Origin: Psammoneis japonica
Lineage: Eukaryota
Assembly: GCA_008632985.1 (NCBI GenBank)
Contig: QPGO01000002.1
Coordinates: forward strand, 124,001 to 188,000
Reading direction: 5' to 3'
DNA length: 64,000 nucleotides
This document shows positions 1 to 64,000 of the stretch, piece by piece. Positions within the stretch are counted from its first letter, which is position 1. Each line of letters opens with the position of its first letter. A model generated the notes under the pieces. The model was given only the letters and a program-made list of their open reading frames with translations, had not been told where the DNA came from and made no database searches. Position numbers and translations under genes: made by a program.

Positions 1-3000
1 TCACATGGCACTTCACTTCCAGGAACCCATGCACCATGTCGTCAAGCTCCCCTTCACACTTTTCAAAAGCAACCCACACATTCTTCATCTCCATGCAAAC
101 GGGCATCCTGCCAGAGGGTGTTGCCATTTGCACAATCAATCTGAATTGCCTCCTTGATGCTCTTCAGAATCCAAATGCCAAACTCGTGCTTTGGAAGCCA
201 GCACTTTGACTTGACCTTTGCAATGGAACGCTTGCAAGTTCTCACAACATGAGGACCCACCAAGCAAACGCCGCCTCCTTTGAGATCCTGCGTTGAATGG
301 CAAACTTGGCAACTTGCACAAGAAAGCTCTCTTTGGTGTCCTTCAAGTCAACCCATGTTGTGCTTCTGTCCTTCCATTGGAGCACAAGTTCCCATCCTTT
401 GGTGGACTTGCACCCTTTCCCAATGCCCTCCTCAGTCTTGAAGAACATGGATTGTGGAATGTCCCCATTTGCACAGAAATCTGCCATCTTGTCAAATGGG
501 AGGTGCCGGTTCCCAACCTTGGCAATCTGTGCAAACACTCTCATGGCAATGGAGTCAGCTGAGAGCACAGTGCAATGCCCATCAGGGTGCTCTGCCTCAT
601 GCATCCTTGTGTCAAGGATGGGATTGCCATTGTCATCTCTCAACCTCTTTGTGACACAAGCAAAACTCAGGGCCATCATCATCTCTTGATGGAAGTGCAA
701 CTTCCATGTTGAGACATCCCCAGTCAGCTGCCTCCAGCATTGATGCTGATGTCACAAGTCTTTGTGTGGTCTTCTTGAGTGTGTTTGCCACTTGCTTGAG
801 CCTGATGCACCATTGTTTGCTTGAGTCAGCAGTCAGCGGCCAACACATTGCCATGCCTCTCCTCAGACATGAAAGTCTTTTGGAGCACTGAGTCTTTCTT
901 GTCCTTCGCCAATCGTCTCCATGGCAGAGATCTGGGCTTCCAATGTGGAGATCTGGACTTCCGACTCTGCTCCCACATTGACAGTCTTGAGCTCAATGGT
1001 CTGTGGATTTCAAGGTTGTTGGGAGGTCATCTGGATCTTTGGGCATTTGTGCAAGTCCTGCTCTGTGGGAGTGCAGGTTGTCACAATGCAACAATGTTGG
1101 CCCCCATGGCTTCAAGTGGCACAATGAATGACTTGTCCTCCACAAGGATGATGTGCAGTGGCAAGTCAGAACAGGGATTGTCCTGGACCTTGACACCAAG
1201 ATGCCACAGCTGCTTTATGCCAACCAACAAGTTCTCCATGGAATCAGGCATCCACAAGCCCTGCGGTTGAAGACCAGAGTGAACGTTGCTCCCAATGTTG
1301 GTGACGTCCAAGCTGTGGCCACTGAAACTGTTGGGACACTCTTGATGGAATCGCACCCCTCATTGAAAGGCAGCACATTGCATTCTTGTCCAGAACAACC
1401 TGAGAAGGTAAAGCTTTGACCAAAAACAGTGGAGTCAGCATGCAAATCCATTTCATGTGTGAGTGATTCATGTGTCAGATGGCACTGCTGAGATGCGTCA
1501 TGTCAAGGCAACAACTGCGTGGATTTTGTTTTTCTGATTGACATGGCTGTCTCCAGCCCCAATGTGGCAACCACAACATGAGGTCCGTGATGTTGCTGAG
1601 CAGGGGATCCAGCTTGGCAGTGTCAACTCTGCTTTCCATTGCACCTTCTGCTGTGACCACCAAATGCATCCCCAGCATTGTGCCCATCTTGAGCATCATG
1701 CCTTGAACTGCCATTGCCAGAATCAGTGTTGATGCTGGTGTTCAAGGCAGAGATTTTACAGCTTGCTTCTTCAACCCTTCAACCACCACAGAGCAAATCT
1801 CCACGGGTGGAGATTTGCTCTGCTCAAGGAATTGTGATGTGTCATGCATTTGCATGACAATGCAGTGCACATGTCATGAAAAGGCACATCATGTGCAATC
1901 TGCGTAAAACACACCACAGGCAATTTTTCAATGCAAGCAAATCTCCACCAGCGGAGATTTGCTCCAAGGGTGTGGCATTTGCTGCTCCATTGTGATTGTG
2001 ACACATCACAAATTTCATTGTCAAAGGTTGAGATTTAGTTCCTCTCTGCACATGGATGAAACATGCAAAAAAACCGGTGCAAAAAAGTCAACATTGAACT
2101 TTCTAAATTGCAAAAATGCCCCCACAGAGCTTTTGTTGAATGCGTGCTCCAAAACAAATTCATGTGGATCAGTTGTTGTTCACATCTGGAAATGCCACAT
2201 TTGTCACATTGGTGACACAAGCAAGCAAATTTCCACCCGTGGAGATTTGCTCAAGTCCGGTGGTTGAAGGGTTGAGGATGGATCATCATTTGTTTAGAGC
2301 TTGCAAATGATTGAAAACAACCTGGATTTGTCACTTTGACAATGCGTGCATTTGCCAAAAAACAACTCATTGACAGGTCAAACTTTGTCTGTTTGCAAGA
2401 CAACATGGGGTTCACATGTGATGGTTGCAACCATGCACGATGTGCAGCTCAATGACTGCAAATGTGTCCATGGCCGGTCAAACCCCAGTTGTTGGCATTT
2501 CCTGGAAAGTTGTGGCTTGTCTGCCACAAACAGTCCAATTTGGGCAGAAAATGGCAGTTTTTTGCATGTGGCAACAGTGGCACATGCAACAATTGACATT
2601 TGAAGGTCAGCGTGTGCAGTTCACACAGAGGTCTGACAGCCCTGATGGGGGCTGGACACACTCAAAAGAAAACAGTGCCAAACAAAAATCCAGCCCCAAG
2701 CTGCAACAACAGCTTCTGATTCTTCTGCATGAGCAACTTGACAGATGCAGTGCAGCGTTTGGGGTTTCTGGGTTGTTTGGCAACACCCAGACTGTTTGTC
2801 CTCCTTGTGGCATCCAGCGTCAATGAATCTGTCTTCATTGCAGATGGTGCCACCCTCCCTTCCTCCTCCAGAGGCAACTGTGGCAATGGCACGACAATGT
2901 GCAATCATCTCTGGAAGAGTGGCAACCTTTGTGGCAAGATGGCCAGCCACCACGGCAAATGTGATGCCTCCTCCAAACTTGTTGTGTGCCTTCAAGGTTT

Positions 3001-4322
3001 CAACTGCGGCTTGCAGTTGTTGGTGCTGCGTCTTCTCAAAAAGGATGCACAATTTCTGGGCCTCTGTCTTTGGCTCATCATTCTCTTCAAAGACATCAAA
3101 CATTTCTTGAAGTTTGTCAATGAATGACTCAAAAGGCACAGCGCGCTCACTCCTGCAGTGGGGAGCATGCTTGGCTTCAGAGATGCAATGGAAGGTGTTT
3201 CCTTCTCCCTGGCAGTGATTGCACAATGCCCTGAAGTCCACTTGTCCGTTCTGCTCATCCTTGTGGTCTTTCAACCACTGTTCACTCGGTGTCCCCACAG
3301 CAAGGGGTTCAATCAACAAGTGAGCTGCATGAGTGTCTGCTTCAAAAACAGAACCTTTAAGAGGTGCACATGCAATGCACTTCTGGACAAAAGTGTTGTG
3401 ACCTTCAGGTTAAGGCTCATCATTGTGACAAGTGCAACGCACCAACGGCACCCCAGAGACCCCCAGCATGATGCCAAGCATGTTTGTCAAACCAGTGCAC
3501 CACTCAACCCAATCCTTCTTGTTCTCTGACATCCCAGGTGATGCCTTTTTGCCAAGAGATTCAGCAGTGGCCTCAGTCTGGGAGCAAATCTCAGCATGAC
3601 TGAGTGCCATCTACAGTGCAGCAGCACAAAGAGTTGCCTGATTGAGCCCATCAAGGGCAGGATCTTCACTCATGTGACCAAAGTCCTGAGCCCAATGGAT
3701 GAGAGCCTTGAGTTGGTGACTGCAGGCCAAACCAAATGAGTGCACCCTTCAGCAACTGCCCTCCCAGCACATGATGATGCAAGAGAGTCAACACCTTCTT
3801 CCTTGAGGTCTTCCAAATCATCGAAAGATGCAAAGTCTGCCACAAGCAAGACTCGTTGAGCTGGATCAACAAATCCGATCCATTCAAGAGCTGTCTTGAT
3901 TGGATCCAGAGGAGCAGCCGCCATGGTGGTGCCTGGACCAGTGGAAAAACAAAGTTGTGTGAGAGATCACATGATGAGATGATGTCTCAATTTTGTGCTG
4001 ATGACAACACATGGCCATTGGAGGCATGGAGATTGACCATGTCATCTTGCTGCTTGTGCACTCACTGATGCCAGGTGATGACAATCATCACACATCCTTC
4101 AATCAACTGGCACTTGTTGTCATGACCCTGCCATCATGGCGTGATTGTTTCTTCGCGGTTGTTCATCGTTTTTGTCAAACTGAGCATGTGAGCAACGGCT
4201 TGGCTCTGACAAAGCAAGCAAATCTGGCTGCTGGACAGGCTCAGCCACTCACAATCTCAGTGTGATGATGAGAGTGCAACCAATGAGATGCTTCTGGGCC
4301 TGTCACAACTGCAATTGCAACA
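1..4322 (-). mobile_element. Degraded Ty1/copia LTR retrotransposon, diatom CoDi-like (gag, protease, part of pol; integrase core apparently deleted; runs off the window start)
   Basis: Gag-like ORF pieces 3924-2621 (MAAAPLDPIKTALEWIGF...; FESFIDKLQEMF). Protease motif DLHADSTVFG (~1450, cf. DSHADT). KQWCIRLKQVANTLKKTTQR (~800). TKGWELVLQWKDRSTTWVDLKDTKES...FAWWV and HEFGIWILKSIKEAIQIDCANGNTLWQDA are typical of the CoDi post-integrase region. Many stops and frameshifts. The 4322 end (TGTT start of a putative LTR) is tentative. Confidence 0.85.
1775..2271. mobile_element. ~500-bp piggyBac-type MITE inserted in the copia element
   Basis: Terminal inverted repeats CCCTTCAACCACC...GGTGGTTGAAGGG, flanked by TCAA (1771-1774) and TTGA (2272-2275), both one transition from the TTAA target site. 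Three copies of the hairpin AGCAAATCTCC-N6-GGAGATTTGCT (~1792, ~1937, ~2224). No coding capacity. Confidence 0.8.
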
Positions 4323-4329
4323 AGAGTGA

Positions 4330-5750
4330 GACTGTTTCTGTGGCTGCAGAGTTTCCCTCCGATGCCACGTCACAGTGCCACCGCCTCAACTGCCATGGCA
4401 CAGCAGACAATCCCTGATGCTCTGGATTTCACTTGCGTGTGTTGCGCACGCGGGAATGGAACAAGAGTGCATGCAGCAGGCAATTTTTCACTTGGTGTGG
4501 GCAGAGCATTTTGATGAACTCGACTCAAGTGCAGCAAGAGTCAACACACCAAAGCAACCCAGATGACAAAGTGTTGGAACGAATGCATGACAACAACTCA
4601 ATTCAATTCAATCCTGGAATTTACACAGCCCTTCCCGACTGCTGCCCATTCCAAGCTTTCAACAATGCCTGACATGCCATTCAATCCACAACCATGAACA
4701 GGGTCAGAGCACACATGCAATGCAAAACAAGTGCAACCCAGCATTTGCAGCTTTGTGGGTGGAAACACTGCACAACTGAAAATCACATTGGATTCTCCCA
4801 ATCAACATCAAATGCAGCAATGACTGTTCTTGCCACTGACACTGCTTTTGTGGCCAATGTCTTTTGCAGTCCTGGTTGTCTGCCAGGGCTGCTTCTGGTC
4901 TGGTGAGCCATCATGCCTGATGGTGGTTGGAGGTGCTGGGGGGTGACCACCAAATTCCCAATTCTTCATCGATGCACCCATCCAAAATGCTGCAATTTTG
5001 CAGAAGTTTTTTGCAGTGCCAGGCAGCAATCACAGCTCAGGATGACTCTGCCATGTGAGATGCTGCACATCAAATGCAAGAGAGAGTGAATTTGCAGAAA
5101 ATCCAACAGATGCCTCCCAGCTCCCCACAACAAGCACTCTGATCACTTTCCCTGCCTGGAGCATGATTGACACTGTGACATTGGTGTGAGCGACCTTCTG
5201 ATGGCAACAGCATCACATCTGCCATTGCTGTCATTTTGTTGAACAAGCTGTCTGTCACAATGTTGGCTGTTCCTGCAATGATTTTTTCAGCAAGTGCAGA
5301 TTCATCAGGTTGCTGTCTGTGTGGCAGGCAGGACCATTTGACAGGGTCAGTGTTGTGCTCAAGTTTCGTCGATGCGCGGCCAGTGGTCATGAGCCTGTTG
5401 CTCCCATTTTGCATCGCTTCAGCTGGAAAAAATCCTGGGCAATTTGTTCTCATGACCATTTAGATGGCAGACTTGTTTCCCTCTGCTGCGCCATTGAGGA
5501 TGTCTTGAGTGGCACTCCACACCCTTGAGTCGTCCCTGACCTCCTTTTGCTTGCTCCTCCTCATCTCGTCCCTGCAGTCTGCCTCGCTCTGCTGTGCTTG
5601 CCAGCCTGGCCAATTCTGCCCAACACCTGGCATTGCAAAGAGTCTCAATCATTTGCGCAACAGTTTCTGTGCTCTTCAACCTGTTGAGAATGAACAAGTT
5701 GAAGTGCGACAGTTGTGAGAAAAGACTCCAGTGAGTGCCCCGCAGCAAAT
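4330..5750 (-). mobile_element. Degraded non-LTR retrotransposon fragment with RNase H-like domain
   Basis: ORF 5459-5070: KIIAGTANIVTDSLF...APGRESDQSACCGELGGI resembles the AVSDGS...PG..DQSAYRSELGG RNase H motif of diatom LINEs. Boundaries approximate. Confidence 0.6.
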
Positions 5751-5761
5751 GTTCTCAGAAT

Positions 5762-6080
5762 GAGTGTTTGCCCATTTTTGGACTTTCTCTCACCTTTCTT
5801 TTCTCATGTGTGCTTTTCCAAGTATGATGAAGCATGTCATGCATTGGCATTGTTGGCAGGAAAACTTTGGCGGCAAAGTGGCATCAGCTGTTGAAGTTGT
5901 GAGATTCGAGCATGAGCAACAGCAAGAAAATTACACAAGGCGTTTTGTCCACATTTGGACTTTATCTTACCTCTCTTTTCATGGACATGCTTGTCAGAGC
6001 AAAATGTGGCATGTAATGTGTTGGTGTTGTTGGTGGGAAAAGGTTTGGCGGCACAATCTAGCATCGGCTGTTGCTGCCGT
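5762..6080. repeat. Diverged two-copy tandem repeat (~175-bp period)
   Basis: ~5762-5900 aligns with ~5938-6080 (TTTGGACTTT..., TTTGGCGGCA..., GCATCRGCTGTTG). Confidence 0.7.
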
Positions 6081-6180
6081 CATGTGGTCTGTTTCATTGT
6101 TGTTTTGAGCGAGCGACGTCTGGGAGTCGTGCGTGCGAATTCACTATTTGGAACAATGACTGATGTTAAGTAGTTGATCG

Positions 6181-6395
6181 AATGTCGTTATGTAACGTAT
6201 AAAACGATGCTTTATGTAGCATAAACTTCGCATATGTAGCTTATAAAGTTATGCTACATTAAGGCAGGGTGAGCAATGAAAAGTCGCGTCATGCAGCTTG
6301 TAAACTTCCCCTATGTAGCACAGAGCTACATAAGGGTGAGCAATTAAAAGTCGCGCTATGTAGCTGTCGTTATGATGTAGCTTTACCCACATGTA
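6181..6395. repeat. Cluster of short (T)ATGTAGC motifs in both orientations, possibly a DNA-transposon subterminal region
   Basis: About 7 ATGTAGC/GCTACAT copies plus duplicated AGGGTGAGCAAT(G/T)AAAAGTCGCG. Abuts the start of the duplicated gene fragment. Confidence 0.5.
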
Positions 6396-6400
6396 TGCGA

Positions 6401-8241
6401 AGTGAATCGAATAACGCAACACCAAGGCCGCTTAATATCGCTCTTCCTCGAAGGTCTCACGAAACCATTTACGCCTGAAGAAAAGGAGCTCTTGGAAATT
6501 ACGTTTGAAGAGAAGCTTACAACAACCTCTCAGGAGGCTGCAGAGACATTTACGAGCGAAGCATCAGCAACGTGCAGCTTGTGAACTATGAACTACTCCT
6601 AGCTGGCGACGGAACGGTTCCATTTATGGATACGGATTGGACAGTAGATGTTCTTTGCAATGGGTGCTCTCCGATTGAACCCATGTGAAACTCTGGAATC
6701 GAAAATAAGACGATCGAATCTGGGAGTGAGAAGAAAAACCTTTTTGATCGCAAGCAGTCTTCTCCCTATCCTGAAGATGCTCTTCACAGGAGAACTGAAG
6801 AAGAATTCAAAATACGATCCACAACATTTTCTGCATCCGATTTTATGCCTCAATTAAATTTCAAGTTCCTTGAAATTGGAATTGACGAGTTCGAAGCAAT
6901 ATCCGAGTTGTATGTGATTGATACGAACGGGGTCGAAGCCGAAATCATCAGAATAGACAATCAGAGCCCTAGTCAGCCAGCCCCGTCGAATTCGCCATCG
7001 AGTTCGCTATCGAGTTTGCCATCGAGTTCGCCTTCGATTTCGCCATCGAGTTCGCCTTCGATTTCAAGCTCCACATCACAGCCAAATAGTCCTGCACCGG
7101 CAGGTTCAACATCGGCTCCTGAAGAGCCCAGCACAGAGCCTCCAACCACGTCTTCGCCCGCAGCAACCCCCACCCCGCCCCCAATTGCACCAAAGACGGG
7201 GCCACCGACTGCAACTCCAACGAAACAGCCCACAAACTCACCAACGCGAAAGCCAAGTCTGCTGCCGACTTTGCAGCCATCACAGAATCCGACTCCGACT
7301 CCTACCGTTGATCCAACACCACCCCCGACTCTCGAACCAACTCTGCCGCCGACTCCAAATCCAACATTGCCTCCCACACCACCGCCATCACGAAACCCCA
7401 CTCCGCCTCCCACCATTAATCCGACGCCACCGCCATCACCGAAACCATCCCTACCTCCTACACCAAATCCAACAACACCTCCCACACCACCACCGTCTCA
7501 AAATCCTACTCCGCCTCCTACAATTAATCCAACACCGCCACCATCACCGAATCCATCTCTACCACCGACGCCATTTCCAACATTGCCACCGATACCGCCA
7601 CCTACCATTAATCCATCACCGCCGCCATCTCCTAATCCATCTCTACCACCGTCGCCGAATGCGACACCGCCACCAGTACTGAACCCAACTCTACCTCCAA
7701 CACCTGATCCGTCGTCGGCAACTCTACCTGCTACAGCTTTACCAGCCTCAGTGTCTCCAACGACCACTCTTGGCGTGCCTTCTTCGGCTCCATCCTCGTC
7801 TTCAGCAGGACCGATTGGAGTACCTAGCTCTTGTGCCATCTTCCTTACCATCTGCAGGCCCAAGTGATGCAGCTACAGAGTAAGGAGCTTTATTTTCAGA
7901 ACGCAACCAGGTGGTACAGGTTATCTTGTCCATTCCGAGCGCGGCGGACAAACTCAATTCGGTACCATGTGACAGAGACGGCCGGTGGTGCCAGTCATCA
8001 GATCAACTACCTCGAGTTCTTTGGATTTATCACTTCCCCCCTTTGACGGTGCCAAGTGATGCGTTTGGGGCTCCTTAATTGGCATTTTTTGCGGTTGGAG
8101 TCTTTTGCGCAGCCGTTCAAGGTACGATTGGTACCACCAGTACGCCATGCCATTTTTCTCTAAAGTCAGGCTAATTCACCCCCATTCAGTTGCATTGACT
8201 ATTAGCACAACACCTGAGGTATCACATCATGGGTCTATGGG
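6401..8241 (+). pseudogene. Internally deleted, frameshifted, inverted partial copy of the giant mucin-like gene at 44.1-55.6 kb
   Basis: 6401-7830 matches the reverse complement of ~55583-53800 with deletions; ~7831-7869 matches ~45328-45290; ~7882-8241 matches ~44426-44071 (C-terminus plus 3' flank). Small indels break the frame. ORF 6845-7867 is near identical to the parent protein. Confidence 0.92.
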
Positions 8242-9103
8242 AATGCCAAGCGTTGGGCAGAGTTGGTTGGGTTGGCGAGCGCAACAGAGTGAGGCAGAAC
8301 GGAGGACGACAACGAGGAGCAAAAGGGGATCAGGGGTGACTCTAGGGCGTGGAGCATTCTTCGTGGTAAATCTACAATCTACCACTTTTGGAAAAGTCCG
8401 GGAATAACCGGCAGACGAGGTTGCTCTTGTCTCTAAACATTTGAGTGACTTCCTGGGTTGCTGACTGCAGCGGCACCCAGGCAATTTCTATCTGCAATGC
8501 TGTTCACAGGCGCCCACCCGCCTCCGAACAGCGTGACGGTCTCAGAGAGCCAACGGGGTGGCATCCCGGCGAGACTGAGAGTGGTGCCTCCAAGGAAGGG
8601 GGTGCCACTTGAAGTTGTAGACCCGAAATCTCTGTAGATAGGGTTCGGCTGCCCTCGAAAGCTGGTGCGCGTGGATTGTTGTCTTAAAACTCTGCGGAGG
8701 ACACAATAACCGGAGCAAGGAGCAGGCGACATTGGAGCAGCTATGCGACATGGGAGTCGGCGGCGTTGGAATAGCTAGGCTGTGTAAGAGTCGTTGGCGA
8801 TAGCTGCTATGCGGCGTGGGAGTCGATAGAGGTGGAGTTGATGTCATCTTTCGTTTCAAGTCTCCAACAACAGGGCATTGTTGTTGTTGCGCGCTTCTTT
8901 CGCTACACTGTAACCACACTTCATGATGCACTCTACTAGCAGCCGCATTTCTTGGCTAAATTGACAATGTATTTTCTTCTACTAGAGTACTTACTATCCT
9001 TTGTGCTGTCCGCCAAACTCAAGCAATGCAGTGAGTACTCGAACGAATGCACTTGACCCTTGACCCCCCTACTCCCGCATCAAAGTCTACGATGACCACT
9101 GCT

Positions 9104-11934
9104 TCACCAGAGACCCGGATTATCACGCCGAAACTGCTCCACAAAGGTGTCGAAAAGCAAGGGAAGTACGTCAGGCTTGTTCCCTTGCGGCACAATCCCG
9201 AGACTCTTCAAGATTTCTTTTGCGGCCGTGAGAGGGAACGCCGTGTACACTATCCCATGCTCCGAAAACATTGCTTTGCGTGCGGCATCGTCCATGTCCA
9301 GCCACAAGATTGCGATAATCGCGGACAATACCAAGGGAAGTGATTCTCCCGGAAGCTCGTAGTCACCATAATTTTGAAGCACAGTTTTCTTTCGCTTCGG
9401 CAAAGGCTTCTCGGCCAGTTTTTCTTTCAACGCAGGTGCGTTCAAAACGCAGGCTACCTGCTCACATGTCATACGCGTGGAATCTTTTGAGACGTGATCT
9501 AGAAGCTTCTTGTACAGCACGGTGCCCTTCTTGCAGCTCACGTTGTTTAACAATGAAAATACCATCTGCTGGTACCCCAAAGCCTTGTTCAGAGTGTCGG
9601 TGGTTTCATTGGCCAATGCCTCGCGCAAACTCTTGTCAACGGCATAGATCCGGGATGGGGGAGCTATCGATGAGTCTGAGCCGACGTCAATCACCTCAGG
9701 CAGCAACGTTTCCGGAGGTGAGGGCCGAACTTCATTGGCTTCAAAGCCCTGGGATGGCGGAGCCTCGTCAGATACCGCCGGTGATCCGTTTGTGCTCACT
9801 ACCTTGCCCTCGGGCGATGGAGGATGCTCGGAGGACACCGCTGACGAGGGCGTAAACAGGAAGGCTGATTCTTGAGAAGCCAATGACGTGGGGGTATCCA
9901 GATCAACGTTGTCGCAATGATGCATGATGGCACGTGCTGCAACGTCGTCGTCCTCAAGACCGTTGCCTTCGATAGAGAGGTGATCCACTTTGACCTTGCT
10001 CACAAATTTCCCAAGGAGTTCGAAACTGGCGTTGCCCAGATCGTTAGTAGCAAAGTTCACGTACTTCATCTCCTTGATATGCGGGTTCTCCAGTAGAGCA
10101 TTTATAATGCTCTCAAGGCCATGGTCGCCGAGTTCAGCATCAGCGAAGTTCATCTTCGACAGGCGCTTTTGGGTTTTCAGGAGCTCCCCAAAAGCATCTG
10201 CTCCCTCTTTCCCAACCGTAACGGCTTCAGCACTGAATTGTTCCAACTGGCACCCTTTCTCTTTCAAGCCAATAAACACCTGCTTGCACTCTTGAGGGCC
10301 CAGGCTTGCGTCAGAGATATTCAAGTGCTTGATGGCTCGGCTCAACTCAAGGACAAGGATGAGCAAGCGAACTTGATGCGAAGCTAAATTGGCACCAGTT
10401 AGATCCAAAGCCTTGAGATTGTTGAAAGGCTCAGTCCACGGCTCCAATGTTTTGCTCGCCAAAGCATGGAGAACCCTATTCCACACCTTCGCGGTCATTC
10501 CTCCTCGCAAGTCGTGGAGATCGAGCGTCTTCAGATGAGGCGCCGCCTTGATGAGTTTGCCAATGGCCATCAATGCGGTGTCATCGTCGGTGTCCGAACA
10601 AGCCGTAATGTTGCCAATGGCGAGCGCTTCCAGGGACGCAGCACGTGCCGCGAGCTCTCCGAGAATAGCGGCGATTGTGTTTGCTTGAAGGCCCGCGTCA
10701 CAGAGCGAAACAACTTGAAGTGAGTCCTTTTCCAGCTTGCTGAAGAGGGTTGTCACTGCTAGAGCAACGTCGGGGCCCATCGCATTTTTTTCGCATACGA
10801 AGTAACGGAGATTGGGTGCTGGACTCAAGGCATCGCATATAGCACTCATGACCGCTGGACCGGAATCCGAATGGGTTTGGGTTAGAATCTCGGTGATGTC
10901 GATGAACTCGATATGTTGTCGCACGTCGTTTTCTTTCAAGAACGATGCGATTTTGGAGGCTCCTTTCTTCGTCATTGGACAGCCCGAAAAAGTCAACTTG
11001 GTGACCTTCAGTCCCTGCTTCAGGCCACGTTTCACACACGGAGCCCAAGCCTCCCCGATGAGCTTCATAGCGCCATGCTTGTCCAAAGTTTGACGGCGAG
11101 GTAGTCCACTAAGAGTTATGCCCTCGCCGTTGTGGAAGAAGCCGTCAAGACCGAGATCGACCGGCATGGAACGGGCCTCCTTGAACAGTTGGGAGAGATT
11201 GGAGCGAATGGACGCCTCATTGGGTGAAGCTTGATGTGCACCTTGGAGAAAACCGGGTGCAGTGTTGATGCTTGGGGGGCGGAGATGCTCACGCACTCCA
11301 TCCAACTGGCGGTGCGGGAGGACAACGGGCTGAGACTTCGGCAAAGCGTGGGCGTCTGGGCCGTCTTCGAAATTAAGGCGCCGCTGGAGCTGGAGCGCGC
11401 ACTGGCGGTCACACCATAGATTTCTTGAGCACGAACGGAGTTGTCGGTGCGTCGGACAGACCGGTCGACATTCGTGCGCCTGCTGTTGTCGGTGTGGCGG
11501 CGGACCGAGTGGTCGACGGTCGAGCGGCTGTTGTGCCCAACGTAGCTGGTGCTGCCGATCGACACGTTCGCTCCTTCGCCCACATTGAGCACCAATGGTG
11601 GAGGCTGCTGTAGAGGCTGCGGTGTCTCTTCCTGCGCCGCTGTTGCCACTGTCGCGATCGGCGTTGTCGGCGCCAAAATGTTCAATTGTCGCTTGCGATG
11701 CTGCAGCAAGTCGGCTAGTTTTTTGCGGTTGTGCTTGTGGTTGGGATTGTCCTCATTCCAACATTCCCACAGACTCGGGTGCTTGAATCGGTTTTTATGA
11801 CAGTCGAAGATCGGACCCAGCCTCGTGGAGTCATCTCCGCGTCCGCAAAACTCGCTGAATCCCCCGTGGTCTTCGGCCATTTGGGTGAATTCAGCATCCA
11901 GATCTTCCGTCCAGGGATCTGCGAGGCTCTGCAT
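9104..11934 (-). CDS. Leucine-rich repeat protein (ribonuclease-inhibitor/RanGAP-like LRRs); split over two frames near 11340
   Basis: 746-aa ORF with RI-type LRRs (LKTLDLHDL, LKALDLTGANL, IKHLNISDASLG, MKYVNFATNDLG, HLSIEGNGL) begins at a non-ATG codon. The overlapping upstream ORF has an ATG at 11934 (MQSLADPW...). The join (intron, frameshift or error) is unresolved. Confidence 0.7.
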
Positions 11935-12914
11935 TCTTCTTGTTTGATGAGTTGGTTCTTGTTGACAATCAAAAGGCAAGATTATGAGAGGTAGAGGCAC
12001 GAGCGCAGTGTGCTCTGCGGCTCTGCGTTCGGATTTGTGCCGTGCCTTGTGAGAGATTTTGTGAAATTTCCCGTAGATTTCCGCAGGATTTGTACGAAGA
12101 GTCGCGTAGATGACCCGCACACGACCCGCTCCAACCGAACGAGCATTCACAAGACTTCGTGTCGGTTGGAGTAGACATGAAATTTTGCCGACAGAAATCA
12201 AAAATGGAGGGAAAAAGTGGTCGCTCTCTAAGTGATTTGAGACGAGAATTTGTGTTCAAATCTGATTGGCCGTAAGGTCGCGATTTTTTGAATGCAGCCG
12301 TGTGTAACACATGGCAGAGTCGTCTACTGAAGCTTTGTTCATTAATATGAACATAAAGTAAGTATCAAAATTAAAGATGAAAATTGCGCGGGGCATTGAA
12401 TGTGAATTGTTCAAAATGTCCTATGATATATTGGAATCCATGCAGTCTCGGTCAGTCATTTGGTTTGTATAGTGATCCTGTAGAAGTGAACGTGAAAATA
12501 GTCATAATTTACTTCCGTTGCTAAGAACCTACGTAGGAATCACAGTATGTTTTCCGCAGGCGGACAGGAATCACGACTCGGAAATCACGATCAGCAACAG
12601 GAGGACCAGAAGAAAGACATCGAAGGGCAAAAAGACATCGTTCACAAACCCGATAGTTCCTAAGTAAATAAAGAGGACCAAAACTCTCGCAAACATCGAT
12701 AGTGAAATCGTTTGCGTCACCGACCTACGTCATACCGGTAGATCAGAAACCGCAGCACTCTTCGCTACATCCTCCACAAGATGAAAAACAATATAGCAAT
12801 GAAGCCGGTCCGGTTGCTCGCGTTTTTCATCACATTGCTCTCTCTCTCTCTCTCTACGAGGGGTTGAACAATGTTGCAAGGCTATTTATTCGCACTAGTG
12901 GTTGATGACTTGGG

Positions 12915-13645
12915 TATCATCTCGAAAGGCACTGCATTGTCTCGAGTGGTGTGTCTCGTGGCGAGTGGCATGTTGAATGTGGCATCGTCTCGTCTATCGT
13001 CTCGAGTGTTTTTGCATTGTCTTGATTGGGTTCGTCGCGTCTTGAGCGGTGTCATCTAGTCTCGATCAGTATCATCTCGAGTAGTATCGTCTTGAGTAGT
13101 ATCATTTAAATGTTGTCTAGAGTGGAAATTGCATTGTCTCGAGTAGTAAACACCTAGTCTCGAGTGGTGTCGTCTCGAGTAGTGGTAAATTTCGTCTCGA
13201 GTGGCACTGCGTTGTCTCGAGTAGTGAATATCTTATCTCGAGTGGTATCGTCTCGAGTAGTAAATATCTCTGCTCTCGTCTCAAATGGTAGCGTATAATC
13301 TCGAGTGGCATCATCTCGAGTAGCAAATATCGTCTTGAGTGGTACTGTGTTGTCTCGAGTAGTAAATAGAAGTACAGTATCTAATCTCAAGTGGTGTCGT
13401 CTCGAGTAGAAAATTTCTAGTCTCAAGTGGTATCGTATCATCTCGAGTGGCATCGCACCATCTCGAGTAGTAAACATGTATCTCGAGCAGCACTTGTGTT
13501 GTCTCGAGTAGTAAATGCAGTGTCTAATCTCGAGTGGCCTTGTCTGAAGACGTAAATTTCTACTAGTCTCAAGTGGTGTCATCTAGTCTCGAGTGGTCTC
13601 GAGTGGCATCATGTCGAGCAGTAAATATCTAGAGTCTCGAGTAGC
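12915..13645. repeat. Degenerate tandem array built on TCTCGAGTAGTA (XhoI-site core), irregular ~10-40-bp spacing
   Basis: Roughly 30 copies of TCTCGAG/TCTCAAG/TCTTGAG followed by TAGTA, TGGTA, TGGTG, TGGCA, TAGCA or CAGCA. Confidence 0.9.
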
Positions 13646-14399
13646 ATGTAGAGTAGCAGTTTTGCTACAAGATGAATCCCCGATGCAATCTTCTTATAGT
13701 TACTCTAAAGTATGCCAGAGAACGATGGATCAAGAGTGCGGCTTGTCTTTCGCTGCTGCAGAATCAAACTCTAACAACAAATCAAACCATTCTTTCAATC
13801 TGAACGCCCGCCGGAGTTTCGAGATGACCAAGAACTTGTTTTGTCTTTTCCAGTCAAAAAGAGGTTAATCATCGCCTTCAACTTGAAGAACGAATTCCGA
13901 ACAACCTTCGCCTTTGTGAGTGTGAAAGCACCGCCGGGAAGCTCGTCGAAACCGGAGTAACCATCGGTTTCAATGTGCGCAGTGATGAAAGGCACTATTT
14001 CCTGGGTTGATGATGCAGTTGTGTCAAACTAATGACTCGGCTTCACAGTTTCGAACTTGAATTCGGAGATTTTATGCTTTGGTTCTTTGGAAGACCCCTT
14101 TTTGCTTGGAACAAACACGGTTTTGTCGAAGTGAATGATGAGTTTCGCAGGTTGCGACCCCTCGGTTTCTCGTGGGCTTTCTGAGCCCTCTTCTGAATCA
14201 TACGAGTCCAAATTGATGACAGAACGTTTTATACTTCGTTTTGATGCACGACTATCGTGTTCGGGTTGCCTGGTTGCGGGCCGCTAGGCGGCGGAGCGGC
14301 GGAGGTCCTCATGGTTGATATCGATGTGTTTTGATGGTTGCATCAAAATTTAGTACTAATTTTGTGTAGGACTCTACGTGCCTACCGTATTGAAGAGAA

Positions 14400-14990
14400 C
14401 CTGAAAATTTTTTTTTTTCGAAGAAAAAATTTTTCGAAGAAAAAAAAGAAATTCTCACCATCGCCGCGCCAAATTTTCATTTTTTTCAAGATTTTTCTGA
14501 GATTTTTCAAAAAAAGAGGTTAATAACGTATCTATTCATTCTAAATTGTACTAACAAGTTTAACGTCATTAACGTCAAAAGTATGAATTATGATCTATAT
14601 TAATTAATAAAAAGTTATAGAAAGAAAAAAATATTCCGAATTCCAACGTTGGAATGCTCTGTAGAGACTTGGTAACTTTTCTACGGAGTACGAATTCCAA
14701 CGTTGGAATTCGGATTATGTAGAATTATTACTAACGTTCTACAGAGCATTCCAACGTTGGAATTCGGAATATTTTTTTCTTTCTATAACGTTTTATTACT
14801 TGTTTGTGAACAACATATACAGTTTTGACGTTATTGACGTTAAATATGTCTGTATAGTTATTAATGAAGGTATATGGAATTAACTGCTACAAAAACAGAA
14901 ATACGAGAAAAACTACTGTTTTTCCATATAATTTTCAATTTTTCATCACTCAGAAAATTTTTTTCTGTCGACGAGCAAAATTTTCAGATT
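14400..14990. repeat. AT-rich foldback (nested inverted repeat), MITE-like
   Basis: Perfect 51-bp inverted repeat 14615-14665/14738-14788 around the central palindrome CGAATTCCAACGTTGGAATTCG (14691-14712). Outer imperfect arms TTTAACGTCATTAACGTCAAAA (14559-14580)/TTTTGACGTTATTGACGTTAAA (14823-14844), and CTGAAAATTTT (14401)/AAAATTTTCAG (~14977). Confidence 0.85.
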
Positions 14991-15093
14991 TTTGACAAGT
15001 TTTTGAGATTTAGAATGTATGACACGTCCAGTTTTTCTTCTCTCTCATTCACCGCATGTGTTTTCTCCTTTGATCACAAACAACAACACAACC

Positions 15094-15924
15094 ATGGCCT
15101 TTCCACCATCAATGCGGTTCATATGTCGATCAGTGTCGTTCACATTCACCCTTTCTTTAGTTCTGCCATCACTATTTATCTACGCCTCCTCATCTAATCC
15201 CTCTGCTCCGTCATCTGAGATTCGCATGGGCACGACCATCGTGGCTTGTCGCTTTGATGGTGGTGTTGTGGTGGGAGCCGATACGCGCACGTCGGTTTCG
15301 GGCTATGTTAGCAATCGTTATGCGCACAAACTATCACCGCTGTGGGATAAATGCATGGTTTGTCGTTCCGGGAGTGCGGCGGATACGCAACATGTAGTGG
15401 ATCAAGCACGATGGACCTTCTGGAAAAAGCGGTTCCACAAAACAGTATCGCAAGCTGCTCATTGGTTGAGATATACAGTCAAGAAGGAGAAATTGGAGAG
15501 TGTATCATTGATTTGTACCGGGTATGATGATGACTTACAACGAGGAATTATTTATAGCATTTCGCCCAGTGGTAGCTTGGTGGAGGAACCATGCTTTACT
15601 GCGAGTGGATCCGGTTCGAGTTATATTTTGGGGCATTTGGTAAATGGCCATGATTTGAAAATGAAGCAAGACGAGGCTGTCAAATTTGTCAAGGATAGTA
15701 TTCAATTAGCCATGGAGCAGGATGGCAGTTCTGGAGGATTTGTGAGGATTGTAGTTATCACCAAGGACGGACAACGTGTCATTACGGTGCATCCCTCTCA
15801 TGTACGAGAAAACAAAAAGAACAATGACGATCAGTCGTTTCTACATTTACCAGGCTTTGCGCCACCAACACTTGTGAAACAAGGACCGACAAGGACGAAG
15901 AGGAAGATGACGAGTAAAACGTAA
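15094..15924 (+). CDS. PSMB6: 20S proteasome beta1-type subunit (PSMB6/Pre3 family) with hydrophobic N-terminal leader
   Basis: MG|TTIVACRFDGGVVVGADTRTS, CRSGSAADTQ, SGSGSSYI and DGSSGGFVR are Ntn-hydrolase beta1 motifs. Intronless ORF. The start at 15094 (ACCATGG) is preferred over 15019. Confidence 0.9.
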   Translation: MAFPPSMRFICRSVSFTFTLSLVLPSLFIYASSSNPSAPSSEIRMGTTIVACRFDGGVVVGADTRTSVSGYVSNRYAHKLSPLWDKCMVCRSGSAADTQHVVDQARWTFWKKRFHKTVSQAAHWLRYTVKKEKLESVSLICTGYDDDLQRGIIYSISPSGSLVEEPCFTASGSGSSYILGHLVNGHDLKMKQDEAVKFVKDSIQLAMEQDGSSGGFVRIVVITKDGQRVITVHPSHVRENKKNNDDQSFLHLPGFAPPTLVKQGPTRTKRKMTSKT

Positions 15925-16350
15925 ACTCGACTCTAGCATGCTAGAGAATAATAACGTCTCTTAACTCTTCAGTAGAGAGCAGCAATATATTGTCACACAA
16001 ATAAATAATGTCAATGACTAGTAGGTACTTCTACATATTCATCGTGTTTCGAGAAGGACGAATAGCTGTATCAATCTTGACTACTACCAGTACACAAGCA
16101 AAAAATAGTCTCGTCCATACAGGTTGAGGCTATAAGTAAGCCGTAAAACTCGACTAGTCATGCTCGAGAATAATAACATCTCTTATATCTCTTCAGCGGA
16201 GAGCATCTCTTCAGCAGAGAGCAGCAATATAGTCACGCAAATGAAAAATGACTACTTGGTATTTCTTCATGTTCATCGAGTTCCCAAAATATGTCGGGTA
16301 TTATTGCGAGAAGGAGTCTCTACGACTCATACAGGTTAAGGCCTGGAAAA
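15921..16350. repeat. Diverged ~220-bp tandem duplication of the intergenic 3' region
   Basis: GTAAA(A)CTCGACT...GAGAATAATAAC...GAGAGCAGCAATATA...CGAGAAGGA...CATACAGGTT(G/A)AGGC occurs from 15921 and again from 16143. Confidence 0.75.
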
Positions 16351-16610
16351 TAAGGCAATGTTTTTGGAAGTTAAACGTACGCAAGTACAGCAAGTGGTAC
16401 GATTCTAAGATTATCGCTAGTACACACCAGAGTGGTCTTGTGTCTCGTATCCTTATACATGTAGTAGCTTGCGACAACTAATTCAATCTCGACTACTTTT
16501 AGGATACTCGAGAACAATCCCGTGAAACGAAATTAGAATACAAATAGTCTTTGTAGTGAGATCCAATATGACAAACACTATTAGGAGACTATAATTGATG
16601 ATCCAAAGTT

Positions 16611-17696
16611 TTACTCTGCCTTGAGCGCCGCAGCTTCGTCCCACAAATTCTGAAACAGAGCCGTACTGAGATAGCGTTCTCCAAAACTAGGAATCACCAC
16701 AACCACACGCTTCCCCTTGTTTTCAGGACGCTTTGCAACATTAATGGCTGCCGTTACAGCAGCTCCACTGGAAATTCCACAAAAGAGTCCCTCCTCGGTG
16801 GCCAGCGTCCTAGCCATGGCCATGGCGTCTTCACCCGACACTTGAATGACTTCATCCAAAAGGGAAGTATCAGCATTGCCTGGAATGAATCCAGCACCAA
16901 TACCTTGGATCTTGTGTGGGCCGGGCTTGCCACCACTGAGAACAGCCGACTCGGATGGCTCGACCGCTACAATTTGAAGAGCCGGATTGAGTGGCTTCAA
17001 GTACTGTCCACAACCCGTAAGAGTTCCTCCTGTGCCGACTCCACCCACTAAAATATCAACCTCACCATCCGTATCCTCCCAAATTTCAGGACCCGTCGTC
17101 TCCCGGTGGATCTTTGGGTTATCGGGATTGTTAAATTGCTGAAGCAAAAAGCCATCATCTCCGAGGCTACTGACAATTTCTTCGGCCTTGCCAATCGCAC
17201 CGCCCATACCTTTGGGTGCCGGAGTCAAAATGACCTCAGCACCAAACGCCTTGAGCAAGACACGTCGTTCCATGGACATGCTTTCTGGCATGGTGAGGAT
17301 CAGTTTGTATCCCTTAGACGCTGCCACCATGGCGAGACCGATACCCGTATTACCCGACGTGGGCTCCACCAGAGTCGTTTTGCCAGGTTCAATGTCACCG
17401 CGCTTTTCGGCTTCCGTAATCATGGAATAGGCAATACGGTCCTTGACGGAATTGGCGGGATTCGAGGACTCGAGCTTGGCGACAATTTCAGCGACGCAAC
17501 CGTCTGTGACCTTGTTGAGCTTCACGAGTGGAGTGTTGCCAATCAGATCCAACATGGAGTCGGCAATCTTGGACTGGGCGTGTAGTGCACCATGACGAGT
17601 CTTCTTGGCGGATGATGACAGAGAAGGAACAGGCGTAAAGGCACACGACAAGGCCACGCGAGAAGCAGCGACAGCGGCTAAGCAAAGGAACTTCAT
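16611..17696 (-). CDS. cysK: Cysteine synthase A (O-acetylserine thiol-lyase), plastid-targeted
   Basis: SVKDRIA (PLP lysine), [38 protein letters not shown]-terminus [22 protein letters not shown] is a signal peptide plus ASAFAP-type motif. Confidence 0.96.
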
Positions 17697-18249
17697 CGTC
17701 TTACTTCCGGCAAAATGTGTGTGTGCGGTGAAGGGGTGAAGATTGAAGATCTTTCGCACATGGTCGCGCCCCGGCTTGGGAGGGCGGATACCAGTAGCTT
17801 CAGGCTCGCATCATTTGACAGTGTGGAGTTCGCGCAGTGTCGCACCGGTAATAAGAGTACGTAGACATGAACACATAGGAACTTGAGCCTATGATGAACA
17901 AGCCATGTGCAGGGGTTCTGAGTCCTGTTGTACAGTTTGGAAGAGCTAACAATGGAACAAACAATCTCTCTAATGTGCTGTCTATCGCACTCTAGATTGC
18001 CAGTAGAGAGAGATAGAGAGAGAGAGAGAGAGAGCATTCTTCCAGGCAAATGCACACGCGTGGACATGTTTTGGTGCACTTGGGATGATGGAGAGTCCTC
18101 AAAATCCACACAAGAAGGGGAGACAACAAATGTGAGCTTGCGCAAATGGCACTGCCATCAAACGAACCAGAAAAACCGAGTTCCACAATTCAGAAAGCCA
18201 CCTCTCTGGTGGGAGCAAATCGACATGGTCGACATTTCCCGTTTTCATT

Positions 18250-21150
18250 TCTTCGGACCATTCCCCCTGTTCACAGACTCAACTGTTCAACAGAAAAATG
18301 GACGCTGCAGACACGCCCACCTGCTCCTTGTCTTCCAACTGATGAAAACGTCATCCATCGAAAGGGCTTTGCGAGAGAGCAGGTCTTTGTCAGGGTTGCA
18401 TTGACCATGCCATGCCCAGCTCATCTTGCGTTTGCAGCAACTGGGCTGATTAAAGGCATGCGAAGCACAGACAGCATCATCCACAATGGCTCCTGGTTGC
18501 AGGCGGTTGGTCAAAACAATGTTTGGGCAGGCCCTGCATGGCGCTGACACCCAAAAGGCAAACATGTCACATGGCTTTTCCAACACCTGATTGGGTCGAT
18601 CGTGAAGCATGTCGAGCTGCTCGACATTCTGACAACGAATCTGATGGAAAGAAGAAAAGAGAACACCGCAAGCACAATGCTGAAACTGCAGAGCATTGCT
18701 TGACAACAAGAACTTGCCCAATCACAGTTGCAAATCTTGGTCTGATCCTCAATTCTGCACTTTGATCTCCCTCTTCTCCAATGGCACACACTCTTCGGTG
18801 TGGGCTGCACTGTCTTCTCTTGTTGGTGTGTTGCAGAAGGCAGGTTGGTGTCAGTGTCATCACTTCCGGGAGCTTTGGGGTTGGAGTCGGGGGTGGGATT
18901 TTTGTGACTGGATGCACACCTGTGATTTCAACTTCAGCAAAAGCTGGGGCTTCTTGATGACGTGTCAACATTGGCGACCTTTGTGTTCAGAGTGTGTTGC
19001 GTGCCGCCAAAGTTTGGGATGGAGTGTTCTTGTCTGTTGTTCAACTTTGCAACTGGCGTCAAGGTGGCGCACCCCATTCCCAGTGCACGAGATGTCAGAA
19101 GAACTTGAATGGCTCCTTCTTGCTTTTTGCACCAGCATTGAAGCCAGTCTTGCAGTTGAAACAATTGCTTCATCCTGGGACACACCATGGTCAATGGCGC
19201 CAACTGCCCAGCCGCTCCAAGATTCATCAAGAGCATTGAAATTGTCACATGCCAGACACCACACCAACCCAATTGGCAGGCCTTGGCTCTGTTGAAGCAC
19301 AATTTTGTGCCACTCTCACCACGGGAGCATCACATGGTGCCGCTGAAGAAAAATGACGTGCAAGCACACAGCGTGAGTCCTTTTGCTTTCAACTTGACCC
19401 AGCAACTTCTGTTCAATCTCACCTTTGATCATCACAGTCCTGTGACTCTCTGGAGTGAGCAAGATTGATGTTGTGTCCTGAAAAGAGAAGAAGCAGGGTT
19501 GTTGGCCACATGCAGCAATGGTGGATTCTTCTGCTGTCAATGCGACAAGCCTCAATCACTCGCCAATTTCATGCATTTGAGCAGAGACGAATTTGCAGCA
19601 TTCATTGTTGAAAACCCAAAGTCCACCAGGCCACTCATTTTCCCACCACAGACACAGCATGACATGGTCACAGTCATCAAACAGGCTCCCAAGAGCTGCA
19701 TCGGCTGCATTTTGAATGACCGCCCTCGCAATGCCAAGCTGGCCATGAGAGCATGCACTGCACTGGGAGGTGAGATTGACTTGGTCGCTGATGAGGTTGC
19801 CAAAGACTGCATCGTGATTGGTTTTGGCATTGATGGCAGTTGAAGAATCAGCTTCATCATCTCTGACAGCCAATGTGCTCTTTGGACAGGCAGTTGCCGC
19901 TGGGTTGTGTCGGCTGCAATCCATCGATTGAAGGACTGGGTTGGCACCAACAGGACACTTGATTGATTCGGTCATCTTTGGTGGACACTCCACCCTCTCC
20001 TGCCTCTTCAAAGAATCTCTGCTCAACGCATTTGACAAGATGAGCAAATTCAATGTTCCAAGCCATGGAGACAGACACTGGGTGAGGTGAAACAAAAGCA
20101 TCATCTCCTCCAAGATTAGAAAACGCACAGCAACATGAATTTAATCTTCGTCTTTGGCGCTGCATTCTTCGTTCGTTTCCTCGACATTGTGGTCCAAAGT
20201 GCTCTCAAGGTGATGGTTCTTGATCGTGTCTTCACCACCACTTGTTGTGTTCCAGCTGCAATCACTCCCACAGCCTGCCCGATTGTTGCTTCTAGCATCC
20301 CAAGCGATTCCCATCCGAAATCTTTGTGATTGTCGTCGCTGTGACTGACGCAGATCCAACGCCACACAGTGCCCCGATCAGGTGGCTGCATTCCACCTGG
20401 ACTTTTGGCAGAGGAAAGAGGCATGTTTGTTGTTTTCTGCCAGAGTGAAGATGCGGGGTCAAACTGCACCTGGTTCCATCTCGAAAGATGTCTGCCCGAC
20501 AGCATCAATCATGACATTTCCTCCGATCTCAGTGTCTTTTTGCCCAACAAAGTTGAGCAACTGGCAACATGCGTGGTCAAATCATGAGACCCTGTTGTTG
20601 GGTCAACGAAAATGGGACGCGTGGCACCCACAAAGCTTTGCATTGACAGCATGCTTTAATGGGAGATGCCGTCAAAGCAAGTTCGCCGCAGCAGCACAAG
20701 CAGCTGACCCATGGCGATTGTGAAATCACACAGAAAGATCCACAGATGTCAAGACGTCAACATTCATTCAACTGGAAGCTGATCTCCACATGATCAGGAT
20801 GGCTCTGGAGCTCTTGCATGCTCGAAACCAATGTGCCAAGCACACGAGTTGCTGGCATCCTGGCTGGACAGAGAGCATGCTGGAAGCATGGAACTTGTTC
20901 AACGAGCCACATGCAGGATGCAGGCTGTCTGAGAAGATCCAGACACAGTCATCTCTGATGATCTTCTGGCAATGGCAAAGCAAGGGTGTCAGGTGGTTTA
21001 GCCAAGAGAGAGATTCCGGACGTAGCAGCAAAGTGATGCCGCCATGTGGTGGGTGGTGAGTGTGATGTCTGATGTGGCTGGACGCTGGCCGATGCAAAAC
21101 AGCGATCACAATGGGAATCTTTTGAAAATGACCCGTGACGTGTGACCCAC
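18250..21150 (+). mobile_element. Heavily mutated non-LTR retrotransposon (post-RT/RNase H/C-terminal region)
   Basis: Fragmentary similarity to LINE ORF2 (LAFAATGL...NNVWAGP; LELLHARNQCAKH, cf. WxxWxxRNxxxH). Nearly TpA-free with many TGA stops. Family assignment tentative. Confidence 0.45.
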
Positions 21151-21559
21151 AAATTGACCATGGACGCCTGTAGAATCTACACGTTTTTGCACTGAAACTG
21201 TTGTGTTCACACAATTTGTGCAAAAACAGACTTGACTGTTGTCGGGTCAGGCGCATTTTTGCAAATGTGTTGAAGAAAAATACGCCTGATCAGAAAACAG
21301 TCAAATCCATTTTCGCAAAGTTAAAATTCACTAAGGACAGACAGACAGACTTGTCATGGCATTGTCCTGCACAATTTCTACGCAATGACTCTACAGCGCG
21401 AAAGATTGCTGTTGCTCTGACAGAAAACGTGTCTTTCCGCACAGCCCCATAAAAAATGTGAATGACTGTCATGTGCGTGTCAACGGAAAGCACGACATGG
21501 ATTTGTTGCCTCACACAGAGACTTTTGGCGAAGTCGTCAGGAGCAAACGAGCAAACGAA

Positions 21560-22660
21560 AAAGCTCTGTGGCCATGGCGCTGAAGATTGTAGCGGCATTC
21601 CAAGTTTGGATTCGAGATGATTACTTTGATTTAACCCAGTGCCGTTTAAATTGTGTCAAAACCAACTTCGCACTTGACGGACACGATTGCCTTCACGCGA
21701 AAATCCGAAAGACGCAAGCACGCACTGTGCCGCGCACTTTCTTCGTCTCACAATCGCAGTTCTGGCAAGAAAGTGAAGCATCGCATCAACAACATCACCA
21801 TGTTGTCTTCTCTTGTCTTTGTGAACGTCGTGGTCAGCATCAGCCATCGTGACTTGATTGGAGTTGTGATTCATCGCAAGAGCGCGTGCGACTGGCTTCA
21901 TGCCGGTCTTTGGTTCGGATGTTGCACGATGCTTCAAGATCTCAACACAGTTGCCATCACGATGTTCTCGGCGGTTCTCTGCATGGCTTACGATGAGTTC
22001 ATGAAACTCATGGACACCTGGTTGCTCATCAAGTGGCAGAGCTTTCCGAGCGCCACTTTCACTCCCATCTGGAGCAAAGTCCATCTCTTCTTTGTCAAGC
22101 TCAAGTCATTCTCACTGAAGCACATGGAGCTTGCTGTCTTCGCATTGAAGGGAATCATCAAGTGTGTGGACTGGACGCGCGTTGCTTCTTTGTTCAAGCG
22201 TGCCGACAAGACAAGCGCCGCCGTCGTCTTGTTCAACGTCTGCCTGGCTTTCAAGAATTTCGATGTCAGTGTGGCCTCGTGGGATTTCTCTTCCGTCTCA
22301 TGTTGGGAGTGGCACTGGCCTTTCTCATTCACATGCACGTGACGGGATCGCATTTACCATCAACCGAGGACGATCTGTCTGGCCATCGCGACGACCATGT
22401 CAAGAAGCCTTGGAAGGAGCCAACGTCCAAATTCAAGAAGGGACAGTGCGTGTGTCATCGCCATTCAAACAAGACGTGGAGAGCAAAGATTTTAAGGGTC
22501 TGTTTTGACGATGACCTTGACCCGCACTACGACGTGAAATTGGGCGATGCACGCGAGAAGCAGACCACCGAGGACCACCTTTCTGACGAGCTCGGCTCAG
22601 GTCACTTTCAGGTTTTTATTGACATCTTTGACGACGATCCGGATTGCAACTTGTTGTGAG
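21560..22660 (+). pseudogene. Mutated ORF relic ending in a Tudor/SH3-like small domain
   Basis: FKKGQCVCHRHSNKTWRAKILRVCFDDDLDPHYDVKLGDAREKQT resembles the diatom (V)HFDD..PYY.(I/V).L.DGREKQT domain. Almost no Tyr; CpG retained. Confidence 0.5.
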
Positions 22661-23399
22661 GTGCTCAATGGGGGGAAGGGACATCGTCAGTGCAATCTTG
22701 TGACGATTTTTCCAACAAGATGTTCGACAGGGGAGGATCGCCGAGTGTCACATGTGGGTGCGGTGTGACGAGTTTGCATGTTGAATTCTTTGTTCAACTC
22801 GGGCTCTCTTTTTCTGAAAAAAAAAAGGCCTTTGCCATCGAGATCAGAGGGTGACCATCTTTGTACTTTTGAATGAGAGTTTGATTGATTGCATTGGGTC
22901 TTGAATTCAAGCTCGCATTGGATGCACATTCAATTCGAGCTGATTCCGAAACATGTCATTGTTTCCGAACAGAGCATGTGAACGAGAACAAGAGATTCAT
23001 GCGGCACTCAAACTCAAATTCGCACCAGCATGAAGGTGGTGCCTTCTTTTTCGAAAGTAGAGGGGCGGTTGCCAAATGGTCGAGAAAGGAAAGTTGAAGT
23101 CGAGGAAACTGTTCAACACGAGAAATTCTAGCTCCCTCTGCAGGAGACGCTTTGCCATTCTAATTCAGTTGGGCAATCTATTTTGGTTTCATTCAATCAA
23201 GTCTTGTACAATAAAAAGATTAAACAAACAAGAAAATTTAATCAACACTTCTCTGTCTTGTCGCAAACTAGATAAAAAGCACTGTTCGTCATTCGTGTCA
23301 CAGCTGGCACTCGCCATCGATCGATGCGCCACTGCCGGCGGACTGGCATGGCGCCCTTTGGACTAGCTGCGGACTTGTCTCTTGTTCAGTGCAGATTGA

Positions 23400-26300
23400 C
23401 AGCAGCCACACTCTGCTGGCAGTCATCAAGAACAAATGCCAACTAACCATGCAGCATCTCTGGTTGCAGTCAGGCTAAGTAGATCCATTCCAGCCACATG
23501 TCCCCTCAGATCGAAACCACAAGAGAGCAAAAGCCTCAATGCTCGAAACATTTTGTGTGGAAGCTGGAAAGAATGCAGCTTGATTGTGAAACTCAAGGCA
23601 CCAAGAAGGACATTTTCAATGCACTTTGCACGAATCGCCTTGGAGGCGAGAATTGCACCAGTTTCTGGTTGATCCATCACCCAGCGAGCAAGGTCGTGGG
23701 TCTTTTCTGTCACTGTTTTGGCCTGCTTTATGTCTTCTCTTTTGCTGCGGTGGGCCAATGGGGTGAAGATCCTTGAAAAGATGTCAACAAGCATGCCTCC
23801 TCCGTCTTCTTTTTTGATGCTTCCTGGAATGAGTGTGCACGGCAAATTTGCTTGCTTTCATTCTGCATCGAACATGTCCGCCATGAGGGGACGTCTGTTT
23901 CCAAAGCACATTGGAGGGCCTCGCCCACCAATGCAGAAACATGCGAATGCCAAGAGCGCAAAAGGCTCTCCAACCAACAATGGCCGTGTTGGCCTTCCAA
24001 TCGAAAAAGAAATCATCTCCTTCCTCTACGTTGTCGTCATGCTTCATGGCAAGTGAAAAGGCCAAGTGAATCAGATTCGAATGTCATCGCTGAGCCACCG
24101 TGTGGAACAGCAGTTCACCATGCCAACGATCCGTCAACCAATTGAGGTTGGAGATGTCGAAAGACATCAGAACTTTCTCTCGCGTTCCCATGCCAAGAGG
24201 CGCTTCGGGTCCCGCCAACTTGAGAGCTTCCTCCCTTGCACCGTCAACTTCTCCTTCAATCTCCTCCACACTTTTCCCAGACGCAATGAGCATCGCCCGA
24301 TTTCCCCCATGATGCAATCCGTTGTGACTTTCGCACTCCCCTGACACGATCAAGGCGAGCTAGAAGTGGAGCGAAAACGTCCATCTTCCACAGCTGCTCG
24401 GTGATGGGTCAAAGAGCAAGCACAGTTAGCCAAAGGAAGGAGCCCAGGTCTGCTTCTGTTGCAAATGAATCAAACCTGCTTCAACCACATTCGCTGCAAA
24501 ATCCTTCAGTGGCTGAAAACGCAGCGACAACATCCACCCGACCACACTCAATGATGGCAAACATCTTGTCGCGGATCCAACCGATCAGTGCGGTTTCCAT
24601 GATTTTATTGGCATTGCGAAGATGTGCAGAGCCTTCCACAACATCAGAAGCCACATGGCAGATCAACGCATCCGAGCCGATGGCCGTGTCAAGTGAATAA
24701 AAAAAACACGCTGTTTCAAAGGCCTCCACATCGGTTTCATTCGTGCAGTGTCCGAGTGTTCACCCAGAAGCCAAAGACTTCGACAATGACTCTGACAAAA
24801 ACAGCAACCTGCACCACCATCCGTGGCCACAAAGCTCATGAGGGCAAAAACAACCGACTCGGCAACATTGGGGAATCGCAAAGCGCATCCGTGAACGGCC
24901 CGAATCAGCACATGTTTCGGCACAGACCATGCTCTTGGCTTCCGCCGTGGTGGAGTCCTGCTCTTGAGCAGTCTTGGCAACGTAGCGCTTGACCGTCGAT
25001 ACGACATCAACAATGCGAAGGGCGACAATGTCCATGGCAAGATCGAGGACCTTGCAATGACGCGTCTTGATGTCTTCCAATCATTCAAGAACAATGAGCT
25101 TGACATTGCTGTCATTCTTGCCATGTTCCACAAGTTTGCACAAGTGACGGCGGCAACCCGAATTCCGTTCTTGCCAACGTCGTCCATGTTTTGGGCCAAG
25201 AACTGAACGGCCAAATCCTCCGACTGATTGAAAACACGAGAAAAGCACTTCTCCTCACAGCCATGTCTGTTTCGGCTTGGGAGGAATTCGTGCATGAGCT
25301 CTGGTGCATCGGGCATCAAGTGCTCTCCAAACAGCTTGTGAGCAACAAACACGGCAAGCGCCGCATCGGCACTTGGGCACAACCTCCCAGCAAAGCAGAG
25401 AGAAGTTTTGAGCAGATTTACGAAGAGAAACAATCCTGACAAGCATGCACTTGTCCGGCCATCAACAATTAAAGTGCCGCAGCAACGAGAATGCAACACT
25501 TGCCTTTCCATCTCGGATGGCAGCTTCTGCGCCATCATGAATTTCTTCAAGCCTGCCGCATCGACAAAGGCAGAGAAGGCGTCCGCGATTGCCGCAGCTC
25601 TGTCACCACTGCTGCTGTCCGATGATGCCAACAAGGACAAAACAGCATGGCCATGACGGCACTGCCCCGTGGTTGATGCAACACCAAAACCCCAAGCGTG
25701 TGCTTGGGAGACAAAAGCCAGCCATGCACAACAAAGCCCAGCTCAAAAGCTTGGGTGCAGCAGGCAGTTTTGCTTGGTGGTCATTGAAGCACCTCCACAC
25801 CACCAGACTGAGTGACAAGAGAGATGCTCTACAACTGCAAACAAAGCCCATCACCAAACAAGAGCATGTTTGGATTCAGCATTCACAGCTGCTTGCATCA
25901 AAGATGAGGGGCTTTCTCTGAGATTCTTTGAGCAACCCGTGGACATGGTCAAGCCCATTGAGTCCAGAACACCCTGCAGTTGACAAAGGAACTGAGAACA
26001 AAATGATGTCAAGATGCAAGAGTGCAAAGAAACAGGAGGAGGCACACAGAGTGATTGATGACAACAAGTCTCCTCTCTTGCACCTGCCACTTCAATGTTT
26101 CCAGTGGCATTTGGGGCTGCACACCTGTGCAGCATGCTTCCCACTGTGCCACAAAGAAGAAGAAGAATTGCAGAGACATCTGCATGACAATGAAGCAGTG
26201 CACCCCTCTTGTCATGGCAGACAACAAGTGTGCCAAGTTGTGTGTGAACAATCAACCCATGGTCAAGCTGTCAACAAAGAGCACATGATGGTGCTCTCAC

Positions 26301-28300
26301 TCAAATTGCTTGTGTGTCATCAAGCATCAAGGGAATCCACCATGGTTTGTCAAATCATTGCACAGGCTCCTTTGAGAAGAAACACCACCCAAAACAGCAC
26401 ATTCGCAATTGGGGCCACAATGCCATGACACCAAACAAGCCACATTGATTTTTTCTGCATTCTTGGCAAGCACCTCGCTGCACCCATCATGGCAGATGAC
26501 AAAGCACTGCTCATGGTTTGACTTGGCAAAGCACCCACATTTGTGCTGTCCAAGTCAACCAGCTGCATGCAGACAAACACCACAGCCATTGCACAAAACC
26601 AAGCCAGCTGGCAACACAAGAATGGCCCCATTTGTGACAGTTGAGGAGCAACCACAACCACAGCAGCCACACTTGATCCTCCTCAAGAAGCAGAGAAATG
26701 ACCTTGAGACTCCACCCCTGCTGCTGGAGACTTGCAACAAATCATCCAAAGAAGCTTCGCTCCCTTGCAGCTGAAGATGACCACTGCCCATGAGGGTGAA
26801 AAGAGGGGGTGGCCACTGGGGGGCATGGCTTTTTGTTTTTCTTTGTTCTTGTTTGTTTCAGCTGCAAACATGGATGTGACAATTGAAACACACACAATTG
26901 TTGCAATGGTCACATCACTGGTCACATCACAACAAAGATTTCATTTTGTGTGAAAACAGGCATGTGCACACAGCACCTGAGCCTGGAACAAGTCATGCTC
27001 TCTTTTCCAACTGAAGAGTTTCTTGATCCTGCTGAATGGTTTTGCTCACTTTTCAAATTTGAAAAAGAGTGCACAAATCTTCCTTTGAAAATGGCCGCTG
27101 CTGGGTGTGCAAGCAGCAAGAAAGGACTCCACAGTGAACCGCATTGTCCAGGTGCCCATCTACATTCCATGCTGCAAAACAAACTGATGTGCTGGTGCTC
27201 TCTCTTCAATCACTGGAGTGCAATTAAACTGAGCTGCAAACATGCCAATGTTGCACACTCAATCTTTCTCCCCACCTGTTCCTCATCACTGCATTGTTCC
27301 TTGCTTTGCTGTCATGATGATCCAAGAAGTCTTCATTCTTGCCTTGCTCATGAGTGTGGCGGATCTTGTTCAGTTTCTCCAACAAGGGTGGAGTGAGCCA
27401 CTTGTTTGCACTGAACACATGTCAGCTTTTCCTTTCCACCCATGACAGGACAAAGCTTTTCATCCCAAAGAATTTCTCACTTGTCACCCAGAACCTGCAA
27501 ATTGTGTTTTTGAGTGCTTGCCCACAAGCCTTGTGTGTGACTTGAGGCCACTGCAAGATTCTCTTTTCAACCACTTGAGTCAACTCAAGTGACAGCTGGC
27601 ATGGTGCCTGCCCTCCAGTTTTCTCTTTTTTGCGTTCTTCTTTCCATTCTTCTTCTTTCTCTGCTCTTGGCTGTGGCAGCAGCCACCTTTTTCTTTTTCG
27701 GCAAAACAACATCAAATCAACCAACTTGAGTGGGTGAATGTGCCAGTGTCTTTGTTCACATGCCAAGCATGGTTGAGGCTTGCAACCAAGGACCCTTTGC
27801 ATTTTGCCACTCAGTGGAATTTCATGCTTGTCTCTTGGGTTTTTTCTGAACACATTCAGAGTTCCTTGAAAATTTTTGTGTGCTGAGCCATGTGTGCTTG
27901 TGCTTTCCCAGAAATGCCACAAGCTTGTCCCTCAATGCTGCTTGTCTTGGCACGCTTGCTTGCCGCCAACAAAAGAGAAAACAACCACATCATCCTGGCA
28001 TCCAAGAGTGACCATGGCACCCTCATGACATGCCAAAGATGTGGGCGGCCTGTGCAGAACACCTGCAAAAGTCTTGGGCAGCTTCCAGCCACCACTTTCT
28101 TTCTTGACAAGTGAGTCTTGAATGTTGCGCCTGGTGGCAAAGCAATGAAATGAAAGAAGATTGAATGTGTCCTGTTGCCACGGGTGGCACTTCAGAAGGT
28201 TCAAAGATTCCACTGCTTTTGGCACAATGTGAAGAGCGCCTTGCAGTTGGCATGCCGCATCATTTCTTGGGCCACCATGAAAAACTCTCAAGCAACAAAG
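23400..28300. other. Unclassified TpA-depleted sequence (probable decayed transposon/ORF relics)
   Basis: Protein-like fragments on the minus strand at 23.4-25.6 kb (CpG retained). 25.7-28.3 kb lacks both TpA and most CpG. No domain recognised. Confidence 0.4.
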
Positions 28301-29900
28301 GATGATTCAAGAGCCCAGCTTCATCCAGTGGCCAGCTAAAGTGACCAGTTGGCAGATCTGCACTGTCTAGAATCCCTCAGACATGGTCCATGTTTCACCC
28401 AAAACTCCCTCCAACATGCAGTCTGTGTGTCCCCCAAAACAAGCATTTGTGCAAGGCTGTCAGGATGCACACAAGCTGTGTGGACTGTGTGTTGCCATGT
28501 GCAGCAATGAGTTCACAAGCAATGATCTTGATGGTGAAAACTCCACCGTCAAAGTGTGTGAACACTCCAATCCATTCAGGGGCACCAACAACTGAAGACA
28601 TTGGCTTCACTGTCAAGTCTGGCAGCCACTGCCTTGGAGGCTTCATTGCAATTCACCACCCACAGACCACCTGTGCTGGTCTGCAGAAGTCCCCACAACA
28701 CCAGCAGCAGTGTGCCCAGCATGCAGTTGGGGGCTGCGGTGAGTCATTTGCAGAAGCAGAGCATGTGATGCACAGCGCAACTTTCCACCAGCACCACTCA
28801 GCAAGACATTGGCAAACAATGACCCAAGACTGGCCCTGGTTGCCCCTCCAATCAAATTTTTGGGACTGTCCATCCCTTGTCCAACACAGGAGTCTGCAGC
28901 TCACAACTGCAAAGCAAGCCCACTTTAAAGTGCTCCCACGTGATCGACTCACTCTGTGGCCACTCTCAGTTGTGTTCCACAGTTCCCAAGGACACCATGC
29001 ACAAAGTGAAATGAGAAGCAGCCAAACAAACAAGGTCAAAGCGCACAAGGAGACCCTCAAAATGATCCCCAGGACTCCGCCCAACCTCAAGGACAGAGCT
29101 GTCAAGCATGGCACCAAGACTGGAGAGTGGCTGTGAGCGCACCCATCAATGCTGAATGGCACAAAACTTGCGCGCCAAGAGTTCCGTGACACACTCATTT
29201 TGTGGTGTGGCAGCACTCTGCTGGACCTCCCTGAGTTCTGCAATGGGTGCAGCCACAAAATCTCCTTCAACCACACACTTCAGGGCAAGAATGGTGGCCA
29301 AGTCATCTCACATTGGCAAGGCTTGCAAACCTTCCTGCCTGCATGCACAACAAACCTCTTGTCAACCCCGCTGGTTGCATCTGGAGAAGCCCCAGCAACT
29401 CCAACATTTCCCCAGGCAACACCAGTGCCACCTCCAACACAAGTCCAAGGATGGCAATTGTGAAGATCTTCCAGCAATGAGATTTTGGGATGGAAGGACA
29501 GACACAGTGTTGGATGTTTGCATCCCTGATGCGAGCACCAAGTCACACCCATCCAAAACACCAGAGGAGGTCCTGGCAGACCAAAAATGTGAGAAAAAGT
29601 GCAAGCACCTCAAGGAGCCCTGTCTTGAGCAACGCCGTCATTTCACTCCCTTCATTGTGTCATGTGACAGACTGCTTGGCAAGGAAGGCAAGGAGGCGAT
29701 GCTTTGCAAGCTCGCATCAAAGAAATCTGACAAGTGTTGAAAACCATGTTTGGAAGCATTTGGCTGTGTCAAGGCAAGGATGAAGGATGAGCATCACAAT
29801 GGTCTGGGCAACCCATTGTTGCCTCAGGGGATCCTGCACCCACACATCCCAGATCAGCTCCAGGCATCCCCATTGATGGACCCCAATTCAGTCAGACTGC
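28300..29900 (+). mobile_element. Degraded CRE-clade (restriction-like endonuclease) non-LTR retrotransposon, 3' part
   Basis: KTGEWL*AHPSMLNGTKLARQEFRDTLILWCG..LPEFCNGC....FNHTLQGKNGG (zinc knuckle) and DLPAMRFWDGRTDTVLDVCIPDASTKSH...EKKCKHL...CLEQRRHFTPFIVSCDRLLGKE match CRE C-terminal motifs. Confidence 0.85.
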
Positions 29901-30424
29901 ACTCACAAAGACAGAGCATTGTCCTGCCATCTGCAGAGATGGTTGGTGTGAAGCTGACAAGACAACAAAACCACACCAGCGCATTGACGCCGCGGCGCCA
30001 GGTGCCAGAATCCATTCAAATTTTGCACGCACAGATGGCAAAACTTCTTGCGCACGACAGCTGCTCCTTGCACTCATGTGACTGCATCAACTCTGCATGA
30101 CACTTGCTTTTTTGCATGAACACCTTGTGCTCCAACATTCCAGCAGCAACAATTTGGCTCCCACAGAGCAAAAATCCCAAAAGATGAGTTGCTTGATCAA
30201 AACCAGCACAAACCCTGTTGCACAGCACCAACGTTCAAATCATGGATCTGTGTGATCAGCTTCCTCCCAATCCAGCACAGAAACAGCATGGCTTGATGCT
30301 GCATTTGTTTTGCAGGCAAAAATCGAGTTTTGGGGTTGCAAGTCTGCATTTGCCAAGACACCAGGAGGAGCTGAACTTGTCAGGCCCCAGGATTTCATCC
30401 TTGAGTCTCATCATCTGGTGCAAT

Positions 30425-30534
30425 TGCAACGTGCAGCTGCCAATGAGAGTCAATGTATCACGGCGACGTGTTGCAGCCTTTAAATGTCACAAAGGGCGTG
30501 ACAAAAACAACCTTTTGTCTGCGTGCATGCTGCA
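30425..30534. repeat. 110-bp direct repeat flanking the YR element; partner at 37131-37240
   Basis: Ungapped alignment with 16 differences, all transitions. Confidence 0.93.
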
Positions 30535-30635
30535 TTGTGAATTCACAGCGGAGTGGTTCATCGCAACCATTGGGCAGGAGGCCAGGGGTTCGAAACCCTG
30601 AGTGGGAGTTGTCTGAAGCAACGTTGATCACTGTC

Positions 30636-30774
30636 GCGGCTCACGCTGCCCGTCTTGTTCCTTCTCCTGCGGCTCTCTAGTGCCAACTAGAGATCTTCCA
30701 ATGATGGGCTGGAATGGCTTTGCCAGCGGATGCGCAAGCCTCATTCCCAAAACCCAAGCTGGAACGGCAGGGCC
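30636..30774. repeat. Split direct repeat B (139 bp); partner at 30991-31129
   Basis: GCGGCTCACGC...GGAACGGCAGGGCC present at both positions. Confidence 0.95.
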
Positions 30775-30794
30775 AGAGGGCGGGAGAGGTGGGA

Positions 30795-30991
30795 GCGTTA
30801 AAAACTGTCTAGCGGCTTCTTGCTCTTTGTTGCTCTTCAGGAAAATGAGTGAAGCAAACGAGAAAAGAGCAGAAAAAACCGTTGTTTGCTCGCCAAGTTC
30901 GCGCAAGCACGTTCAAATTTGAATTCAAACGGTTTGCATGACCCAACGGTCAAATGTGGGTCATTTGCCTCGTCACACTGCACAAGGTGGG
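30795..30991. repeat. Split direct repeat A (197 bp); partner at 36809-37005
   Basis: GCGTTAAAAACTGTCTAGCGG...CACTGCACAAGGTGGG present at both positions. Confidence 0.95.
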
Positions 30992-33900
30992 CGGCTCACG
31001 CCGCCCGTCTTGTTCCTTCTCCTGCGGCTCTCTAGTGCTGACTAGAGATCTTCTGATGATGGGCTCGAATGGCTTCACTGGCGGATGCGCAAGCCTCATT
31101 CCCAAAACCCAAGCTGGAACGGCAGGGCCTTCCAGCGCCACCTGCAGTGCCGTGCACTTTTGGGAGGGTGGGTGGGTTGAGGCTGGAGGGCTGTGGTGAT
31201 CAGGCGTCTTGAGGATTTTGAGGGACGTCAGCATCAGGGTGGAGGACGAAGTCGCCACCGGCGAGCATGTCGCGAGCGAAGTTGCGCATGACTGGTTCTG
31301 CTTGCAAGTGCAGGTGTCGCAACATTTCGTCGGATCGCCAGCGGCCTAAGAGCCGAATGAGATCGGTGTCGATGCGGGCACAAAGGAGGGCCATTGCTCC
31401 GGCGGCACGAAGACACCGAGCGGCAATGTCTCGGGTGGTGAAGCCGAGATTAGCCGGACTGAGAGCAGCGACAGCATTGCGCAGCATGCTGGTGATGTCG
31501 GCCGGGGACACACGACGCCAGGTGTTGTTTTGAAAGCAAACACCAAGGGGTGTGTCAGGGAGCACACTGTGGGTGCGCAAGTGTTGGACACGGCGGATGA
31601 GGGCTTGAACCGGGCACAGGTGGGGGTGACCGGAAAGACCAAGCCCTTAGAACTTCGCCTCGCACTCCATTTTTCTGGGTGGCAAAGGTGAGAGTGGCAA
31701 AGTTTGCTGTGTTAAGGTGTGCAAGTGGAGCTTGCATGGCATCAAGGTGAGCACCACCAGACACAAGCCGGACATCGGCGAGACGAAAGGGAGTGGTGTC
31801 TGATGGTGTTGCGGTGTGCTCGCCAGGCCGTGACAGGAAGAAAAAGGCAAGCACAATCATTTCAGCAATGGCTTGTGTGCCCGGGGCATTGCTGATGGCT
31901 GCGGCGGTCATGATCCATTGCAGCACTGCAATTGGGACCGGTTTTACGCGGTCTGGGGGTGGATCCTGCTTCTTGTAAAAACGGACTTGCCGGGTGAGGC
32001 AGAAATCCATTGTGCCTTGGGATGTGTGGCGTGGGTCCGGGGACCCCATTGCAGCGAACGTTTGGCCAACCGAACGTGCGGCATCTTCAGCGGTTCTTCC
32101 ACGGACGGGATTGCCCATCGGCGCGAGGACTCCTGTGCGGTGTCGGTGCAAGAAGACTTGGAGGAAGACAACAGGGTCGTCAACGTCTTCGAGGAGTGGG
32201 TCGATGGCCAAAGAGGAGCAGAACTCTCGCCATTTGTCCCAATGGGCACTGGTGGCGGAGGCTCTGGAAGAGGCAACGCCATGCTGGACTGCGTGTTGAG
32301 CAGCATTGAGATCACGTATGAACTCAGTTCTGGTGGAGGCGTCCAGAGACGCCAGGAGAGTTTCTGCAGACAGTGCAAATTAAAGTGACGCAAAAATTCA
32401 CGGTTGGACAAAGACTGCAGTCGTGAGGCATCGTCAGCGGCAGTGTTGAGGTGTCCAGGCAGGCAGTCATGCAACCCCAAGTGGCGATGGTAGCGTTGGT
32501 GGCAGGATTGGCATCGAAGCAACCGGGAGGCGGGTTTGACGGCAGTGGTGGCACCTTTACGTTGCCAGCACATGGTGCCTGAATTGTCGGTGCGTGAAAG
32601 ACTGGTGCATTCACGGATGTCAAAACAGTCGGCGGCGCCGAAGGACTGAATGACACTGCCGGCAAGTTCCAGGTCTGTGTTGGTGATGGGACCGTGCGGG
32701 TTGGAGAAAGTGGAGAGTTGACTGCTGACACTTTTGGGAAAGGGCAGTCGCCACACTGCAGGACCCGCATCTCTCTGTTGACAGCGTCTGCAATTGCCGA
32801 AATGGAGAGTGGCTGCTCTGGGTGCTGTGGCACTGGTTGGCAGGAGGACGCCGCCTGCGCCGTGACCTGCAGCATCATGACAGCCGGTGAGTGTTGGTTT
32901 TGGTGGAACCAATTCTTGAATGCGAACGGGTCGGGCGTCTAGGGTAGATTCTAGATCCCGAAAATCATCTAGTGCGCAGTGCGCATTGGCGGAGATCCGG
33001 ACCCGTGAGTCCGGAGTGGTGTGTCGGAGATTTTCTTGTAGCACTGAGAAGAGGCCCCGGGAGCCGGGGATGGCAATGCTCAGAGAGCGCAGCTCTCCCA
33101 GTGATTTCTGACAGTCGGAGACGGCAGCACATTTATGTGTGTGGGGGGAAATCCTGGTGCAGCATTGTGTGAAGTCGGGCACACCGTCGGGGCGTGAGCC
33201 GGATGGTCACAGCGCGAGCATCTATGAGCCAACCCAGGACTTCTTTCTGCGTGGACCATGTGGCATCACCCTGGCGGAGCTTCTTGACGGAGACGGGCTC
33301 TTTGCGGGTGGCTGGGTCATGTGCATCGAGTGGGCGGAAGACGTCATCGAGAACATGCAGCATCACACGGTGAACGTTGCGCCGGGCTTGTTTCGAACCT
33401 TGCGCAGCGCCGAGGAAGTTGTCTACATAGATGTCGATGTATTGCAAGCGGCGGCGCCGACGCGGTCAGAGGTGTGGGTCGGGCGCATTAGGAATGGGCA
33501 CGGCCTGGGAAGCTGCGGCCACTTGTGGTGGTTGGTGCTTCGGCGGGCGGCTTTCTAAAAGCGATTCCAGCGGATGTGGCGGTGCTTGGACGTTGCGCAC
33601 CAAATCCAAATTGGCGACATCGGCAACAGTCTCCATTGCTGTGCAGAACAAAGGCGGGGAGTTGGCCCAGCCCATGGGCAAGCGTGTTGGGATTGCAACC
33701 AGTGATGGTTCGCCCGATTGGTTCGGGAACACTGCACCAAGTGTAGGAGCCTGTTCTGGCGCAACTTGCATGTGGCAACAGCCATCAGCCAAGTCGATCT
33801 TCATGGGACAGACCATGCCTTTTCTGGGATCGGCGAGCAGGATGCGGCGTAGAAGGCGGTTGAAGGCACGTCCAAATTGCATGGCTTCCATTGCAGCGTT

Positions 33901-36900
33901 GGGTTGCGTGGAGGGATTTAGCCCACAACAGGTGCAGTCCACAATGGGGCGGGGACGTCGACCATGTTGAGGCACCACGCCAATTGGGCTTGGGCGAAGA
34001 CCGGGGGTGTGACGCACTTCCTCATAAGGGATGACAACCCAAAAGCCTTTCTCGACCATGTCGGCCATGTCTTGGCGCAGAAACTCGATGTGTTCGTAGG
34101 CGGATTTGTGTGGACCCCTGGCGACACTTGCGTCTAGCTCAGCATGCGTCCATGGTGCATCGGCGGCGGTGATGGGGGCACCTCGGTGCTTGCAATTGCT
34201 CAGCAGTCGGTGTGCTGGGTGTTGCTTGACTCGGTGGAGTGGACCCCAATCGCCTCTGCCGCTGCGATGACGCAACAAGTGACTGAGACCTCTGTGACGC
34301 AGTGACGCAGCATCAGTTTGTATGTGCTCACCTGGTTTGTCATTGTAGATTGCGGCAGCAACATCCTGTCCACGGGCAGTGGGGCGGGTGCGCTGCCTCT
34401 TGAAATTCTCCACAGTCGGGGGTTGTGGACGTGATGGCGCATCGACCATCGCGGATGAAGGCTCTTGGCTCCAAGTCCCCGAACTTGGGCCATTGCCGAA
34501 GACCTGTTCGGTCTTCCAGTTCTCCTCACCCCAGGTGAGAAGGGTGGTCTGTTCAGCGTCTGTGTGGTCATTGCGATGATCACAGGATGAGCCACAGTTG
34601 GTGTTACATTGCCCTTTGTAATGGCAGGGAAAGCAACGGGGACGACCTTGGGCATCTTTGGGAAGTTCGATGTTGTCCCTTGCGCATCGGTTTTTGACAT
34701 CGCGTGACCTGACGTTGGGGCGGTCACGAAGGGTGGCGAAGCGGTCATCATAAGAAGGGTTGTGGACGCGCTGTTGCTCCCCATGGCTTGACTGATGGGG
34801 GCCCTGTTGGCAGGCTGGTGTTGAGTTGCCGGGGCCGGTGCGGCTCCCAGTGCAGAACTGGGGCTGGCAGCTTGCATGTTAGCGGGCAGGTGCGGGCGCC
34901 AGCACATGATTCCTTTTGCCGCTTCAAACACAACGTTCAATGGTGAGAATGGAAGCGGGTGAAGGGAGGCTTCTTAAGCCTTGAACCAATGGCGGACTTC
35001 AATCTGCGCGCAGCGTTGAAAATCCACGGGAAGGGTTGGGTGCCAAGTGGCCTGTGTTGCCAACTCGTTGGCACACCGGTCCATGTCTTGACGTTGATGG
35101 GTGAGCCATTGGACAACTGGATGATTGGCTCCAAGTGAGGCAGAAAGCACCAGGCGGCATCCATCGTAGGACTGCTGAGCGGCTTGCATTGTCGTCGCCA
35201 CGAGCGCCTTGTCTGGTGCTTCCAGGACCTGCGTGTCTTGGAGGGACGGGGCCGCAGCGCCGCCATGAATGTGCATGTACATGGCCTTACGATGAGCGAT
35301 CTGCTCGGCACTGTCTGGCACAGCAATCCCAAACTGGAATGGAGTGATGCCTTGGGTTGGCTCGTCTTGATTGTGACCAGCAAAATCCAACTGTACGAGC
35401 TTGGTGACAAGGCCAACCGTGACTGGCACGTCAAAATGAACGGCCATGGCCTGGCGTTGCTCGTCAATTGCATTTTGGACGACTGCCAGGCGGCCTGTCT
35501 TAGGCGCTGCGGCAAGGGCGGCCCACATGGGCGGTGGTGCTGTCTCGTTGAGGGCGTGGCACCAATTCACAAGCTTGGTGACACCAAAAGGTCCCCAGAA
35601 CTCATTGGGAACCTTGCCCCGGGCAGCCGCTTGTTGCCGTGCAGTGGCATCAAGTCGGAGTTGTCATTGTTCAGTGGTGAGCTCTTCAATGGCCTGCACA
35701 ACTGGCTGGAAGTGCTGAGCGGTGGGTGGTGCCCGACCCAGTCTCCCGGGGATGTCCCGCTCCACCTTGGCATCAAAAAATTGAATGAGGGCTTCGTTGG
35801 GGGGCGTGTCATGGCAGGCCAAGGTCGCGCCACAACAGATGCCACTTGGTTGTGGGCAGTGGCACAGCAGGCGACGCGCAAGAAGTCGAGTGGTGGTCGG
35901 ATGGCAGCCACCTTGTCAGCTGCCGTGGCGGCGCCGTGCACGTGCTGGTGGGCTTGTTTAGGATACAAAGGGTGTGCCAACAAGAGCGGCACGAACTCAA
36001 ATGGCACGTGCATTGCGTGTCGTGTCTGTGCGACTTCCGAGTTTGGTGCATTCTCAGCCAGATGCGGATGCAGGCCTTCCGCATCATTGGTGACATGCTC
36101 CAGGAGTGCGGCGTGGGTCGGCACCCTAGTCCCCTGCTGTGCTAAATTGAATGAGTCGTTCCTGAATTCGACCAGGGTAAACTGTCCACGGGTTAGGTCA
36201 CCCGCCATTGCGTGCGTCTCACCATCCCAAGGTTCGGCAGGTCCAACCACGGTCGTCGGATAAGTGGTGACGCGGTGCAGGACTTGGATCTGTCCTTCGT
36301 CCGCTGCGCCGTCCTCTCGGCAGTGCATGATAACGGCCATCGGCTGATCGTGACTTGACGCCGCTGCAACTCGCCCATGGAGTGCTCCGGGGTTGCATCT
36401 CGAAGGTCCCTGAACCGGAACCGCGAAATCTAGCATCGACTCGTCGCACACCCCCCGGTGTGGGTCGTCAGCGGCTGTGAGGTGGAAATCCCGATGCGTC
36501 GCAATGACCGGCGGCGCCGCCGGTGCGGCTCGTGCACCCGGTGGTGGTGGTGGCATGACGGCTCCTGCTGCTTGCGGTGCCACCGGAGGCACCGGGACTT
36601 GTGGAGGAGGGGGTGGTGGAGCGTTTTGGGCTGCCGTGGCGGCTGCTGCAGCTCCTCTTTGCGGTGGAGCAGGGTCGTTGGCATTTTGGGCGTTCTGGGC
36701 CCCTTGTCCTGCGTTTTGCTGCTGTTGCGCGTCCACAATGGACTTGCCAAAGGTTCTTCCTGCAAACAACAAGGTGCTGCGGCGGAGGCATCCTGCGCCA
36801 CGTCGATGGCGTTAAAAACTGTCTAGCGGCTTCTTGCTCTTTGTTGCTCTTTGGAAGAATGAGTGAAGCAAACAAGAAAAGAGCAGAAAAAACCGTCATT

Positions 36901-39339
36901 TGCTTGCCAAGTTCGCGCAAGCACGTTCAAATTTGAATTCAAACGGTTTGTATGACCCAACGGTCAAATGTGGGTCATTTGCCTCGTCACACTGCACAAG
37001 GTGGGAACGCGCAAAACTCTGTGCAGTTCTGCACGTTCCTTCGTGCGTGCCCACACTGTTCCGCCAAAACCGTGCAGTGTCAGCACACGTTGGTAAAGAG
37101 CCGTGTGGACGCGTGACACATGGGGAGGAGTGCAATGCACAGCTGCCAACAAGAGTTGATGCATCACGGCGACGTGTCACAGCCTTCAAATGTCACAAAG
37201 GGCGTGACAAAAATGACCTTTTGCCTGCACGCATGCTGCACAATGATGTGTTGTGTCAAAAGGTTGATCCAAGTGCTGTGCAGTCCAGCCCAATCAGCAG
37301 CATGACAATCAGAGTGGACCGCAAAGCCTTTTTTCCTGGAGCCCACTCCACCAAAGCTGTCTTGTGACAGCACACTTTCGGGCCAGGTTGCAGTTCTCCA
37401 AATGTCTTTGGCAAAGGATGCAACAGCTCCTCACCTGCATCTGCAGTGATGAGCACAGCAATGCGGGGTGAGGATGCCAGACAAGAAGGCTTGATCCCCG
37501 TGAATGCCAATTCTGCCAAAACCAATCTTGGCTGGAGTTCTTGGAGCCACCACAACACGCAATCCACTTTTGATCTGTTCCACAAAAGCACCAAAATGAG
37601 ACAGATTGCAGCTCAAATGAGAGGAGAAAGGCATGCCAGTGTGTTGGTGATGCAAAAAGGATGACTCAATCCCATGCTGATGTTTCTTTCCTTAAAAAAA
37701 AGCCGCACACCTTGTGCCACTTTGTGCAGAACTTGCAACATGACGTCCACCAAAAAAAGCTTGCTGCAACAATGACTTGTTGGCACAAAGGGATGTTCTT
37801 GAAAGCAGCAGTCAGGATGTGGCAGCAACACAACAAAAGTGCACAAGCCATTTGGAGCTCAAAACATCCAAATTGCAGCTCGCAGGCACTGTCCATGTGT
37901 GACTCCCCCTTGGCATCATCGTCACAAAAAATGTCCTCCTGCTCCTCTTGTTCCAACAATGTTGCTTTGGTTGATGCCTGTTGCACAGTCTGTCGGGTTT
38001 TTGCTGTGACAGTGCAGAATCTTTGCATGTGCAGCCTGTTGTCACTGAATGTCATCATCTCACATGGTGCAGAGTGAAGGACGACAACAGGGGCATGTTT
38101 GAGAGTCACGTGCTTTGCCCCGCATTTGCGCGAGAATTGGAGAACACTTCAGGAATCTCTGCACTCTGTTTTCTGCACTGCAGTGGCTGCCTTCTGCCAA
38201 AAGACACAACAGAAAGAATGCAATTGAGGCTTTGGGATGGATGGATGGATTTCACAACCACAACGTTGCGTGCATTGATGCTCTTGTCTTGCATGCTGTC
38301 TTTTTTACCGTGTCGTGTGTCGGCAACCTGTGAGGTGTGAGGTCCGGTGCTTTTTAAAAAGCGTTGGACCTCGCGAAAAAAGCAAACATCACTCGCCATT
38401 CGCCATGACGATAGTGGCGCCGAATCGCCGCAGCGCTTTGCAATCGTTTTGTATTCTCCAATAGCGCTAACAGACAACACGATTCTTTTGTCTAAGAACA
38501 CTATGGCCGCTTATAAATTGTCACAAAAAGTCAAAATCTGTCGCAGGTAGCGGTCTTTCACGTGTGTCTCAAACGCTCAAAAAACGGTATGTTGTCTCTT
38601 ACGCACTCGCCCGGTGCACTCGATTGTGATTGTACTACACATGTTGACATTGTCACACACGTTGATATTTTTCACTGTTTGTTACTTGATACTTTTTGGC
38701 AGAGTAGCCAAGCTCGGGATCCGTGCTGTGCTATGATCTCTGCCGCTTGACTCAACTCACACATGACTATCATTGCTGTTCTTACTTGTAGTAGCAATTT
38801 ATGGCTGTACAATCAGAACGATACTTTTTCTTCTTCTTTGCTTCAAGTTACGACTCCTTACACGTTGGATGCGTCCGAAGCCGAGGAGCAACGTCCACTC
38901 ATTTTTGAAGTATTGGCACCCGTCTTTTAACTGCTCTTCTCGGAATTTAAGTAAGTTGGCCACCAGGAGAAACTCGTATCCTTCGTTGGTGTGGACTGGA
39001 CGGATCAATGGTCTCACTCTATCCATACAATTCTCCCTTTGTTTGCTCTCTTGCCATTTTTCCCTACCTAGACGGCGGCGCCGTTCTGCCAAGAGGCTTT
39101 GAAAGACGAAGACGCCGTGCTAGCAGCGGTTTGGTCAAGTCCATTGCAACGTTGATGGAAATCGTACTGGACGATTGCGCATGTGCCCTGATTCAGTTTG
39201 TCGCTCGGTACGCTCTTTTTTATCATCTAATCTTTGTAAGTCGAGCCATCAAATTCATCAGCAGCAAGCTATCGTCCAAACCCAAAAAAGGAAACTGCTT
39301 TGGGCTGAAGCATGTACTACTGGTGCTAAAGCGATCCAG

Positions 39340-39715
39340 CTGGCATTGGGGCCCTACTACTCTAGATCTGAAACCGTGGTATAGGCAAGAATGAGGATGC
39401 TGCAGTCTACAAAGAATACTCTTCGGTGCATCAAATTAGAAAAGCTTATCACTGGGGAAACTTTGCGCCTCTTTCAGAACAACGACGAGAGAGAATGCTC
39501 TCCGAGGTCCAGACGCTTGCCAAGAATCAGCAGAGGGGCGAACCCATACTGCTGGTCTCATATGGTGGACCAGTGACTCATGTTTATCAGCGTCTTACCG
39601 GCAACAAACAGTCCCTACATGGTGAGAGCATGCTATAGTGTTTACATGCAGGTCGAGGGTGACGAGGATTGGAAACCAATCGTTGTCAACGAGTCGATTT
39701 CGTCCACTTCTGAGA
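39340..39715 (+). pseudogene. Fragment resembling the C-terminal half of a histidine-phosphatase (phosphoglycerate mutase) family gene
   Basis: ERMLSEVQTLAKNQQRGEPILLVSYGGPVTHVY... (cf. ILLVSHGG), continued in another frame by CYSVY....EDWKPIVVNES. Confidence 0.5.
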
Positions 39716-39719
39716 ATCA

Positions 39720-40690
39720 CGGCGCAGCCTGGCGACTTGTTCCAGTTTCGTCAGTTGCGTTCCATGGCTGTCCAGGGTGGAGATGATTTGGAACGTGCCG
39801 CTGGGTACGCCGTTGCGAACGATTTGCTTAGTTCCGAACTCAATCATGTGCACCATCTCAATGGTTTTGCGGATAATGTCTACGCGGAGGCCCTTGTCAC
39901 AGACCATGGTTATGAAATTGTGTTGAAGACTCTGGTCATTTATCGTAATCCCAACACAAGAGCCAAATTGAAAATGGAGTTCGCCACAATGGGTAACATG
40001 AAGATTGTCGAACGCCCGCAGTCTCAAAATATTTGCCCTCTCACTCAGATCGCCCTCCGCGCCTCCATCAAGGTCTCCTCCATGAGACGGGGCACATCTT
40101 TGGAACCACTGCCTACGAAGACGCGGCGACACTAGAGAAGGGATGCATGATTCGACCCACAACTTGTATCGACGAGTTCTTTCGATCCATGTGCGCCCAA
40201 TTTGCATGTGGCCATTCAACCTCGATTCCCATCTTGTTGGATTTCTCAATCACCATTGTCGAGTCGACTAACATGCGTTGCCTCACTCCACACGCCACGT
40301 CGGAAACGGGAAGCTTCCTTGCCGTCAACCGCTACGCAAGAATTTAAAGACGGTGTTCTCGATGCGCTTGTCGATTGTGTCCTGGTTTCGTGTTGGATAT
40401 GGCGTAGCACGCTTGTTCATCAGTAGTGTCTGTTAACACCGGGAGAAAGACACTTCTTGAACTGTTGGCGCCGACAAGGTGCCTTGTGACGCATTCAGCA
40501 CTGTTTTGCGAGTACGAGAGCGTGCCCTGTAGGATCAGTCGTTACGCGTACCTTAAGCGAAATGGTGCATCATGTCTAGTATTGCTGATACAGCTCGAGT
40601 TTCGTAGTCTTGAACCTAACTCTAGTGTGCCTTTGTTGTTTTTGTAGTGTCTTCGGCGAAGACGCCCTCGTTAATGTTACTGGAGGAGAA
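39720..40690 (+). pseudogene. COPB1: Coatomer beta subunit (beta-COP) C-terminal fragment, frameshifted
   Basis: QPGDLFQFRQL, GFADNVYAEA, EFATMGNMKIVERPQ, RASIKVSS, ETGHIFG, IRPTTCIDEFFRSM, STNMRCLTP, SFLAVNRYAR, then SVFGEDALVNV after an acceptor-like TTTTGTAG at 40648. Confidence 0.85.
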
Positions 40691-40744
40691 GCGTGCTCAG
40701 TTGGCCGCGGGGGGGGAACCTTGGACGATGCGGGACCCGTCCCT

Positions 40745-40900
40745 CTTACCTACGTTGTCAACTACGTCTTGTTCTTTTCGCTCCCGTACTTTTTGGGCGA
40801 AATCTTTGATCCCCGTCACGGCTAACTTGATTGGCGCTTCTTTCTACTCTGTGGGAATGATGCATGGTGGAATCATTGTCGGGGTCTTGTCTGATTTGTA
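40745..40900 (+). pseudogene. Short fragment of an MFS sugar-phosphate transporter (SLC37/OPA-like)
   Basis: VVNYVLFFSLPYFL then, in a shifted frame, ANLIGASFYSVGMMHGGIIVGVLSDL (cf. LFFWLP.Y...YDVG...GG...G..SD). Confidence 0.6.
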
Positions 40901-42085
40901 GTAGCAGTGTTCTTACTAAAGCTGTGCATCATCCCCTATTTCCTCGAGACGTTTGTCCTCAATTCTATCTGTTGTGCATGCAAATGCGATGGCGGTAACA
41001 AGCGCACAGTAACCTACGACTGACTCTACTGCTTGTAACGATTAGCTCGACACAAGACCTATGTAGCACAGCCTCAATCCAGCAAATGCGACTACCGCTA
41101 GCTCCAACTTTACAACAGTCGTTTCCTTCATTCCCATCATGATTGTTCTTGCCAAAAAGACACCCCCAATGCTAACCAATCCCAATCCTATAGCTACAGG
41201 TGTCATTGGCCATCCCAGTGTACCTCCGACAAACCTCACAGCAGATATACGATATCGGGCCCATGCTTTTGTCTATTGCAGCTACACCACCAACGAGACC
41301 GACTATGCATACCCAACCAAAGGAAGATTCAGCATTTCCTGATGATGGTGCTTGTGCTGCGCTTTGTATTTGATTTGTTTTCTGACTACCTTCAGTATGT
41401 TCAATTTCTATAGGTTCCATGTCTTTGCTGTCAAGAAATACACGTGTTTCATCGTCCCCATCAAAATCACTCATATCCGAGTCTTTTCCTGCCAATACTC
41501 TTTTGCTCTCTTTGCTGCTTTCCTCCGTCAACAACAAGTTATGCTGCAACGCCCACGACGGACAAGTTGCCGACGCGACACTCTTGTACGTCCTCAAGGC
41601 AAGTATCCCCCAATAATAGACATCCCACCAAGAGTCGCGCTACTCTATCGGCCAAATACGCATCCGCTTCAAAGAATGTTAAAAAAAAACGCTTAGACTT
41701 GTACTTTTATTGCTCCACTTATTCCGTTCTACATTCGTCATGACGTGTTTCAATCTTCTCCGACTTTCTCTACACTTGAAAATACATTCTACAGTATACA
41801 GCACAACAAGAACAAATTGTGAGACCCATATATTTGGAAACACATGCACCGTAAATACGACGGCAACAGAGATTCATCCATAACGGTCTGCAAGGGCAAA
41901 GACATTGAGTGAGTTTGAATGCAGGCGAGGGTGGATCTCCCGAAGCAACACTTCATGCCAGGCTGACATCACAAAGAATAGAATCACTTCTGAATGGAGA
42001 GGCAAAGTTGGAGGTAGCAGGAATGGCGGGAGTTGGGAAGATGCAGCTTCGTGCGTTGAATACTGCTACAGATACTTCCTTCTTA

Positions 42086-43037
42086 TTACGGTCTTTTGAT
42101 TTGGCTTCGTGCACCAATAGCAAAGAGTGTTGCAGCGGAGTACAAACAGCTTATGACCGACACTACTAGTCGTTTGCCCTCGGACGAAGATTCCGCATGA
42201 TCGTTGGCGATCGCATGAATGCGTAACCTCCCACGCTTCCGCTTGGCCGGAGGTGTGGGTTGATCACTGCTGGTCTTCTTCCATGTCAGCGTGTTGGCCA
42301 GTGGCGGCACGGACTGTTGACTCCTAGCCACAGCATGCGTAAAAACCCAAGCTTGCAAGAAATTGGGTTCTCCGACGAAAAGCGCTGTACTTGTACGGAC
42401 TTTAGCTTGTTCACCGTCTCCTTCGATCCAGAAGAAATAGGCCCGCGTTGCAGATGATAGAACGCCGTACCACCGACCATTCTCATTCATGTGTAACCAA
42501 GAACCTGAATCAGCCCAATATCCGCCGGAGCAGCAATGTCAACTTTGTTTTTCAACGTAATAGCATCCGGCTTTCCCAGCCCCCCTCGAGTTGTCATTGT
42601 GCCCAGAAGGCCCGCCGTCATGAGTGATTTCTTCAGCACACAACCCAGCATGTATCCTTCTTCCTCTTTTTCATCCGAGAGCCAGATTGTGGGAGAAGAA
42701 TCAAACATTGAAAGTTGAAAGATATCAGAGTATTTTGGTCTCAGAGGTATGGGTCGTTCCGTAGTGTAAGCTTCCACGAGTTTCATGAAGCCATTCCATT
42801 CCGATTTCGGGATAAATTCGGTATCATGAAGCGTTGTTGTAACAGAAGCTCCGTTCTTGTTACCTGCGGCGCGATCAAATCATCGTAATGGCTGAAGATA
42901 ATCTGCATCGTGTTCCTCCAATTGTTGCGCTCCTCCTTCTCCTTCGGAGTCAGAAAGTTTACTGGCAATTCATCTACGACACTGTCGAAGACTCTCCCTC
43001 GTTTCGTATGGTTGTCGAAGAACTCGTAGTCGCCCAT
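42086..43037 (-). pseudogene. Unknown protein-coding relic in three successive frames
   Basis: ORFs 43037-42783, 42786-42487 and 42490-42086 have globular-protein-like composition. No domain recognised. Confidence 0.35.
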
Positions 43038-43519
43038 GGTCGTTTTGCGCCGACTTGTCGTTCAGCAACACACCGTCAATAATCGGTTACATACAGTCAG
43101 TATAGTGGCGTGGATGCGTGGGGCGTGGGGCTGCAGTATCTTCAGATATGCCTTCTTTGGTCGGGCTGGAATATGTACGACTATACCGTTTCGAGATTTT
43201 ATACTCTCGACTGATACATCGAGGAGTACCGTACATGCCGAATCGTTCTAGCTAGAGGGACTACTCTTTAGTGCCACCTGTCCGTTTTAGAGTGTAAAGT
43301 GTAAACAGGCCCTACCTTTTTATTGATGAGGCGAATTCCAGAATTTCGGTGACGACGAACCCCAAACGATGATGATAATGCAGTAGTCGAGTTTGATCCT
43401 ACTGCATTTCAGCACGACAGCGCGCTACTTCTAACCACAGCGCGCGTTGTTCCACACGGATCAGCCCACAAATAATGATGCCTCAACAAACAATACCAGC
43501 CTTGCAAAGTTCCTTTCGC

Positions 43520-44010
43520 CGTTAGTTGACGCCTTTTTCTTAGGAGCTGCCTTCTTCTTGGTGGCTGCAAAATAAAATATACTGTATGTCACGCAAATGC
43601 TTATGAGACACATCGGATGAACGACCGAGATCAAAATGCGCAACGCACACGAGAAACCGTACCAGCCTTCTTGTTAGGAGCAGACCTCTTTTTCGGAGCC
43701 GCCTTCTTCTTGGGCGCCTAAAACGACAGTTGACGAGAAACGCATAGCAATGAGGCATGATGGTTAGAGATGATCCGACGAATGATGCCGACACGTCACA
43801 CACGTAACAGAGACATTGTGTAGTTACCACAAGCAACTTTCAGCAAGCTTACCGTTTTCTTGGGAGCTGTCTTCTTCTTCTGTCCAGCCTTCTTGGCGGG
43901 AGCCTTTTTGGGAGCAGCCTTCTTTGCCTTCTTCTTTTGGCCTCAGCCGAGAGCTTGTACGACGCATTGTTCGGTACCAACACACCCGTCTCGACGCCAC
44001 GCAAGAGTCT
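43520..44010 (-). pseudogene. Histone H1-like fragment (end of globular domain plus Lys/Ala/Pro tail split by two introns)
   Basis: LLRGVETGVLVPNNASYKLSAEAK, then after a 1-nt shift KKAKKAAPKKAPAKK...KKKTAPKK, APKKKAAPKK and ATKKKAAPKKKA, separated by GT..AG segments. No clear N-terminus. Confidence 0.7.
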
Positions 44011-44264
44011 ACGTTGAAAGGTTCGCCATGGCAGAACCGGTAGCTGCACCCGCAGAAATGGCAACCACAGCCCATAGACCCATGATATGATACCTCAGGT
44101 GCTGTGCCAACAGTCAATGCAACCGAATGGGGGTGAATCAGCCTGACTTTAGAGAACAATGTCATGGCGTAGTGGTGGTACAAATCGTACCTTGAACGGC
44201 TACGCAGAAGACTCCGACCGCTGAAACGTCAATTACAGAGCCCCAAACGCATCACTTGGCGCGA

Positions 44265-47200
44265 TCAAAGGGGGGGAGTGATAAAGCCAAAGAACTCGAG
44301 TTCGTTGATCTGATGACTGCCACCCCCTGTCTCTGTCACATGGTAACGAATGAGTTTGTACGCCGCGCTCGGAATGGACAAGATAACCTGTACCACCTGG
44401 TTGCGTTCTGAAAATAAAGCTCCTTCCTCGGTAGCATTGTAACAGAAGATATCAACGTAGGTCACACCGTCATTGGATCCTTCAATACAAAATTTAGTTG
44501 GATCCCGGGTTGGCACATCGTTGCCGGAAGTTATGGTGAAGTTTGTAATCGTAGCGCTTGTAGCAAACTCAACTTGAACCCATTGTGGCGGTCCGTTGCA
44601 GCACCATTTCGAAGTCGTGGGACCAACATGGTTGTTGAAAACGTTAAACGCGTTCTCTCCACCAAAGCCTTCCTTGCTGCTCGCCGTTACGTCGAGCCAA
44701 CCCCATGATGGGTCACTTTCTCCACCCACTGTAGCATTACAAGGTTCAGCAGGGCAAGTCAAATCGTTGCCAACAAGGGCATCTGTGCCAAGGGCTGTCA
44801 AACCACTGCCAAGAACCGTAATGGTGGCTGGCGGGGCAGAGGGGACAGTCGATGGTGAGGCCGAAGGCGTGGCGCTGGGGTAAGATGATGGCAAAGCTGA
44901 AGGCGACGCACTGGGAGACACGCTGGGCAATTCAGAGGGAGCGTGACTTGGCGCATCTGAGGGGACGTTGCTTGGAGAAACCGATGGAGCATCACTTGGA
45001 ATGTCAGACGGCGCTGCGGAGGGAACTGACGAGGGTTCCGATGACGGCATGTCACTTGGTGCAAATGAGGGCGATCCCGAAGGAACGGATGAAGGAGCAG
45101 ACGAGGGAACAGATGATGGCGCATCACTTGGTGCCGTCGAAGGGTGCTCTGAAGGAACATCACTTGGCGGCTTTGAGGGTGTTTCCGAAGGCTCACTGCT
45201 TGGGACAACGCTTGGTGTGTTGGATGGGAGATCACTGGGAGCTACAGATGGAATGTCACTTGGCAAATCAAAAGGCGCACCAGAAGGTACATCACTTGGG
45301 CCTGCAGATGGTGAGGAAGATGGCACAAAACTCGGGACAGATGATGGGTTTGTCGACGGAACATTGCTGGGTGCCAAACTCGGAAGAGCCGATGGGTTCG
45401 TTGATGGCAACGTAGACGGTTGAAGAGAAGGCACATCACTCGGCTGAGCGGATGGACTAGTCGACGGGGCATTACTGGGAGCCGCACTTGGGGTTGTCGA
45501 AGGCGTAGTTGAGGGGGCAGTCGAAGGCGATAAGGACGGCATCCTGCTCGGTTCAGAAGATGGAGTCGTCGTTGGCTGATCTGATGGACTAATCGACGGG
45601 ATATGACTGGGAGCAGCACTCGGGACACCTGATGGGTTTGTTGAAGGCAACGTAGACGGTTGAAGAGAAGGCACATCACTGGGCTGAACGGAGGGGCTAG
45701 TCGACGGGATGGCACTGGGTGACGAACTAGGGCCAATCGAAGGCACTATAGACGGGTGCAGAGAAGGCACATCACTCGGCTGAGCGGATGGACTAGACGA
45801 AGGGACATCACTGGGAGCCGCACTTGGCATTGCCGACGGAGTAGTAGATGGCACCGTTGATGGGGTGAGAGACGGGCCATCACTCGGTTCTGCCGAAGGT
45901 CTTGTAGAAGGTACATCACTGGGTGCTTCACTTGGGACCGCAGATGGAGTAGCCGAGGGCACCGTTGAAGGGGTGAGAGACGGGACATCACTTGGTTCCG
46001 CAGATGGTATTGTTGAAGGCATGTCACTAGGATCAGCACTCGGCATTGCAGATGGAGTAGTAGAGGGCACCGTCGAGGGTGTCGTAGATGGAATATCACT
46101 CGGTTCTGCCGATGGTGTTGTAGAAGGTACATCACTGGGAGCTGCACTTGGCATTGCCGACGGAGTAGCAGAGGGCACCTTTGATGGGGTGAGAGACGGG
46201 CCATCACTCGGTTCTGCCGAAGGTCTTGTAGAAGGTAAACCACTCGGCGCTTCACTTGGGATCGCAGATGGAGTAGCTGAGGGTGCCGTTGAAGGGGTTA
46301 GAGACGGGACATCACTTGGTTCCGCAGATGGCATTGTTGAAGGCATGTCACTAGGATCAGCACTCGGCATTGCAGATGGAGCAGCAGAGGGCACCGACGA
46401 AGGGGTGACAGACGGGGTGTCACTTGGCTCCACAGATGGTCTTGTTGAAGGCACGTTACTGGGAGCTGAACTCGGGACTGCCGACGGAGAAGTAGATGGA
46501 ATATCACTCGGTTCTGTCGATGGTGTTGTAGAAGGTACATCACTCGGAGCTGCACTTGGCATTGCCGACGGAGTAGCAGAGGGCACCGTCGAAGGGGTGA
46601 GAGACGGGCCATCGCTCGGTTCTGCCGAAGGCACGTCACTCGGCACTGCGCTGGGGAATGTAGATGGAACTGCAGAAGGAACTGCTGAAGGCCCGAGAGA
46701 CGGGACATCGCTTGGTTGTTCAGAAGGTGTTGTAGAAGGTACATCACTGGGAGCGGAACTCGGGACTGCAGACGGAGTAGTAGAGGGCACCGTCGAAGGT
46801 GTCGAAGACGGAACATCACTCGGCTCTATCGAAGGTGTTGTAGAAGGTATGTCACTCGGGGCTGAACTCGGCATTGCCGACGGAGTAGTAGATGGCACTT
46901 TTGATGGGGTGACAGACGGGCCATCACTCGGTTCTGCCGAAGGTCTCGTAGAAGGTATATCACTCGGCGCTTCACTTGGGATCGCAGATGGAGTAGCTGA
47001 GGGCGCCGTTGAAGGGGTGAGAGACGGGACATCGCTTGGTTCTCCAGATGGTATTGTTGAAGGCATGTCACTAGGAACAGCACTCGGCATTGCAGATGGA
47101 GCAGCAGAGGGCACCGACGAAGGGGTGACAGACGGGGTGTCACTTGGCTCCACAGATGGTCTTGTTGAAGGCACGTCACTGGGGGCGGAACTCGGGACTG

Positions 47201-50200
47201 CCGACGGAGTAGTAGATGGCACCTTTGATGGGGTGAGAGACGGGCCATCACTCGGTTCTGCCGAAGGTGTTACAGAAGGTAAATCACTCGGCGCTTCACT
47301 TGGGACCGCAGATGGAGTAGCTGAGGGCACCGTTGAAGGGGTGTGAGACGGGACATCACTTGGTTCCGCAGATGGTATTGTTGAAGGCACGTCACTGGGA
47401 GAAGTAGTCGGTATGGCAGACGGAGCGGTAGAGGGCACCGTCGAAGGTGCAAGAGACGGGGTAACACTTGGCTCTGCAGATGGGTTTGTTGAAGGCACGT
47501 CACTGGGAGCATCGCTCGGCACCGTAGAAGGGGTGAGAGACGGGGCATCACTTGGCTCTGTCGATGGTGTTGTTGAAGGCACGTCACTAGGAGCCGTAGT
47601 GGGGACGGCAGAAGGAACGGTTGAAGGCACATGACTGGGAGCGGAACTCGGGACTCCAGAAGGAGCAGTTGAGGGCACTTTTGATGGCGTCAACGAAGGG
47701 ATGTCGCTCGGTCTAGCTGAAGGAGCCACACTGGACCGACCGAAGGTGAAGTTGAGGGCACCAAAGATGGGACATCGCTTGGTTCTGATGAGGGAGTGGT
47801 CGATGGCGCAACACTGGGATCGATGCTTGGTGCTGCAGAAGGGACAGCTGAAGGGCTTGTTGAAGGCACTCTAGACGGTTGAAGAGAAGGCACATCACTT
47901 GGCTGATCTGATGGACTAGTCGATGGGATATGACTGGGAGCAGCACTCGGGACACCTGATGGGTTTGTTGAAGGCAACGTAGACGGTTGCAGAGAAGGCA
48001 CATCACTGGGCTGAACGGAGGGGCTAGTCGACGGGATGCCACTGGGTGACGAACTCGGGCCTGTCGAAGGCACTGTAGACGGATGCAGAGAAGGCACATC
48101 ACTCGGCTGAGCGGATGGACCAGTCGACGGGATATTACTGGGAGCCGCACTTGGGGTTGTCGAAGGCGTAGTTGAGGGGGCAGTCGAAGGCGATAAGGAC
48201 GGCATCCTACTCGGTTCAGAAGATGGAGTCGTCGATGGCACATCACTCGGTACCGAGCTAGGGACTGTCGAGGGTGCAGCCGATGGAGCATATGAAGGTG
48301 AAGAGGACGGCATTTCGCTGGGATTGGAAGACGGAGTTGTCGATGGCGGATCACTGGGAGCTGCACTGGGAACTGCAGACGGGCTTGATGAGGGAACTGT
48401 CGAAGGCGTCAAGGAGGGGACGTCGCTCGGTGGGATTGAAGGGGTTGTCGAAGGTGCGTCACTTGGAGTCGCACTGGGAACTGCAGAAGGAGTAGCAGAG
48501 GGTGCCGTCGAAGGTTTCAAAGATGGGACATCGCTGGGTTCCGAAGATGGACTCGTGGAAGGTAAATCACTGGGAGCTCCGCTTGGAACTGCTGAGGGTG
48601 CATTAGATGGCTCAGTTGATGGGTTGTCCGATGGCGTGTTACTTGGTGCTGCTGAAGGTGTTGTAGAGGGCACACCACTGGGACCCGCACTTGGTTGGGC
48701 CGAAGGTGTTGCTGATGGCAACCTGCTTGGAGATGCACTTGGTTGAGACGACGGTGTTGTCGACGGCACACCACTGGGAGCCACACTCGGGACTGCAGAC
48801 GGACTGGTAGAGGGCACCGTCGAGGGTGTCGTAGATGGAATATCACTCGGTTCTGTCGATGGTGTTGTAGAAGGTACATCACTGGGAGCTGCACTTGGCA
48901 TTGCCGACGGAGTAGCAGAGGGCACCTTTGATGGGGTGAGAGACGGGCCATCACTCGGTTCTGCCGAAGGTCTTGTAGAAGGTAAACCACTCGGCGCTTC
49001 ACTTGGGACCGCAGATGGAGTAGCTGAGGGCACCGTTGAAGGGGTTAGAGACGGGACATCACTTGGTTCCGCAGATGGTATTGTTGAAGGCATGTCACTA
49101 GGATCAGCACTCGGCATTGCAGATGGAGCAGCAGAGGGAACCGACGAAGGGGTGACAGACGGGGTGTCACTTGGCTCCACAGATGGTCTTGTTGAAGGCA
49201 CGTTACTGGGAGCTGAACTCGGGACTGCCGACGGAGAAGTAGATGGAATGTCACTCGGTTCTGTCGATGGTGTTGTAGAAGGTACATCACTCGGCGCTTC
49301 ACTTGGGATCGCAGATGGAGTAGCTGAGGGCGCCGTTGAAGGGGTGAGAGACGGGACATCGCTTGGTTCTCCAGATGGTATTGTTGAAGGCATGTCACTA
49401 GGAACAGCACTCGGCATTGCAGATGGAGCAGCAGAGGGCACCGACGAAGGGGTGACAGACGGGGTGTCACTTGGCTCCACAGATGGTCTTGTTGAAGGCA
49501 CGTCACTGGGGGCGGAACTCGGGACTGCAGACGGAGTAGTAGAGGGCACCGTTGAAGGGGTGAGAGACGGAACATCACTTGGCTCTATCGAAGGTGTTGT
49601 AGAAGGTATGTCACTCGGGGCTGAACTCGGCACTGCCGACGGAGTAGTAGATGGCACCTTTGATGGGGTGACAGACGGGCCATCACTCGGTTCTGCCGAA
49701 GGTGTTGCAGAAGGTATATCACTCGGCGCTTCACTTGGGATCGCAGATGGAGTAGCTGAGGGCGCCGTTGAAGGGGTGAGAGACGGGACATCGCTTGGTT
49801 CTCCAGATGGTATTGTTGAAGGCATGCCACTAGGATCAGCACTCGGCATTGCAGATGGAGTAGCAGAGGGCACCGTCGAGGGGGTGACAGAAGGGGAGTC
49901 ACTTGGCTCTGCAGATGGTCTTGTTGAAGGCACGTCGCTGGGAGAAGTAGTCGGTGTGGCAGACGGAGCGGTAGAGGGCACCGTCGAAGGTGTAAGAGAC
50001 GGAGTATCACTTGGCTCTGCAGATGGGTTTGTTGAAGGCACGTCACTGGGAGCATCGCTCGGCACCGTCGAAGGGATGAGAGACGGGGCATTACTTGGCT
50101 CTGTTGATGGCGTTGTTGAAGGCACATCACTAGGAGCCGTAGTGGGGACGGCAGAAGGAACGGTTGAAGGCACATGACTGGGAGCGGAACTCGGGACTCC

Positions 50201-53200
50201 AGAAGGAGCAGTTGAGGGCACTTTTGGTGTCAACGAAGGGATGTCACTCGGTCTAGCTGAAGGAGCCGCACTGGGACCGACCGAAGGTGAAGTTGAGGGA
50301 ACCAAAGATGGCACATCGCTTGGTTCTGATGTGGGAGTGGTCGATGGCGCAACACTGGGTTTGATGCTTGGTGCTGCAGAAGGGATTATGGAGGGTGTTT
50401 CCGAAGGCGCACGGCTGGGGTTACTGCTGGGTGAGACGGAAGGTAGATAACTAGGAGCTTTGCTAGGTATATCAGAGTCCGAATCACTTGGAGCCGCCGA
50501 AGGTACTCCAGTAGGGCCCTCGGATGGTGTTGACGATGGTCCAGAACTCGGGAGAATACTTGGATAGCTGGACGGCATATCACTAGGAGCGCCCGAAGGC
50601 AACTCACTCGGCGCACCAGATGGCGCGGCCGACGGTTCCGAAGAGGGCGCATTACTCGGCGCAATCGGCGGTGATGATGACGGGTTGAAACTTGGGACCT
50701 CGCTTGGAGCATAAGACGGCGAAGTACTCGTGGCAACCGTTGGCACCAAACTTGGCATATTCGAAGGAACAGATGAAGCAGGAGAAGAGGGTTGCGATGA
50801 TGGCACATCACTTGGTGCATAGCAGGGTAATTCCGAAGGCAAACCACTGGGAACATCAGTTGTCGCAGTCGAAGGTGATCCGGATGGAGAATCACTGAGG
50901 CCTGAAAATGGCGGTGACGAAGGCACTGCACTTGGGACAGAAAGGATCTCACTTGGCACACCAGAAGGCCCGGACGAGGGTTTAGACGAGGGCACATCAC
51001 TTGTTGAAGTTGAAGGTTCTCCGGACGGGACATCGCTGGGTTTAGTCGACAGTGACAACGAAGGAAATGCACTCGGGACATCAGTGGGAGCCACTGATGG
51101 CATCCGACTTGGAACAGCTGATGGTGCACCAAAAATTTCGTCACTCGGTGCTCCGCTTGGATCTTCGCTTGGCGTATCGCTCAGAACAGATGATGGTGGC
51201 GTCGAGGGCGCTGACAATGGCACAAGTTCTGTTGGCGATTGACTAGACCCATGAGACGGAGAGCCGGAGGGCGTAGCAGATGAAATTGATGACGGCACGT
51301 CACTGGGAACAGCGGATGGAGACGAAGACGGTGCGACACTAGATTCGCCTGTTGGAGATTGACTTGGCGAAGCAGACGGAGCAATAGAAGGTTCGTCGCT
51401 GGGGGCTCCGCTCGGATATTCACTTGGTGTAACGCTGGAAACAGATGATGGCGCCGTCGAGGGGGCTGACGAAGGAACAAGTCCTGTCGTTGTCAGAGTT
51501 GGAACAACAGAAGGAGCGTGGGAGGGCGTAGTAACAGTTGGAACAACAGAAGGAGCGTGGGAGGGTGTAGTAGAAGACGTCGATGACGGCATGACACTGG
51601 GAACCGCGGATGAAGACGAAGACGGTGCGACACTAGATTCGCCTGTTGGATTTTGACTTGGCAAAGTAGACGGAGCACCAGAAGGTTCGTCACTGGGGGC
51701 TCCGCTCGGATATTCACTTGGTGCACCTTGAGATGATGGTGCCGCCGAGGGAACTGAAGAAGGAACAAAACCTGGAGGCGATTGACTAGGCCCAACAGAA
51801 GGAGAGCCGGAGGGCGCAGCAGATGACATCGATGTTGGAACGTCACTGGAAACCGCGGATGGGGACAAAGACGGCGAGATACTAGATTCGACTGTTGGAG
51901 ATTGACTTGGCACAGCAGACGGAGCACCAGTGGGTTCGTCATTGGGGGCTCCGCTCGGATCTTCACTTGGCGTATCGCTCGAAACAGATGATGGTGCCGT
52001 CGAGGGAGCTAATGAAGGAACAAGTCCTGTTGGCGATTGACTAGGCCCATGAGAAGGAGAATCGGAGGGCGTAGTAGATGACGTCGATGTTGGCACTTCA
52101 CTGGGAACTGCGGATGGAGACAAAGACGGCGCAACACTAGATTCGCCTGTTGGAGATTGACTTGGCAAAGCAGAGGGAGCAATAGAAGGTTCGTTACTGG
52201 GGGCTCCGCTCTTATCTTCGCTTGGTGTACCGCTAGAAACAGATGATGGGGCCGTCGAGGGAGCTGATGAAGGAACAAGTCCTGTTGGCGATTGACTAGG
52301 CATAACAGAAGGAGATTTTGAGGGCGTAGTAGATGACGGCAGCTCACTGGGAACCGCGGATGAAGACGAAGACGGTACGACACTAGATTCGCCTGTTGGA
52401 GATTGACTTGGCAAAGCAGACGGAGCAATGGAAGGTTTGTCACTGGGGGGTCCGCTCGAATCTTCACTTGGTGTACCGCTCGAAACAGATGATGGTGCCG
52501 TCGAGGGAGCTGACAAAGGAACAAGTCCTGTTGGCGATTGACTAGTAGGCCCAACAGAAGGAGAGTCGGAGGGCGTAGTAGATGACGTCAATGTTGGCAG
52601 GTCACTGGGAACTGCGGATAGAGACAAAGACGGCGCAACACTAGATTCGCCTGTTGGAGATTGACTTGGCAAAGCAGAGGGAGCAATAGAAGGTTCTTCA
52701 CTGGGGGCTCCGCTCTTATCTTCGCTTGGTGTACCGCTAGAAACAGATGATGGGGCCGTCGAGGGAGCTGATGAAGGAACAAGTCCTGTTGGCGATTGAC
52801 TAGGCAGAAAAGAAGGAGAGTCGGAGGGCGTAGAAGATGACGGCAGGTCACTGGGAACCGCGGATGAAGACGAAGACGGTAAGACACTAGATTCGCCTGT
52901 TGGAGATTGACTTGGCAAAGCAGACGGAGCAATGGAAGGTTTGTCACTGGGGGGGCCGCTCGAATCTTCACTTGGTGTACCGCTCGGAACAGATGATGGT
53001 GCCGTCGAGGGAGCTGACGAAGGAACAAGTCCTGTTGGCGATTGACTAGTAGGCCCAACAGAAGGAGAGTCGGAGGGCGTAGTAGATGACGTCGATGTCG
53101 GCACTTCGCTGGGAACCGCGGATGGAGACAAAGACGGCACGACACTATATTCGCTTCTTGGAGATTGACTTGGCAAAGCAGACGGAGCAATAGAGGGTTC

Positions 53201-56200
53201 GTCACTGGGGGCTCCGCTTGGACCTTCACTTGGTGTACCGCTCAAATCAGATGATGGTGCCGTCGAGGGAGCTGGCGAAGGAACAAGTGCTGGAGGCGAT
53301 GGACTAGGCCCAACAGAAGGAGAGCCGGAGGGCGCAACAGACGACATCGATGTCGGCACGTCGCTGGAAACCGCGGATGGTGACGAAGACGGCGAGATAC
53401 TAGATTCGACCGTTGGAGATCCACTTGGCACAGCAAACGGAGCACCAGAAGTTTCGTCACTTGGCGTTCCGCTCGGAGCTTCACTTGCCGTAATGCTCGA
53501 AACAGATGATGGAGCCGTCGAAGGAGTTGATGAAGGCACAAGTCCTGTCGGTGTCAGAGTTGGTACAACCGAAGGAGCGTCGGAGGGCGTAGTAGATGGT
53601 GCCGAAATCGGCACGTCACTGGGTATCGTTGATGGCTGCACAGACGGAGCGACACTAGATTCGCTAGAAGGATATTGACTTGAAAATGCGGAAGAAGCAT
53701 TCGAAGGTTCACCGCTCGGAGCTCCACTCGGTTCATTACCCGAAACCGTTGTTGGGATTGCCGAGGGGGCTGACGAGGGCTGCGCCTCCGTAGGTGCAGA
53801 GCTAGGTACTCCAATCGGTCCTGCTGGAGACGAGGATGGAGCCGAAGAAGGCACGCCAAGAGTGGTCGTTGGAGACACTGAGGCTGGTAAAGCTGTAGCA
53901 GGTAGGGTTGCCGACGACGGATCAGGTGTTGGAGGTAGAGTTGGGTTCAGTACTGGTGGCGGTGTCGCATTCGGCGACGGTGGTAGAGATGGATTAGGAG
54001 ATGGCGGCGGTGATGGATTAATGGTAGGTGGCGGTATCGGTGGCAATGTTGGAAATGGCGTCGGTGGTAGAGATGGATTCGGTGATGGTGGCGGTGTTGG
54101 ATTAATTGTAGGAGGCGGAGTAGGATTTTGAGACGGTGGTGGTGTGGGAGGTGTTGTTGGATTTGGTGTAGGAGGTAGGGATGGTTTCGGTGATGGCGGT
54201 GGCGTCGGATTAATGGTGGGAGGCGGAGTGGGGTTTCGTGATGGCGGTGGTGTGGGAGGCAATGTTGGATTTGGAGTCGGCGGCAGAGTTGGTTCGAGAG
54301 TCGGGGGTGGTGTTGGATCAACGGTAGGAGTCGGAGTCGGATTCTGTGATGGCTGCAAAGTCGGCGGCAGACTTGGCTTTCGCGTTGGTGAGTTTGTGGG
54401 CTGTTTTGTTGGAGTTGCAGTCGGTGGCCCCGTCTTTGGTGCAATTGGGGGCGGGGTGGGGGTTGCTGCGGGCGAAGACGTGGTTGGAGGCTCTGTGCTG
54501 GGCTCTTCAGGAGCCGATGTTGAACCTGCCGGTGGAGGACTATTTGGCTGTGATGTGGAGCTTGGACTCGGGGGCGAACTCGACGGAGGTCCACCTGGAG
54601 CAGGTGTTGAATCTGTTGGTGGAGCATTATTCGGCTGCGGAGTCGCGGGTGAATTTGGTTGAGGTTCACCTGGAGTTGGAGTGGAGCCTGATGGTGGAAG
54701 ACTATTGGGCGGTGTCGTAGAAGGCGATGGCGGAAGCATGTTCGTTGGGGTTTCACCTGGAGCCGATGTCGAATCTGTCGGAAGACTATTTGGCTGTGAT
54801 GTGGACGGGAGAGACGGAGGGTTCGCTGGAGGATCACCTGGAGTGGGTGTAGAGCCTGGAGTCGGTGCCACAGTACTCGGCGTAGAGGGAGAAGATGAAA
54901 GTGAAATCGAAGGCGAACTCGATGGCGAACTCGATTGCGAACTCGATGGCAAACTCGATGGCAAACTCGATAGCAAACTCGATGGCGAACTCGATGGCGA
55001 ATTCGACGGGGCTGGCTGACTAGGGCTCTGATTGTCTATTCTGATGATTTCGGCTTCGACCCCGTTCGTATCAATCACATACAACTCGGATATTGCTTCG
55101 AACTCGTCAATTCCAAGTTCAAGGAACTTGAAATTTAATTGAGGCATAAAATCGGATGCAGAAAATGTTGTGGATCGTATTTTGAATTCTTCTTCAGTTC
55201 TCCTGTGAAGAGCATCTTCAGGATAGGGAGAAGTCTGCTTGCGATCAAAAAGGTTTTTCTTCTCACTCCCTGATTCGATCGGCGTATTTTCGATTCCAGA
55301 GTTGAACATGGGTTCAATCGGAGAGCACCCATTGCAAAGAACATCTACTGTCCAATCCGTATCCATAAATGGAACCGTTCCGTCGCCAGCTAGGAGTAGT
55401 TCATAGTTCACAAGCTGAACGTTGCTGACGCTTCGCTCGTAAATGTCTCTGCAGCCTCCTGAGAGGTTGTTGTAAGCTTCTTCAAAAGTAATTTCCAATA
55501 GCTCCTTTTCTTCAGGCGTAAATGGTTTCGTGAGACCTTCGAGGAAGAGCGATAAGCGGCCTTGGTGTTGCGTTCGATTCACGTCGCATTGTAAGCCTTC
55601 GAATCCGGTAGTATTAGCTGCTGATGCTGCACTTTTTCTATTCTCGGATACAACCACCCCCGACGAGACAGAGGCGGAAACGATAGCCGTTGTAGCTACC
55701 ACTGAAGCCACAACGGCACCTATTCCAACCCCCAAGCCTGTAGCCGTCGCTGCTCCGGCTGCAGCAGCCGCTGTCGCAGCTGCTGCAGTGGCAGTGTTCG
55801 CAGCGGCCTGGACCGCCATTTGTTGAGCGACAGCCTGCATGCTAAGGTTGTTGGGAAGAGCACAAGAAGGATACGCATGAGATGAACGGTAGCTCAAGTC
55901 ACTCATAACAACGAATACATTATGCTGAAAAAGCAGGACTTACACTGGCGGCACAGTACCAGCTCCTCCTCCGCCTCCTCCCTGTCCTTGAGGTGCAGCC
56001 GTGCTGGAGGGGTCTGTTTGCGCCATGCTGTCCATCTGACCTGCACCAGCATCGTCGTCGTCGTCCGTCTGGTCGATGGACTTCTTCAACTTTGATGCTG
56101 CTAAGGCAACGGCTCCCAAGCCAGCTAAACCGGCACCGGCGAAAAGGACTTTCTTTTTCATATCGCCGCCCTCTTCTTCTTCTTCTTCTTCTTCTTCTTC

Positions 56201-56506
56201 GTCTTCTTTATCCATGTCAGTCTCCTCCTCGTTCGTCTCGTCGCTCTCGGCATTGGAATCAGGTGCACTTTCGTTGTTGCTTCTGTCAGTAAGAATCAGT
56301 ATGAAGACAGTGCCATAAGTGCGACAGCAATGGCGGCATACAACAGCAATGGCGGCATACAGACAGCAGATAAGTAAAGCATCAACAACTTACCCTTCGC
56401 GGTCAGACATTCCCGATGCCTCGGATGCTGAATCTTGTGAAGTCATGGCATCAGAGTCTTCTGAGAGAACGTAGCTACTCTCGGCTGATGAAGAGTCGTT
56501 GTCCAT
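44265..56506 (-). CDS. Giant (~4,000 aa) mucin-like Pro/Ser/Thr-rich membrane protein with C-terminal discoidin/F5-8 type C-like domain
   Basis: Exons 56506-56394, 56282-55944 and 55841-44265 join in frame through GTAAGT..AG introns. Acidic N-terminus, hydrophobic segments, a Cys-containing globular domain, PT-rich then >3,000 aa of PSxx repeats. C-terminus SKWCC..PPQWVQVEF...FTITSGNDVPTRDPTKFCIEGSNDG. Single 1-nt frameshift at ~47733. Confidence 0.85.
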
Positions 56507-56899
56507 GTTGGTGAATAGGGCGTCGTCGCGTTTGTTTGGTCTCAGCTAGTACGGTACGGCGTAGTGGCCATGGGCAAATGAATTACTGTAGTATGTGCGG
56601 CGCCCGCCCGAAACTTCCAAAACCTTTTTCGGAAAATTTTGGCAATCATGTTCATTGCAATGTTGCCCATTGGATATAATGAGGGCAATAAATTCGTGGA
56701 AGTACACAGAATGTCATACTTACAAAATACATGTTGTGACATAAAAGACCTCTAAACCCAACAGATGTCGAAAATGTCAAGACTGGCAGCCGCGCCTCAC
56801 CACTTTCGTTCCCGCCATTTTCAATTTTTTGAAAATTTGCCAAAGAGAAAGCGCAACAAGACGAGGACATGCGCCAGAGAGGGAGAGAGAGCACCCCGA

Positions 56900-58670
56900 A
56901 GCACACTCTGCCTCTGAAGGTGGTGCTGCCCGGGCATGCTGACCCATCACCTCTAGCAGCAGCTCTGTGAGACACCAGACAACTTGCCAACTCAGCAAAA
57001 AAGAACATGAAACACAGCCTGAGAGAGAAAAGAGATGTGACCTCAAAAAGCAGAAGAGGGGCGAGTGTTTGTCATCGCTCTTTTCTTTAAAGATGCTGTG
57101 TGCAGGAGGAGAACAAGCTCTTTTACATGGACTTTAGACTGATGCAGAGCAAAGTTCCAAAACCCACTGCAAAGAGTGAACACCTCAACTGGGAGCAAGG
57201 CACACTTCTGAGGGGGGAGTCCGGAGCTTTTTCTGTCTCCACACTGAAGATGCAGAGAGCTGCTTGTGCCAGCAACAAATCAAACCCCGAAGAAGGAGCT
57301 CTGGAGTGCAGGTGCTCTTGGGCAGAGAAAAGCACACAGCTGAGTCACACTTTTTGTCAGCTGCAGCTTTTTCTGAATGTGCTGGCCTCCAGGTTGAGCT
57401 GCAGCTCTGAACTGGGCTTTTTCCATGTTTGTCGCATGTCTCAACATGTTCTCTCCAAAGCAGCCAAACATGCTGCCAAGTTGGTGTCAACTGGGCAGGG
57501 AGTCGATCCACGCTCTCCACAAAATCCAAAAGAGAAGAGCGAAGGAGAGAGGAAGAGCTTTGGCATGTGTTTGAAAGACCCCCCCCCCCCCCCCCACCTG
57601 TGACATTGAAGAAACTTGCACACATGAGGTGGGAAACATGATTGCTCATGCATTTGAGCATTCCAAGCAGCTGCTGAAGTTGCTGCTGCTGGCAGAGGCA
57701 CCTTGAGAATTTGTTTTTGTGCATGCACACATGCACACCTCCTCGAATGTGTTGAGACAGCCTGCCCAGAGCTGTGCTGTAAACCCAAATCTGGGTTGCC
57801 ACCAGGCCTCACCTGCTTTTAAAGGCAGAACAGCTGTGCTTGAGTGGCCAACACAGGCCACTTGCACTCTGTTTTGCATCACTGCCAGGTGCACTGAGAG
57901 TGTAGATTAGCCTGTTGCTGGGGTTGCAGGGCAGAGGCTGCGTGCAGCACCAAAATGACATGCCCTGTGCATGCGCCAGGCGCTGAAAAAGAAGATGTGT
58001 TACGACTTTGTCATTGTGAAAATTATGAGCTAGTTTAGAGCAGAAAAAGTGGGATCGTGCGAACAGGGAATCTTGCCAAATTCCCATTCGTTTGCATTTG
58101 GATCGCATCAAATCGATCGTGCGTTCGCATTGTGGATCGTGCGAATCAAGCCATCACGCGCCATGCACGAGTGATGTCATCGTGTGGAATCACGCTGCCA
58201 TCGTGGGCCAGACGACGGGTTAGTGTGCTTCACACGGATGCTCTCTTAGCATCCTTCTGGAATTGCCTAAGACCAGAGCCACGCCCTCCTGTGGTCGTGC
58301 TTCCCAGGTGCGTGTTAACAATGCTGCGTTGCCACGCACAAGAGGCTCATGCACGGTCTCGCCGTGTTGTCCAGTGGCGAGGCATGCTGCAGACAGCTTC
58401 TTCTTTTCCTGCAGCTGTGTGGCAGAAGCCATCATTGCACAACTTTGGGTGGGGATCCCATTGTTGTGCAGTTTGACATCTTCTCACTTCTGTTTGCATC
58501 TGGTGGACCATCATGCATTCTGTGCAAAGACATGGCCTTGACATGGATTTTCAACCTCAAGGAGCGCTTTGTCTCCACACTGTTCTTCCACGCAGCCTTT
58601 CATTGTTTTTCTTACAAAACCCAATCCATTTGGAATGTTCTGAACTCATCTTTTCAATTGTTTCGATCAC
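56900..58670. other. TpA-depleted island between two host genes (probable decayed transposon pieces)
   Basis: Very few TpA, with TG/CA excess. Repeated GATCGTGCG motif at 58053-58145. No domain recognised. Confidence 0.5.
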
Positions 58671-58910
58671 AGTGCGTCCTTTATTAAGGTAGTACGGTCG
58701 AAACGAAGTGAAAGTAAATTGCTTCGGTCGCTGAATGCCCAGAAATCTTATCGCGTCAAAGCTTTCTGCATTTTACGAACAAGATCAAGTAACTACGACC
58801 CTGTTGTTACAACCACAACTAATTTACACGTTTAACGTTAGAGATAATGTTCCTCCTATTGGACGGCTTGGCACATAATATCTCGATAGTCCCACACACA
58901 CTCCTAGCTT

Positions 58911-60479
58911 TTAAGATTGCTTTTCGTTATCCTTGCTCGGAGTGTCATCAAAGTCTCGGACATTGGCACTCAACCTGGCGTTGTAGCTTTGCCGTTCATC
59001 CTGGCGAGTTCCCATGTAGTGATAACGCAATCGTCGTAACAAGAGTTCCTTGATCTCCTCATGGTGAGCAGCGATTTCCGCTGAAGTCTTCTTGTTGGCT
59101 TCTACTTGCGCCACTTGTTCCACGGTCAAACGACGAACCTTGTTCTTGGTCCCGTCGGAAAAGACATACTGCAAATCGACAAAATGGTCCGCAAGCTGGT
59201 CCCACTTGGCGGAAAAGAGCCAATAAATCATTTCACCCTGCTCTGTATCGGCAAAGACAGACGCACGACACTCAACATATTTGTCCAATTGATCTTCAAA
59301 GGACTGCGGCATGTTGGTCCAATGAACGTTGGGTTCGTGATGGTGAACCACGTGGTAATCCTCGTTCCAAACATTGTTGCCGCCACGCAAAATGGTAATC
59401 GAGTTGACGTACTGATTGGTCGGGTCGCTCTCTTCGGAAAAGGAATGCCACAAGTAGGCAATGATTCCCAAGAACGAGGCGTTCTCCAACATGGGATAAA
59501 GCATGTAGGCCCAGTAAAAGACGGGTCCCATCTTGAACCAGCAATAAATGGACACACCGTAGTAATAAATCATGCCATAGATCAAATCCAGCAAGAGACG
59601 GTACTCGCCACGAGACCAAAACAACACGACGGGAGTAATTCCGGTCCAGTATGCCACAAAACGAGGCAAGTACATAATGTAGCTCACAAGGACCGTGCGA
59701 TCAAAGTCCATGTTGGTATGAACATCTCCCGTGTCGTTATGCCAACGGTGATGAATCTTGTTGTGCGCCGTAGCGTAATGGTTGGGGATGGTCCCGTACA
59801 AGACACCGGCAACACTGGTATTGACGTGATCGGTCAGCCACTTGCGCATCGGCTTGGATACCTGAGAACGCTTCTTTTTCCACAAGTTGCAAAAGAGTCC
59901 ATGACGAATGGCGTGACCCTCCTTGTGAACAAGCGTTGCATGATGGGCATACATTTGATGGCGTGGCCCCACGCGAAGCAAATGGTACACCAAAAAGGTG
60001 GATAGCTCCAGTCCGTGTTCCAGGTATCGCATCGTTGCCCAGTACGCCAAGGCCGGCAAAATGATGGTCCCATAAAACATCCAGGGCAGATACGACGAGT
60101 CTCGGGGATCCAACATGATGTAATGCGCACACCACTTGAAAAAGACTTGCTGACACTTGCGTAAAAAGTCGAGAATGCGTTTCCCGATAGGATTGTGCTC
60201 ATAAAGAGCATACTGTAGCGAGTAACCCAACACGTTGGAGAGAGCAATCACCATCATGCTCGGTAAGAAGATAAAGATGAGAGTAATGCTTCCCATCACC
60301 TTGTAGGTCGTGTCACTAAAGGCATTCCAAGGAAACGGGCGTTCCTCTTTCACCGAGCTCGTGTTATTGCTCATGTCATTGGCCTCAGTAGCAGACTTGG
60401 GATTCTCAGCCAACGCAGCAAGATCCGATAAGGATGGGTCAGAAGCGACCGAGGAAGGAGGACACGGTACAGGAGGCAT
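58911..60479 (-). CDS. Membrane fatty-acid desaturase-like protein
   Basis: His boxes HHATLVHKEGH, HNKIHHRWH and YHVVHHH with transmembrane stretches. Intact ORF; first ATG at 60479. Regiospecificity not assignable. Confidence 0.82.
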   Translation of the reverse strand: MPPVPCPPSSVASDPSLSDLAALAENPKSATEANDMSNNTSSVKEERPFPWNAFSDTTYKVMGSITLIFIFLPSMMVIALSNVLGYSLQYALYEHNPIGKRILDFLRKCQQVFFKWCAHYIMLDPRDSSYLPWMFYGTIILPALAYWATMRYLEHGLELSTFLVYHLLRVGPRHQMYAHHATLVHKEGHAIRHGLFCNLWKKKRSQVSKPMRKWLTDHVNTSVAGVLYGTIPNHYATAHNKIHHRWHNDTGDVHTNMDFDRTVLVSYIMYLPRFVAYWTGITPVVLFWSRGEYRLLLDLIYGMIYYYGVSIYCWFKMGPVFYWAYMLYPMLENASFLGIIAYLWHSFSEESDPTNQYVNSITILRGGNNVWNEDYHVVHHHEPNVHWTNMPQSFEDQLDKYVECRASVFADTEQGEMIYWLFSAKWDQLADHFVDLQYVFSDGTKNKVRRLTVEQVAQVEANKKTSAEIAAHHEEIKELLLRRLRYHYMGTRQDERQSYNARLSANVRDFDDTPSKDNEKQS

Positions 60480-60909
60480 TGTCGATTGATCCACACGTGA
60501 TGCCTAGGATACGCAATGTGTTCACATGCACAAAACAACCACAAGACCTTGGCTGTAGGATGCGAACAATCGTGAACAAGCAGACACGGCACGAGCCATA
60601 AGGCACGTTCTCTCGGGGTTTATTGCTCACGTGGTGGCAGAGAAGCGTGCTGTTGTTTGTTGTTTCGGTTGAGAACGAGTTTTCTTCCGAGTTGAGGATT
60701 TCGAAATGTATGTGCAATTCGCAATAAGTCTTGATAGTCAGGTAGAAACGTACTGAACGGAAATGGCGGGAGAATAAATACAACTTTTATTCTTTAATAT
60801 TATATAATTTATGTATCTATTTAATCTTGTATAAAATAATGCAATCCTCTATCGGCATCCAATTCGTCGGATGATTCGCCTTCTAAAAAGTCAAAATTTT
60901 GAAGGTTCA

Positions 60910-63900
60910 TGACGAGTTGCGGCCTTTAATGTGCATCTTCTAGCAGCTGTTGTGACAACAGAACATCGTCAGTCATCACTCTGTCAACCCCAATGGCCAC
61001 ATGGTGCCAATGTGGTTTTGGATCGGCTGTTCGAGCACCAGCCGGTCATGTCATGGGGGGTGCACATCAATCTCAAGCACTGTCTCAAGACCCATGATGT
61101 CTCTCGGAGAGGTTGTTGTGAAGGGTCCAGATGACAAATTTGCCATGTTGCTCAAGGTTTGTGGCTGTCTTTTTCTGATTGCACATGGTGTGACTTGGCC
61201 GCAAAGCTCATGATTGCCCGCTCAAATCGCAAAAGCCAGCAGCTTGTTTCTGTCGCCCCCCCCCCCCTCTGCTCAGTGTGCTGCTGGAGCACAAGCTTCA
61301 ACAAGAATGCTGCCATGTCAATCCAAATTTTGACATCATTTGCTCATTCAGGTGCTTGCTTTGCAGCTGTTGATGGTCATGGCCAATGACAACAGCACAC
61401 AATCTGCTCTTGCACCCATGCTTGAGTCGTCTCAGACAAACCAAATTCTCTGTCACCAAGTGAGTTGGGTGGACCATCAATTGCTTTTTTCAGTGTTCTG
61501 CATTTGTCATCTTTTGGTGGCCCCAATGTTTGCACTGGTCCATTGCATTGCACATTTGATGCACCTGTCCAGGCAGAGGTTTCATCAAGCCATGTGACAG
61601 CAACAGAAATGATTTGACTTGTGAGAAGCAGCTCAAGCCATGTGTGCGGCACTGTCAAGGAAGCTCAGGCCGGCAGTCAACTCTGCAGGCTGCTGATTCT
61701 GTCATTTTGAAGGGATGAATGGCACAATGTGCAATCCCTCTGACCTGGCCCCAGCTCTGTTGCTGCAGCAGTTTGCCAACACAGTTGTCACCCGCCCACC
61801 CCAAAAAGCCACAGTGACACAAATTGCATCTGACAAGGATTGCAGCTGCAAATTCTGGCATTGATGAGGGAAAGCTGTTGTTGTGGGGGTCAACAAATTG
61901 AGAAACCTGTTGCTGCCATGATGGTTTGTCAGAACCTCTTTCCAATTGTGGTGCTTTGTCTGTCGCGTGTTTCCATGCTTGACAAGAGAGTGTGACTTGT
62001 CAATGATTGAAATTTTTTGACACGCGTGCTGATTGCATCCACAGATCTTCAACACACACAATTGCCAATTTTGTTTCTCAGTGGTCATTGAGCCACAAAC
62101 AAACAAATCTTTTTTGTTTGTTTTGAGCTACCTGCGTGGCTCATTCTGTCCACATTTCAAACACTTGTCAAGAACAGTTTCTTTTTTTTTTCTTCCACAT
62201 GTCCGATCTCTGCCTTTGTTTTAAGTTGCATGTGTGGCTCACATGAGTGTTCTCTCTGTGTGCTGCAGTTTGCTGGTTCATTCTGTTGTGGCAAAGGGAA
62301 GTGAGCTTGGCAACATGTTTCTGAAAGGCGCACTTGAGCAAGCTTTGCACAGTGCGTCAGTTGACAAGACTTTTGAGACACAGCACCTTGTGACTTTGCT
62401 CTTTGAAAAAGCTGTTCTCATCATTGCAGCAATGGTTTCCAGTGCTTGGAGCCTGGCAGAGAGAACTGCCTGTGCACTTGCCAAGCCCTGGATCAAGGGT
62501 GGCACCAACTGTGCTTGTTGACTCTTGCTGTTGCTCATGCTCTCAACGTCCTTCTGTGCAGCAGATGCTTCCTGGACCATTGCACAGAGTGCTCAGTCTG
62601 CATCATTGACAAACTGCACTTCAATCTGTGCATGCAAAATGATGAAAGTGGGTGTCCAACAGAAGGGTTCTGGCCAGCTGTTGTCATCTGACTGTTGCTG
62701 GCAGCATTTTCTGCAGTTTGGCTCCAATCTTGGAATCATTGGCCACTTGAAAATGCCTCTTTACAGACAACATCAACAAATTGAGTGGTGCTCCAAACTG
62801 GCATGTTCACAGGATCCGATGTCCAACTGCCTGTGGCTCCTCAGGAACTTGCAAGAATTTTTGACACCTGCCAAAACTGCCCCAGGATGGTCCCCTCAAG
62901 TCACAGAGGGTGGTGTTTGGGCCACTGGTTGAAACTTTTGGATGAAAGGACATTGAGCCAATTTGGTTGTTGCAGATGATCATGACAAGCAAGCATTGCC
63001 ACACTTGCTTTTGTTTGTGCATGGAAAACACTGCCAAAGAAGAAAGAGCTTGTGCCTTTCCTTTCATCTTCATCAAACATGTCATCCAAGGCATGGGCAC
63101 CCACACAATGCACTCCACTTTGGACCTGAAAAGCATTTGCTGAAGTGTTGAATGCAAAAGAAACAAAGAAATTGAGTGAAAAGCTTGGATGATGATCAAA
63201 GGCATTGAATGAAGATGGCTTTCTTTGGGACACACACCTTGTGATCACAATGGTGTTCCAACATGCTCTCCAGGCATTTCTTGCACTTGGTGTTGAATGT
63301 TGCCACCACAGCAACCAATCCCATGGTCAACTTGAGTTCTGTTGTGTGCCTGCATTGTGGAAAGAAAAAGAATTGATTTCATGGGTTGTGGGCATTTTTG
63401 TCAAAAATCACAGCAATGGCCATGCGGACGTGGCCCAAAAGCACCATGTTGGGTCACCTGCTGTGTGGCTCATTTTGTCTTCATTTTGAATTTGTGTCAA
63501 GAAAAGCTTCATTTGTTTTTTTGCCTCCATTTGTCAGATCTCTGCTTTTGTTTTTTAGCCACCTGTGTGGCTCATTTTGTTCTCATTTTAAACCTCTCAA
63601 GAACAGCTTTGCTCATTTGTCTCCTTTTCCTTCCATTTTGTCAGCTCTCTGTCTTTGTTTTGCTCTGTCTCTGCTGCACCTGTCCTTTTTTCCTGCTGGA
63701 CGCTGCACAACTCATCCTCCGATCTGACACCCACCAACAACAATGGCATGCCCCTGTCACAATCCACTTTGTTGTCCAGGTCAGACATGCAACAATGACA
63801 AGCAACAACAACAAACATGCTCTCCAAAGACACCCTCATCTCCAGTGCTCTTCTTTCTCCATTTTGGCCCACACCCTGACAATGACTTTGGGAGAAGCAC

Positions 63901-64000
63901 ACCCCCAGTGCTGCAGGAAGAGAAGAGCACTGGGAACAGCAAAAAGAGCAGCTTAGATTTCAACTTGCCAAGGCATGGTCTTTGCATCTCATGAAGTGAG
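60910..64000. other. TpA- and CpG-depleted block, unclassified decayed repeat
   Basis: Only a handful of TpA in 3 kb. Motif ACCTG..TGGCTCATT.TGT....TCAAGAA recurs at ~62130, ~63455 and ~63560. Confidence 0.5.

Follow-up and report, generated by a model that had tools for sequence, protein, structure and literature searches.

How stretches of DNA come to be stripped of nearly all copies of a single dinucleotide, whilst the genes beside them retain it, is the question raised by this locus, which was analysed as one window of 64 kb. Dead mobile DNA makes up about half of the window, and there almost all TA dinucleotides have become TG or CA; of the 31 kb of block DNA concerned, only ~9 kb is identified by homology, and the rest is classed as mobile on account of its nucleotide composition, its interrupted frames and, for some of it, elevated read depth. 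The best reading of the evidence is a targeted T:A→C:G process at TpA, which affects mobile DNA and not the neighbouring genes. Leaving its chemistry aside, we place the probability of targeted, post-insertional TpA hypermutation at roughly 0.8.

Distribution of TpA across the window

Over the whole window the observed/expected (o/e) ratios are 0.36 for TpA, 1.36 for TG, 1.44 for CA and 0.73 for CpG. When counted in 1 kb bins, TpA falls to 0–5 per kb (o/e 0.00–0.10) at 1–6, 18–21, 25–30, 37–38 and 61–64 kb, against 20–70 per kb (o/e 0.27–0.89) in gene bins, and the longest runs free of TA measure 1,666 bp (18451–20117), 1,530 bp (28926–30456), 1,331, 1,216 and 1,188 bp. Depleted blocks were defined as 1–5830, 18014–38306, 56750–58620 and 60941–64000, a total of 31,054 bp. 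Together these contain 156 TA where base composition predicts 1,877 (o/e 0.08), whilst the remaining 32,946 bp of gene blocks hold 1,231 against 2,015 expected (o/e 0.61). An earlier reading, made from the letters alone (the sequence-only reading), had claimed that TpA is nearly absent from the transposon blocks and normal in the gene blocks, and these counts uphold it. At all six block borders, TA density shifts within 50–450 bp.

That reading had also seen an excess of TG and CA, and the o/e of these dinucleotides is indeed 1.4–2.0 in every depleted sub-block, compared with 1.1–1.2 in gene blocks. The summed o/e of the four YpR dinucleotides is approximately equal in depleted and gene blocks, as is expected if TA and CG have been converted to TG/CA, and dinucleotide counts for the window reveal no depletion of ApT, AA or TT. 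CpG o/e is low (0.16–0.48) in six depleted sub-blocks, and near normal (0.76–0.82) in a further three where TpA is already scarce. This loss of CpG inside the blocks was not remarked upon in the sequence-only reading, where CpG→TpG appeared as background only.

Elements within the depleted blocks

Block 1 (1..5830) runs off the start of the window and contains 13 TA, in agreement with the ‘about a dozen’ estimated previously for 1–5,700. Its o/e values are 0.02–0.04 for TpA, 0.18–0.23 for CpG and 1.7–1.9 for TG/CA, and its right border lies between the TA at 5823 and that at 5932. On the reverse strand, at 2..1454, homology identifies part of a polyprotein gene of copia type (RVT_2), from which an internal segment has been deleted. 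Block 2 (18014..38306; 20.3 kb) is a mosaic of sub-blocks differing in age, in which TpA o/e ranges from 0.01 to 0.20 and CpG o/e from 0.16 to 0.82, with two TA-richer islets at approximately 21.0–21.65 and 23.06–23.48 kb. Its k-mer depth is 450–2,800 at 20.7–24.7 kb, and 60–130 at 18.0–20.7 and 26.0–28.7 kb.

Block 2 harbours a young DIRS-like retroelement (30425..37240, reverse strand), recognised by homology of its reverse transcriptase and tyrosine recombinase, with a GC content of 0.58, TpA o/e of 0.20 and CpG o/e of 0.82. Its pol frame (31893–34497) contains three in-frame stops, one of which is within the homologous part, and one frameshift. Internal and terminal direct repeats, annotated on the forward strand, form a 5′ set at 30425–30534, 30636–30774, 30795–30991 and 30991–31129, with 3′ partners at 36809–37005 and 37131–37240 (spanning 36809..37240).

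Block 3 is a small island (56754..58624) between two host genes, with o/e values of 0.16 for TpA and 0.44 for CpG. It is flanked by the 8 bp direct repeat AAACCCAA (56754–56761 and 58617–58624), a possible target-site duplication. Block 4 (60941..64000) has seven TA, with o/e values of 0.03 for TpA and 0.16 for CpG, and runs off the end of the window. With regard to the element labels given by the sequence-only reading, homology bears out copia and the tyrosine recombinase, whereas Pfam, homologue and Atlas searches returned no support for LINE, CRE or MITE. The peptide strings that it quoted are all present, at 575–607 and 5118–5141 on the reverse strand and at 29594–29611 and 29200–29211 on the forward strand.

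Direction and rate of TpA loss

The polarity of change is read, in place of ancestral DNA or a whole genome, from related proteins, from pairs of repeats and from a small number of differences between paralogues. Across the copia fragment and the DIRS-like element, just 1 of 15 conserved Tyr columns is kept, compared with 499 of 720 columns conserved for other residues (Fisher p = 9.5e-7); the 14 lost positions now read Cys (five), Phe (five), His (three) and Ala (one). The DIRS-like element retains one of six, the others being three Cys (TGC) and two His (CAC), and both conserved Tyr of its recombinase motif region are gone, with a His at one position and a Cys at the other. None of nine is kept in the copia fragment, which has one His, two Cys, five Phe and one Ala. 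These five Phe are not a product of TA→TG/CA, and are either ordinary Tyr/Phe divergence or without explanation. As for the residues that the sequence-only reading had expected, the first Tyr of RMYEVEY passed the conservation threshold and no other did.

Public relatives of both elements have normal Tyr. Copia-type proteins contain 3.1–4.3 % Tyr and keep 70–100 % of 34 conserved Tyr columns, for the 25 listed of 29 aligned, these 29 being 15 relatives and, for one of these, 14 near-identical members of its cluster. Amongst 120 DIRS-type relatives, the median proportion of conserved Tyr kept is 83 %.

Three repeat pairs of the DIRS-like element (446 aligned bp) display 24 difference events, 11 of which are CA|TG doublets, where CpG decay alone predicts 0.22; the remainder comprise three TA vs CA, six CG vs TG/CA, three other transitions and one transversion. 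The repeats of one element have thus mutated independently after the copies formed, although a DIRS-type repeat pair may share one RNA/cDNA, so independent changes alone do not prove post-integration action. Per-copy loss estimated from these pairs is 0.81 for TA, 0.13 for CpG and 0.0045 per bp for other sites, which makes TpA loss ~370 times faster than that of other bases and ~12 times faster than that of CpG. Amongst the 13 best-supported copy differences in the transposon blocks, 12 are transitions and six have CA/TG in the window against TA elsewhere; gene-block differences from the same read set include 14 transitions out of 27. Conserved-Tyr polarity, repeat doublets and paralogue differences accordingly sustain the T:A→C:G change at TpA proposed in the sequence-only reading.

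Depletion also follows age, with TpA o/e declining from 0.15–0.20 in high-copy or young parts to 0.01–0.04 in old, CpG-poor parts. Where CpG o/e is still 0.76–0.82, TpA o/e is already 0.09–0.20; TpA loss precedes CpG loss.

Strand symmetry and flanking context

Both strands are hit, as previously claimed: TG and CA have similar o/e in each of the 10 depleted sub-blocks, and Tyr has become both Cys (five) and His (three) on the coding strand. Flanking bases matter too, with TAY/RTA preferred and YTAR spared. Relative to the gene blocks, which serve as a crude proxy for how the elements were originally composed, TA survival in raw 4-mer counts is highest for TTAA (0.54), CTAA/TTAG (0.41) and CTAG (0.23), or 0.59, 0.51 and 0.22, respectively, after normalisation, and lowest for ATAT (0), ATAG/CTAT (0.024) and GTAC (0.044). 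YTGY and YCAY number 1,957 and 1,457 in the blocks vs 1,246 and 1,214 in genes (p = 4.5e-7), and their ratio exceeds 1 in 10 of 10 depleted sub-blocks, as well as reaching 1.32 in one gene sub-block.

Host sequences within the window

A host-gene segment at 6395..8241 (forward strand) is part of an inverted duplication, with partners at 55589–53798 and 44435–44071 that are 90–99 % identical. TA counts for copy and partner are 21/21, 24/23 and 18/16, and no CA|TG doublets occur among 77 differences between the copies. That this 1.8 kb inverted duplication keeps its TA and has no doublets suggests a process that is not triggered by repeats.

A decayed host coatomer-beta fragment (24645..25367, reverse strand), corresponding to the Adaptin_N part at residues ~150–470 of its relatives, sits inside block 2 and has o/e values of 0.09 for TpA and 0.76 for CpG; LLGEH stands in place of the conserved WILGEY. 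A second coatomer-beta segment, the C-terminal part (39584..40723, forward strand), lies in a gene block, with TpA o/e of 0.56 and four of five conserved Tyr kept. Depletion of the pseudogene piece, when the other half of the family outside the block is not so affected, indicates that the process is not limited to element-encoded sequence. The host genes of the window are intron-poor, and one protein carries what we take, by its motif, to be a plastid-type presequence, the sole pointer in the window to the diatom origin assumed in the sequence-only reading.

Alternative explanations

One alternative is that modified heterochromatin bases were misread in sequencing, base-calling or polishing, and that the real DNA still has TA. 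Nanopore consensus sequence does contain systematic transition errors where bases are modified, and the effect is limited to regions that, from their CpG decay, are probably methylated. Set against this are Logan contigs built from exact 31-mers seen 50–90 times, compared with positions 12001–32000 of the window only, which carry the same TA-free sequence in single-copy stretches, over 2,114 bp with six differences, 791 bp with one and 777 bp with three. Such matches imply that the reads, which come from one sample that is possibly the assembly's own and has no platform on record, must be accurate. Paralogous contigs, moreover, differ by TA vs CA/TG in the manner of real divergence, and frames are broken by stops, a frameshift and deletions as well, leaving the artefact largely refuted and its probability very slight. 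It is similarly hard to credit that the element families natively avoid TpA/UpA, by way of RNA stability, codon usage or foreign origin, with no hypermutation at all. TpA is mildly under-represented in many genomes, it is mildly low everywhere here (o/e 0.61 in gene blocks), and the DIRS-like family is GC-rich; however, a working element cannot lack Tyr, which makes up 1–4 % of relatives, and the window copies have lost 14 of 15 conserved positions. The effect is equally strong in non-coding parts and on both strands, and unrelated elements and a host pseudogene are in the same state. Natively Tyr-free or TpA-poor families are refuted by the loss of conserved Tyr, the independent TA losses between repeats and the normal Tyr of relatives.

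Editing of the elements as RNA or cDNA before integration, by an ADAR- or APOBEC-like activity, with the chromosome merely storing mutated copies, is a further alternative, which we consider improbable. It would explain why depletion ends at element ends, with sharp borders and one island that matches a possible target-site duplication; both identified elements are retroelements, and a near-open pol frame with five of six conserved Tyr lost fits a single burst. Editing of one strand, however, predicts mostly TG or mostly CA, whereas both are alike in 10 of 10 sub-blocks and Tyr gives rise to Cys (five) and His (three) alike. Nor does it fit the depleted host coatomer piece, or a depletion that deepens with age from 0.15–0.20 to 0.01–0.04. 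In Bigelowiella natans, a like signature is described as arising in place, in chromosomal single-copy silent DNA (10.64898/2026.01.13.699255).

Proposed process and chemistry

Under the preferred reading of post-insertional hypermutation, the depleted blocks would be dead mobile-element DNA plus at least one captured piece of host pseudogene. After copies formed, 5′-TA-3′ would be changed to TG or CA on both strands by T:A→C:G transitions, at a speed perhaps two to three orders of magnitude above ordinary substitution, and the process would stop no more than 50–450 bp from where the inserted DNA ends. It would seemingly act in place on chromosomal double-stranded DNA, and be directed at DNA that is silenced or foreign rather than at repeats per se. 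A slower, separate decay of CpG, consistent with 5mC deamination, is overlaid in older parts.

As the sequence-only reading pointed out, TpA is self-complementary, and sequence alone therefore cannot separate deamination of adenine from modification of thymine, since the outcomes are identical. Deamination of adenine to hypoxanthine by a candidate TadA/ADAT2-type enzyme is the most likely chemistry, as a tentative leading guess. The natural tRNA target of such enzymes is A34 after U33, followed in bacterial tRNA-Arg by C35, and this context fits a T-A-Y motif; the U-A-C site natural to TadA likewise resembles the TAY bias of the window. To our knowledge, no natural adenine deaminase of chromosomal DNA has been demonstrated as a defence. 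The B. natans preprint cites a report on ADAT2 from amphioxus (10.64898/2026.01.13.699255).

A possible but distinctly less probable chemistry is modification of the thymine of TpA in silenced DNA, for example by TET/JBP to 5-hydroxymethyl- or 5-formyl-uracil, which would mispair with G or be mis-repaired to give T→C. T→C at R-T-A and A→G at T-A-Y leave the same sequence, and 5-formyluracil is mutagenic towards T→C; against this, 5hmU pairs normally with A, and there is no TpC effect (TC o/e 1.09 window-wide). In dinoflagellates, a TET/JBP enzyme is described as making 5hmU, which helps to silence transposons and replaces thymine preferentially in TA and TC (PMC11572971). Adenine deamination is the chemistry preferred by the B. 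natans authors, who likewise offer no proof of it (10.64898/2026.01.13.699255).

Relationship to known systems

Repeat-induced point mutation (RIP), found in ascomycete fungi, is likewise a genome defence of context-dependent transitions in mobile DNA, producing blocks of skewed dinucleotides and broken frames that adjoin normal genes. RIP, however, converts CpA to TpA and so raises TpA, which is the exact opposite of the window, where TpA is lost and CpA/TpG increase. It is also triggered by duplication, whereas in the window a 1.8 kb host duplication is untouched and apparently single-copy relics are saturated. RIP requires the DNMT-like protein RID, and we know of nothing that links RID-like DNMT4 to A:T changes. 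Genes for RID-like DNMT4, of unknown function, are described for many diatoms (PMC9998398). Decay of CpG through 5mC has the same products, TpG and CpA, is likewise restricted to silenced DNA and is present in the older sub-blocks, but cannot remove TpA, the loss of which is ~12 times faster and earlier. ADAR, APOBEC and engineered TadA editors share deaminase-driven hypermutation, the first two being aimed at selfish nucleic acids in animals; ADAR and APOBEC, whose substrates are double-stranded RNA and single-stranded DNA, respectively, leave strand-biased footprints, none of which is seen in the window. A preference of ADAR for a 5′ U is cited in the B. natans preprint (10.64898/2026.01.13.699255).

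The closest likeness is to B. natans itself, and the claim of the sequence-only reading that the phenomenon is undescribed does not stand: in 2026, Mettrop et al. reported the same TpA→TpG/CpA hypermutation there, in foreign DNA that had become integrated, and put forward an adenine deaminase of the ADAT type (bioRxiv 10.64898/2026.01.13.699255). According to the preprint, mutation-accumulation lines acquired 231 mutations in two regions of integrated viral DNA, of which 230 were A→G/T→C, all of these 230 at TpA, at a rate of ~6e-7 per site per generation, and TpA-poor CDS are enriched in reverse transcriptase and DDE domains (10.64898/2026.01.13.699255). As described there, TpA alone is hit, with TpG and CpA as products (A→G or T→C by strand); windows poor in TpA lie in clusters and have an excess of CpA and TpG; and the targeted DNA is foreign in origin, with sequences of reverse-transcriptase and DDE type among it and single-copy DNA a possible target. 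In both cases the rate lies orders of magnitude above background, at ~1000-fold measured vs ~370-fold estimated here, although the former comes directly from mutation-accumulation lines and the latter is inferred from one 64 kb stretch. The main targets in B. natans are giant-virus and virophage insertions that are far from saturation (TpA rho 0.45), whereas those in the window are retroelements and repeats with near-total loss (o/e 0.01–0.2) and additional CpG decay. The window has, besides, sharp borders and a flanking-base bias (TAY preferred, YTAR spared); the words ‘trinucleotide’ and ‘flanking’ do not occur in the main text of the preprint.

We infer, by analogy, that the two may be the same kind of process. 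The host of the window probably belongs to another lineage than B. natans, on the basis of its intron-poor genes and the presequence, and the window looks like a second, saturated and transposon-wide case of TpA hypermutation.

Extent and composition of the depleted DNA

Over the whole window, the ratio of observed to expected dinucleotides (o/e, from base composition) is 0.36 for TpA, 1.36 for TG, 1.44 for CA and 0.73 for CpG. The TpA deficit is uneven, with 1-kb bins falling to 0–5 per kb at 1–6, 18–21, 25–30, 37–38 and 61–64 kb and those in genes holding 20–70 per kb; the longest TA-free run extends for 1,666 bp. Taken together, the blocks at 1–5830, 18014–38306 (block 2), 56750–58620 (a small island) and 60941–64000 contain 156 TA where 1,877 are expected from base composition (o/e 0.08), whilst the 32,946 bp outside them contain 1,231 of an expected 2,015. 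This bears out the claim of the sequence-only reading that transposon blocks are depleted of TpA and that genes are normal. When the blocks are subdivided, all ten sub-blocks display a TpA o/e of 0.01–0.20 together with TG and CA values of ~1.4–2.0 (1.42–1.94). Both of the latter exceed 1.52 in seven of the ten, with at least one of the two below this value in sub-blocks 20701–24600, 24601–25830 and 30425–37240.

Depletion of CpG within the blocks is a feature that the sequence-only reading did not include. The CpG o/e is low (0.16–0.48) in six sub-blocks and still 0.76–0.82 in three that are already poor in TpA. Decay driven by 5-methylcytosine converts CpG to TpG/CpA in methylated DNA and leaves TpA unaffected. 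From composition, such decay appears to have acted on the six CpG-poor sub-blocks in addition to, and separately from, the loss of TpA, for which it does not account. GC-biased conversion, or a general AT-to-GC bias, is likewise rejected, since there is no general AT-to-GC drift: ApT, AA and TT occur at normal levels, and blocks and genes have equal GC content.

An artefact of assembly or reads is also rejected. Logan contigs from two runs of one sample, which may be that of the assembly itself, were compared with the window over 12001–32000. At a k-mer depth of 50–90 they reproduce the TA-free single-copy parts with six differences over 2,114 bp, one over 791 bp and three over 777 bp. Exact 31-mers at that depth point to accurate reads, from a platform that is not on record, and it is thus the same TA-free sequence, rather than TA at these sites, that the read contigs carry across this interval.

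Identity of the depleted DNA

The depleted DNA is too altered for routine annotation. A Pfam search at E ≤ 1e-3 with 147 ORFs of at least 90 aa from 1–38.5 kb returns only Proteasome and PALP, and no transposon domain. At E ≤ 0.5, a scan of 55 selected ORFs yields a single weak RVT_1 match (E 0.12), within the DIRS-like element described below, with no credible match elsewhere in the depleted DNA. Homologue search put names to two elements, which make up a minor part of the depleted DNA. The first is a DIRS-like retroelement at 30425–37240, with its pol on the minus strand (31893–34497). At E ≤ 1e-3 the pol matches 230 relatives, with 63 % identity to the best one; these relatives comprise ~780–820 residues, with an RVT_1 domain and, in their consensus, a tyrosine-recombinase-like C-terminal motif. 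Over 2.6 kb the copy contains three in-frame stops, only one of them within the homologous part, and one frameshift, and because these lesions are so few it is considered young yet disabled. The second is a truncated copia-type polyprotein gene with an internal deletion (2–1454, minus strand), which is only about 40 % identical to its relatives.

Read depth marks 20.7–24.7 and 30.0–31.3 kb as high-copy families. The stretches at 18.0–20.7 and 26.0–28.7 kb are at single-copy level and are therefore old relics. Within 30010–30676 the summed k-mer depth of read contigs reaches ~43,700 (60–220 for single-copy DNA), which places the outer terminus of the DIRS-like element in a repeat of very high abundance. 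Block 2 also includes two TA-richer islets, at 21000–21650 and 23058–23480, with 13–14 TA per about 450 bp each. The former, where read depth is very high (1,400–2,800), may be a young high-copy insertion in which mutation is still incomplete.

With regard to other elements named in the sequence-only reading, the ORF labelled CRE (28345–29133, plus strand) has no homologue in a search among longer proteins only, and an Atlas comparison is uninformative (best score 0.77). The ORF labelled LINE (5073–5459, minus strand) has no Pfam match, and the short inverted repeat of the supposed MITE (1768–1824 and 2220–2278) offers no useful comparison. This inverted repeat arises from a palindromic motif of ~30 bp, with core GCAAATCTCCACGGGTGGAGATTTGC, that is repeated several times in both orientations over 1700–2650.

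Direction of change

Every tyrosine codon contains TA, and conserved tyrosines can thus serve as a test of polarity without ancestral DNA. The test was limited to columns in which relatives agree, with other conserved residues as the comparison. The DIRS-like copy keeps one of six conserved tyrosines, three having become Cys (TGC) and two His (CAC), alongside 365 of 483 other conserved residues. In the copia fragment none of nine is kept (two Cys, one His, five Phe, one Ala), alongside 134 of 237 others. Combined, one of 15 tyrosines survives compared with 499 of 720 other conserved columns (p 9.5e-7), the 15 columns now reading Cys (TGY) in five cases, His (CAY) in three, Phe in five and Ala in one. 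Two of the tyrosines lost from the DIRS-like element belong to its recombinase motif region, for which the consensus is HQRxHRY....DYxPG. Related elements are not natively free of tyrosine: for 25 of 29 aligned copia-type public proteins, Tyr content is 3.1–4.3 % and 70–100 % of 34 conserved Tyr columns are kept, and for 120 DIRS-type relatives the median share kept is 83 %. The Phe codons (TTY) at five of the nine copia columns are no product of TA→TG/CA, and may reflect ordinary Tyr/Phe divergence or a lineage in which Phe had already replaced Tyr.

Three direct-repeat pairs of the DIRS-like element, spanning 446 aligned bp, differ by 24 events: 11 doublets with CA in one copy and TG in the other, three of TA versus CA, six of CG versus TG/CA, three other transitions and one transversion. 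Events of TA type (the doublets and TA versus CA) hence make up 14 of the 24. Such a doublet arises when an ancestral palindromic YpR is hit independently in each of the two copies. Amongst CpG in the repeats, 20 are intact in both copies and six are altered in one; decay of CpG predicts only 0.22 doublets, and therefore essentially all 11 derive from TA. Per-copy loss is estimated at 0.81 for TA, 0.13 for CpG and 0.0045 per bp for other change. In relative terms, as estimated from these pairs, TA sites have mutated at ~370 times the pace of ordinary sites and at ~12 times that of CpG. The four TA that are common to both copies all lie within CTAG or TTAA.

Paralogues present a similar picture. 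Amongst the 13 best-supported differences between depleted DNA and paralogue contigs, six have CA/TG in the window and TA elsewhere, four are of CpG type, and 12 are transitions; transitions account for 14 of 27 differences between the gene block and read contigs. To judge from these alignments, the TA→TG/CA direction originally proposed is supported by the Tyr columns, by the TA-type majority of repeat-pair events and by the six paralogue differences.

Strand and sequence context

The o/e values of TG and CA are alike across all sub-blocks, and on the coding strand Tyr has become Cys (A→G) five times and His (T→C) three times; therefore both strands are targeted. An ADAR- or APOBEC-type enzyme that edits a single-stranded intermediate, whether RNA or cDNA, would be expected to leave a strand-asymmetric footprint, with one product on the coding strand. 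This asymmetry is absent from both the dinucleotide values and the Tyr fates, which argues against such an origin.

Flanking bases influence which TA remain. Survival, expressed as residual TA relative to gene blocks and worked by hand from raw 4-mer counts, is high for TTAA (0.54), CTAA/TTAG (0.41) and CTAG (0.23), with a normalised computation giving 0.59, 0.51 and 0.22, respectively. It is low for ATAT (0), ATAG/CTAT (0.024), GTAC (0.044) and ATAC/GTAT (0.057). The gene blocks used as baseline are a crude proxy for ancestral elements. With respect to the products, YTGY outnumbers YCAY by 1,957 to 1,457 in the blocks, compared with 1,246 to 1,214 in genes (p 4.5e-7), and does so in all ten depleted sub-blocks; one gene sub-block also has a ratio of 1.32. 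The eight informative Tyr codons agree, in that a pyrimidine before the codon is associated with four Cys and one His. The excess of YTGY over YCAY and the fates of Tyr codons thus lend moderate support to a preference for A→G in T-A-Y, equivalent to T→C in R-T-A.

Borders and targeting

TA density switches within 50–450 bp at all six borders. At 18014, TA occurs every 10–40 bp beforehand and next only at 18451; at 60941, dense TA gives way to a stretch in which the next TA is at 62129. The small island lies between two host genes and is flanked by an 8-bp direct repeat, AAACCCAA, at 56754–56761 and 58617–58624, a possible target-site duplication; depletion begins and stops at this repeat. Host genes with normal TA include those for the proteasome, cysteine synthase, a desaturase and the C-terminal part of a coatomer subunit.

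Fungal RIP changes C to T at CpA (or CpG), raises TpA, lowers CpA/TpG and is triggered by sequence duplication. The blocks run in the opposite direction, with a TpA o/e of 0.08 and TG/CA at 1.4–2.0, and duplication does not act as the trigger. The window contains an inverted host duplication, 90–99 % identical, of 6395–8241 (plus) against 55589–53798 and 44435–44071 (minus). It retains its TA (21/21, 24/23 and 18/16) and shows no doublets in 77 differences; hence, unlike in RIP, duplication alone is no trigger. Conversely, depleted stretches are found at single-copy depth.

The inverted duplication copies both ends of a giant repeat-gene region, its 392-aa ORF (6689–7864) being a copy of part of a 2,749-aa ORF. 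The giant ORFs, at 44268–47870 (minus, 1,201 aa) and 47693–55939 (minus, 2,749 aa), consist of diverged tandem repeats with units 65–83 % identical. Both match PT-repeat, and the shorter one also an F5/8 type C (discoidin) domain; on this basis both proteins are probably secreted or located at the cell surface. The region 44–56 kb has a strongly positive GC skew.

A further control is provided by coatomer beta. A decayed N-terminal fragment, corresponding to residues ~150–470 of relatives, lies within block 2 (24645–25367, minus strand; ORF 24666–25742). By homology it is host-derived, with no transposon origin, and its TpA o/e is 0.09; it reads LLGEH where relatives have WILGEY. The C-terminal part is located 14 kb away in a gene block (39584–40723, plus strand), where TpA o/e is 0.56 and four of five conserved tyrosines are kept. 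This part displays a frame change near 40084–40093 and a gap at 40341–40646 that is maybe an intron, and no N-terminal part is present upstream of it. The split arrangement points to a pseudogene that was rearranged or captured, or else to an inversion in the assembly. Unless the N-terminal piece arrived within an element, DNA that is not element-encoded is also hit inside the targeted domain.

Relation to known systems

A comparable process has been reported in a preprint of April 2026 on mutation-accumulation lines of Bigelowiella natans, in which 231 of 302 nuclear mutations lie in two integrated viral regions, and 230 of these 231 are A→G or T→C, all 230 on TpA (Mettrop et al., bioRxiv 10.64898/2026.01.13.699255). 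According to its main text, the rate is ~6e-7 per site per generation, a thousand-fold over background, and only some lines are affected; TpA-poor coding sequences, with 124 TpA-poor clusters, are enriched for reverse-transcriptase and DDE domains, and the authors propose defence via an ADAT2-like adenine deaminase. That main text does not contain the words ‘diatom’, ‘trinucleotide’ or ‘flanking’. In the literature outside subscription journals, a search for the same signature in diatoms or elsewhere identified only this preprint as relevant, the rest concerning fungal RIP or viral dinucleotide bias. The sequence-only reading therefore interpreted the nature of the feature correctly, but its description as undescribed does not stand, since TpA-only hypermutation has been described once, recently, in another organism.

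As in the part of the B. natans work covered by that text, changes in the window appear to fall on TpA to give TpG/CpA, going by Tyr columns, repeat pairs and paralogues. The targets that could be named are likewise mobile or foreign DNA (the copia fragment and the DIRS-like element), with adjacent host genes spared and one host pseudogene piece also hit. The window case differs in being much more saturated and transposon-wide. It is probably a second case, in another lineage, judging by the long uninterrupted ORFs of its host genes and the presequence of its cysteine synthase. Genes of B. natans are intron-rich. The cysteine synthase (PALP; 16614–17696, minus strand) starts with a signal peptide, and Phe comes directly after an Ala-rich site resembling a cleavage site (...ALSCA|FTP...), a pattern known from plastid-targeted proteins of algae with red-derived complex plastids. 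In an Atlas comparison this enzyme falls into broad eukaryote clusters, and five host protein models have no exact counterpart in the collection searched.

Mechanism

Within the inserted DNA, and not beyond it, TA has changed to TG/CA on both strands after copies formed, at a rate far above background and with a context bias. Action on chromosomal duplex DNA under the guidance of a silencing signal is inferred from three features: borders are sharp, duplication makes no difference, and depletion goes together with CpG decay, which itself suggests methylation.

As to chemistry, adenine deamination by a TadA/ADAT-type enzyme is the leading candidate, with a probability of roughly 45 %. Such enzymes act on bacterial tRNA in the context U33-A34-C35, which the T-A-Y bias resembles. 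A mutagenic modification of thymine is the less likely alternative. It has a precedent in dinoflagellates, where a TET/JBP enzyme is reported to make 5hmU that helps silence transposons and prefers TA and TC (PMC11572971); against it, the corresponding TpC effect is not seen in the window. An unforeseen chemistry takes the remaining probability. Many diatoms are reported to carry RID-like DNMT4 genes whose function is unknown (PMC9998398), but their cytosine methyltransferase fold is not an obvious source of A:T changes. Building on the adenine deaminase candidate, a broader and more doubtful proposal, which we offer tentatively, is that this (probably heterokont/diatom-like) alga and the rhizarian Bigelowiella may share a RIP-like but chemically reversed defence. 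In this proposal a natural deaminase would convert adenine at T-A-Y in double-stranded chromosomal DNA, and a homology or small-RNA signal, not duplication, would direct it to silenced mobile DNA with single-base precision.

Significance

The feature is real and striking, and within this one 64-kb window it is apparent that the process can reach completion across transposon classes. Relative to the main text of the B. natans preprint, the window adds unrelated retroelements that are all close to saturation; a rule on neighbouring bases, by which TAY is hit and YTAR spared, that constrains the enzyme; borders that coincide with inserted DNA, which constrain targeting; and a built-in control indicating that duplication is not the trigger. 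Annotation is affected because elements of this kind go unnoticed in Pfam and homology searches (none of 147 ORFs gave a transposon domain), and there is also relevance to models of mutation rate and base composition. The window also indicates where an adenine deaminase naturally acting on DNA, or a mutagenic modification of thymine, might be sought, namely in an organism where this process has clearly reached completion.

Should this reading be correct, erasure of TpA by hypermutation would be no curiosity of one chlorarachniophyte strain, but a general means of killing mobile DNA in microbial eukaryotes, and one that mirrors fungal RIP. Were the reversed, deaminase-based defence true, it would amount to an immune system of the SAR supergroup that is either ancient or has evolved more than once and that strips transposons of all Tyr codons and TAA/TAG stops, and it would constitute a natural counterpart of engineered adenine base editors.

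What the first reader, a model, noticed from the sequence alone, without database searches (positions are those of the whole stretch)
1771..2275. piggyBac TTAA target site rewritten as TCAA on the left and TTGA on the right
piggyBac elements insert strictly at TTAA and start with CCY, so the ancestral state is known. The two flanks now read TCAA and TTGA, and the TIR reads CCCTTCAAC, probably from CCCTTTAAC. This polarises the change as TA->CA/TG. It also shows the change happened in chromosomal DNA after insertion, in a DNA transposon with no RNA or cDNA stage, which argues against ADAR-type RNA editing or RT error.
Basis: partly seen in the sequence, partly recalled or inferred. Interest (0 to 1): 0.85.

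Follow-up and report, generated by a model that had tools for sequence, protein, structure and literature searches.

The report
Diatom piggyBac-like MITE with mutated target site
A small piggyBac-type transposon in a diatom genome lies in a block where nearly every TA and most CG have become CA or TG, and its flanks are best read as a former TTAA target site hit by that DNA-level process.

Summary
TCAA (1771-1774) and TTGA (2272-2275) flank perfect 13-nt inverted ends, CCCTTCAACCACC and its complement.

- **Real, highly repeated MITE.** 620 contig pieces from one public run match it at 80% or more, and depth at its ends is about 3,000-12,000 against about 180 in the flanks.
- **Probably TTAA-targeting.** Seven contigs of other copies lose homology exactly at 1773. 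Their flank consensus ends in TT, which reads TT|AACCC. This is indirect, because I could not fetch the copies.
- **The TIR claim is not supported.** I found no support for CCCTTCAAC arising from CCCTTTAAC in this copy.
- **TTAA is not the only possible ancestor.** CG is also depleted here, so TCGA could give the same pair.
- **The TA-to-CA/TG conversion itself is well supported.** The host is a diatom. Poor and normal kilobases hold the same number of pyrimidine-purine (YR) steps per kb, 241.7 against 241.9. Duplicates in poor DNA differ mainly by TG/CA doublets. Conserved Tyr of a reverse transcriptase reads Cys or His.
- **Precedent.** A 2026 preprint shows the same TpA hypermutation in Bigelowiella natans.

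Verdict: partly supported, a new member of a known kind, interest 0.6.

The parts
1771..1774 (+). Left flanking tetranucleotide TCAA. Read as the left copy of a TTAA target-site duplication with T>C at 1772.
   Evidence: Sequence. Seven contigs of other copies diverge before 1773 with a consensus ending in TT (table 7).
1775..1787 (+). Left terminal inverted repeat CCCTTCAACCACC.
   Evidence: It is an exact reverse complement of 2259-2271.
1789..1822 (.). Left subterminal 34-nt palindrome (15-bp stem), 1 nt inside the TIR. Probable transposase-binding module (inferred).
   Evidence: D1, I6.: -15.8 kcal/mol, z -8.99. The half-site GCAAATCTCCAC occurs 6 times in the window, all inside the element, against 0.52 expected.
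1933..1966 (.). Internal copy of the same palindrome.
   Evidence: D1, I13.: -10.7 kcal/mol, z -6.40.
2221..2254 (.). Right subterminal copy of the palindrome, its paired stem (2224-2251) ending 7 nt inside the right TIR. 2231 is a private C>T of this copy.
   Evidence: D1, I11.: -8.6 kcal/mol, z -4.12. table 3: 2231 T>C in 26 contigs, share 0.94.
2259..2271 (+). Right terminal inverted repeat GGTGGTTGAAGGG.
2272..2275 (+). Right flanking tetranucleotide TTGA. Read as the right copy of the TTAA duplication with A>G at 2274.
   Evidence: Sequence. No direct evidence from other copies for this end: no loose-end row for it among the 10 shown.
1..6000 (.). TA- and CG-depleted block that holds the element. 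It is open at the window start.
   Evidence: TA o/e 0.00-0.08, CG o/e 0.17-0.28 and CA/TG o/e 1.74-1.98 in all six 1-kb bins. The next bin (6001-7000) has TA 0.69 and CG 1.11.
30425..31129 (+). Context evidence: repeat segments that recur at 36809-37240 and differ from them mainly by TG/CA doublets.
33469..34878 (-). Context evidence: decayed reverse-transcriptase ORF in TA-poor DNA. Conserved Tyr positions read Cys or His.
   Evidence: RVT_1, E 0.12; 230 homologues, many with PF00078.

Best explanation
Positions 1775-2271 are one copy (497 bp) of a highly repeated, non-autonomous piggyBac-type MITE in a diatom nuclear genome.

**Anatomy (shown).** It has 13-nt CCC...GGG terminal inverted repeats. 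Three copies of a roughly 32-nt palindrome lie inside it, two of them subterminal.

**Mobilisation (inferred).** A piggyBac-family transposase supplied in trans bound those modules and inserted the element at a TTAA, duplicating it.

**Later conversion (shown as a regional pattern, inferred for these two sites).** The surrounding block of at least 6 kb then underwent a DNA-level process that turns TpA into CpA or TpG, together with CpG decay. That process changed the left TTAA to TCAA (T>C at 1772) and the right TTAA to TTGA (A>G at 2274, the same change on the other strand).

**Consequences.** Target-site duplications are host DNA made at insertion, and the element has no RNA stage. If the TTAA origin holds, the change took place in chromosomal DNA. 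The copy is now probably immobile (inferred).

**What is not attributed to this copy.** The element's own TA-poor sequence, including TTCAAC inside the TIR, is mostly shared by the family and was probably not acquired here.

**Enzymology.** The underlying chemistry is not shown. The closest measured precedent, in Bigelowiella natans, proposes adenine deamination at TpA.
For: **It is a MITE.**
- The whole element folds at -120.9 kcal/mol, z -9.16.
- 620 contig pieces of run X1 were laid at 80% likeness or more, split 115/125/198/182 across the bands 99+, 95-99, 90-95 and under 90.
- Summed depth is 3104-12043 in the terminal bins against 175-430 in the left flank.

**The target was TTAA.**
- The loose-end row at place 1773 'before' holds 7 contigs. 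The median loose length is 255 and the agreement 0.52, so the flanks are unrelated.
- The consensus ends ...CTTTTT. These copies therefore read T,T at 1771-1772 before AACCC.
- CCC/GGG ends, a 12-19-nt TIR, subterminal inverted repeats and a TTAA duplication are the superfamily features listed in PMC5381638 (passages read).
- Kolobok, the other TTAA-targeting superfamily, has purine (AG/RR) termini (PMC6004289, passages read). This element does not.
- A piggyBac-related transposase is reported in two diatoms (PMC2806351, passage read).

**The regional conversion is real.**
- 22 TA-poor kilobases hold TA 3.0, CG 20.5, CA 113.2 and TG 105.0 per kb (sum 241.7). 31 normal kilobases hold 38.3, 58.1, 69.1 and 76.4 (sum 241.9). 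Losses of 72.9 equal gains of 72.7.
- Duplicates inside TA-poor DNA differ at 35 positions, and 22 of them form 11 TG/CA doublets. Three duplicates in TA-normal DNA show 0 doublets in 64 mismatches.
- In the reverse-transcriptase ORF, 7 columns are Tyr in 60% or more of the 12 best homologues. The window reads Cys 4, His 1 and Tyr 2 there. Conserved His (4 of 4) and Cys (1 of 1) are kept.
- Within this MITE copy, 1878 (TG against TA in 3 contigs) and 2049 (CA against TA in 15 contigs) are TA>TG and TA>CA relative to the majority.

**Precedent.** In B. natans mutation-accumulation lines, 230 of 231 mutations in two viral inserts are A>G or T>C, and all of these transitions fall on TpA.
Against: - The TTAA reading rests on one summary row of one call. 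I saw only a consensus of 7 contigs, with no per-position counts and no equivalent row for the right end.
- All three runs come from one sample, which may be the source of the assembly, so they are not independent.
- TCAA and TTGA are reverse complements, exactly as expected if they belong to the TIR. Under independent mutation this mirrored outcome has probability 1/2.
- CG is also depleted in this block (o/e 0.20). TCGA is three times commoner than TTAA in normal DNA, so CpG decay of a TCGA could give the same pair.
- TTAA is the best-surviving TA context in TA-poor DNA: 16 of 65 surviving TAs against 48 of 1187 in normal DNA.
- No piggyBac transposase is in the window. None of the 139 different ORFs scanned against Pfam matched one.
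- No second copy could be fetched.
Confidence: 0.65

Rival explanations
1. TCAA and TTGA are simply the outermost four bases of a 17-20-nt terminal inverted repeat of a non-piggyBac family. The target duplication is something else, now unrecognisable, and nothing was rewritten at these four bases.
For: The two tetranucleotides are exact reverse complements. The inverted repeat runs on to 20 nt with one mismatch (1768-1787 / 2259-2278). The same TCAACC occurs again inside the TIR (1779-1784), so TCAA is native to the family's end sequence.
Against: Seven contigs of other copies stop matching at 1773 rather than at 1771 or further out, so they do not carry C at 1772. No direct repeat of any length borders 1768-2278 or 1771-2275.
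Confidence: 0.12
2. The duplicated target was TCGA (or another CG-containing tetramer). Ordinary 5-methylcytosine decay turned it into TCAA on the left and TTGA on the right. On this reading the site says nothing about TA.
For: CG o/e is 0.17-0.28 throughout 1-6000. 1-4000 holds 1 TCGA against 38 in the TA-normal 12001-16000, where TTAA numbers only 13. Differences of CG against CA or TG between this copy and other copies are seen at 1989, 1999, 2090 and 2163.
Against: The flank consensus of the seven other copies ends in TT, not TC. Copies with G at 1773 would be clipped at 1774, not 1773. As far as I recall, no transposon superfamily with a TCGA target is known; this was not tested.
Confidence: 0.1
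3. It is a Tc1/mariner-type (Stowaway-like) MITE with a TA duplication, rewritten to CA (1772-1773) on the left and TG (2273-2274) on the right. The TIR would then begin ACCC. The polarity argument would still hold but the superfamily would be wrong.
For: The row is equally compatible with xTA|ACCC in other copies.
Against: T at 1771 and A at 2275 would both be coincidences, at about 0.07 jointly. The consensus of the other copies also has T at 1771. CCC/GGG ends with subterminal inverted repeats fit piggyBac.
Confidence: 0.05
4. The absence of TA is not a mutational conversion. It would be native composition of this repeat class, or a base-calling artefact at modified bases.
For: Most of the element's TA-poor state is shared by other copies: only 2-3 of the 40 listed differences restore TA. 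All read evidence comes from one sample.
Against: The YR budget matches exactly. TG/CA doublets between duplicates occur only in TA-poor DNA. Tyr reads Cys or His against outgroup proteins. Block edges are sharp and do not follow gene content. A contig of X1 reproduces 1539-1795 with 2 differences in 257 nt.
Confidence: 0.04

Closest known systems
piggyBac superfamily non-autonomous elements (MITEs)
   Same: CCC...GGG termini, a 13-nt TIR within the 12-19-nt range, subterminal inverted repeats close to the TIRs, and a four-base flank one transition away from TTAA at each end. Features as listed in PMC5381638. That paper also notes rare unequal 5' and 3' duplications, 'probably due to mutations'.
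   Different: Neither flank of this copy reads TTAA. The subterminal modules are perfect palindromes present three times. No autonomous partner was seen. The host is a diatom, where only a weakly piggyBac-related transposase has been reported (PMC2806351).
TpA-specific hypermutation of integrated viral DNA in Bigelowiella natans (bioRxiv 10.64898/2026.01.13.699255; abstract and Results read)
   Same: TpA to CpA/TpG only. TpA depletion is matched by CpA+TpG enrichment, in clusters of at least 3 kb. The paper's cut-offs (Rho TpA <= 0.43, Rho CpA+TpG >= 1.52) are far exceeded here. It is linked to transposon-type sequences and acts on chromosomal DNA.
   Different: The lineage differs (stramenopile against rhizarian). 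Depletion is much deeper here: TA o/e 0.00-0.08, against 0.45 for their NCLDV region. Some blocks here are coupled to CpG depletion. No de novo mutations were observed here, only the end state.
Repeat-induced point mutation (RIP) of ascomycetes
   Same: Block-wise, dinucleotide-specific transition mutagenesis of repeated DNA (recalled; papers seen only as listings).
   Different: The direction is opposite. RIP makes TpA from CpA, while here TpA is destroyed and CpA/TpG is made. RIP lowers GC and this raises it.
Kolobok superfamily / T2-MITEs
   Same: TTAA target site (PMC6004289).
   Different: Kolobok ends begin with purines (AG, AGGRR). This element begins CCC.

Membership tests
piggyBac superfamily (non-autonomous member) | TTAA target-site duplication | tested here: inconclusive
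   This copy reads TCAA / TTGA. Seven contigs of other copies have a flank consensus ending in TT before AACCC. There are no per-copy data and nothing for the right end.
piggyBac superfamily (non-autonomous member) | TIR of 12-19 bp beginning C[C/A/T][C/A/T], classically CCC...GGG | tested here: met
   CCCTTCAACCACC at 1775-1787, with its exact complement at 2259-2271. Criterion from PMC5381638.
piggyBac superfamily (non-autonomous member) | Subterminal inverted repeats near both TIRs | tested here: met
   Palindromes at 1789-1822 and 2221-2254, starting 1 nt and ending 7 nt (paired stem 2224-2251) from the TIRs. They are palindromes rather than the asymmetric repeats of the type element.
piggyBac superfamily (non-autonomous member) | Autonomous partner with a piggyBac DDE transposase and the same ends | not testable with these tools
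   None in the window: no match among the 139 different ORFs scanned against Pfam. No genome is held.
piggyBac superfamily (non-autonomous member) | Precise excision restoring TTAA | not testable with these tools
   This needs empty sites or an assay.
Kolobok superfamily | TTAA target with purine (RR/AG) termini | tested here: not met
   The termini are CCC/GGG. Criterion from PMC6004289.
TpA hypermutated region of the B. natans type | TpA depletion with matching CpA+TpG gain, clustered over at least 3 kb | tested here: met
   TA o/e is at most 0.08 and CA/TG at least 1.74 in six consecutive kilobases.
TpA hypermutated region of the B. natans type | New mutations almost only A>G / T>C at TpA, arising in chromosomal DNA | tested here: inconclusive
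   The evidence is indirect only: TG/CA doublets between duplicates and Tyr reading Cys or His. For doublets in blocks where CG is also depleted, a CG ancestor cannot be excluded. No mutation-accumulation or population data were available.
TpA hypermutated region of the B. natans type | Targets foreign or mobile DNA | tested here: inconclusive
   The TA-poor blocks hold this MITE, other repeated pieces (depth) and a reverse-transcriptase element. However, none of the ORFs from those blocks reached a Pfam threshold.

The most novel reading that the evidence does not exclude
Diatoms, like the chlorarachniophyte B. natans, would run a RIP-like genome defence that edits chromosomal DNA specifically at TpA (A>G / T>C). 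It would act here to near saturation over multi-kilobase repeat blocks, sometimes with and sometimes without CpG decay, and with a flanking-base preference in which TTA/TAA is spared and ATA/TAT is hit. The mutated TTAA duplication of a cut-and-paste MITE would be a natural proof that the edit acts on DNA and not on an RNA or cDNA intermediate. It would also mean the system is spread across distant SAR lineages.
Probability: 0.5. Interest if true: 0.8.

Novelty: new member of a known kind. Interest (0 to 1): 0.6.

Why it matters
A TpA-specific, DNA-level hypermutation has so far been shown only in one chlorarachniophyte, in a 2026 preprint, and its enzyme is unknown. My searches listed no paper reporting it in diatoms.

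If the reading holds, target-site duplications of a TTAA-specific cut-and-paste element give a built-in ancestral state. That allows three things in an ecologically important group with genetic tools:
- dating the process relative to insertions;
- measuring its strand choice;
- showing that it acts on chromosomal DNA.

It also warns annotators that transposons in such blocks are hard to recognise. Tyr codons and both TA-containing stop codons are erased, and Pfam missed the reverse transcriptase at normal thresholds.

Tried and rejected
**Whole genome and earlier notes.** No genome is held.

**Other copies in the window.** None was found. The TIR 13-mer with up to 2 mismatches gave only chance-level hits: 5 found, and 10 of 100 shuffles reach 5. 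The palindrome half-site occurs only inside the element. Self-BLAST found nothing. A scan for TYRA-CC...GG-TYRA pairs found only this one.

**Other copies in public collections.**
- Metagenome contigs with TIR plus palindrome gave 0 hits.
- The palindrome alone gave 36 loci. None was related: BLAST matched only the pattern, and their TA o/e was 0.31-0.84.
- Viral contigs gave 0 hits and then 13 loci matching only the 14-22 nt at the pattern.

**Protein route to other copies.** The 54-aa ORF that reads across the left TIR had no candidate in the 5.8-billion-protein set, searched only for lengths of 29-95 aa.

**Other searches.** Rfam gave 0 matches in the window. Pfam found no transposase and no transposon family at threshold in any TA-poor block.

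**Runs.** X2 and X3 laid 3 and 0 pieces and added nothing.

**Chance.** I considered and rejected chance as an explanation (see the observation check).
Full report
**1. The observation.**
- The repeat finder gives the inverted repeat as 1768-1787 / 2259-2278, 20 nt with one mismatch. It is perfect over the 17 nt that include TCAA/TTGA.
- One search also finds three copies of a roughly 32-nt palindrome, at 1789, 1933 and 2221.
- The exact 13-mer occurs only at these two places in 64 kb. The palindrome half-site occurs six times, all inside the element, against 0.52 expected.
- In 300 Markov simulations of 1-6000, perfect 17-mer inverted pairs averaged 0.01 against 6 observed.
- TCAA and TTGA each occupy about 1% of positions in 1-4000, so both sitting against the repeat ends by chance is about 1e-4.

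**2. The setting.**
- The window is eukaryotic and intron-poor. It holds a proteasome subunit, a cysteine synthase, a fatty-acid desaturase, coatomer beta and giant PT-repeat/discoidin ORFs.
- The cysteine synthase has a signal peptide ending ...ALSCA|FTP. I recall this as the heterokont 'ASAFAP'-type plastid signal; this was not tested.
- Its best named homologues are diatoms: Fragilaria crotonensis 87%, Grammatophora oceanica 84%, Leptocylindrus danicus 83% and Fistulifera solaris 82-83%. The window is diatom nuclear DNA.
- At 1-kb resolution the window falls into sharply bounded compartments:
  - Normal DNA has TA o/e 0.4-0.9 and CG about 1 (about 6-18 kb, 38-57 kb, 58-61 kb).
  - Blocks with TA 0.00-0.12 and CG 0.05-0.3 lie at 1-6 kb, 26-30 kb, 57-58 kb and 61-64 kb.
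  - Blocks with low TA (0.00-0.26) but CG 0.35-1.0 lie at 18-26 kb and 30-38 kb.

**3. The element is a real, abundant MITE.**
- One public run holds the stretch.
- Laying its contigs on 1400-2700 at 80% likeness or more placed 620 pieces. Summed depth was 3104, 9761, 6379 and 12043 in the bins holding the TIRs and palindromes. Bins 1488-1751 of the left flank gave 150-430, and bin 2280-2323 of the right flank gave about 200.
- Other parts of the neighbourhood (1400-1443, 2456-2543, 2632-2675) are also repeated.
- No second copy is in the window.
- None could be fetched from metagenome or viral contigs, nor through predicted proteins.
- No genome is held.

**4. What the other copies say.**
- The only view of them is the summary. 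Among the ten loose-end rows shown, one is at place 1773, 'before'. It holds seven contigs, with a median of 255 loose letters, agreement 0.52 and a consensus ending ...GCACTTTTT.
- The paired rows at 2664 and 2668 in the same table show that 'place' is the outermost aligned base.
- So seven copies match the window inwards from A1773, are unrelated to it and to each other further out, and do not carry C at 1772. Their consensus has T at 1772 and 1771. That reads TT|AACCC, which is TTAA-CCC.
- Under the rival that TCAA is part of the TIR, the break would lie at 1771 or beyond.
- Under a TCGA target, it would lie at 1774 with a consensus ending in TC.
- A TA duplication (xTA|ACCC) fits the row. 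But it needs T1771 and A2275 of this copy, and the consensus T at 1771, all to be coincidences.
- Together with the CCC/GGG ends, the 13-nt TIR and the subterminal inverted repeats, I rate a TTAA-targeting piggyBac-type element at about 0.7.
  - These are the features listed for the superfamily in PMC5381638.
  - The purine termini of the other TTAA-targeting superfamily, Kolobok, do not fit (PMC6004289).
- This rests on a consensus, not on counts. There is no matching row for the right end. All the runs are one sample, and possibly the assembly's own.

**5. What is not supported.**
None of the 40 differences listed lies at 1780, while 193 more are not shown. The listed ones all have a share of 0.60 or more.
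- So fewer than roughly 60% of the reads there can carry T, and the C looks like the family's state.
- More generally, only 1878 and 2049, and perhaps 2081, restore a TA in the other copies, yet the element has only 3 TA in 505 nt. The family was therefore already TA-poor when most copies were made.
- Four listed differences are CG in the others against CA or TG here (1989, 1999, 2090, 2163). Two are TG here against CA there at the same dinucleotide (2053/2054, 2137/2138).
- CpG decay is thus also at work in this block. This is why 'the ancestral state is known' depends wholly on the TTAA target.
- Lastly, a mirrored outcome (TCAA left, TTGA right) has probability 1/2 under independent hits. 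That is no argument against the reading, but it is what a TIR extension would give for certain.

**6. Independent evidence for TA to CA/TG in this window.**
- *Budget.* In 22 TA-poor kilobases, TA, CG, CA and TG are 3.0, 20.5, 113.2 and 105.0 per kb. In 31 normal kilobases they are 38.3, 58.1, 69.1 and 76.4. The sums are 241.7 and 241.9. The loss of TA plus CG (72.9) equals the gain of CA plus TG (72.7). This is what transitions inside pyrimidine-purine steps predict and what a mere difference in composition does not.
- *Duplicates.* Three pairs of duplicated segments inside TA-poor DNA with CG o/e 0.42-0.96 (30.4-31.1 kb against 36.8-37.2 kb) differ at 35 positions. 22 of these form 11 TG/CA doublets, and 3 more are TA against CA. 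Three duplicates in TA-normal DNA have 64 mismatches and no doublet. Each copy has resolved the same ancestral dinucleotide on one strand or the other after duplication.
- *Coding outgroups.* The ORF 33469-34878(-) has 230 homologues, many with the RVT_1 domain, though it reaches only E 0.12 itself.
  - At the 7 columns where 60% or more of the 12 best homologues have Tyr, it reads Cys 4, His 1 and Tyr 2.
  - With all 120 homologues at 50% or more, 5 Tyr columns give Cys 4 and Tyr 1.
  - Conserved His and Cys are all kept.
  - Its composition is Y 1.1%, H 5.1% and C 3.6%, against 2.1%, 3.7% and 0.8% in the homologues.
  - TAY going to TGY or CAY gives the polarity without any assumption about piggyBac.

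**7. Literature.**
- A search for TpA/CpA/TpG hypermutation found bioRxiv 10.64898/2026.01.13.699255. I read the abstract and the whole Results.
  - In Bigelowiella natans mutation-accumulation lines, 231 of 302 nuclear mutations fall in two integrated viral regions. 230 of these 231 are A>G or T>C, and all of those transitions lie on TpA.
  - 124 TpA-poor/CpA+TpG-rich clusters exist genome-wide. Low-TpA coding sequences are enriched in DDE endonuclease and reverse-transcriptase domains. An ADAT2-like deaminase is proposed.
- Searches combining diatom with TpA or dinucleotide terms, piggyBac with diatom and TpA with adenine-deaminase terms listed nothing that reports it in diatoms. These searches cover only the held open-access library.

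**8. Mechanism, with what is shown and what is inferred.**
- *Shown:* the element's anatomy, its abundance, the regional conversion of TA and CG into CA/TG, and its polarity.
- *Inferred with moderate confidence:* insertion at TTAA by a piggyBac-family transposase acting in trans; conversion of both duplication copies afterwards, in chromosomal DNA; loss of mobility.
- *Not shown:* the enzyme (adenine deamination at TpA, a thymine modification that mispairs, or something else); the trigger (repeat number, chromatin, small RNA); and whether the process is still active.

**9. Verdict.**
- The element is a new member of a known transposon kind.
- The process it bears witness to is a new occurrence, in a diatom and at far greater depth, of a kind described once before.
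- Interest 0.6. The MITE alone is modest. Its value is as a polarity and DNA-level marker for a striking genome-wide signature that deserves a whole-genome census.

Noticed in passing
whole window, 1-kb bins: There are two kinds of TA-poor block. In one kind CG is also depleted (1-6 kb, 26-30 kb, 57-58 kb, 61-64 kb; CG o/e 0.05-0.3). In the other CG is much less depleted (18-26 kb, 30-38 kb; CG o/e 0.35-1.0). No block is CG-poor with normal TA. Edges are sharp at the 1-kb scale.
   Followed up: partly
22 TA-poor kilobases against 31 normal kilobases: Surviving TAs are not random. 38 of 65 are TTAN and 16 of 65 are TTAA, against 209 and 48 of 1187 in normal DNA. Only 3 of 65 are ATAN, against 267 of 1187. 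Many sit in TTTA. This suggests a flanking-base preference of the process, or regeneration of TTAA. The numbers are small.
   Followed up: partly
window 30425-37240: This is a roughly 6-kb retroelement-like unit in TA-poor DNA. Long minus-strand ORFs (31947-33206, 33469-34878, 35570-36811) include a decayed reverse transcriptase. They are bordered by repeat segments whose order is swapped between the two sides: 30425-30534 and 30795-30991 against 36809-37005 and 37131-37240. There is also an internal repeat, 30636-30774 against 30991-31129. The layout recalls split-repeat (DIRS/Ngaro-like) elements, but this comparison is from memory and was not tested.
   Followed up: partly
window 6395-8241 against 53798-55589 and 44071-44435: There is an inverted partial duplicate of both ends of the giant PT-repeat gene region (98.7%, 95.7% and 89.7% identity). 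It lies directly at the edge of the TA-poor block and has normal TA content itself.
   Followed up: no
window 44265-55939 (-): Two very long ORFs (1201 and 2749 aa) are made of diverged tandem repeats with PT-repeat matches and a C-terminal F5/8 type C (discoidin) domain. GC skew is strong.
   Followed up: no
window 1400-1795: A contig of run X1 matches 1400-1795 at about 91% (35 differences and 7 gaps in 395 nt). It runs from the flank into the left end of the MITE. The insertion therefore seems to lie inside a larger low-copy repeat and to predate its duplication (record 1).
   Followed up: no
TA-poor blocks generally: TAA and TAG are erased there, so only TGA remains as a stop codon. Spurious ORFs over 110 aa abound on both strands, and none has a Pfam match at threshold. 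Gene callers and transposon annotators would be misled in such regions.
   Followed up: partly
window 18001-18030: A (GA)n/(AGAG) simple repeat lies at the edge where normal DNA turns into a TA-poor block (context lines).
   Followed up: no

Follow-up and report, generated by a model that had tools for sequence, protein, structure and literature searches.

The window, 64,000 nucleotides of the diatom Psammoneis japonica (contig QPGO01000002.1), holds genic DNA and about 30 kb of sharply bounded TA-poor tracts, one of which harbours a dead retrotransposon. The features are the following.

1..5968, no strand: old TA- and CG-erased tract (per 500 bases, TA 0-4 and CG 4-12, with TG and CA at about 55-65 each)
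17984..38452, no strand: TA-poor tract complex holding the element (dinucleotide counts)
30425..30534, plus strand: flanking repeat copy 1, part of a high-copy host repeat (repeat comparison, read depth)
30636..37004, minus strand: tyrosine-recombinase retrotransposon (DIRS order) with split direct repeats, dead copy, 6369 bases (repeat-inferred ends and empty-site joint)
30636..30774, minus strand: second copy of split repeat Y, the 3′ end of the element (pairs with 30991-31129)
30795..30991, minus strand: second copy of split repeat X (pairs with 36809-37005)
30991..31129, minus strand: first copy of split repeat Y, adjoining the second copy of X (139 bases, 93% identical to 30636-30774)
31215..32379, minus strand: tyrosine recombinase gene with a frameshift near 31646 (alignment to intact ORFs of 385-457 residues in relatives)
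31932..34485, minus strand: broken pol (reverse transcriptase) frame (tblastn, 850-920-residue homologues at 52-60% identity)
35033..36538, minus strand: upstream ORFs, gag-like by position only (alignment to ORFs of related loci)
36809..37005, minus strand: first copy of split repeat X, the 5′ end of the element (197 bases; identity with 30795-30991, 95%)
37131..37240, plus strand: flanking repeat copy 2 (repeat comparison; in the empty site the two copies would be about 337 bases apart)
56955..57908, no strand: short TA- and CG-poor island between genes (dinucleotide counts)
60851..64000, no strand: old TA- and CG-erased tract, continuing past the window end (dinucleotide counts)

The element ends deduced from its repeats coincide with an empty-site joint, found in four contigs of public run X1 and one of run X2, at which 30635 is followed directly by 37005, skipping 6369 bases. 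The joint shares at most one base, so that integration occurred without target-site duplication. In the orientation of the element the order is 37005-36809, internal part, 31129-30991, 30991-30795 and 30774-30636, an arrangement (repeat 1, internal part, repeat 2, repeat 1, repeat 2) known as split direct repeats. ORFs of relatives, which come from diatoms and marine metagenomes, align across 36538-31217, and read depth gives about 10-20 copies of the element. The pol frame is interrupted twice, by a frameshift near 33146 and by a TGA in frame at 33466-33468; many of its 211 homologues at 40-63% identity have PF00078, and relative P0121 matches RVT_1 at E 2.7e-6 as compared with 0.12 for the window copy itself. 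By sequence alone the recombinase is weakly recognizable: 4 of 13 relatives match Pfam Phage_integrase, at E 0.026 for the best of them, and none matches a PDB profile. A structure model of one relative's recombinase ORF (pLDDT 79) matches Cre, Tn1549 integrase, Xer and lambda integrase (TM 0.47-0.55; best E 3e-7, for Cre recombinase), and its atlas neighbours carry NDC10_II, DUF3435 and Phage_integrase. As predicted from this model, the enzyme of the element is a tyrosine recombinase rather than a DDE integrase. The element thus resembles the Ngaro/PAT-like DIRS elements in its reverse transcriptase, Cre-like recombinase, split direct repeats and lack of target duplication. The upstream ORFs matched no Pfam family, and no methyltransferase-like domain was seen in the element.

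The pair 30425-30534 and 37131-37240, with which the preliminary description of this locus had opened, is not a pair of element repeats. Since the public-run contigs join 30635 directly to 37005, both copies are host repeat, and the pair belongs to a high-copy host repeat that received the element and was not made by it. Read depth is 40464 in the bin 30005-30671, as compared with some 55 in single-copy contigs, and 10 contigs have a loose end at 30434 in common. With transition-tolerant scoring the flanking homology extends to 30434-30577 versus 37140-37283.

Ungapped comparison of the three repeat pairs (446 aligned bases) yielded 34 transitions and one transversion, and bears out the earlier claim that the sister repeats differ almost only by exchanges among TA, CG, TG and CA. 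The dinucleotide states were CG/CG 20, CG/TG 4, CG/CA 2, TA/TA 4, TA/CA 3, TA/TG 0 and TG/CA 11, the last being adjacent double changes, or swaps. When the same numbers of transitions were placed at random (20000 trials), the mean was 0.67 swaps and the maximum 5, so that 0 of 20000 trials reached 11. The host pair differs at 16 bases, all transitions, with 10 of its 11 variable sites being such exchanges, exactly as first counted: five TG/CA swaps (30432-3, 30444-5, 30451-2, 30472-3 and 30508-9), two TA/CA sites (30456 and 30481) and three CG/TG or CG/CA sites (30430, 30523 and 30524), leaving a single difference outside a pyrimidine–purine (YpR) step, at 30518. The element's own repeats agree, as had also been reported: 30795-30991 and 36809-37005 are separated by 9 transitions, no transversion and two swaps, and include the CA/TA site at 30937 quoted in that report, while 30636-30774 and 30991-31129 (its 'repeat B') show 9 transitions, one transversion and the four swaps described. 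Outside YpR steps, the element's repeats differ at 3 of 336 bases.

This pattern is not shared by other duplicated DNA. An inverted duplication of genic DNA elsewhere in the window (6395-8241 versus 55589-44071) differs by 28 transitions and 36 transversions, none of them forming a TG/CA swap (Fisher test against the 34:1 of the repeats, 2e-8). In 13 long direct-repeat pairs from 12 metagenome relatives of the element (3738 bases), 31 transitions and 12 transversions were found with no swaps, and TA was retained (TA/TA 137, changed 6). The identity of these pairs, 96-100% in 12 of 13 and 89% in one, also backs the premise that split repeats are alike at the start.

The direction of change can be read from the codons of the element. 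At positions where at least 80% of at least 15 related loci agree on Tyr, the window copy kept Tyr at 1 of 11, the replacements being Cys (4), His (4), Phe (1) and Ala (1); other residues at equally conserved positions were kept in 422 of 558 cases (Fisher test against Tyr, 8e-6). A second set, of 168-211 database homologues, gave Cys 6, His 2, Tyr 2 and Arg 1 at 11 consensus-Tyr positions. Overall, 13 of 21 consensus-Tyr (TAY) positions now encode Cys (TGY) or His (CAY), as do 8 of the 11 best conserved. The residues replaced include the invariant recombinase Tyr, that is, the nucleophile; the recombinase codons at 31316 and 31818 are both CAC, at positions where Tyr is found in every relative compared (50 of 50 and 56 of 56). 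Conserved Tyr codons thus reveal, independently of the repeats, a process turning TA into TG or CA. Changes of Leu to Pro or Ser, Ile to Met and Val to Ala are present too, and the in-frame stops are both TGA.

The same erasure extends over the tracts, of which there are six, with edges sharp to within tens of bases; genic DNA and the genic duplication are ordinary. Per kilobase, genic DNA has TA 37.4, CG 59.5, TG 75.2 and CA 68.6 (sum 240.7), the tracts that keep CG have TA 8.0, CG 62.3, TG 94.3 and CA 82.3 (sum 246.9), and those that have lost it TA 2.5, CG 14.9, TG 109.2 and CA 115.6 (sum 242.2). The loss of TA and CG is therefore matched by an equal gain of TG and CA, and in the CG-keeping tracts the loss of TA equals that gain. 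Across tracts, TA loss precedes CG loss, and within them residual TA correlates with residual CG (Spearman 0.70, 57 bins). TA observed/expected is 0.01-0.05 over kilobases of tract and 0.21 in the window copy of the element, against 0.39-0.85 in 80 of 80 related metagenome elements. The complex at 17984-38452 is broken by two short TA-richer gaps (21178-21623 and 23161-23445). Its CG has survived in 21623-25500 and in the element, and has gone from 25501-30424. Beyond the recombinase element, 68 tract ORFs compared with Pfam gave no transposon protein and one chance-level, sub-threshold hit. A mobile origin is proven only for that element, and is indicated elsewhere by copy number and composition.

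We propose, with a probability of roughly 0.7, that transposon-derived tracts of diatom nuclear DNA undergo local and very fast mutation of TpA to TpG or CpA. The change would be A:T to G:C at TpA on either strand, with CpG turning more slowly into TpG or CpA in parallel, as expected of methylated repeats, so that both palindromic pyrimidine–purine steps would drain into TG and CA while genes a few bases away would be untouched. The CpG loss would be the expected separate decay of methylated repeats, a single process shared with TpA loss being also possible. The process probably acts in place on chromosomal DNA and is probably still progressive. A loss of about 0.8-0.94 of the susceptible TpA per copy, set against 3 of 336 non-YpR differences, suggests a rate some hundreds of times above background, and the process is presumably enzymatic. 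The candidate activity would be deamination of T-preceded adenine, carried out by an ADAT/TadA-like deaminase that is guided to silenced DNA.

A search of the literature found no report of TpA-targeted hypermutation in diatoms. The closest precedent so far, and the one earlier report of such a process, comes from an unrelated alga, Bigelowiella natans, whose mutation-accumulation lines allowed TpA-only A:T>G:C hypermutation to be measured in integrated viral DNA (Mettrop et al., 2026, bioRxiv 10.64898/2026.01.13.699255). According to that preprint, whose authors propose an ADAT/TadA-like deaminase acting on silenced DNA, ADAR and ADAT/TadA enzymes preferentially edit an A that follows a 5′ U. 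The two cases share the target (TpA), the products (TpG and CpA, on either strand) and confinement to discrete regions of foreign origin in an otherwise ordinary genome. They differ in host, a chlorarachniophyte (rhizarian) there and a diatom (stramenopile) here, and in targets, which are giant-virus and virophage insertions there and a retrotransposon and repeat tracts here. Erasure is far more complete in the diatom (TA observed/expected 0.01-0.05, versus a Rho of 0.45 given for the B. natans viral region), and it is accompanied by a CpG loss of which the B. natans text makes no mention; the rate, measured de novo in the B. natans lines, is only inferred for the diatom tracts. Fungal repeat-induced point mutation (RIP), a mutational genome defence, resembles the present case in that dinucleotide-context transitions pervade mobile DNA, hit both repeat copies and inactivate genes. 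RIP produces C>T mainly at CpA, creating TpA. The effect here is the opposite, TpA falling to 2.5-8 per kb as CpA and TpG rise. RIP is also triggered by duplication; here the element has about 10-20 copies, and the erased tract 26579-28691 is now at single-copy depth.

Editing on arrival, with TpA changed on RNA or single-stranded cDNA intermediates so that the split repeats differed from the start, appears improbable. APOBEC3G edits retroviral replication intermediates, and deaminase-type transition clusters in selfish elements, as produced by ADAR/APOBEC hyperediting, do resemble what is seen here. The element is a retrotransposon whose RNA would carry both copies of each split repeat, so that they could come to differ before integration; the window copy is dead in both catalytic proteins, and DIRS elements are described as using single-stranded cDNA intermediates (PMC7192593). 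However, ADAR and APOBEC act on RNA or single-stranded intermediates, usually on one strand, whereas TG and CA products are equal here (109 versus 116 per kb in old tracts), implying editing of both strands; moreover, AA is not depleted (as judged by eye) and the signal increases with tract age. The joint fall of residual TA and CG fits continued chromosomal decay, the host repeat and the single-copy old tracts are as erased as the element, and the B. natans signature was seen to arise in integrated DNA during culture (bioRxiv 10.64898/2026.01.13.699255).

Alternatively, TpA might be attacked in place from the thymine side, T>C arising through a mismatch-specific thymine glycosylase that excises correct T from TpA/TpG steps of methylated DNA, or through a modified T that mispairs with G. 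A>G on one strand is indistinguishable from T>C on the other, the tracts are probably methylated, to judge from their CpG decay, and aberrant T excision by human TDG has been proposed as a source of TpG>CpG bias (PMC4041421). This route is nevertheless hardly probable: TpG to CpG conversion would replenish CG, yet CG drops to 15 per kb, and the window offers nothing specific for it.

A much weaker case can be made for methylated-CpG decay alone, in which all swaps would descend from CG and the TA/CA sites from CA. Repeat-restricted change of CG to TG or CA is real in the older tracts, the repeats contain six single CG/TG or CG/CA sites, and site 30430-30433, which reads CGTG and TGCA in the window copies and CACA in other copies (at the contig loose end), would be derived most simply from CG. 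The per-copy CpG loss of 0.13 obtained from the CG/CG, CG/TG and CG/CA counts nevertheless predicts 0.22 swaps where 11 are seen (Poisson 1.5e-15), with 20 CG/CG sites standing intact in the same repeats. Nor can CpG decay remove TA, which goes before CG, or turn Tyr codons without CG into Cys or His. Ordinary C>T change, which the preliminary description had named as the scenario that would overturn its reading, is therefore very improbable.

Native TA-poor composition, or sequencing or assembly error at modified bases, which can give systematic transition errors on some platforms, is just as remote, since all 80 related loci have normal TA (0.39-0.85) and replacement of conserved Tyr, including the recombinase nucleophile, is impossible in a working element, and since contigs built from reads at depth 51-60 match the window. 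These contigs reproduce TA-free sequence (791 bases with one other letter, 674 with none), and a 2114-base contig at depth 59 spans 26579-28691 with six other letters, no further copy of this region being present at a likeness of 82% or more. The confirmation may rest on the very run from which the assembly was made.

Because CpG decay predicts only about 0.2 swaps, most swaps are best read, from the sequence, as ancestral TpA sites that were struck in both copies, but on opposite strands. The independent in-place hits on ancestral TA or CG that had been postulated at the outset are also supported by the Tyr-codon direction and by TA erasure with matching TG and CA gain. Under TpA mutation, most susceptible TpA in the 6.4-kb recombinase retrotransposon would already be converted, and an ancestral TpA in its duplicated ends would therefore usually have been hit in both copies, opposite-strand hits leaving TG in one and CA in the other. 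With 11 swaps to 3 single TA changes, each copy would have lost a fraction of about 0.94 of its susceptible TpA, close to the 8 of 10 at Tyr codons. The implied ancestral TpA number about 29 in 446 bases, versus 17 expected from the relatives' repeats (38 per kb), and most of the excess falls in the host-repeat pair. Flanks of the pyrimidine-...-purine type, between which tract TA survives best, surround five of the 11 swaps, which is unexpected under double hits at TA; this conflict is uncertain, because stop-triplet avoidance skews the genic reference for such flanks.

It is tempting to speculate, although we consider it doubtful, that a dedicated chromatin- or homology-guided diatom defence deaminates TpA adenine on both strands of silenced mobile DNA, and that it is the same system as in Bigelowiella, an ancient counterpart of RIP shared by stramenopiles and rhizarians. 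If so, diatoms would kill elements by erasing Tyr and other TA-containing codons. In the boldest form of this proposal, the enzyme would act on paired repeat copies, one event striking the same TpA on opposite strands, which would explain both the 11:3 excess of swaps over single changes and the swaps in otherwise resistant flanks.

The three pairs of sister repeats singled out in the preliminary description are present, and direct comparison bears out what was said of them. Between 30425-30534 and 37131-37240 there are 16 differing positions, every one a transition (16/16), while 30795-30991 and 36809-37005 differ at 9 positions (9/9 transitions) and 30636-30774 and 30991-31129 at 10 (9/10 transitions). 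Twenty-two of the 35 differences in the three pairs make up eleven adjacent swaps, in which one copy has TG and the other CA; the remainder include three TA/CA and six CG/TG or CG/CA changes. Random placement of the transitions gives a mean of 0.67 swaps, and eleven were reached in none of 20000 trials. The pattern is local rather than genome- or alignment-wide, since a genic inverted duplication inside the window shows 28 transitions, 36 transversions and no swap. A transition-tolerant search for further copies of the flanking repeat near the locus found none.

The retrotransposon between the flanking repeats encoded two enzymes. Diatoms and marine metagenomes supply homologous proteins of 850-920 residues, many of which have a reverse transcriptase domain; they align to 34485-31932 (minus strand) with 52-60% identity, and this frame carries one frameshift and one in-frame TGA. 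Downstream of it, intact ORFs of 385-457 residues from relatives align to 32379-31215. A profile of these recombinase ORFs had no match in the PDB by sequence, whereas a fold search with the structure model of one relative's ORF (pLDDT 79) matched Cre recombinase (E 3e-7), and other tyrosine recombinases too. In the orientation of the element the repeats run 37005-36809, internal part, 31129-30991, 30991-30795 and 30774-30636, which is the split-direct-repeat layout of Ngaro/PAT-like elements. The 30636/30991 pair of split repeats contains a small palindrome (30675-30692 and 31030-31047; 6-base arm, 6-base spacer, inverted arm), whose arms each hold CTAG, with the TAs kept in both copies, and whose spacer differs by CA against TG. 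This palindrome may be the core site of the recombinase or simply a protected context.

The empty site, with 30635 joined to 37005, is found in four contigs of one public sequencing run (X1) and one contig of another (X2). Because this joint skips exactly 6369 bases, the ends derived from the repeats are the true ends of the element; there is no target duplication, and the target itself is repeated. The pair 30425/37131 is therefore external to the element and part of a high-copy host repeat, and its copies would be ~337 bases apart in the empty site. Depth bins at the host repeat reach 40464 (30005-30671) and 22560 (36675-37341), as compared with ~55 for single-copy contigs. Judged by contig depth, part of the host repeat around the insertion site exists in hundreds of copies, and the empty insertion site itself has a depth of 1547, or ~26 copies. 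Given these copy numbers, the recombinase element may insert site-specifically into the host repeat. By depth, the element itself has about 10-20 genomic copies and the host repeat tens to hundreds. Protein searches found no close copies of the element (90% or more; best 63%), tblastn of pol homologues found no second pol copy inside the window, and neither ARAGORN nor Rfam gave a hit in the surroundings of a tRNA T-arm-like stretch beside the insertion site.

Dinucleotide counts assign ~30 kb of the 64-kb window, nearly half, to six tracts poor in TA:

1-5968, tract 1
17984-21178, tract 2
21623-23161, tract 3
23445-38452, tract 4
56955-57908, tract 5
60851-64000, tract 6

The tracts hold 0-5 TA per 500 bases, as compared with 10-50 in genic DNA, and their boundaries are sharp, within tens of bases.

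Pyrimidine-purine steps per kb in the three classes of DNA
Genic DNA: TA 37.4, CG 59.5, TG 75.2, CA 68.6, sum 240.7
Tracts that keep CG: TA 8.0, CG 62.3, TG 94.3, CA 82.3, sum 246.9
Tracts that have lost CG: TA 2.5, CG 14.9, TG 109.2, CA 115.6, sum 242.2

The four steps sum to a constant, the gain in TG and CA equalling the loss of TA and CG. TA is lost before CG, and inside the tracts the TA that remains correlates with the CG that remains (Spearman 0.70, 57 bins). Since the stops TAA and TAG are gone, long open frames cross the tracts in all six frames; of 68 ORFs from the tracts outside the element, none matched a Pfam family, transposon domains included. Comparison of 5493-5634, in a tract, with its repeat at 8378-8242, outside, reveals nothing but CG outside against TG (3) or CA (3) inside; this repeat has too little length and too few TA for TA changes to be polarised. 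Survival of TA in the tracts appears best in TTAA, CTAG and TTAG/CTAA, with none left in ATAT, relative to a genic baseline that is itself distorted by stop-triplet avoidance; this would tentatively fit independent hits on both strands, with a 3′ pyrimidine after A favoured. CA and TG are balanced over the tracts as a whole. In some old tracts CA exceeds TG ~1.4-fold on the plus strand (26001-27000 and 28501-30500; e.g. 146 versus 105 and 273 versus 185), an excess that could stem from the starting composition or from a process that favours one strand. The stretch 11111-11983 is also TA-poor (6 TA per 500 bases), in a GC-rich ORF with full CG and without TG/CA enrichment; its TA poverty looks compositional and outside the phenomenon.

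Tyrosine, the only amino acid whose codons always include TA, reveals the direction of change. Of the positions with Tyr in at least half of 168-211 database homologues, six are Cys in the window copy, two His, two Tyr and one Arg. Over the whole element, 21 consensus-Tyr positions, defined by the ORFs of 80 related metagenome loci, are occupied by His (8), Cys (5), Phe (3), Tyr (1) and other residues (4). Where the consensus is at least 80%, only 1 of 11 Tyr positions still has Tyr, as compared with 422 of 558 positions unchanged among the other residues taken together (Fisher 8e-6). TAY to TGY is an A>G change at TpA, and TAY to CAY a T>C change at TpA. Two recombinase tyrosines, invariant in 50/50 and 56/56 relatives, are now CAC in the window copy, one of them directly after the conserved Gly-Arg-Trp motif, the place of the catalytic tyrosine in such recombinases. 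Arg has become Cys or His at 7 of 60 Arg positions, which marks the slower decay of CpG. TA observed/expected is 0.39-0.85 in all 80 related loci versus 0.21 in the window copy. The long repeat pairs of the relatives, 96-100% identical in 12 of 13 cases and 89% in the other, hold 137 conserved TA, 6 changed TA and no swap. These relatives define the native state.

The swaps had been ascribed to independent hits on opposite strands of an ancestral TA or CG. Twenty intact CG/CG sites and six single changes give a per-copy CG loss of 0.13, at which a scenario deriving all swaps from CG predicts 0.22 swaps versus the 11 seen, and is abandoned here. If the swaps come from TpA, their number, 11 as against 3 single TA changes, implies a per-copy loss of ~0.94 at susceptible TpA, near the 8/10 seen at Tyr codons, and the 4 TA surviving in both copies (three CTAG and one TTAA) lie in the contexts of best survival tract-wide. 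As the CG model falls so far short and the TpA rates agree, most swaps would be double hits on ancestral TpA, one per strand; the argument, which supports the proposed opposite-strand hits, is one of rates and not a site-by-site reconstruction. Against the TpA reading, the ancestral TA density that it implies is rather high, chiefly in the host-repeat pair, 5 swaps fall in a flank class where TA otherwise survives best, and site 30430-33 is more simply derived from CG. A route in two steps, with CpG or TpA as the intermediate in one of the copies, is rejected as the main cause, because about 1/5 of all CA/TG sites would have to have mutated, as against ~1% background change. A consensus or polishing artefact is argued against by the contigs of X1 (possibly the assembly's own source; library type not on record), which at depth 51-60 reproduce the TA-free DNA nearly without difference (other letters at 6 positions in 2114 bases, 1 in 791 and 0 in 674).

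The first account of an A:T>G:C process specific to TpA dates from 2026 and concerns a single rhizarian alga, Bigelowiella natans (bioRxiv 10.64898/2026.01.13.699255). According to that preprint, the mutation rate in mutation-accumulation lines is ~1000 times higher where giant-virus and virophage DNA has integrated, the changes are all A>G or T>C and all at TpA, and an ADAT2-like adenine deaminase acting on DNA is proposed by the authors. The window bears the same signature; our case differs in the lineage, a diatom, in its transposon targets and in an erasure far nearer completion, and the text of the preprint mentions neither diatoms nor CpG. In a working model borrowed from B. natans, a process directed to silenced mobile DNA would deaminate A preceded by T on either strand, and a slower, ordinary decay of methylated CpG would proceed alongside. 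We infer a TpA rate some hundreds of times the background, with a wide error, from the 3 differences that lie outside pyrimidine-purine steps in 336 bases of the element's repeats.

To our knowledge, repeat-induced point mutation of fungi was long the sole well-established case of a genome defending itself by mutating mobile DNA within its chromosomes. Full-text literature searches (outside subscription journals) turned up no account of TpA erasure in diatoms, and Maumus et al. 2009 (PMC2806351) uses none of the terms for mutation and dinucleotides that were looked for in it. TpA erasure, a kind of process itself very recently described, is here extended to another major lineage, and our results suggest that it is widespread in diatoms, a major group of marine primary producers. 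Almost no TA is left over kilobases, and both retrotransposon enzymes have been killed. A simple marker for use across genomes is a TA observed/expected below 0.1 combined with TG and CA near 1.9, and the search for the enzyme becomes testable, diatoms having genetic tools. For annotation, tracts without TAA and TAG give long false ORFs in all frames, ordinary repeat and homology searches fail on erased tracts, and insertion dates from repeat divergence would be badly wrong there.

Other features of the window are as follows:

16611-17759, cysteine synthase gene, best named matches in diatoms
44265-47729, minus strand, very long intron-free ORF of 1154 residues with PT disordered repeats
47690-55906, minus strand, very long intron-free ORF of 2738 residues with PT disordered repeats

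At its end, the shorter of the two long ORFs has an F5/8 type C (discoidin) domain, and GC skew is strong over both. The inverted partial duplication, 6395-8241 versus 55589-44071, repeats the ends of the giant repeat-protein genes as three blocks, which are 96%, 99% and 90% identical. This duplication directly adjoins the TA-erased tract 1-5968 and has an ordinary substitution spectrum, with 28 transitions to 36 transversions. Finally, an AT-rich and TA-rich intergenic stretch at 14519-14884 forms an imperfect palindrome of 366 bases, 78% self-complementary.

Follow-up and report, generated by a model that had tools for sequence, protein, structure and literature searches.

Fungal RIP makes C to T changes mainly at CpA and raises TpA. 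A process that consumes TpA has been described in the alga Bigelowiella natans, where integrated NCLDV and virophage DNA undergoes TpA-restricted hypermutation (bioRxiv 10.64898/2026.01.13.699255). According to the main text of that preprint, mutation-accumulation lines gained 231 mutations in two integrated viral regions, of which 230 were A to G or T to C, all on TpA. The long-term signature it describes is TpA depletion with enrichment of CpA+TpG, in clusters of 1-kb windows, and coding sequences low in TpA are enriched in reverse-transcriptase and DDE domains (bioRxiv 10.64898/2026.01.13.699255). Adenine deaminases of the ADAR and TadA/ADAT2 type, which change A to G beside a 5' U or T, offer a further likeness that we treat as a lead only; their substrate is RNA, and the preprint's text mentions DNA in engineered or special cases only (bioRxiv 10.64898/2026.01.13.699255).

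Here we analyse a 64,000-nucleotide stretch (the window) of the diatom Psammoneis japonica, which contains a retrotransposon with a damaged recombinase. We consider it very likely that a real, repeat-confined conversion of TpA to CpA or TpG removed the catalytic tyrosine of this enzyme, and the process is probably of the same kind as the TpA-only hypermutation of B. natans. As the latter is described in the preprint's main text, both consist of TpA to TpG/CpA transitions on both strands of foreign or silenced DNA, with host genes spared. The hosts are a chlorarachniophyte there and a diatom, hence a stramenopile, here, and the targets are viral DNA there, as reported, and a YR retrotransposon plus unclassified repeats here. 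The observed/expected ratio (o/e) of TpA given for the B. natans NCLDV region is 0.45, against 0.04–0.21 and thus near saturation in our repeats; the rate was measured in mutation-accumulation lines there, whereas here it is read from a sequence signature. Four blocks of the window reach the B. natans-type signature, and the element itself (TpA 0.21, CA+TG 1.47) lies just under the second cut-off. A slower loss of CpG and an effect of flanking bases are seen here; neither appears in the main text of the preprint, in which 'CpG' occurs 0 times. Since CpG loss in our oldest blocks is unmentioned there, the diatom and B. natans may harbor different systems. New here are a diatom instance, its action on a retrotransposon and its near saturation, for a process so far reported once, in an unrelated alga.

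The likeness to RIP of ascomycetes lies in dinucleotide-specific transitions that are confined to repeats and wreck transposon genes. In contrast to RIP, TpA is removed here, GC goes up, TAA and TAG are lost and no stop codons are created. We reject fungal RIP as the process at this locus, where TpA is depleted and CpA enriched.

A dead Ngaro/PAT-like retrotransposon

The whole insertion measures 6,369 bp and occupies positions 30636..37004 on the minus strand, wider than the 31200..36772 given in a preliminary description. The ends obtained by comparing the repeats agree with those obtained from contig joints. The host site of the element is a high-copy repeat, and other copies of this repeat provide the empty site: four contigs from run X1 and one from run X2 fuse 30635 to 37005, omitting the 6,369 bases. 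In these contigs the joint is ambiguous by at most one base, and no target duplication is detectable at the insertion. Split direct repeats follow one another on the minus strand in the expected order A1-ORFs-B1-A2-B2. Repeat A1 (36809..37005, 197 nt) forms the 5' end and is 95% identical to its partner A2 (30795..30991); B1 (30991..31129, 139 nt) is 93% identical to its partner B2 (30636..30774), which forms the 3' end.

The element is a dead copy, in a diatom genome, of a Ngaro/PAT-like tyrosine-recombinase (YR) retrotransposon. With the Ngaro and PAT-like members of the order DIRS it shares the split repeats (A1-...-B1-A2-B2), the succession ORF1 - RT/putative RNase H - YR and the absence of a target duplication. 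Unlike them, it has a recombinase without a Pfam match, an RT that Pfam recognizes only below threshold, and one in-frame stop that parts ORF1 from ORF2.

The ORF1 remnant, in gag-like position (34882..36811, minus strand), is split over two frames (36811..35570 and 35663..34977), both of which differ from the frame of ORF2. Intact relatives have a single ORF1 of about 700–740 aa, and at 35798 one more G is present in X1 contigs; no Pfam family matched the remnant. A TAA codon just upstream of ORF2 (34879..34881, minus strand) corresponds to the single in-frame stop of the relatives, in which ORF2 follows this stop at once in every listed locus with both ORFs unbroken.

ORF2 (31947..34878, minus strand) encodes an RT, as judged from RT homologues, with a putative RNase H, and is interrupted by an in-frame TGA (33468-33466) and by a frameshift near 33143. 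Its RT motif reads YVDN (AAC, 33420-33418) rather than YVDD, a private, CpG-type change: ten X1 contigs in their full depth have C at 33420, which encodes Asp. Of 28 relatives, 22 match RVT_1 with E<=0.01, the best at 3.9e-5 and none reaching Pfam's cut-off, and the family profile matches HIV-1 RT p66 with an E-value of 0.0023. The ORF2 family consensus contains YVDVFVDDF (FVDD motif) and DASGxGAGG, and a precomputed PF00078 annotation is found on 7 of 50 homologues of the RT. Conserved motifs of the D...E...D...D type follow the RT in the family alignment, and we take them to be of RNase H type. About 130 residues of ORF2 lie beyond these motifs; a methyltransferase-like domain is the trait by which PAT and DIRS1 elements differ from Ngaro.

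ORF3, the Cre-like tyrosine recombinase (31203..32379, minus strand; 1,745 homologues at E<=1e-3), overlaps the end of ORF2 and is frameshifted near 31647; a base of 31647-31649 is missing from some of the X1 contigs. The preliminary description had called the element structurally near complete, which is correct for its termini, complete and exact, and incorrect for its frames, broken at five places (two frameshifts in ORF1, the TGA and a frameshift in ORF2, a frameshift in ORF3). Because the copy bears four frameshifts, a TGA and the YVDD to YVDN change, tyrosine loss is not its sole lethal lesion, and the proposal that loss of TpA suffices for inactivation finds no support in it.

Histidine at the recombinase nucleophile

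The fold comparison was done on the intact ORF3 of a relative (381 aa), not on the broken window copy. Its predicted structure (pLDDT 88.8) retrieved Cre chains as best Foldseek matches (probability 1.00, TM 0.58–0.70, E 2e-6). On this model, the family ORF3 is a tyrosine recombinase with the two-domain Cre/integrase fold common to Cre and other tyrosine recombinases. Arg-178, Lys-230, Arg-314, Arg-317, Trp-340, and Tyr-348 are each at least 90% conserved among 49 sequences, with 23 residues from the second Arg to Trp; their order and spacing (R...K...RxxR...W...Y) probably correspond to those of Cre's catalytic residues. Compared with Cre, sequence identity is about 12%, the HxxR box of the family begins with Arg, and His takes the place of the nucleophile in the window copy. 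Neither the pieces in the window nor the ORF3 of a relative matched a Pfam family, and the family profile returned 0 PDB sequences at E<=1.

In the window copy the nucleophile motif reads GRWRSDEMLRHLH. Both the homologue alignment and the relatives' motif place the His codon CAC (31314..31316, minus strand, read 31316-31314) at the catalytic tyrosine. Of 148 database homologues aligned here, 141 have Tyr in this column (C 3, H 2, F 1). Among 79 related metagenomic loci, a regular expression that left the nucleophile residue free gave 46 motif matches from 45 loci, all with Tyr (the other 34 loci had no motif match); of the three patterns by which these relatives had been fetched, two were free of Tyr and one contained it (DG[FY]Y), so that Tyr-mutated relatives may be under-sampled. 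A second CAC (31816..31818, minus strand, read 31818-31816) replaces the invariant Tyr of FFFLLRPGEY, present in 25 of 25 reference elements, and the window reads FFFLSRPGEH against this family consensus. The adjacent Leu to Ser change (TTA to TCA, 31833-31831) is likewise TpA to CpA, and X1 contigs carry A at 31832. Both histidines had been pointed out in the preliminary description (the second as FFLLRPGEY read as FFLSRPGEH), and both are confirmed by these comparisons.

The same kind of replacement is seen across the conserved tyrosines, in column sets that are small (4 and 15). Four positions with Tyr conserved to at least 90% have His (3) or Cys (1) and no Tyr in the window copy, and at these same sites 0 of the 79 relatives have His or Cys where covered. 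Where Tyr makes up at least 60% of a column (15 columns), the window copy retains Tyr once and has Cys at four, His at four and other residues at six; it has His or Cys in all five columns in which 25 of 25 references carry Tyr. Over the aligned columns, 12 Tyr are observed where 38.6 are expected, with 93 His (54.7 expected) and 42 Cys (17.2 expected). Conserved Arg columns fared better, 59 of 84 being retained and 11 now holding H, C, Q, or W. His or Cys at 8 of 15 Tyr columns beside 59 of 84 retained Arg bears out the earlier suggestion that the Tyr to His changes belong to a systematic TpA to CpA/TpG conversion. TAY is the only sense-codon family obliged to contain TA, and a process that converts TpA therefore wipes out tyrosines, giving His or Cys. 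The recombinase nucleophile would thus have been lost by a TAC to CAC change.

TpA loss outpaces CpG loss

Positions 31200-36772 have a GC content of 0.587, a CpG o/e of 0.82 and a TpA o/e of 0.21, in line with the initial impression of a CpG-rich yet TpA-sparse element; CpA stands at 1.56, TpG at 1.41 and CA+TG at 1.47. The 79 relatives have a TpA o/e of 0.650 ± 0.090 (range 0.37–0.84) and a CpG o/e of 0.835 ± 0.157, so that the z score of the element is -4.9 in TpA and -0.1 in CpG. Compared with 48 GC-matched relatives, it retains 8.6 versus 32.7 TpA per kb (26%) and 69.0 versus 64.4 CpG per kb (107%). When most changes are polarised by relatives that are only 42–52% identical in RT, about three quarters of the TA dinucleotides of the element appear to be gone, the catalytic tyrosine codon included.

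The element lies in a continuous TpA-poor repeat tract (17951..38450, no strand assigned; TpA 0.05–0.21, CpG 0.39–0.98, CpA/TpG 1.3–1.8), the sub-blocks of which vary in CpG loss. Repeat blocks across the window have a TpA o/e of 0.04–0.21, with CpA and TpG at 1.4–1.9. Blocks 1-6050, 17951-21300, 23301-30800, and 60851-63950 show the strongest values (TpA 0.04–0.07, CpA/TpG 1.64–1.87), TA-free runs in the repeats extend over 1,666, 1,530, and 1,331 bp, and depletion is even greater in blocks without recognizable coding sequence. Gene-bearing 1-kb windows have TpA at 0.4–0.9 and CpG at about 1, and host diatom genes look spared; the TpA-poor boundary falls within about 250 bp of a cysteine synthase start. 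One block combines TpA 0.13 with CpG 0.98, and low CpG with normal TpA occurs in no block of the window. TpA is therefore lost faster than CpG, and the two losses are separable, as had been claimed; per site, TpA conversion runs roughly ten-fold faster than CpG decay. In the oldest blocks CpG loss goes along with TpA loss; that it proceeds through methylation, as first proposed, is an assumption.

Survival of TpA varies with context: R-TA-Y is nearly all lost, and Y-TA-R (TTAA, CTAA/TTAG, CTAG) survives best. No ATAT survived out of 413 and out of 73 in two tests with different baselines and the same context ranking, both of which include the element's own sites. Susceptibility to the process probably varies with the flanking bases.

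Divergence between paired repeats and other copies

The A pair, the B pair and a flank pair together contain 10 double differences in which one copy has CA and the other TG. Independent decay of one CpG would yield 0.17 such swaps, a value based on the single-decay-site rate (20 CpGs intact in both copies, 6 lost in one). This excess argues for TA as the ancestral dinucleotide, converted separately in each copy and on both strands. If the split repeats were identical at insertion, as we assume, they have since acquired a single substitution and several indels over 336 nt outside CpG/TpA sites, which makes the young age first proposed for the element plausible.

At 31832 and 31852, where TG and CA, respectively, stand in the window copy, X1 contigs have TA; CA/TG swaps between these contigs and the window copy occur at six or more places. 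The contigs' differences from the window number 289 (240 transitions, 49 transversions); position 31316 is absent among the 40 of these places that are listed, and a copy with the Tyr codon was not seen there. X1 perhaps represents the window's own assembly data, with the platform unrecorded, and read-level support is therefore not independent.

Origin of the TpA conversion

After the repeats were last copied from one template, their DNA very likely met a dinucleotide-specific transition process that turned TpA into CpA or TpG on either strand, in repeats only. Ordinary lesions (indels, CpG transitions, a stop) struck the copy as well. The conversion was probably carried out by a DNA-level enzyme activity directed against silenced or foreign DNA. 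Adenine deamination in the 5'-TA-3' context would be the simplest reading, the chemistry being much less certain than the conversion, and a thymine modification that mispairs may be an alternative agent.

In such a case the T of TpA, modified for example to 5-hydroxymethyluracil by a TET/JBP-type enzyme, would pair with G and give T to C. In its favor, the strand-symmetric signature fits either base, so that T to C at R-TA and A to G at TA-Y are indistinguishable; against it, the preprint's text favors an ADAT2-like deaminase as its authors' hypothesis. We regard this chemistry as rather unlikely. Thymine modification is a variant of the best explanation and leaves the conversion itself unchanged.

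Conversion could instead have occurred in RNA, by ADAR-like A to I editing beside U in double-stranded transposon RNA, fixed by reverse transcription before integration. The element is a retrotransposon with many diverged copies in X1, and ADAR favors a 5' U according to the preprint's Discussion (bioRxiv 10.64898/2026.01.13.699255). RNA editing is nevertheless very unlikely, because the strands are hit about equally (His 4 versus Cys 4 at conserved Tyr, CpA 1.56 versus TpG 1.41), the repeats that lack recognizable coding sequence are the more depleted, the A and B copies within one insertion carry opposite outcomes (CA versus TG), and the B. natans mutations are reported to have arisen in integrated single-copy DNA.

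We give hardly any credence to a base-calling or assembly artefact, in which long reads would miscall modified bases at TA and CG (5hmU, 6mA, 5mC) as CA or TG depending on read strand. It would cover the joint loss of CG and TA, the CA/TG swaps between copies and the single-base frameshifts, and no sequencing platform is on record for either the assembly or X1. Against it, the X1 contigs are made of exact 31-letter words, with 40% of sampled words present; 481 of 2,179 aligned X1 contigs are at least 99% alike and the longest X1 contig spans 315 kb, unlike noisy reads; at every frameshift, part of the X1 depth supports the sequence of the window; TTAA and CTAG sites persist within the same blocks; and Illumina reads are described as giving the same signature in B. 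natans. That no special process acted, with codon usage or UpA avoidance keeping the family poor in TA and the His being one random change in an old pseudogene, fits the mildly low TpA found everywhere (window genes 0.4–0.9, relatives 0.65) and is refuted, as far as these data allow, by an element 4.9 SD below 79 relatives, by the specific presence of His or Cys at conserved Tyr columns (4 of 4 and 8 of 15), by TA-free stretches as long as 1,666 bp, and by the very low divergence of the split repeats outside CpG and TpA.

For the preferred reading, a DNA-level conversion, we tentatively raise the possibility that diatoms and chlorarachniophytes share an old RIP-like defence that runs counter to the fungal one. 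Its agent, an activity on DNA and in the simplest case an adenine deaminase preferring T-A-Y, would act on silenced transposons and integrated viruses and turn TpA into TpG/CpA over 10 times faster than methyl-CpG decays. If so, erasure of tyrosine codons would preferentially kill enzymes with a catalytic tyrosine, such as transposon recombinases, and removal of TAA and TAG would fill genomes with TGA-only ghost ORFs. With these two stops removed, long TGA-bounded false ORFs result in all six frames: the TpA-poor blocks of the window contain 1,396 TGA, 120 TAA, and 103 TAG triplets, versus 1,180, 470, and 648, respectively, in gene-like DNA.

Structure and boundaries of the element

The coding sense of the element is the minus strand, and two pairs of direct repeats were identified by BLAST against the window and by pairwise alignments. 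Repeat pair A (36809-37005 and 30795-30991, minus strand) is 197 nt long and 95% identical, and repeat pair B (30991-31129 and 30636-30774, minus strand) is 139 nt long and 93% identical. Along the minus strand the parts are ordered A1 - coding region - B1 - A2 - B2, the arrangement of split direct repeats found in Ngaro/PAT-like tyrosine-recombinase (YR) retrotransposons. In the public sequencing runs X1 (4 contigs) and X2 (1 contig), position 30635 is joined straight to 37005 with 6,369 bases skipped; the element is thus a discrete insertion that occupies 30636-37004 and lacks a target duplication. X2 and a third run, X3, contain next to nothing of the element. The host repeat on either side (30400-30635 and 37005-37240) is TA-poor and exists in a very large number of copies (the word depth sums to 114,352 at 30400-30633 and to 46,021 at the 37005-37240 flank, compared with hundreds over the element). 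After removal of the element it displays an internal 110-nt direct repeat (85% identity, ∼337 nt apart), and it may be a satellite. Self-comparison of the 64-kb window returned no second copy of the element, and nearly no mutual similarity among the TpA-poor blocks.

In environmental and MMETSP data, 50 homologues of the RT piece were found (37-61% identity); for the C-terminal recombinase piece, 1,745 homologues reach E ≤ 1e-3. A metagenome scan with the single RT piece found no relative, whereas an alignment-based scan of metagenome contigs located 79 related loci, many of them ∼6 kb long. In intact relatives, ORF1 (∼700-740 aa) has no Pfam match, ORF2 (∼820-870 aa) follows after a single in-frame stop, and ORF3 (∼390 aa) overlaps ORF2. 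ORF2 is a reverse transcriptase; RVT_1 is detected in 22 of 28 relatives at E ≤ 0.01 (every match under Pfam's cut-off), the family profile matches HIV-1 RT p66 (E 0.0023), and the ORF2 consensus contains YVDVFVDDF followed downstream by motifs that we consider RNase H-like. ORF3 is, judged from its predicted fold, a recombinase. The model of one relative's ORF3 (pLDDT 88.8) has Cre recombinase as its best Foldseek match (probability 1.00, TM 0.58-0.70), with Xer and integron integrases next. Pfam detects the recombinase neither in the window pieces nor in the relative's ORF3, and a PDB profile search with the recombinase alignment gave 0 hits. For the window pieces, Pfam returned nothing useful at E ≤ 0.01, and RVT_1 alone (E 0.12) in a relaxed search.

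ORF1 and ORF2 share one frame with a single stop between them in L001, L009, L022, L029, L035, L036, L044, L064, L071, and L076, an arrangement that suggests translational readthrough; the window copy retains a TAA at this place (34879-34881). Related metagenome contigs (among them L008, L012, L027, L043, L062, and L044) are in many cases roughly as long as a single element, and some are circularly permuted. L044 carries the recombinase motif twice, at 185 and 6119 (separation 5,934 nt). These features would fit elements in tandem, circular forms, or an assembly that ran through the split repeats.

TpA is lost faster than CpG

The preliminary description had noted a CpG-rich, TpA-poor element with His in place of the catalytic Tyr, and we find the same (TpA o/e 0.21, CpG o/e 0.82, and codon CAC at 31316-31314 in the nucleophile motif GRWRSDEMLRHLH). 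The 79 relatives average 0.650 ± 0.090 for TpA (z = -4.9 for the element) and 0.835 ± 0.157 for CpG (z = -0.1), and the CA+TG o/e of the element is 1.47 against 1.180 ± 0.093 (z = +3.1). Expressed per kb, the element has 8.6 TpA and 69.0 CpG, compared with 32.7 and 64.4 in relatives of GC 0.52-0.62 (n = 48). One relative, L033 (TpA 0.37, CpG 0.49, CA+TG 1.58), could represent another hypermutated copy, of different origin; the sole conserved Tyr position that it covers remains Tyr.

As an internal clock we used A1/A2, B1/B2, and one flank pair (447 aligned columns). CpG is intact in both copies at 20 sites and lost from one copy at 6, TpA is intact in both at 4 and lost from one at 3, and at 10 further sites CA in one copy faces TG in the other. 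Double independent CpG decay would produce 0.17 such swaps at the single-decay rate compared with the 10 observed, and ancestral TA, converted in each copy separately and on either strand, is therefore their best explanation. By hand calculation for the A and B pairs, 3 of 38 CpG copy-sites are lost (∼8%), whereas their 5 swaps imply ∼5 hidden same-direction pairs and ∼15 ancestral TpA sites, with 9 of 30 copy-sites surviving (∼70% loss). TpA conversion thus proceeds faster than CpG decay, as had been proposed, by a factor on the order of ten per site. Outside CpG and TpA, one substitution and a few indels separate the two copies of these pairs, so that the insertion is young by ordinary measures. 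Methylation is assumed to be the cause of the CpG loss.

Other copies are represented by 2,179 X1 contigs (481 with ≥99% likeness, 671 with 95-99%, 840 with 90-95%, and 187 with <90%), in which transitions (240) outnumber transversions (49). Within the subset of 40 variant places covered (of 289 in all; 31316 is not in it), other copies have TA where the window has TG (31832; Leu TTA to Ser TCA) or CA (31852), CA/TG swaps are found at at least six places, and the window copy has at least five private CpG to TpG or CpA changes (31373, 31460, 33420, 33773, and 33861).

TpA-poor repeat blocks are found across the window, with TpA and CpG o/e of 0.04 and 0.22 (1-6050), 0.07 and 0.48 (17951-21300), 0.05 and 0.39 (23301-30800), 0.17-0.21 and 0.76-0.81 (the element as a block), 0.10 and 0.75 (36151-38450), 0.12 and 0.27 (56751-58000), and 0.04 and 0.20 (60851-63950). 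CpA and TpG o/e in these blocks are 1.3-1.9, and a hand calculation for 26001-27000 sets a CG+TA deficit of ∼120 beside a CA+TG surplus of ∼125. Block 21401-23200 (TpA 0.13, CpG 0.98), which has no recognisable protein family, shows most clearly that TpA can be lost while CpG is retained; the two losses are separable, in line with the preliminary description. Low CpG with normal TpA was seen in no repeat block of the window, and gene-bearing windows have CpG ∼1 and TpA 0.4-0.9. The three longest TA-free runs measure 1,666, 1,530, and 1,331 bp. Stop triplets on both strands number 1,396 TGA, 120 TAA, and 103 TAG in the TpA-poor blocks, compared with 1,180, 470, and 648 in gene-like DNA, and because TAA and TAG are scarce the blocks contain many long ORFs in all frames. 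Kilobases without these two stops yield long false ORFs. Pfam found 0 families in 61 long ORFs from the other TpA-poor blocks.

Flanking bases modulate TpA conversion

The surviving TAs are skewed by flanking context. Survival was calculated against two baselines, the relatives and the window's genes, with small counts and with the element's own sites common to both. It amounts to 0.67 versus the relatives and 0.22/0.55 versus the genes for CTAA/TTAG, 0.55 and 0.23 for CTAG, 0.43 and 0.58 for TTAA, 0.18 and 0.05/0.08 for ATAC/GTAT, 0.12 and 0.05 for GTAC, 0.10 and 0.04 for ATAG/CTAT, and 0 and 0 for ATAT (0 against 413 and 0 against 73). R-TA-Y sites are thus the most and Y-TA-R sites the least susceptible. 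A strict R-TA-Y rule does not apply, since five A/B repeat swaps lie in Y-TA-N contexts; context modulates the rate of conversion rather than eligibility. The effect provides a testable constraint on the putative enzyme behind TpA conversion.

Conserved tyrosines are replaced by histidine and cysteine

Of 148 homologues, 141 have Tyr in the nucleophile column (C 3, H 2, F 1), as do 46 of 46 motif hits, most of which read exactly GRWRSDEMLRYLH; these hits come from 45 of the 79 loci, the other 34 being without a hit. His at this column, which in active family members would have counted against the preliminary description, occurs in 2 of the 148 homologues and in 0 of the 46 hits, and our comparison upholds the view that TpA-specific conversion removed the catalytic Tyr. 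We defined 15 Tyr columns (≥60% Tyr) using 25 reference elements per ORF; the window has Tyr at 1, Cys at 4, His at 4, Phe at 3, and Arg, Leu, and Ala at 1 each. Where all 25 references have Tyr (five columns, at 33777, 32483, 32078, 31818, and 31316), the window has His or Cys throughout. The four positions with ≥90% conserved Tyr are His (3) or Cys (1), and His or Cys is found there in none of the 79 relatives where the position is covered. The replaced Tyr codons are all CAC, TGC, or TGT, corresponding to TAY after T to C or A to G. Over the aligned columns, expected and observed counts are 38.6 and 12 for Tyr, 54.7 and 93 for His, 17.2 and 42 for Cys, and 124.1 and 136 for Arg. Conserved Arg is kept in 59 of 84 columns, and 11 are now H, C, Q, or W.

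Environmental homologues lacking a conserved Tyr mostly have His or Cys instead (for instance, 3 Cys and 2 His among 148, and 8 His among 32), a minority that hints at a TpA process also active in the source organisms.

The window copy carries further lesions. Compared with intact relatives, its ORF1 falls into two reading frames, neither being that of ORF2. ORF2 contains an in-frame TGA (33468-33466), at a column so variable among the relatives that the ancestral codon is not inferable. Frameshifts interrupt ORF2 near 33143 and ORF3 near 31647. Single-base differences between the X1 contigs and the window lie at 35798, 34767, 33143, and 31647-31649, and part of the X1 depth supports the window's reading at each of these four places. 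The RT motif is YVDN (33418-33420), whereas the family has YVDD. Position 33420 is C in all depth of 10 X1 contigs, restoring Asp, and YVDN thus represents a private CpG to CpA change of this copy on the coding strand. TpA conversion removed the catalytic Tyr, but frameshifts, TGA, and YVDN are lethal lesions of other kinds; the window copy is dead several times over, and the proposal that TpA loss is enough to inactivate the element is not supported by this copy.

A precedent in Bigelowiella natans

A process of this kind has already been published for a different lineage. Literature searches on low TpA or on hypermutation, in diatoms or in transposons, yielded fungal RIP, APOBEC, unrelated papers, and one bioRxiv preprint (April 2026) on mutation-accumulation lines of B. 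natans, the one report of TpA-specific hypermutation found (one chlorarachniophyte, two integrated viruses) (10.64898/2026.01.13.699255). In these lines, two integrated viral regions took 231 of 302 nuclear point mutations, 230 of the 231 being A to G or T to C and all 230 on TpA, at a rate ∼1,000-fold over background; 124 clusters of 1-kb windows are TpA-poor and CpA+TpG-rich, low-TpA coding sequences are enriched in reverse-transcriptase and DDE domains, and an ADAT2-like deaminase is proposed as a candidate without experiment (10.64898/2026.01.13.699255). The words CpG, diatom, retrotransposon, context, and trinucleotide are absent from the main text (10.64898/2026.01.13.699255).

The TpA signature is the same in both organisms, but in the diatom it is near saturation and lies on a retrotransposon and neighbouring repeats. 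New here are the diatom host and the retrotransposon target, the near-saturated state, the slower CpG loss coupled to TpA loss, the flanking-base effect, and the systematic Tyr to His/Cys read-out. We infer that an enzyme performs the conversion, either in defence or as a by-product of silencing. The same signature in a diatom would imply that the process is widespread among marine protists, and its presence on a retrotransposon that it acts on transposons besides viruses. Tyr columns of transposon proteins, together with CA/TG swaps between paired repeats, provide an assay for any genome without mutation-accumulation lines. Divergence-based dating is expected to overestimate the age of TpA-hypermutated repeats, and diatom repeat libraries made from such copies to miss homology.

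Host genes in the neighbourhood

The genes neighbouring the element are intronless. They encode a cysteine synthase, a proteasome subunit, an LRR protein, and a Pro/Ser-rich repeat protein of 2,749 aa. The host is not Bigelowiella, whose genome is intron-rich. The cysteine synthase (16614-17696, minus strand) is 82-88% identical to proteins of Fragilaria, Fistulifera, Grammatophora, and Leptocylindrus in a homologue search, which identifies the host as a diatom; an atlas search with the same protein yielded just clusters in which plants predominate. Its N-terminal signal ends ...ALSCA|FTP and resembles the ASAF-type plastid-targeting motif of diatoms. On the minus strand at 44265-55939, two extremely long ORFs without introns (1,201 and 2,749 aa) contain Pro/Ser-rich repeats of 36 aa (108 nt) and ∼85 aa (∼255 nt) and have the appearance of a mucin-like or cell-surface protein; the opposite strand is likewise open over hundreds of codons. 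An inverted duplication (6395-8241 versus 53798-55589 and 44071-44435; 96-99% identical over 671 and 789 nt), which may reflect either a genuine inverted segmental duplication or a fault in the assembly, covers the 5' part of the giant Pro/Ser-rich gene and brackets ∼46 kb.
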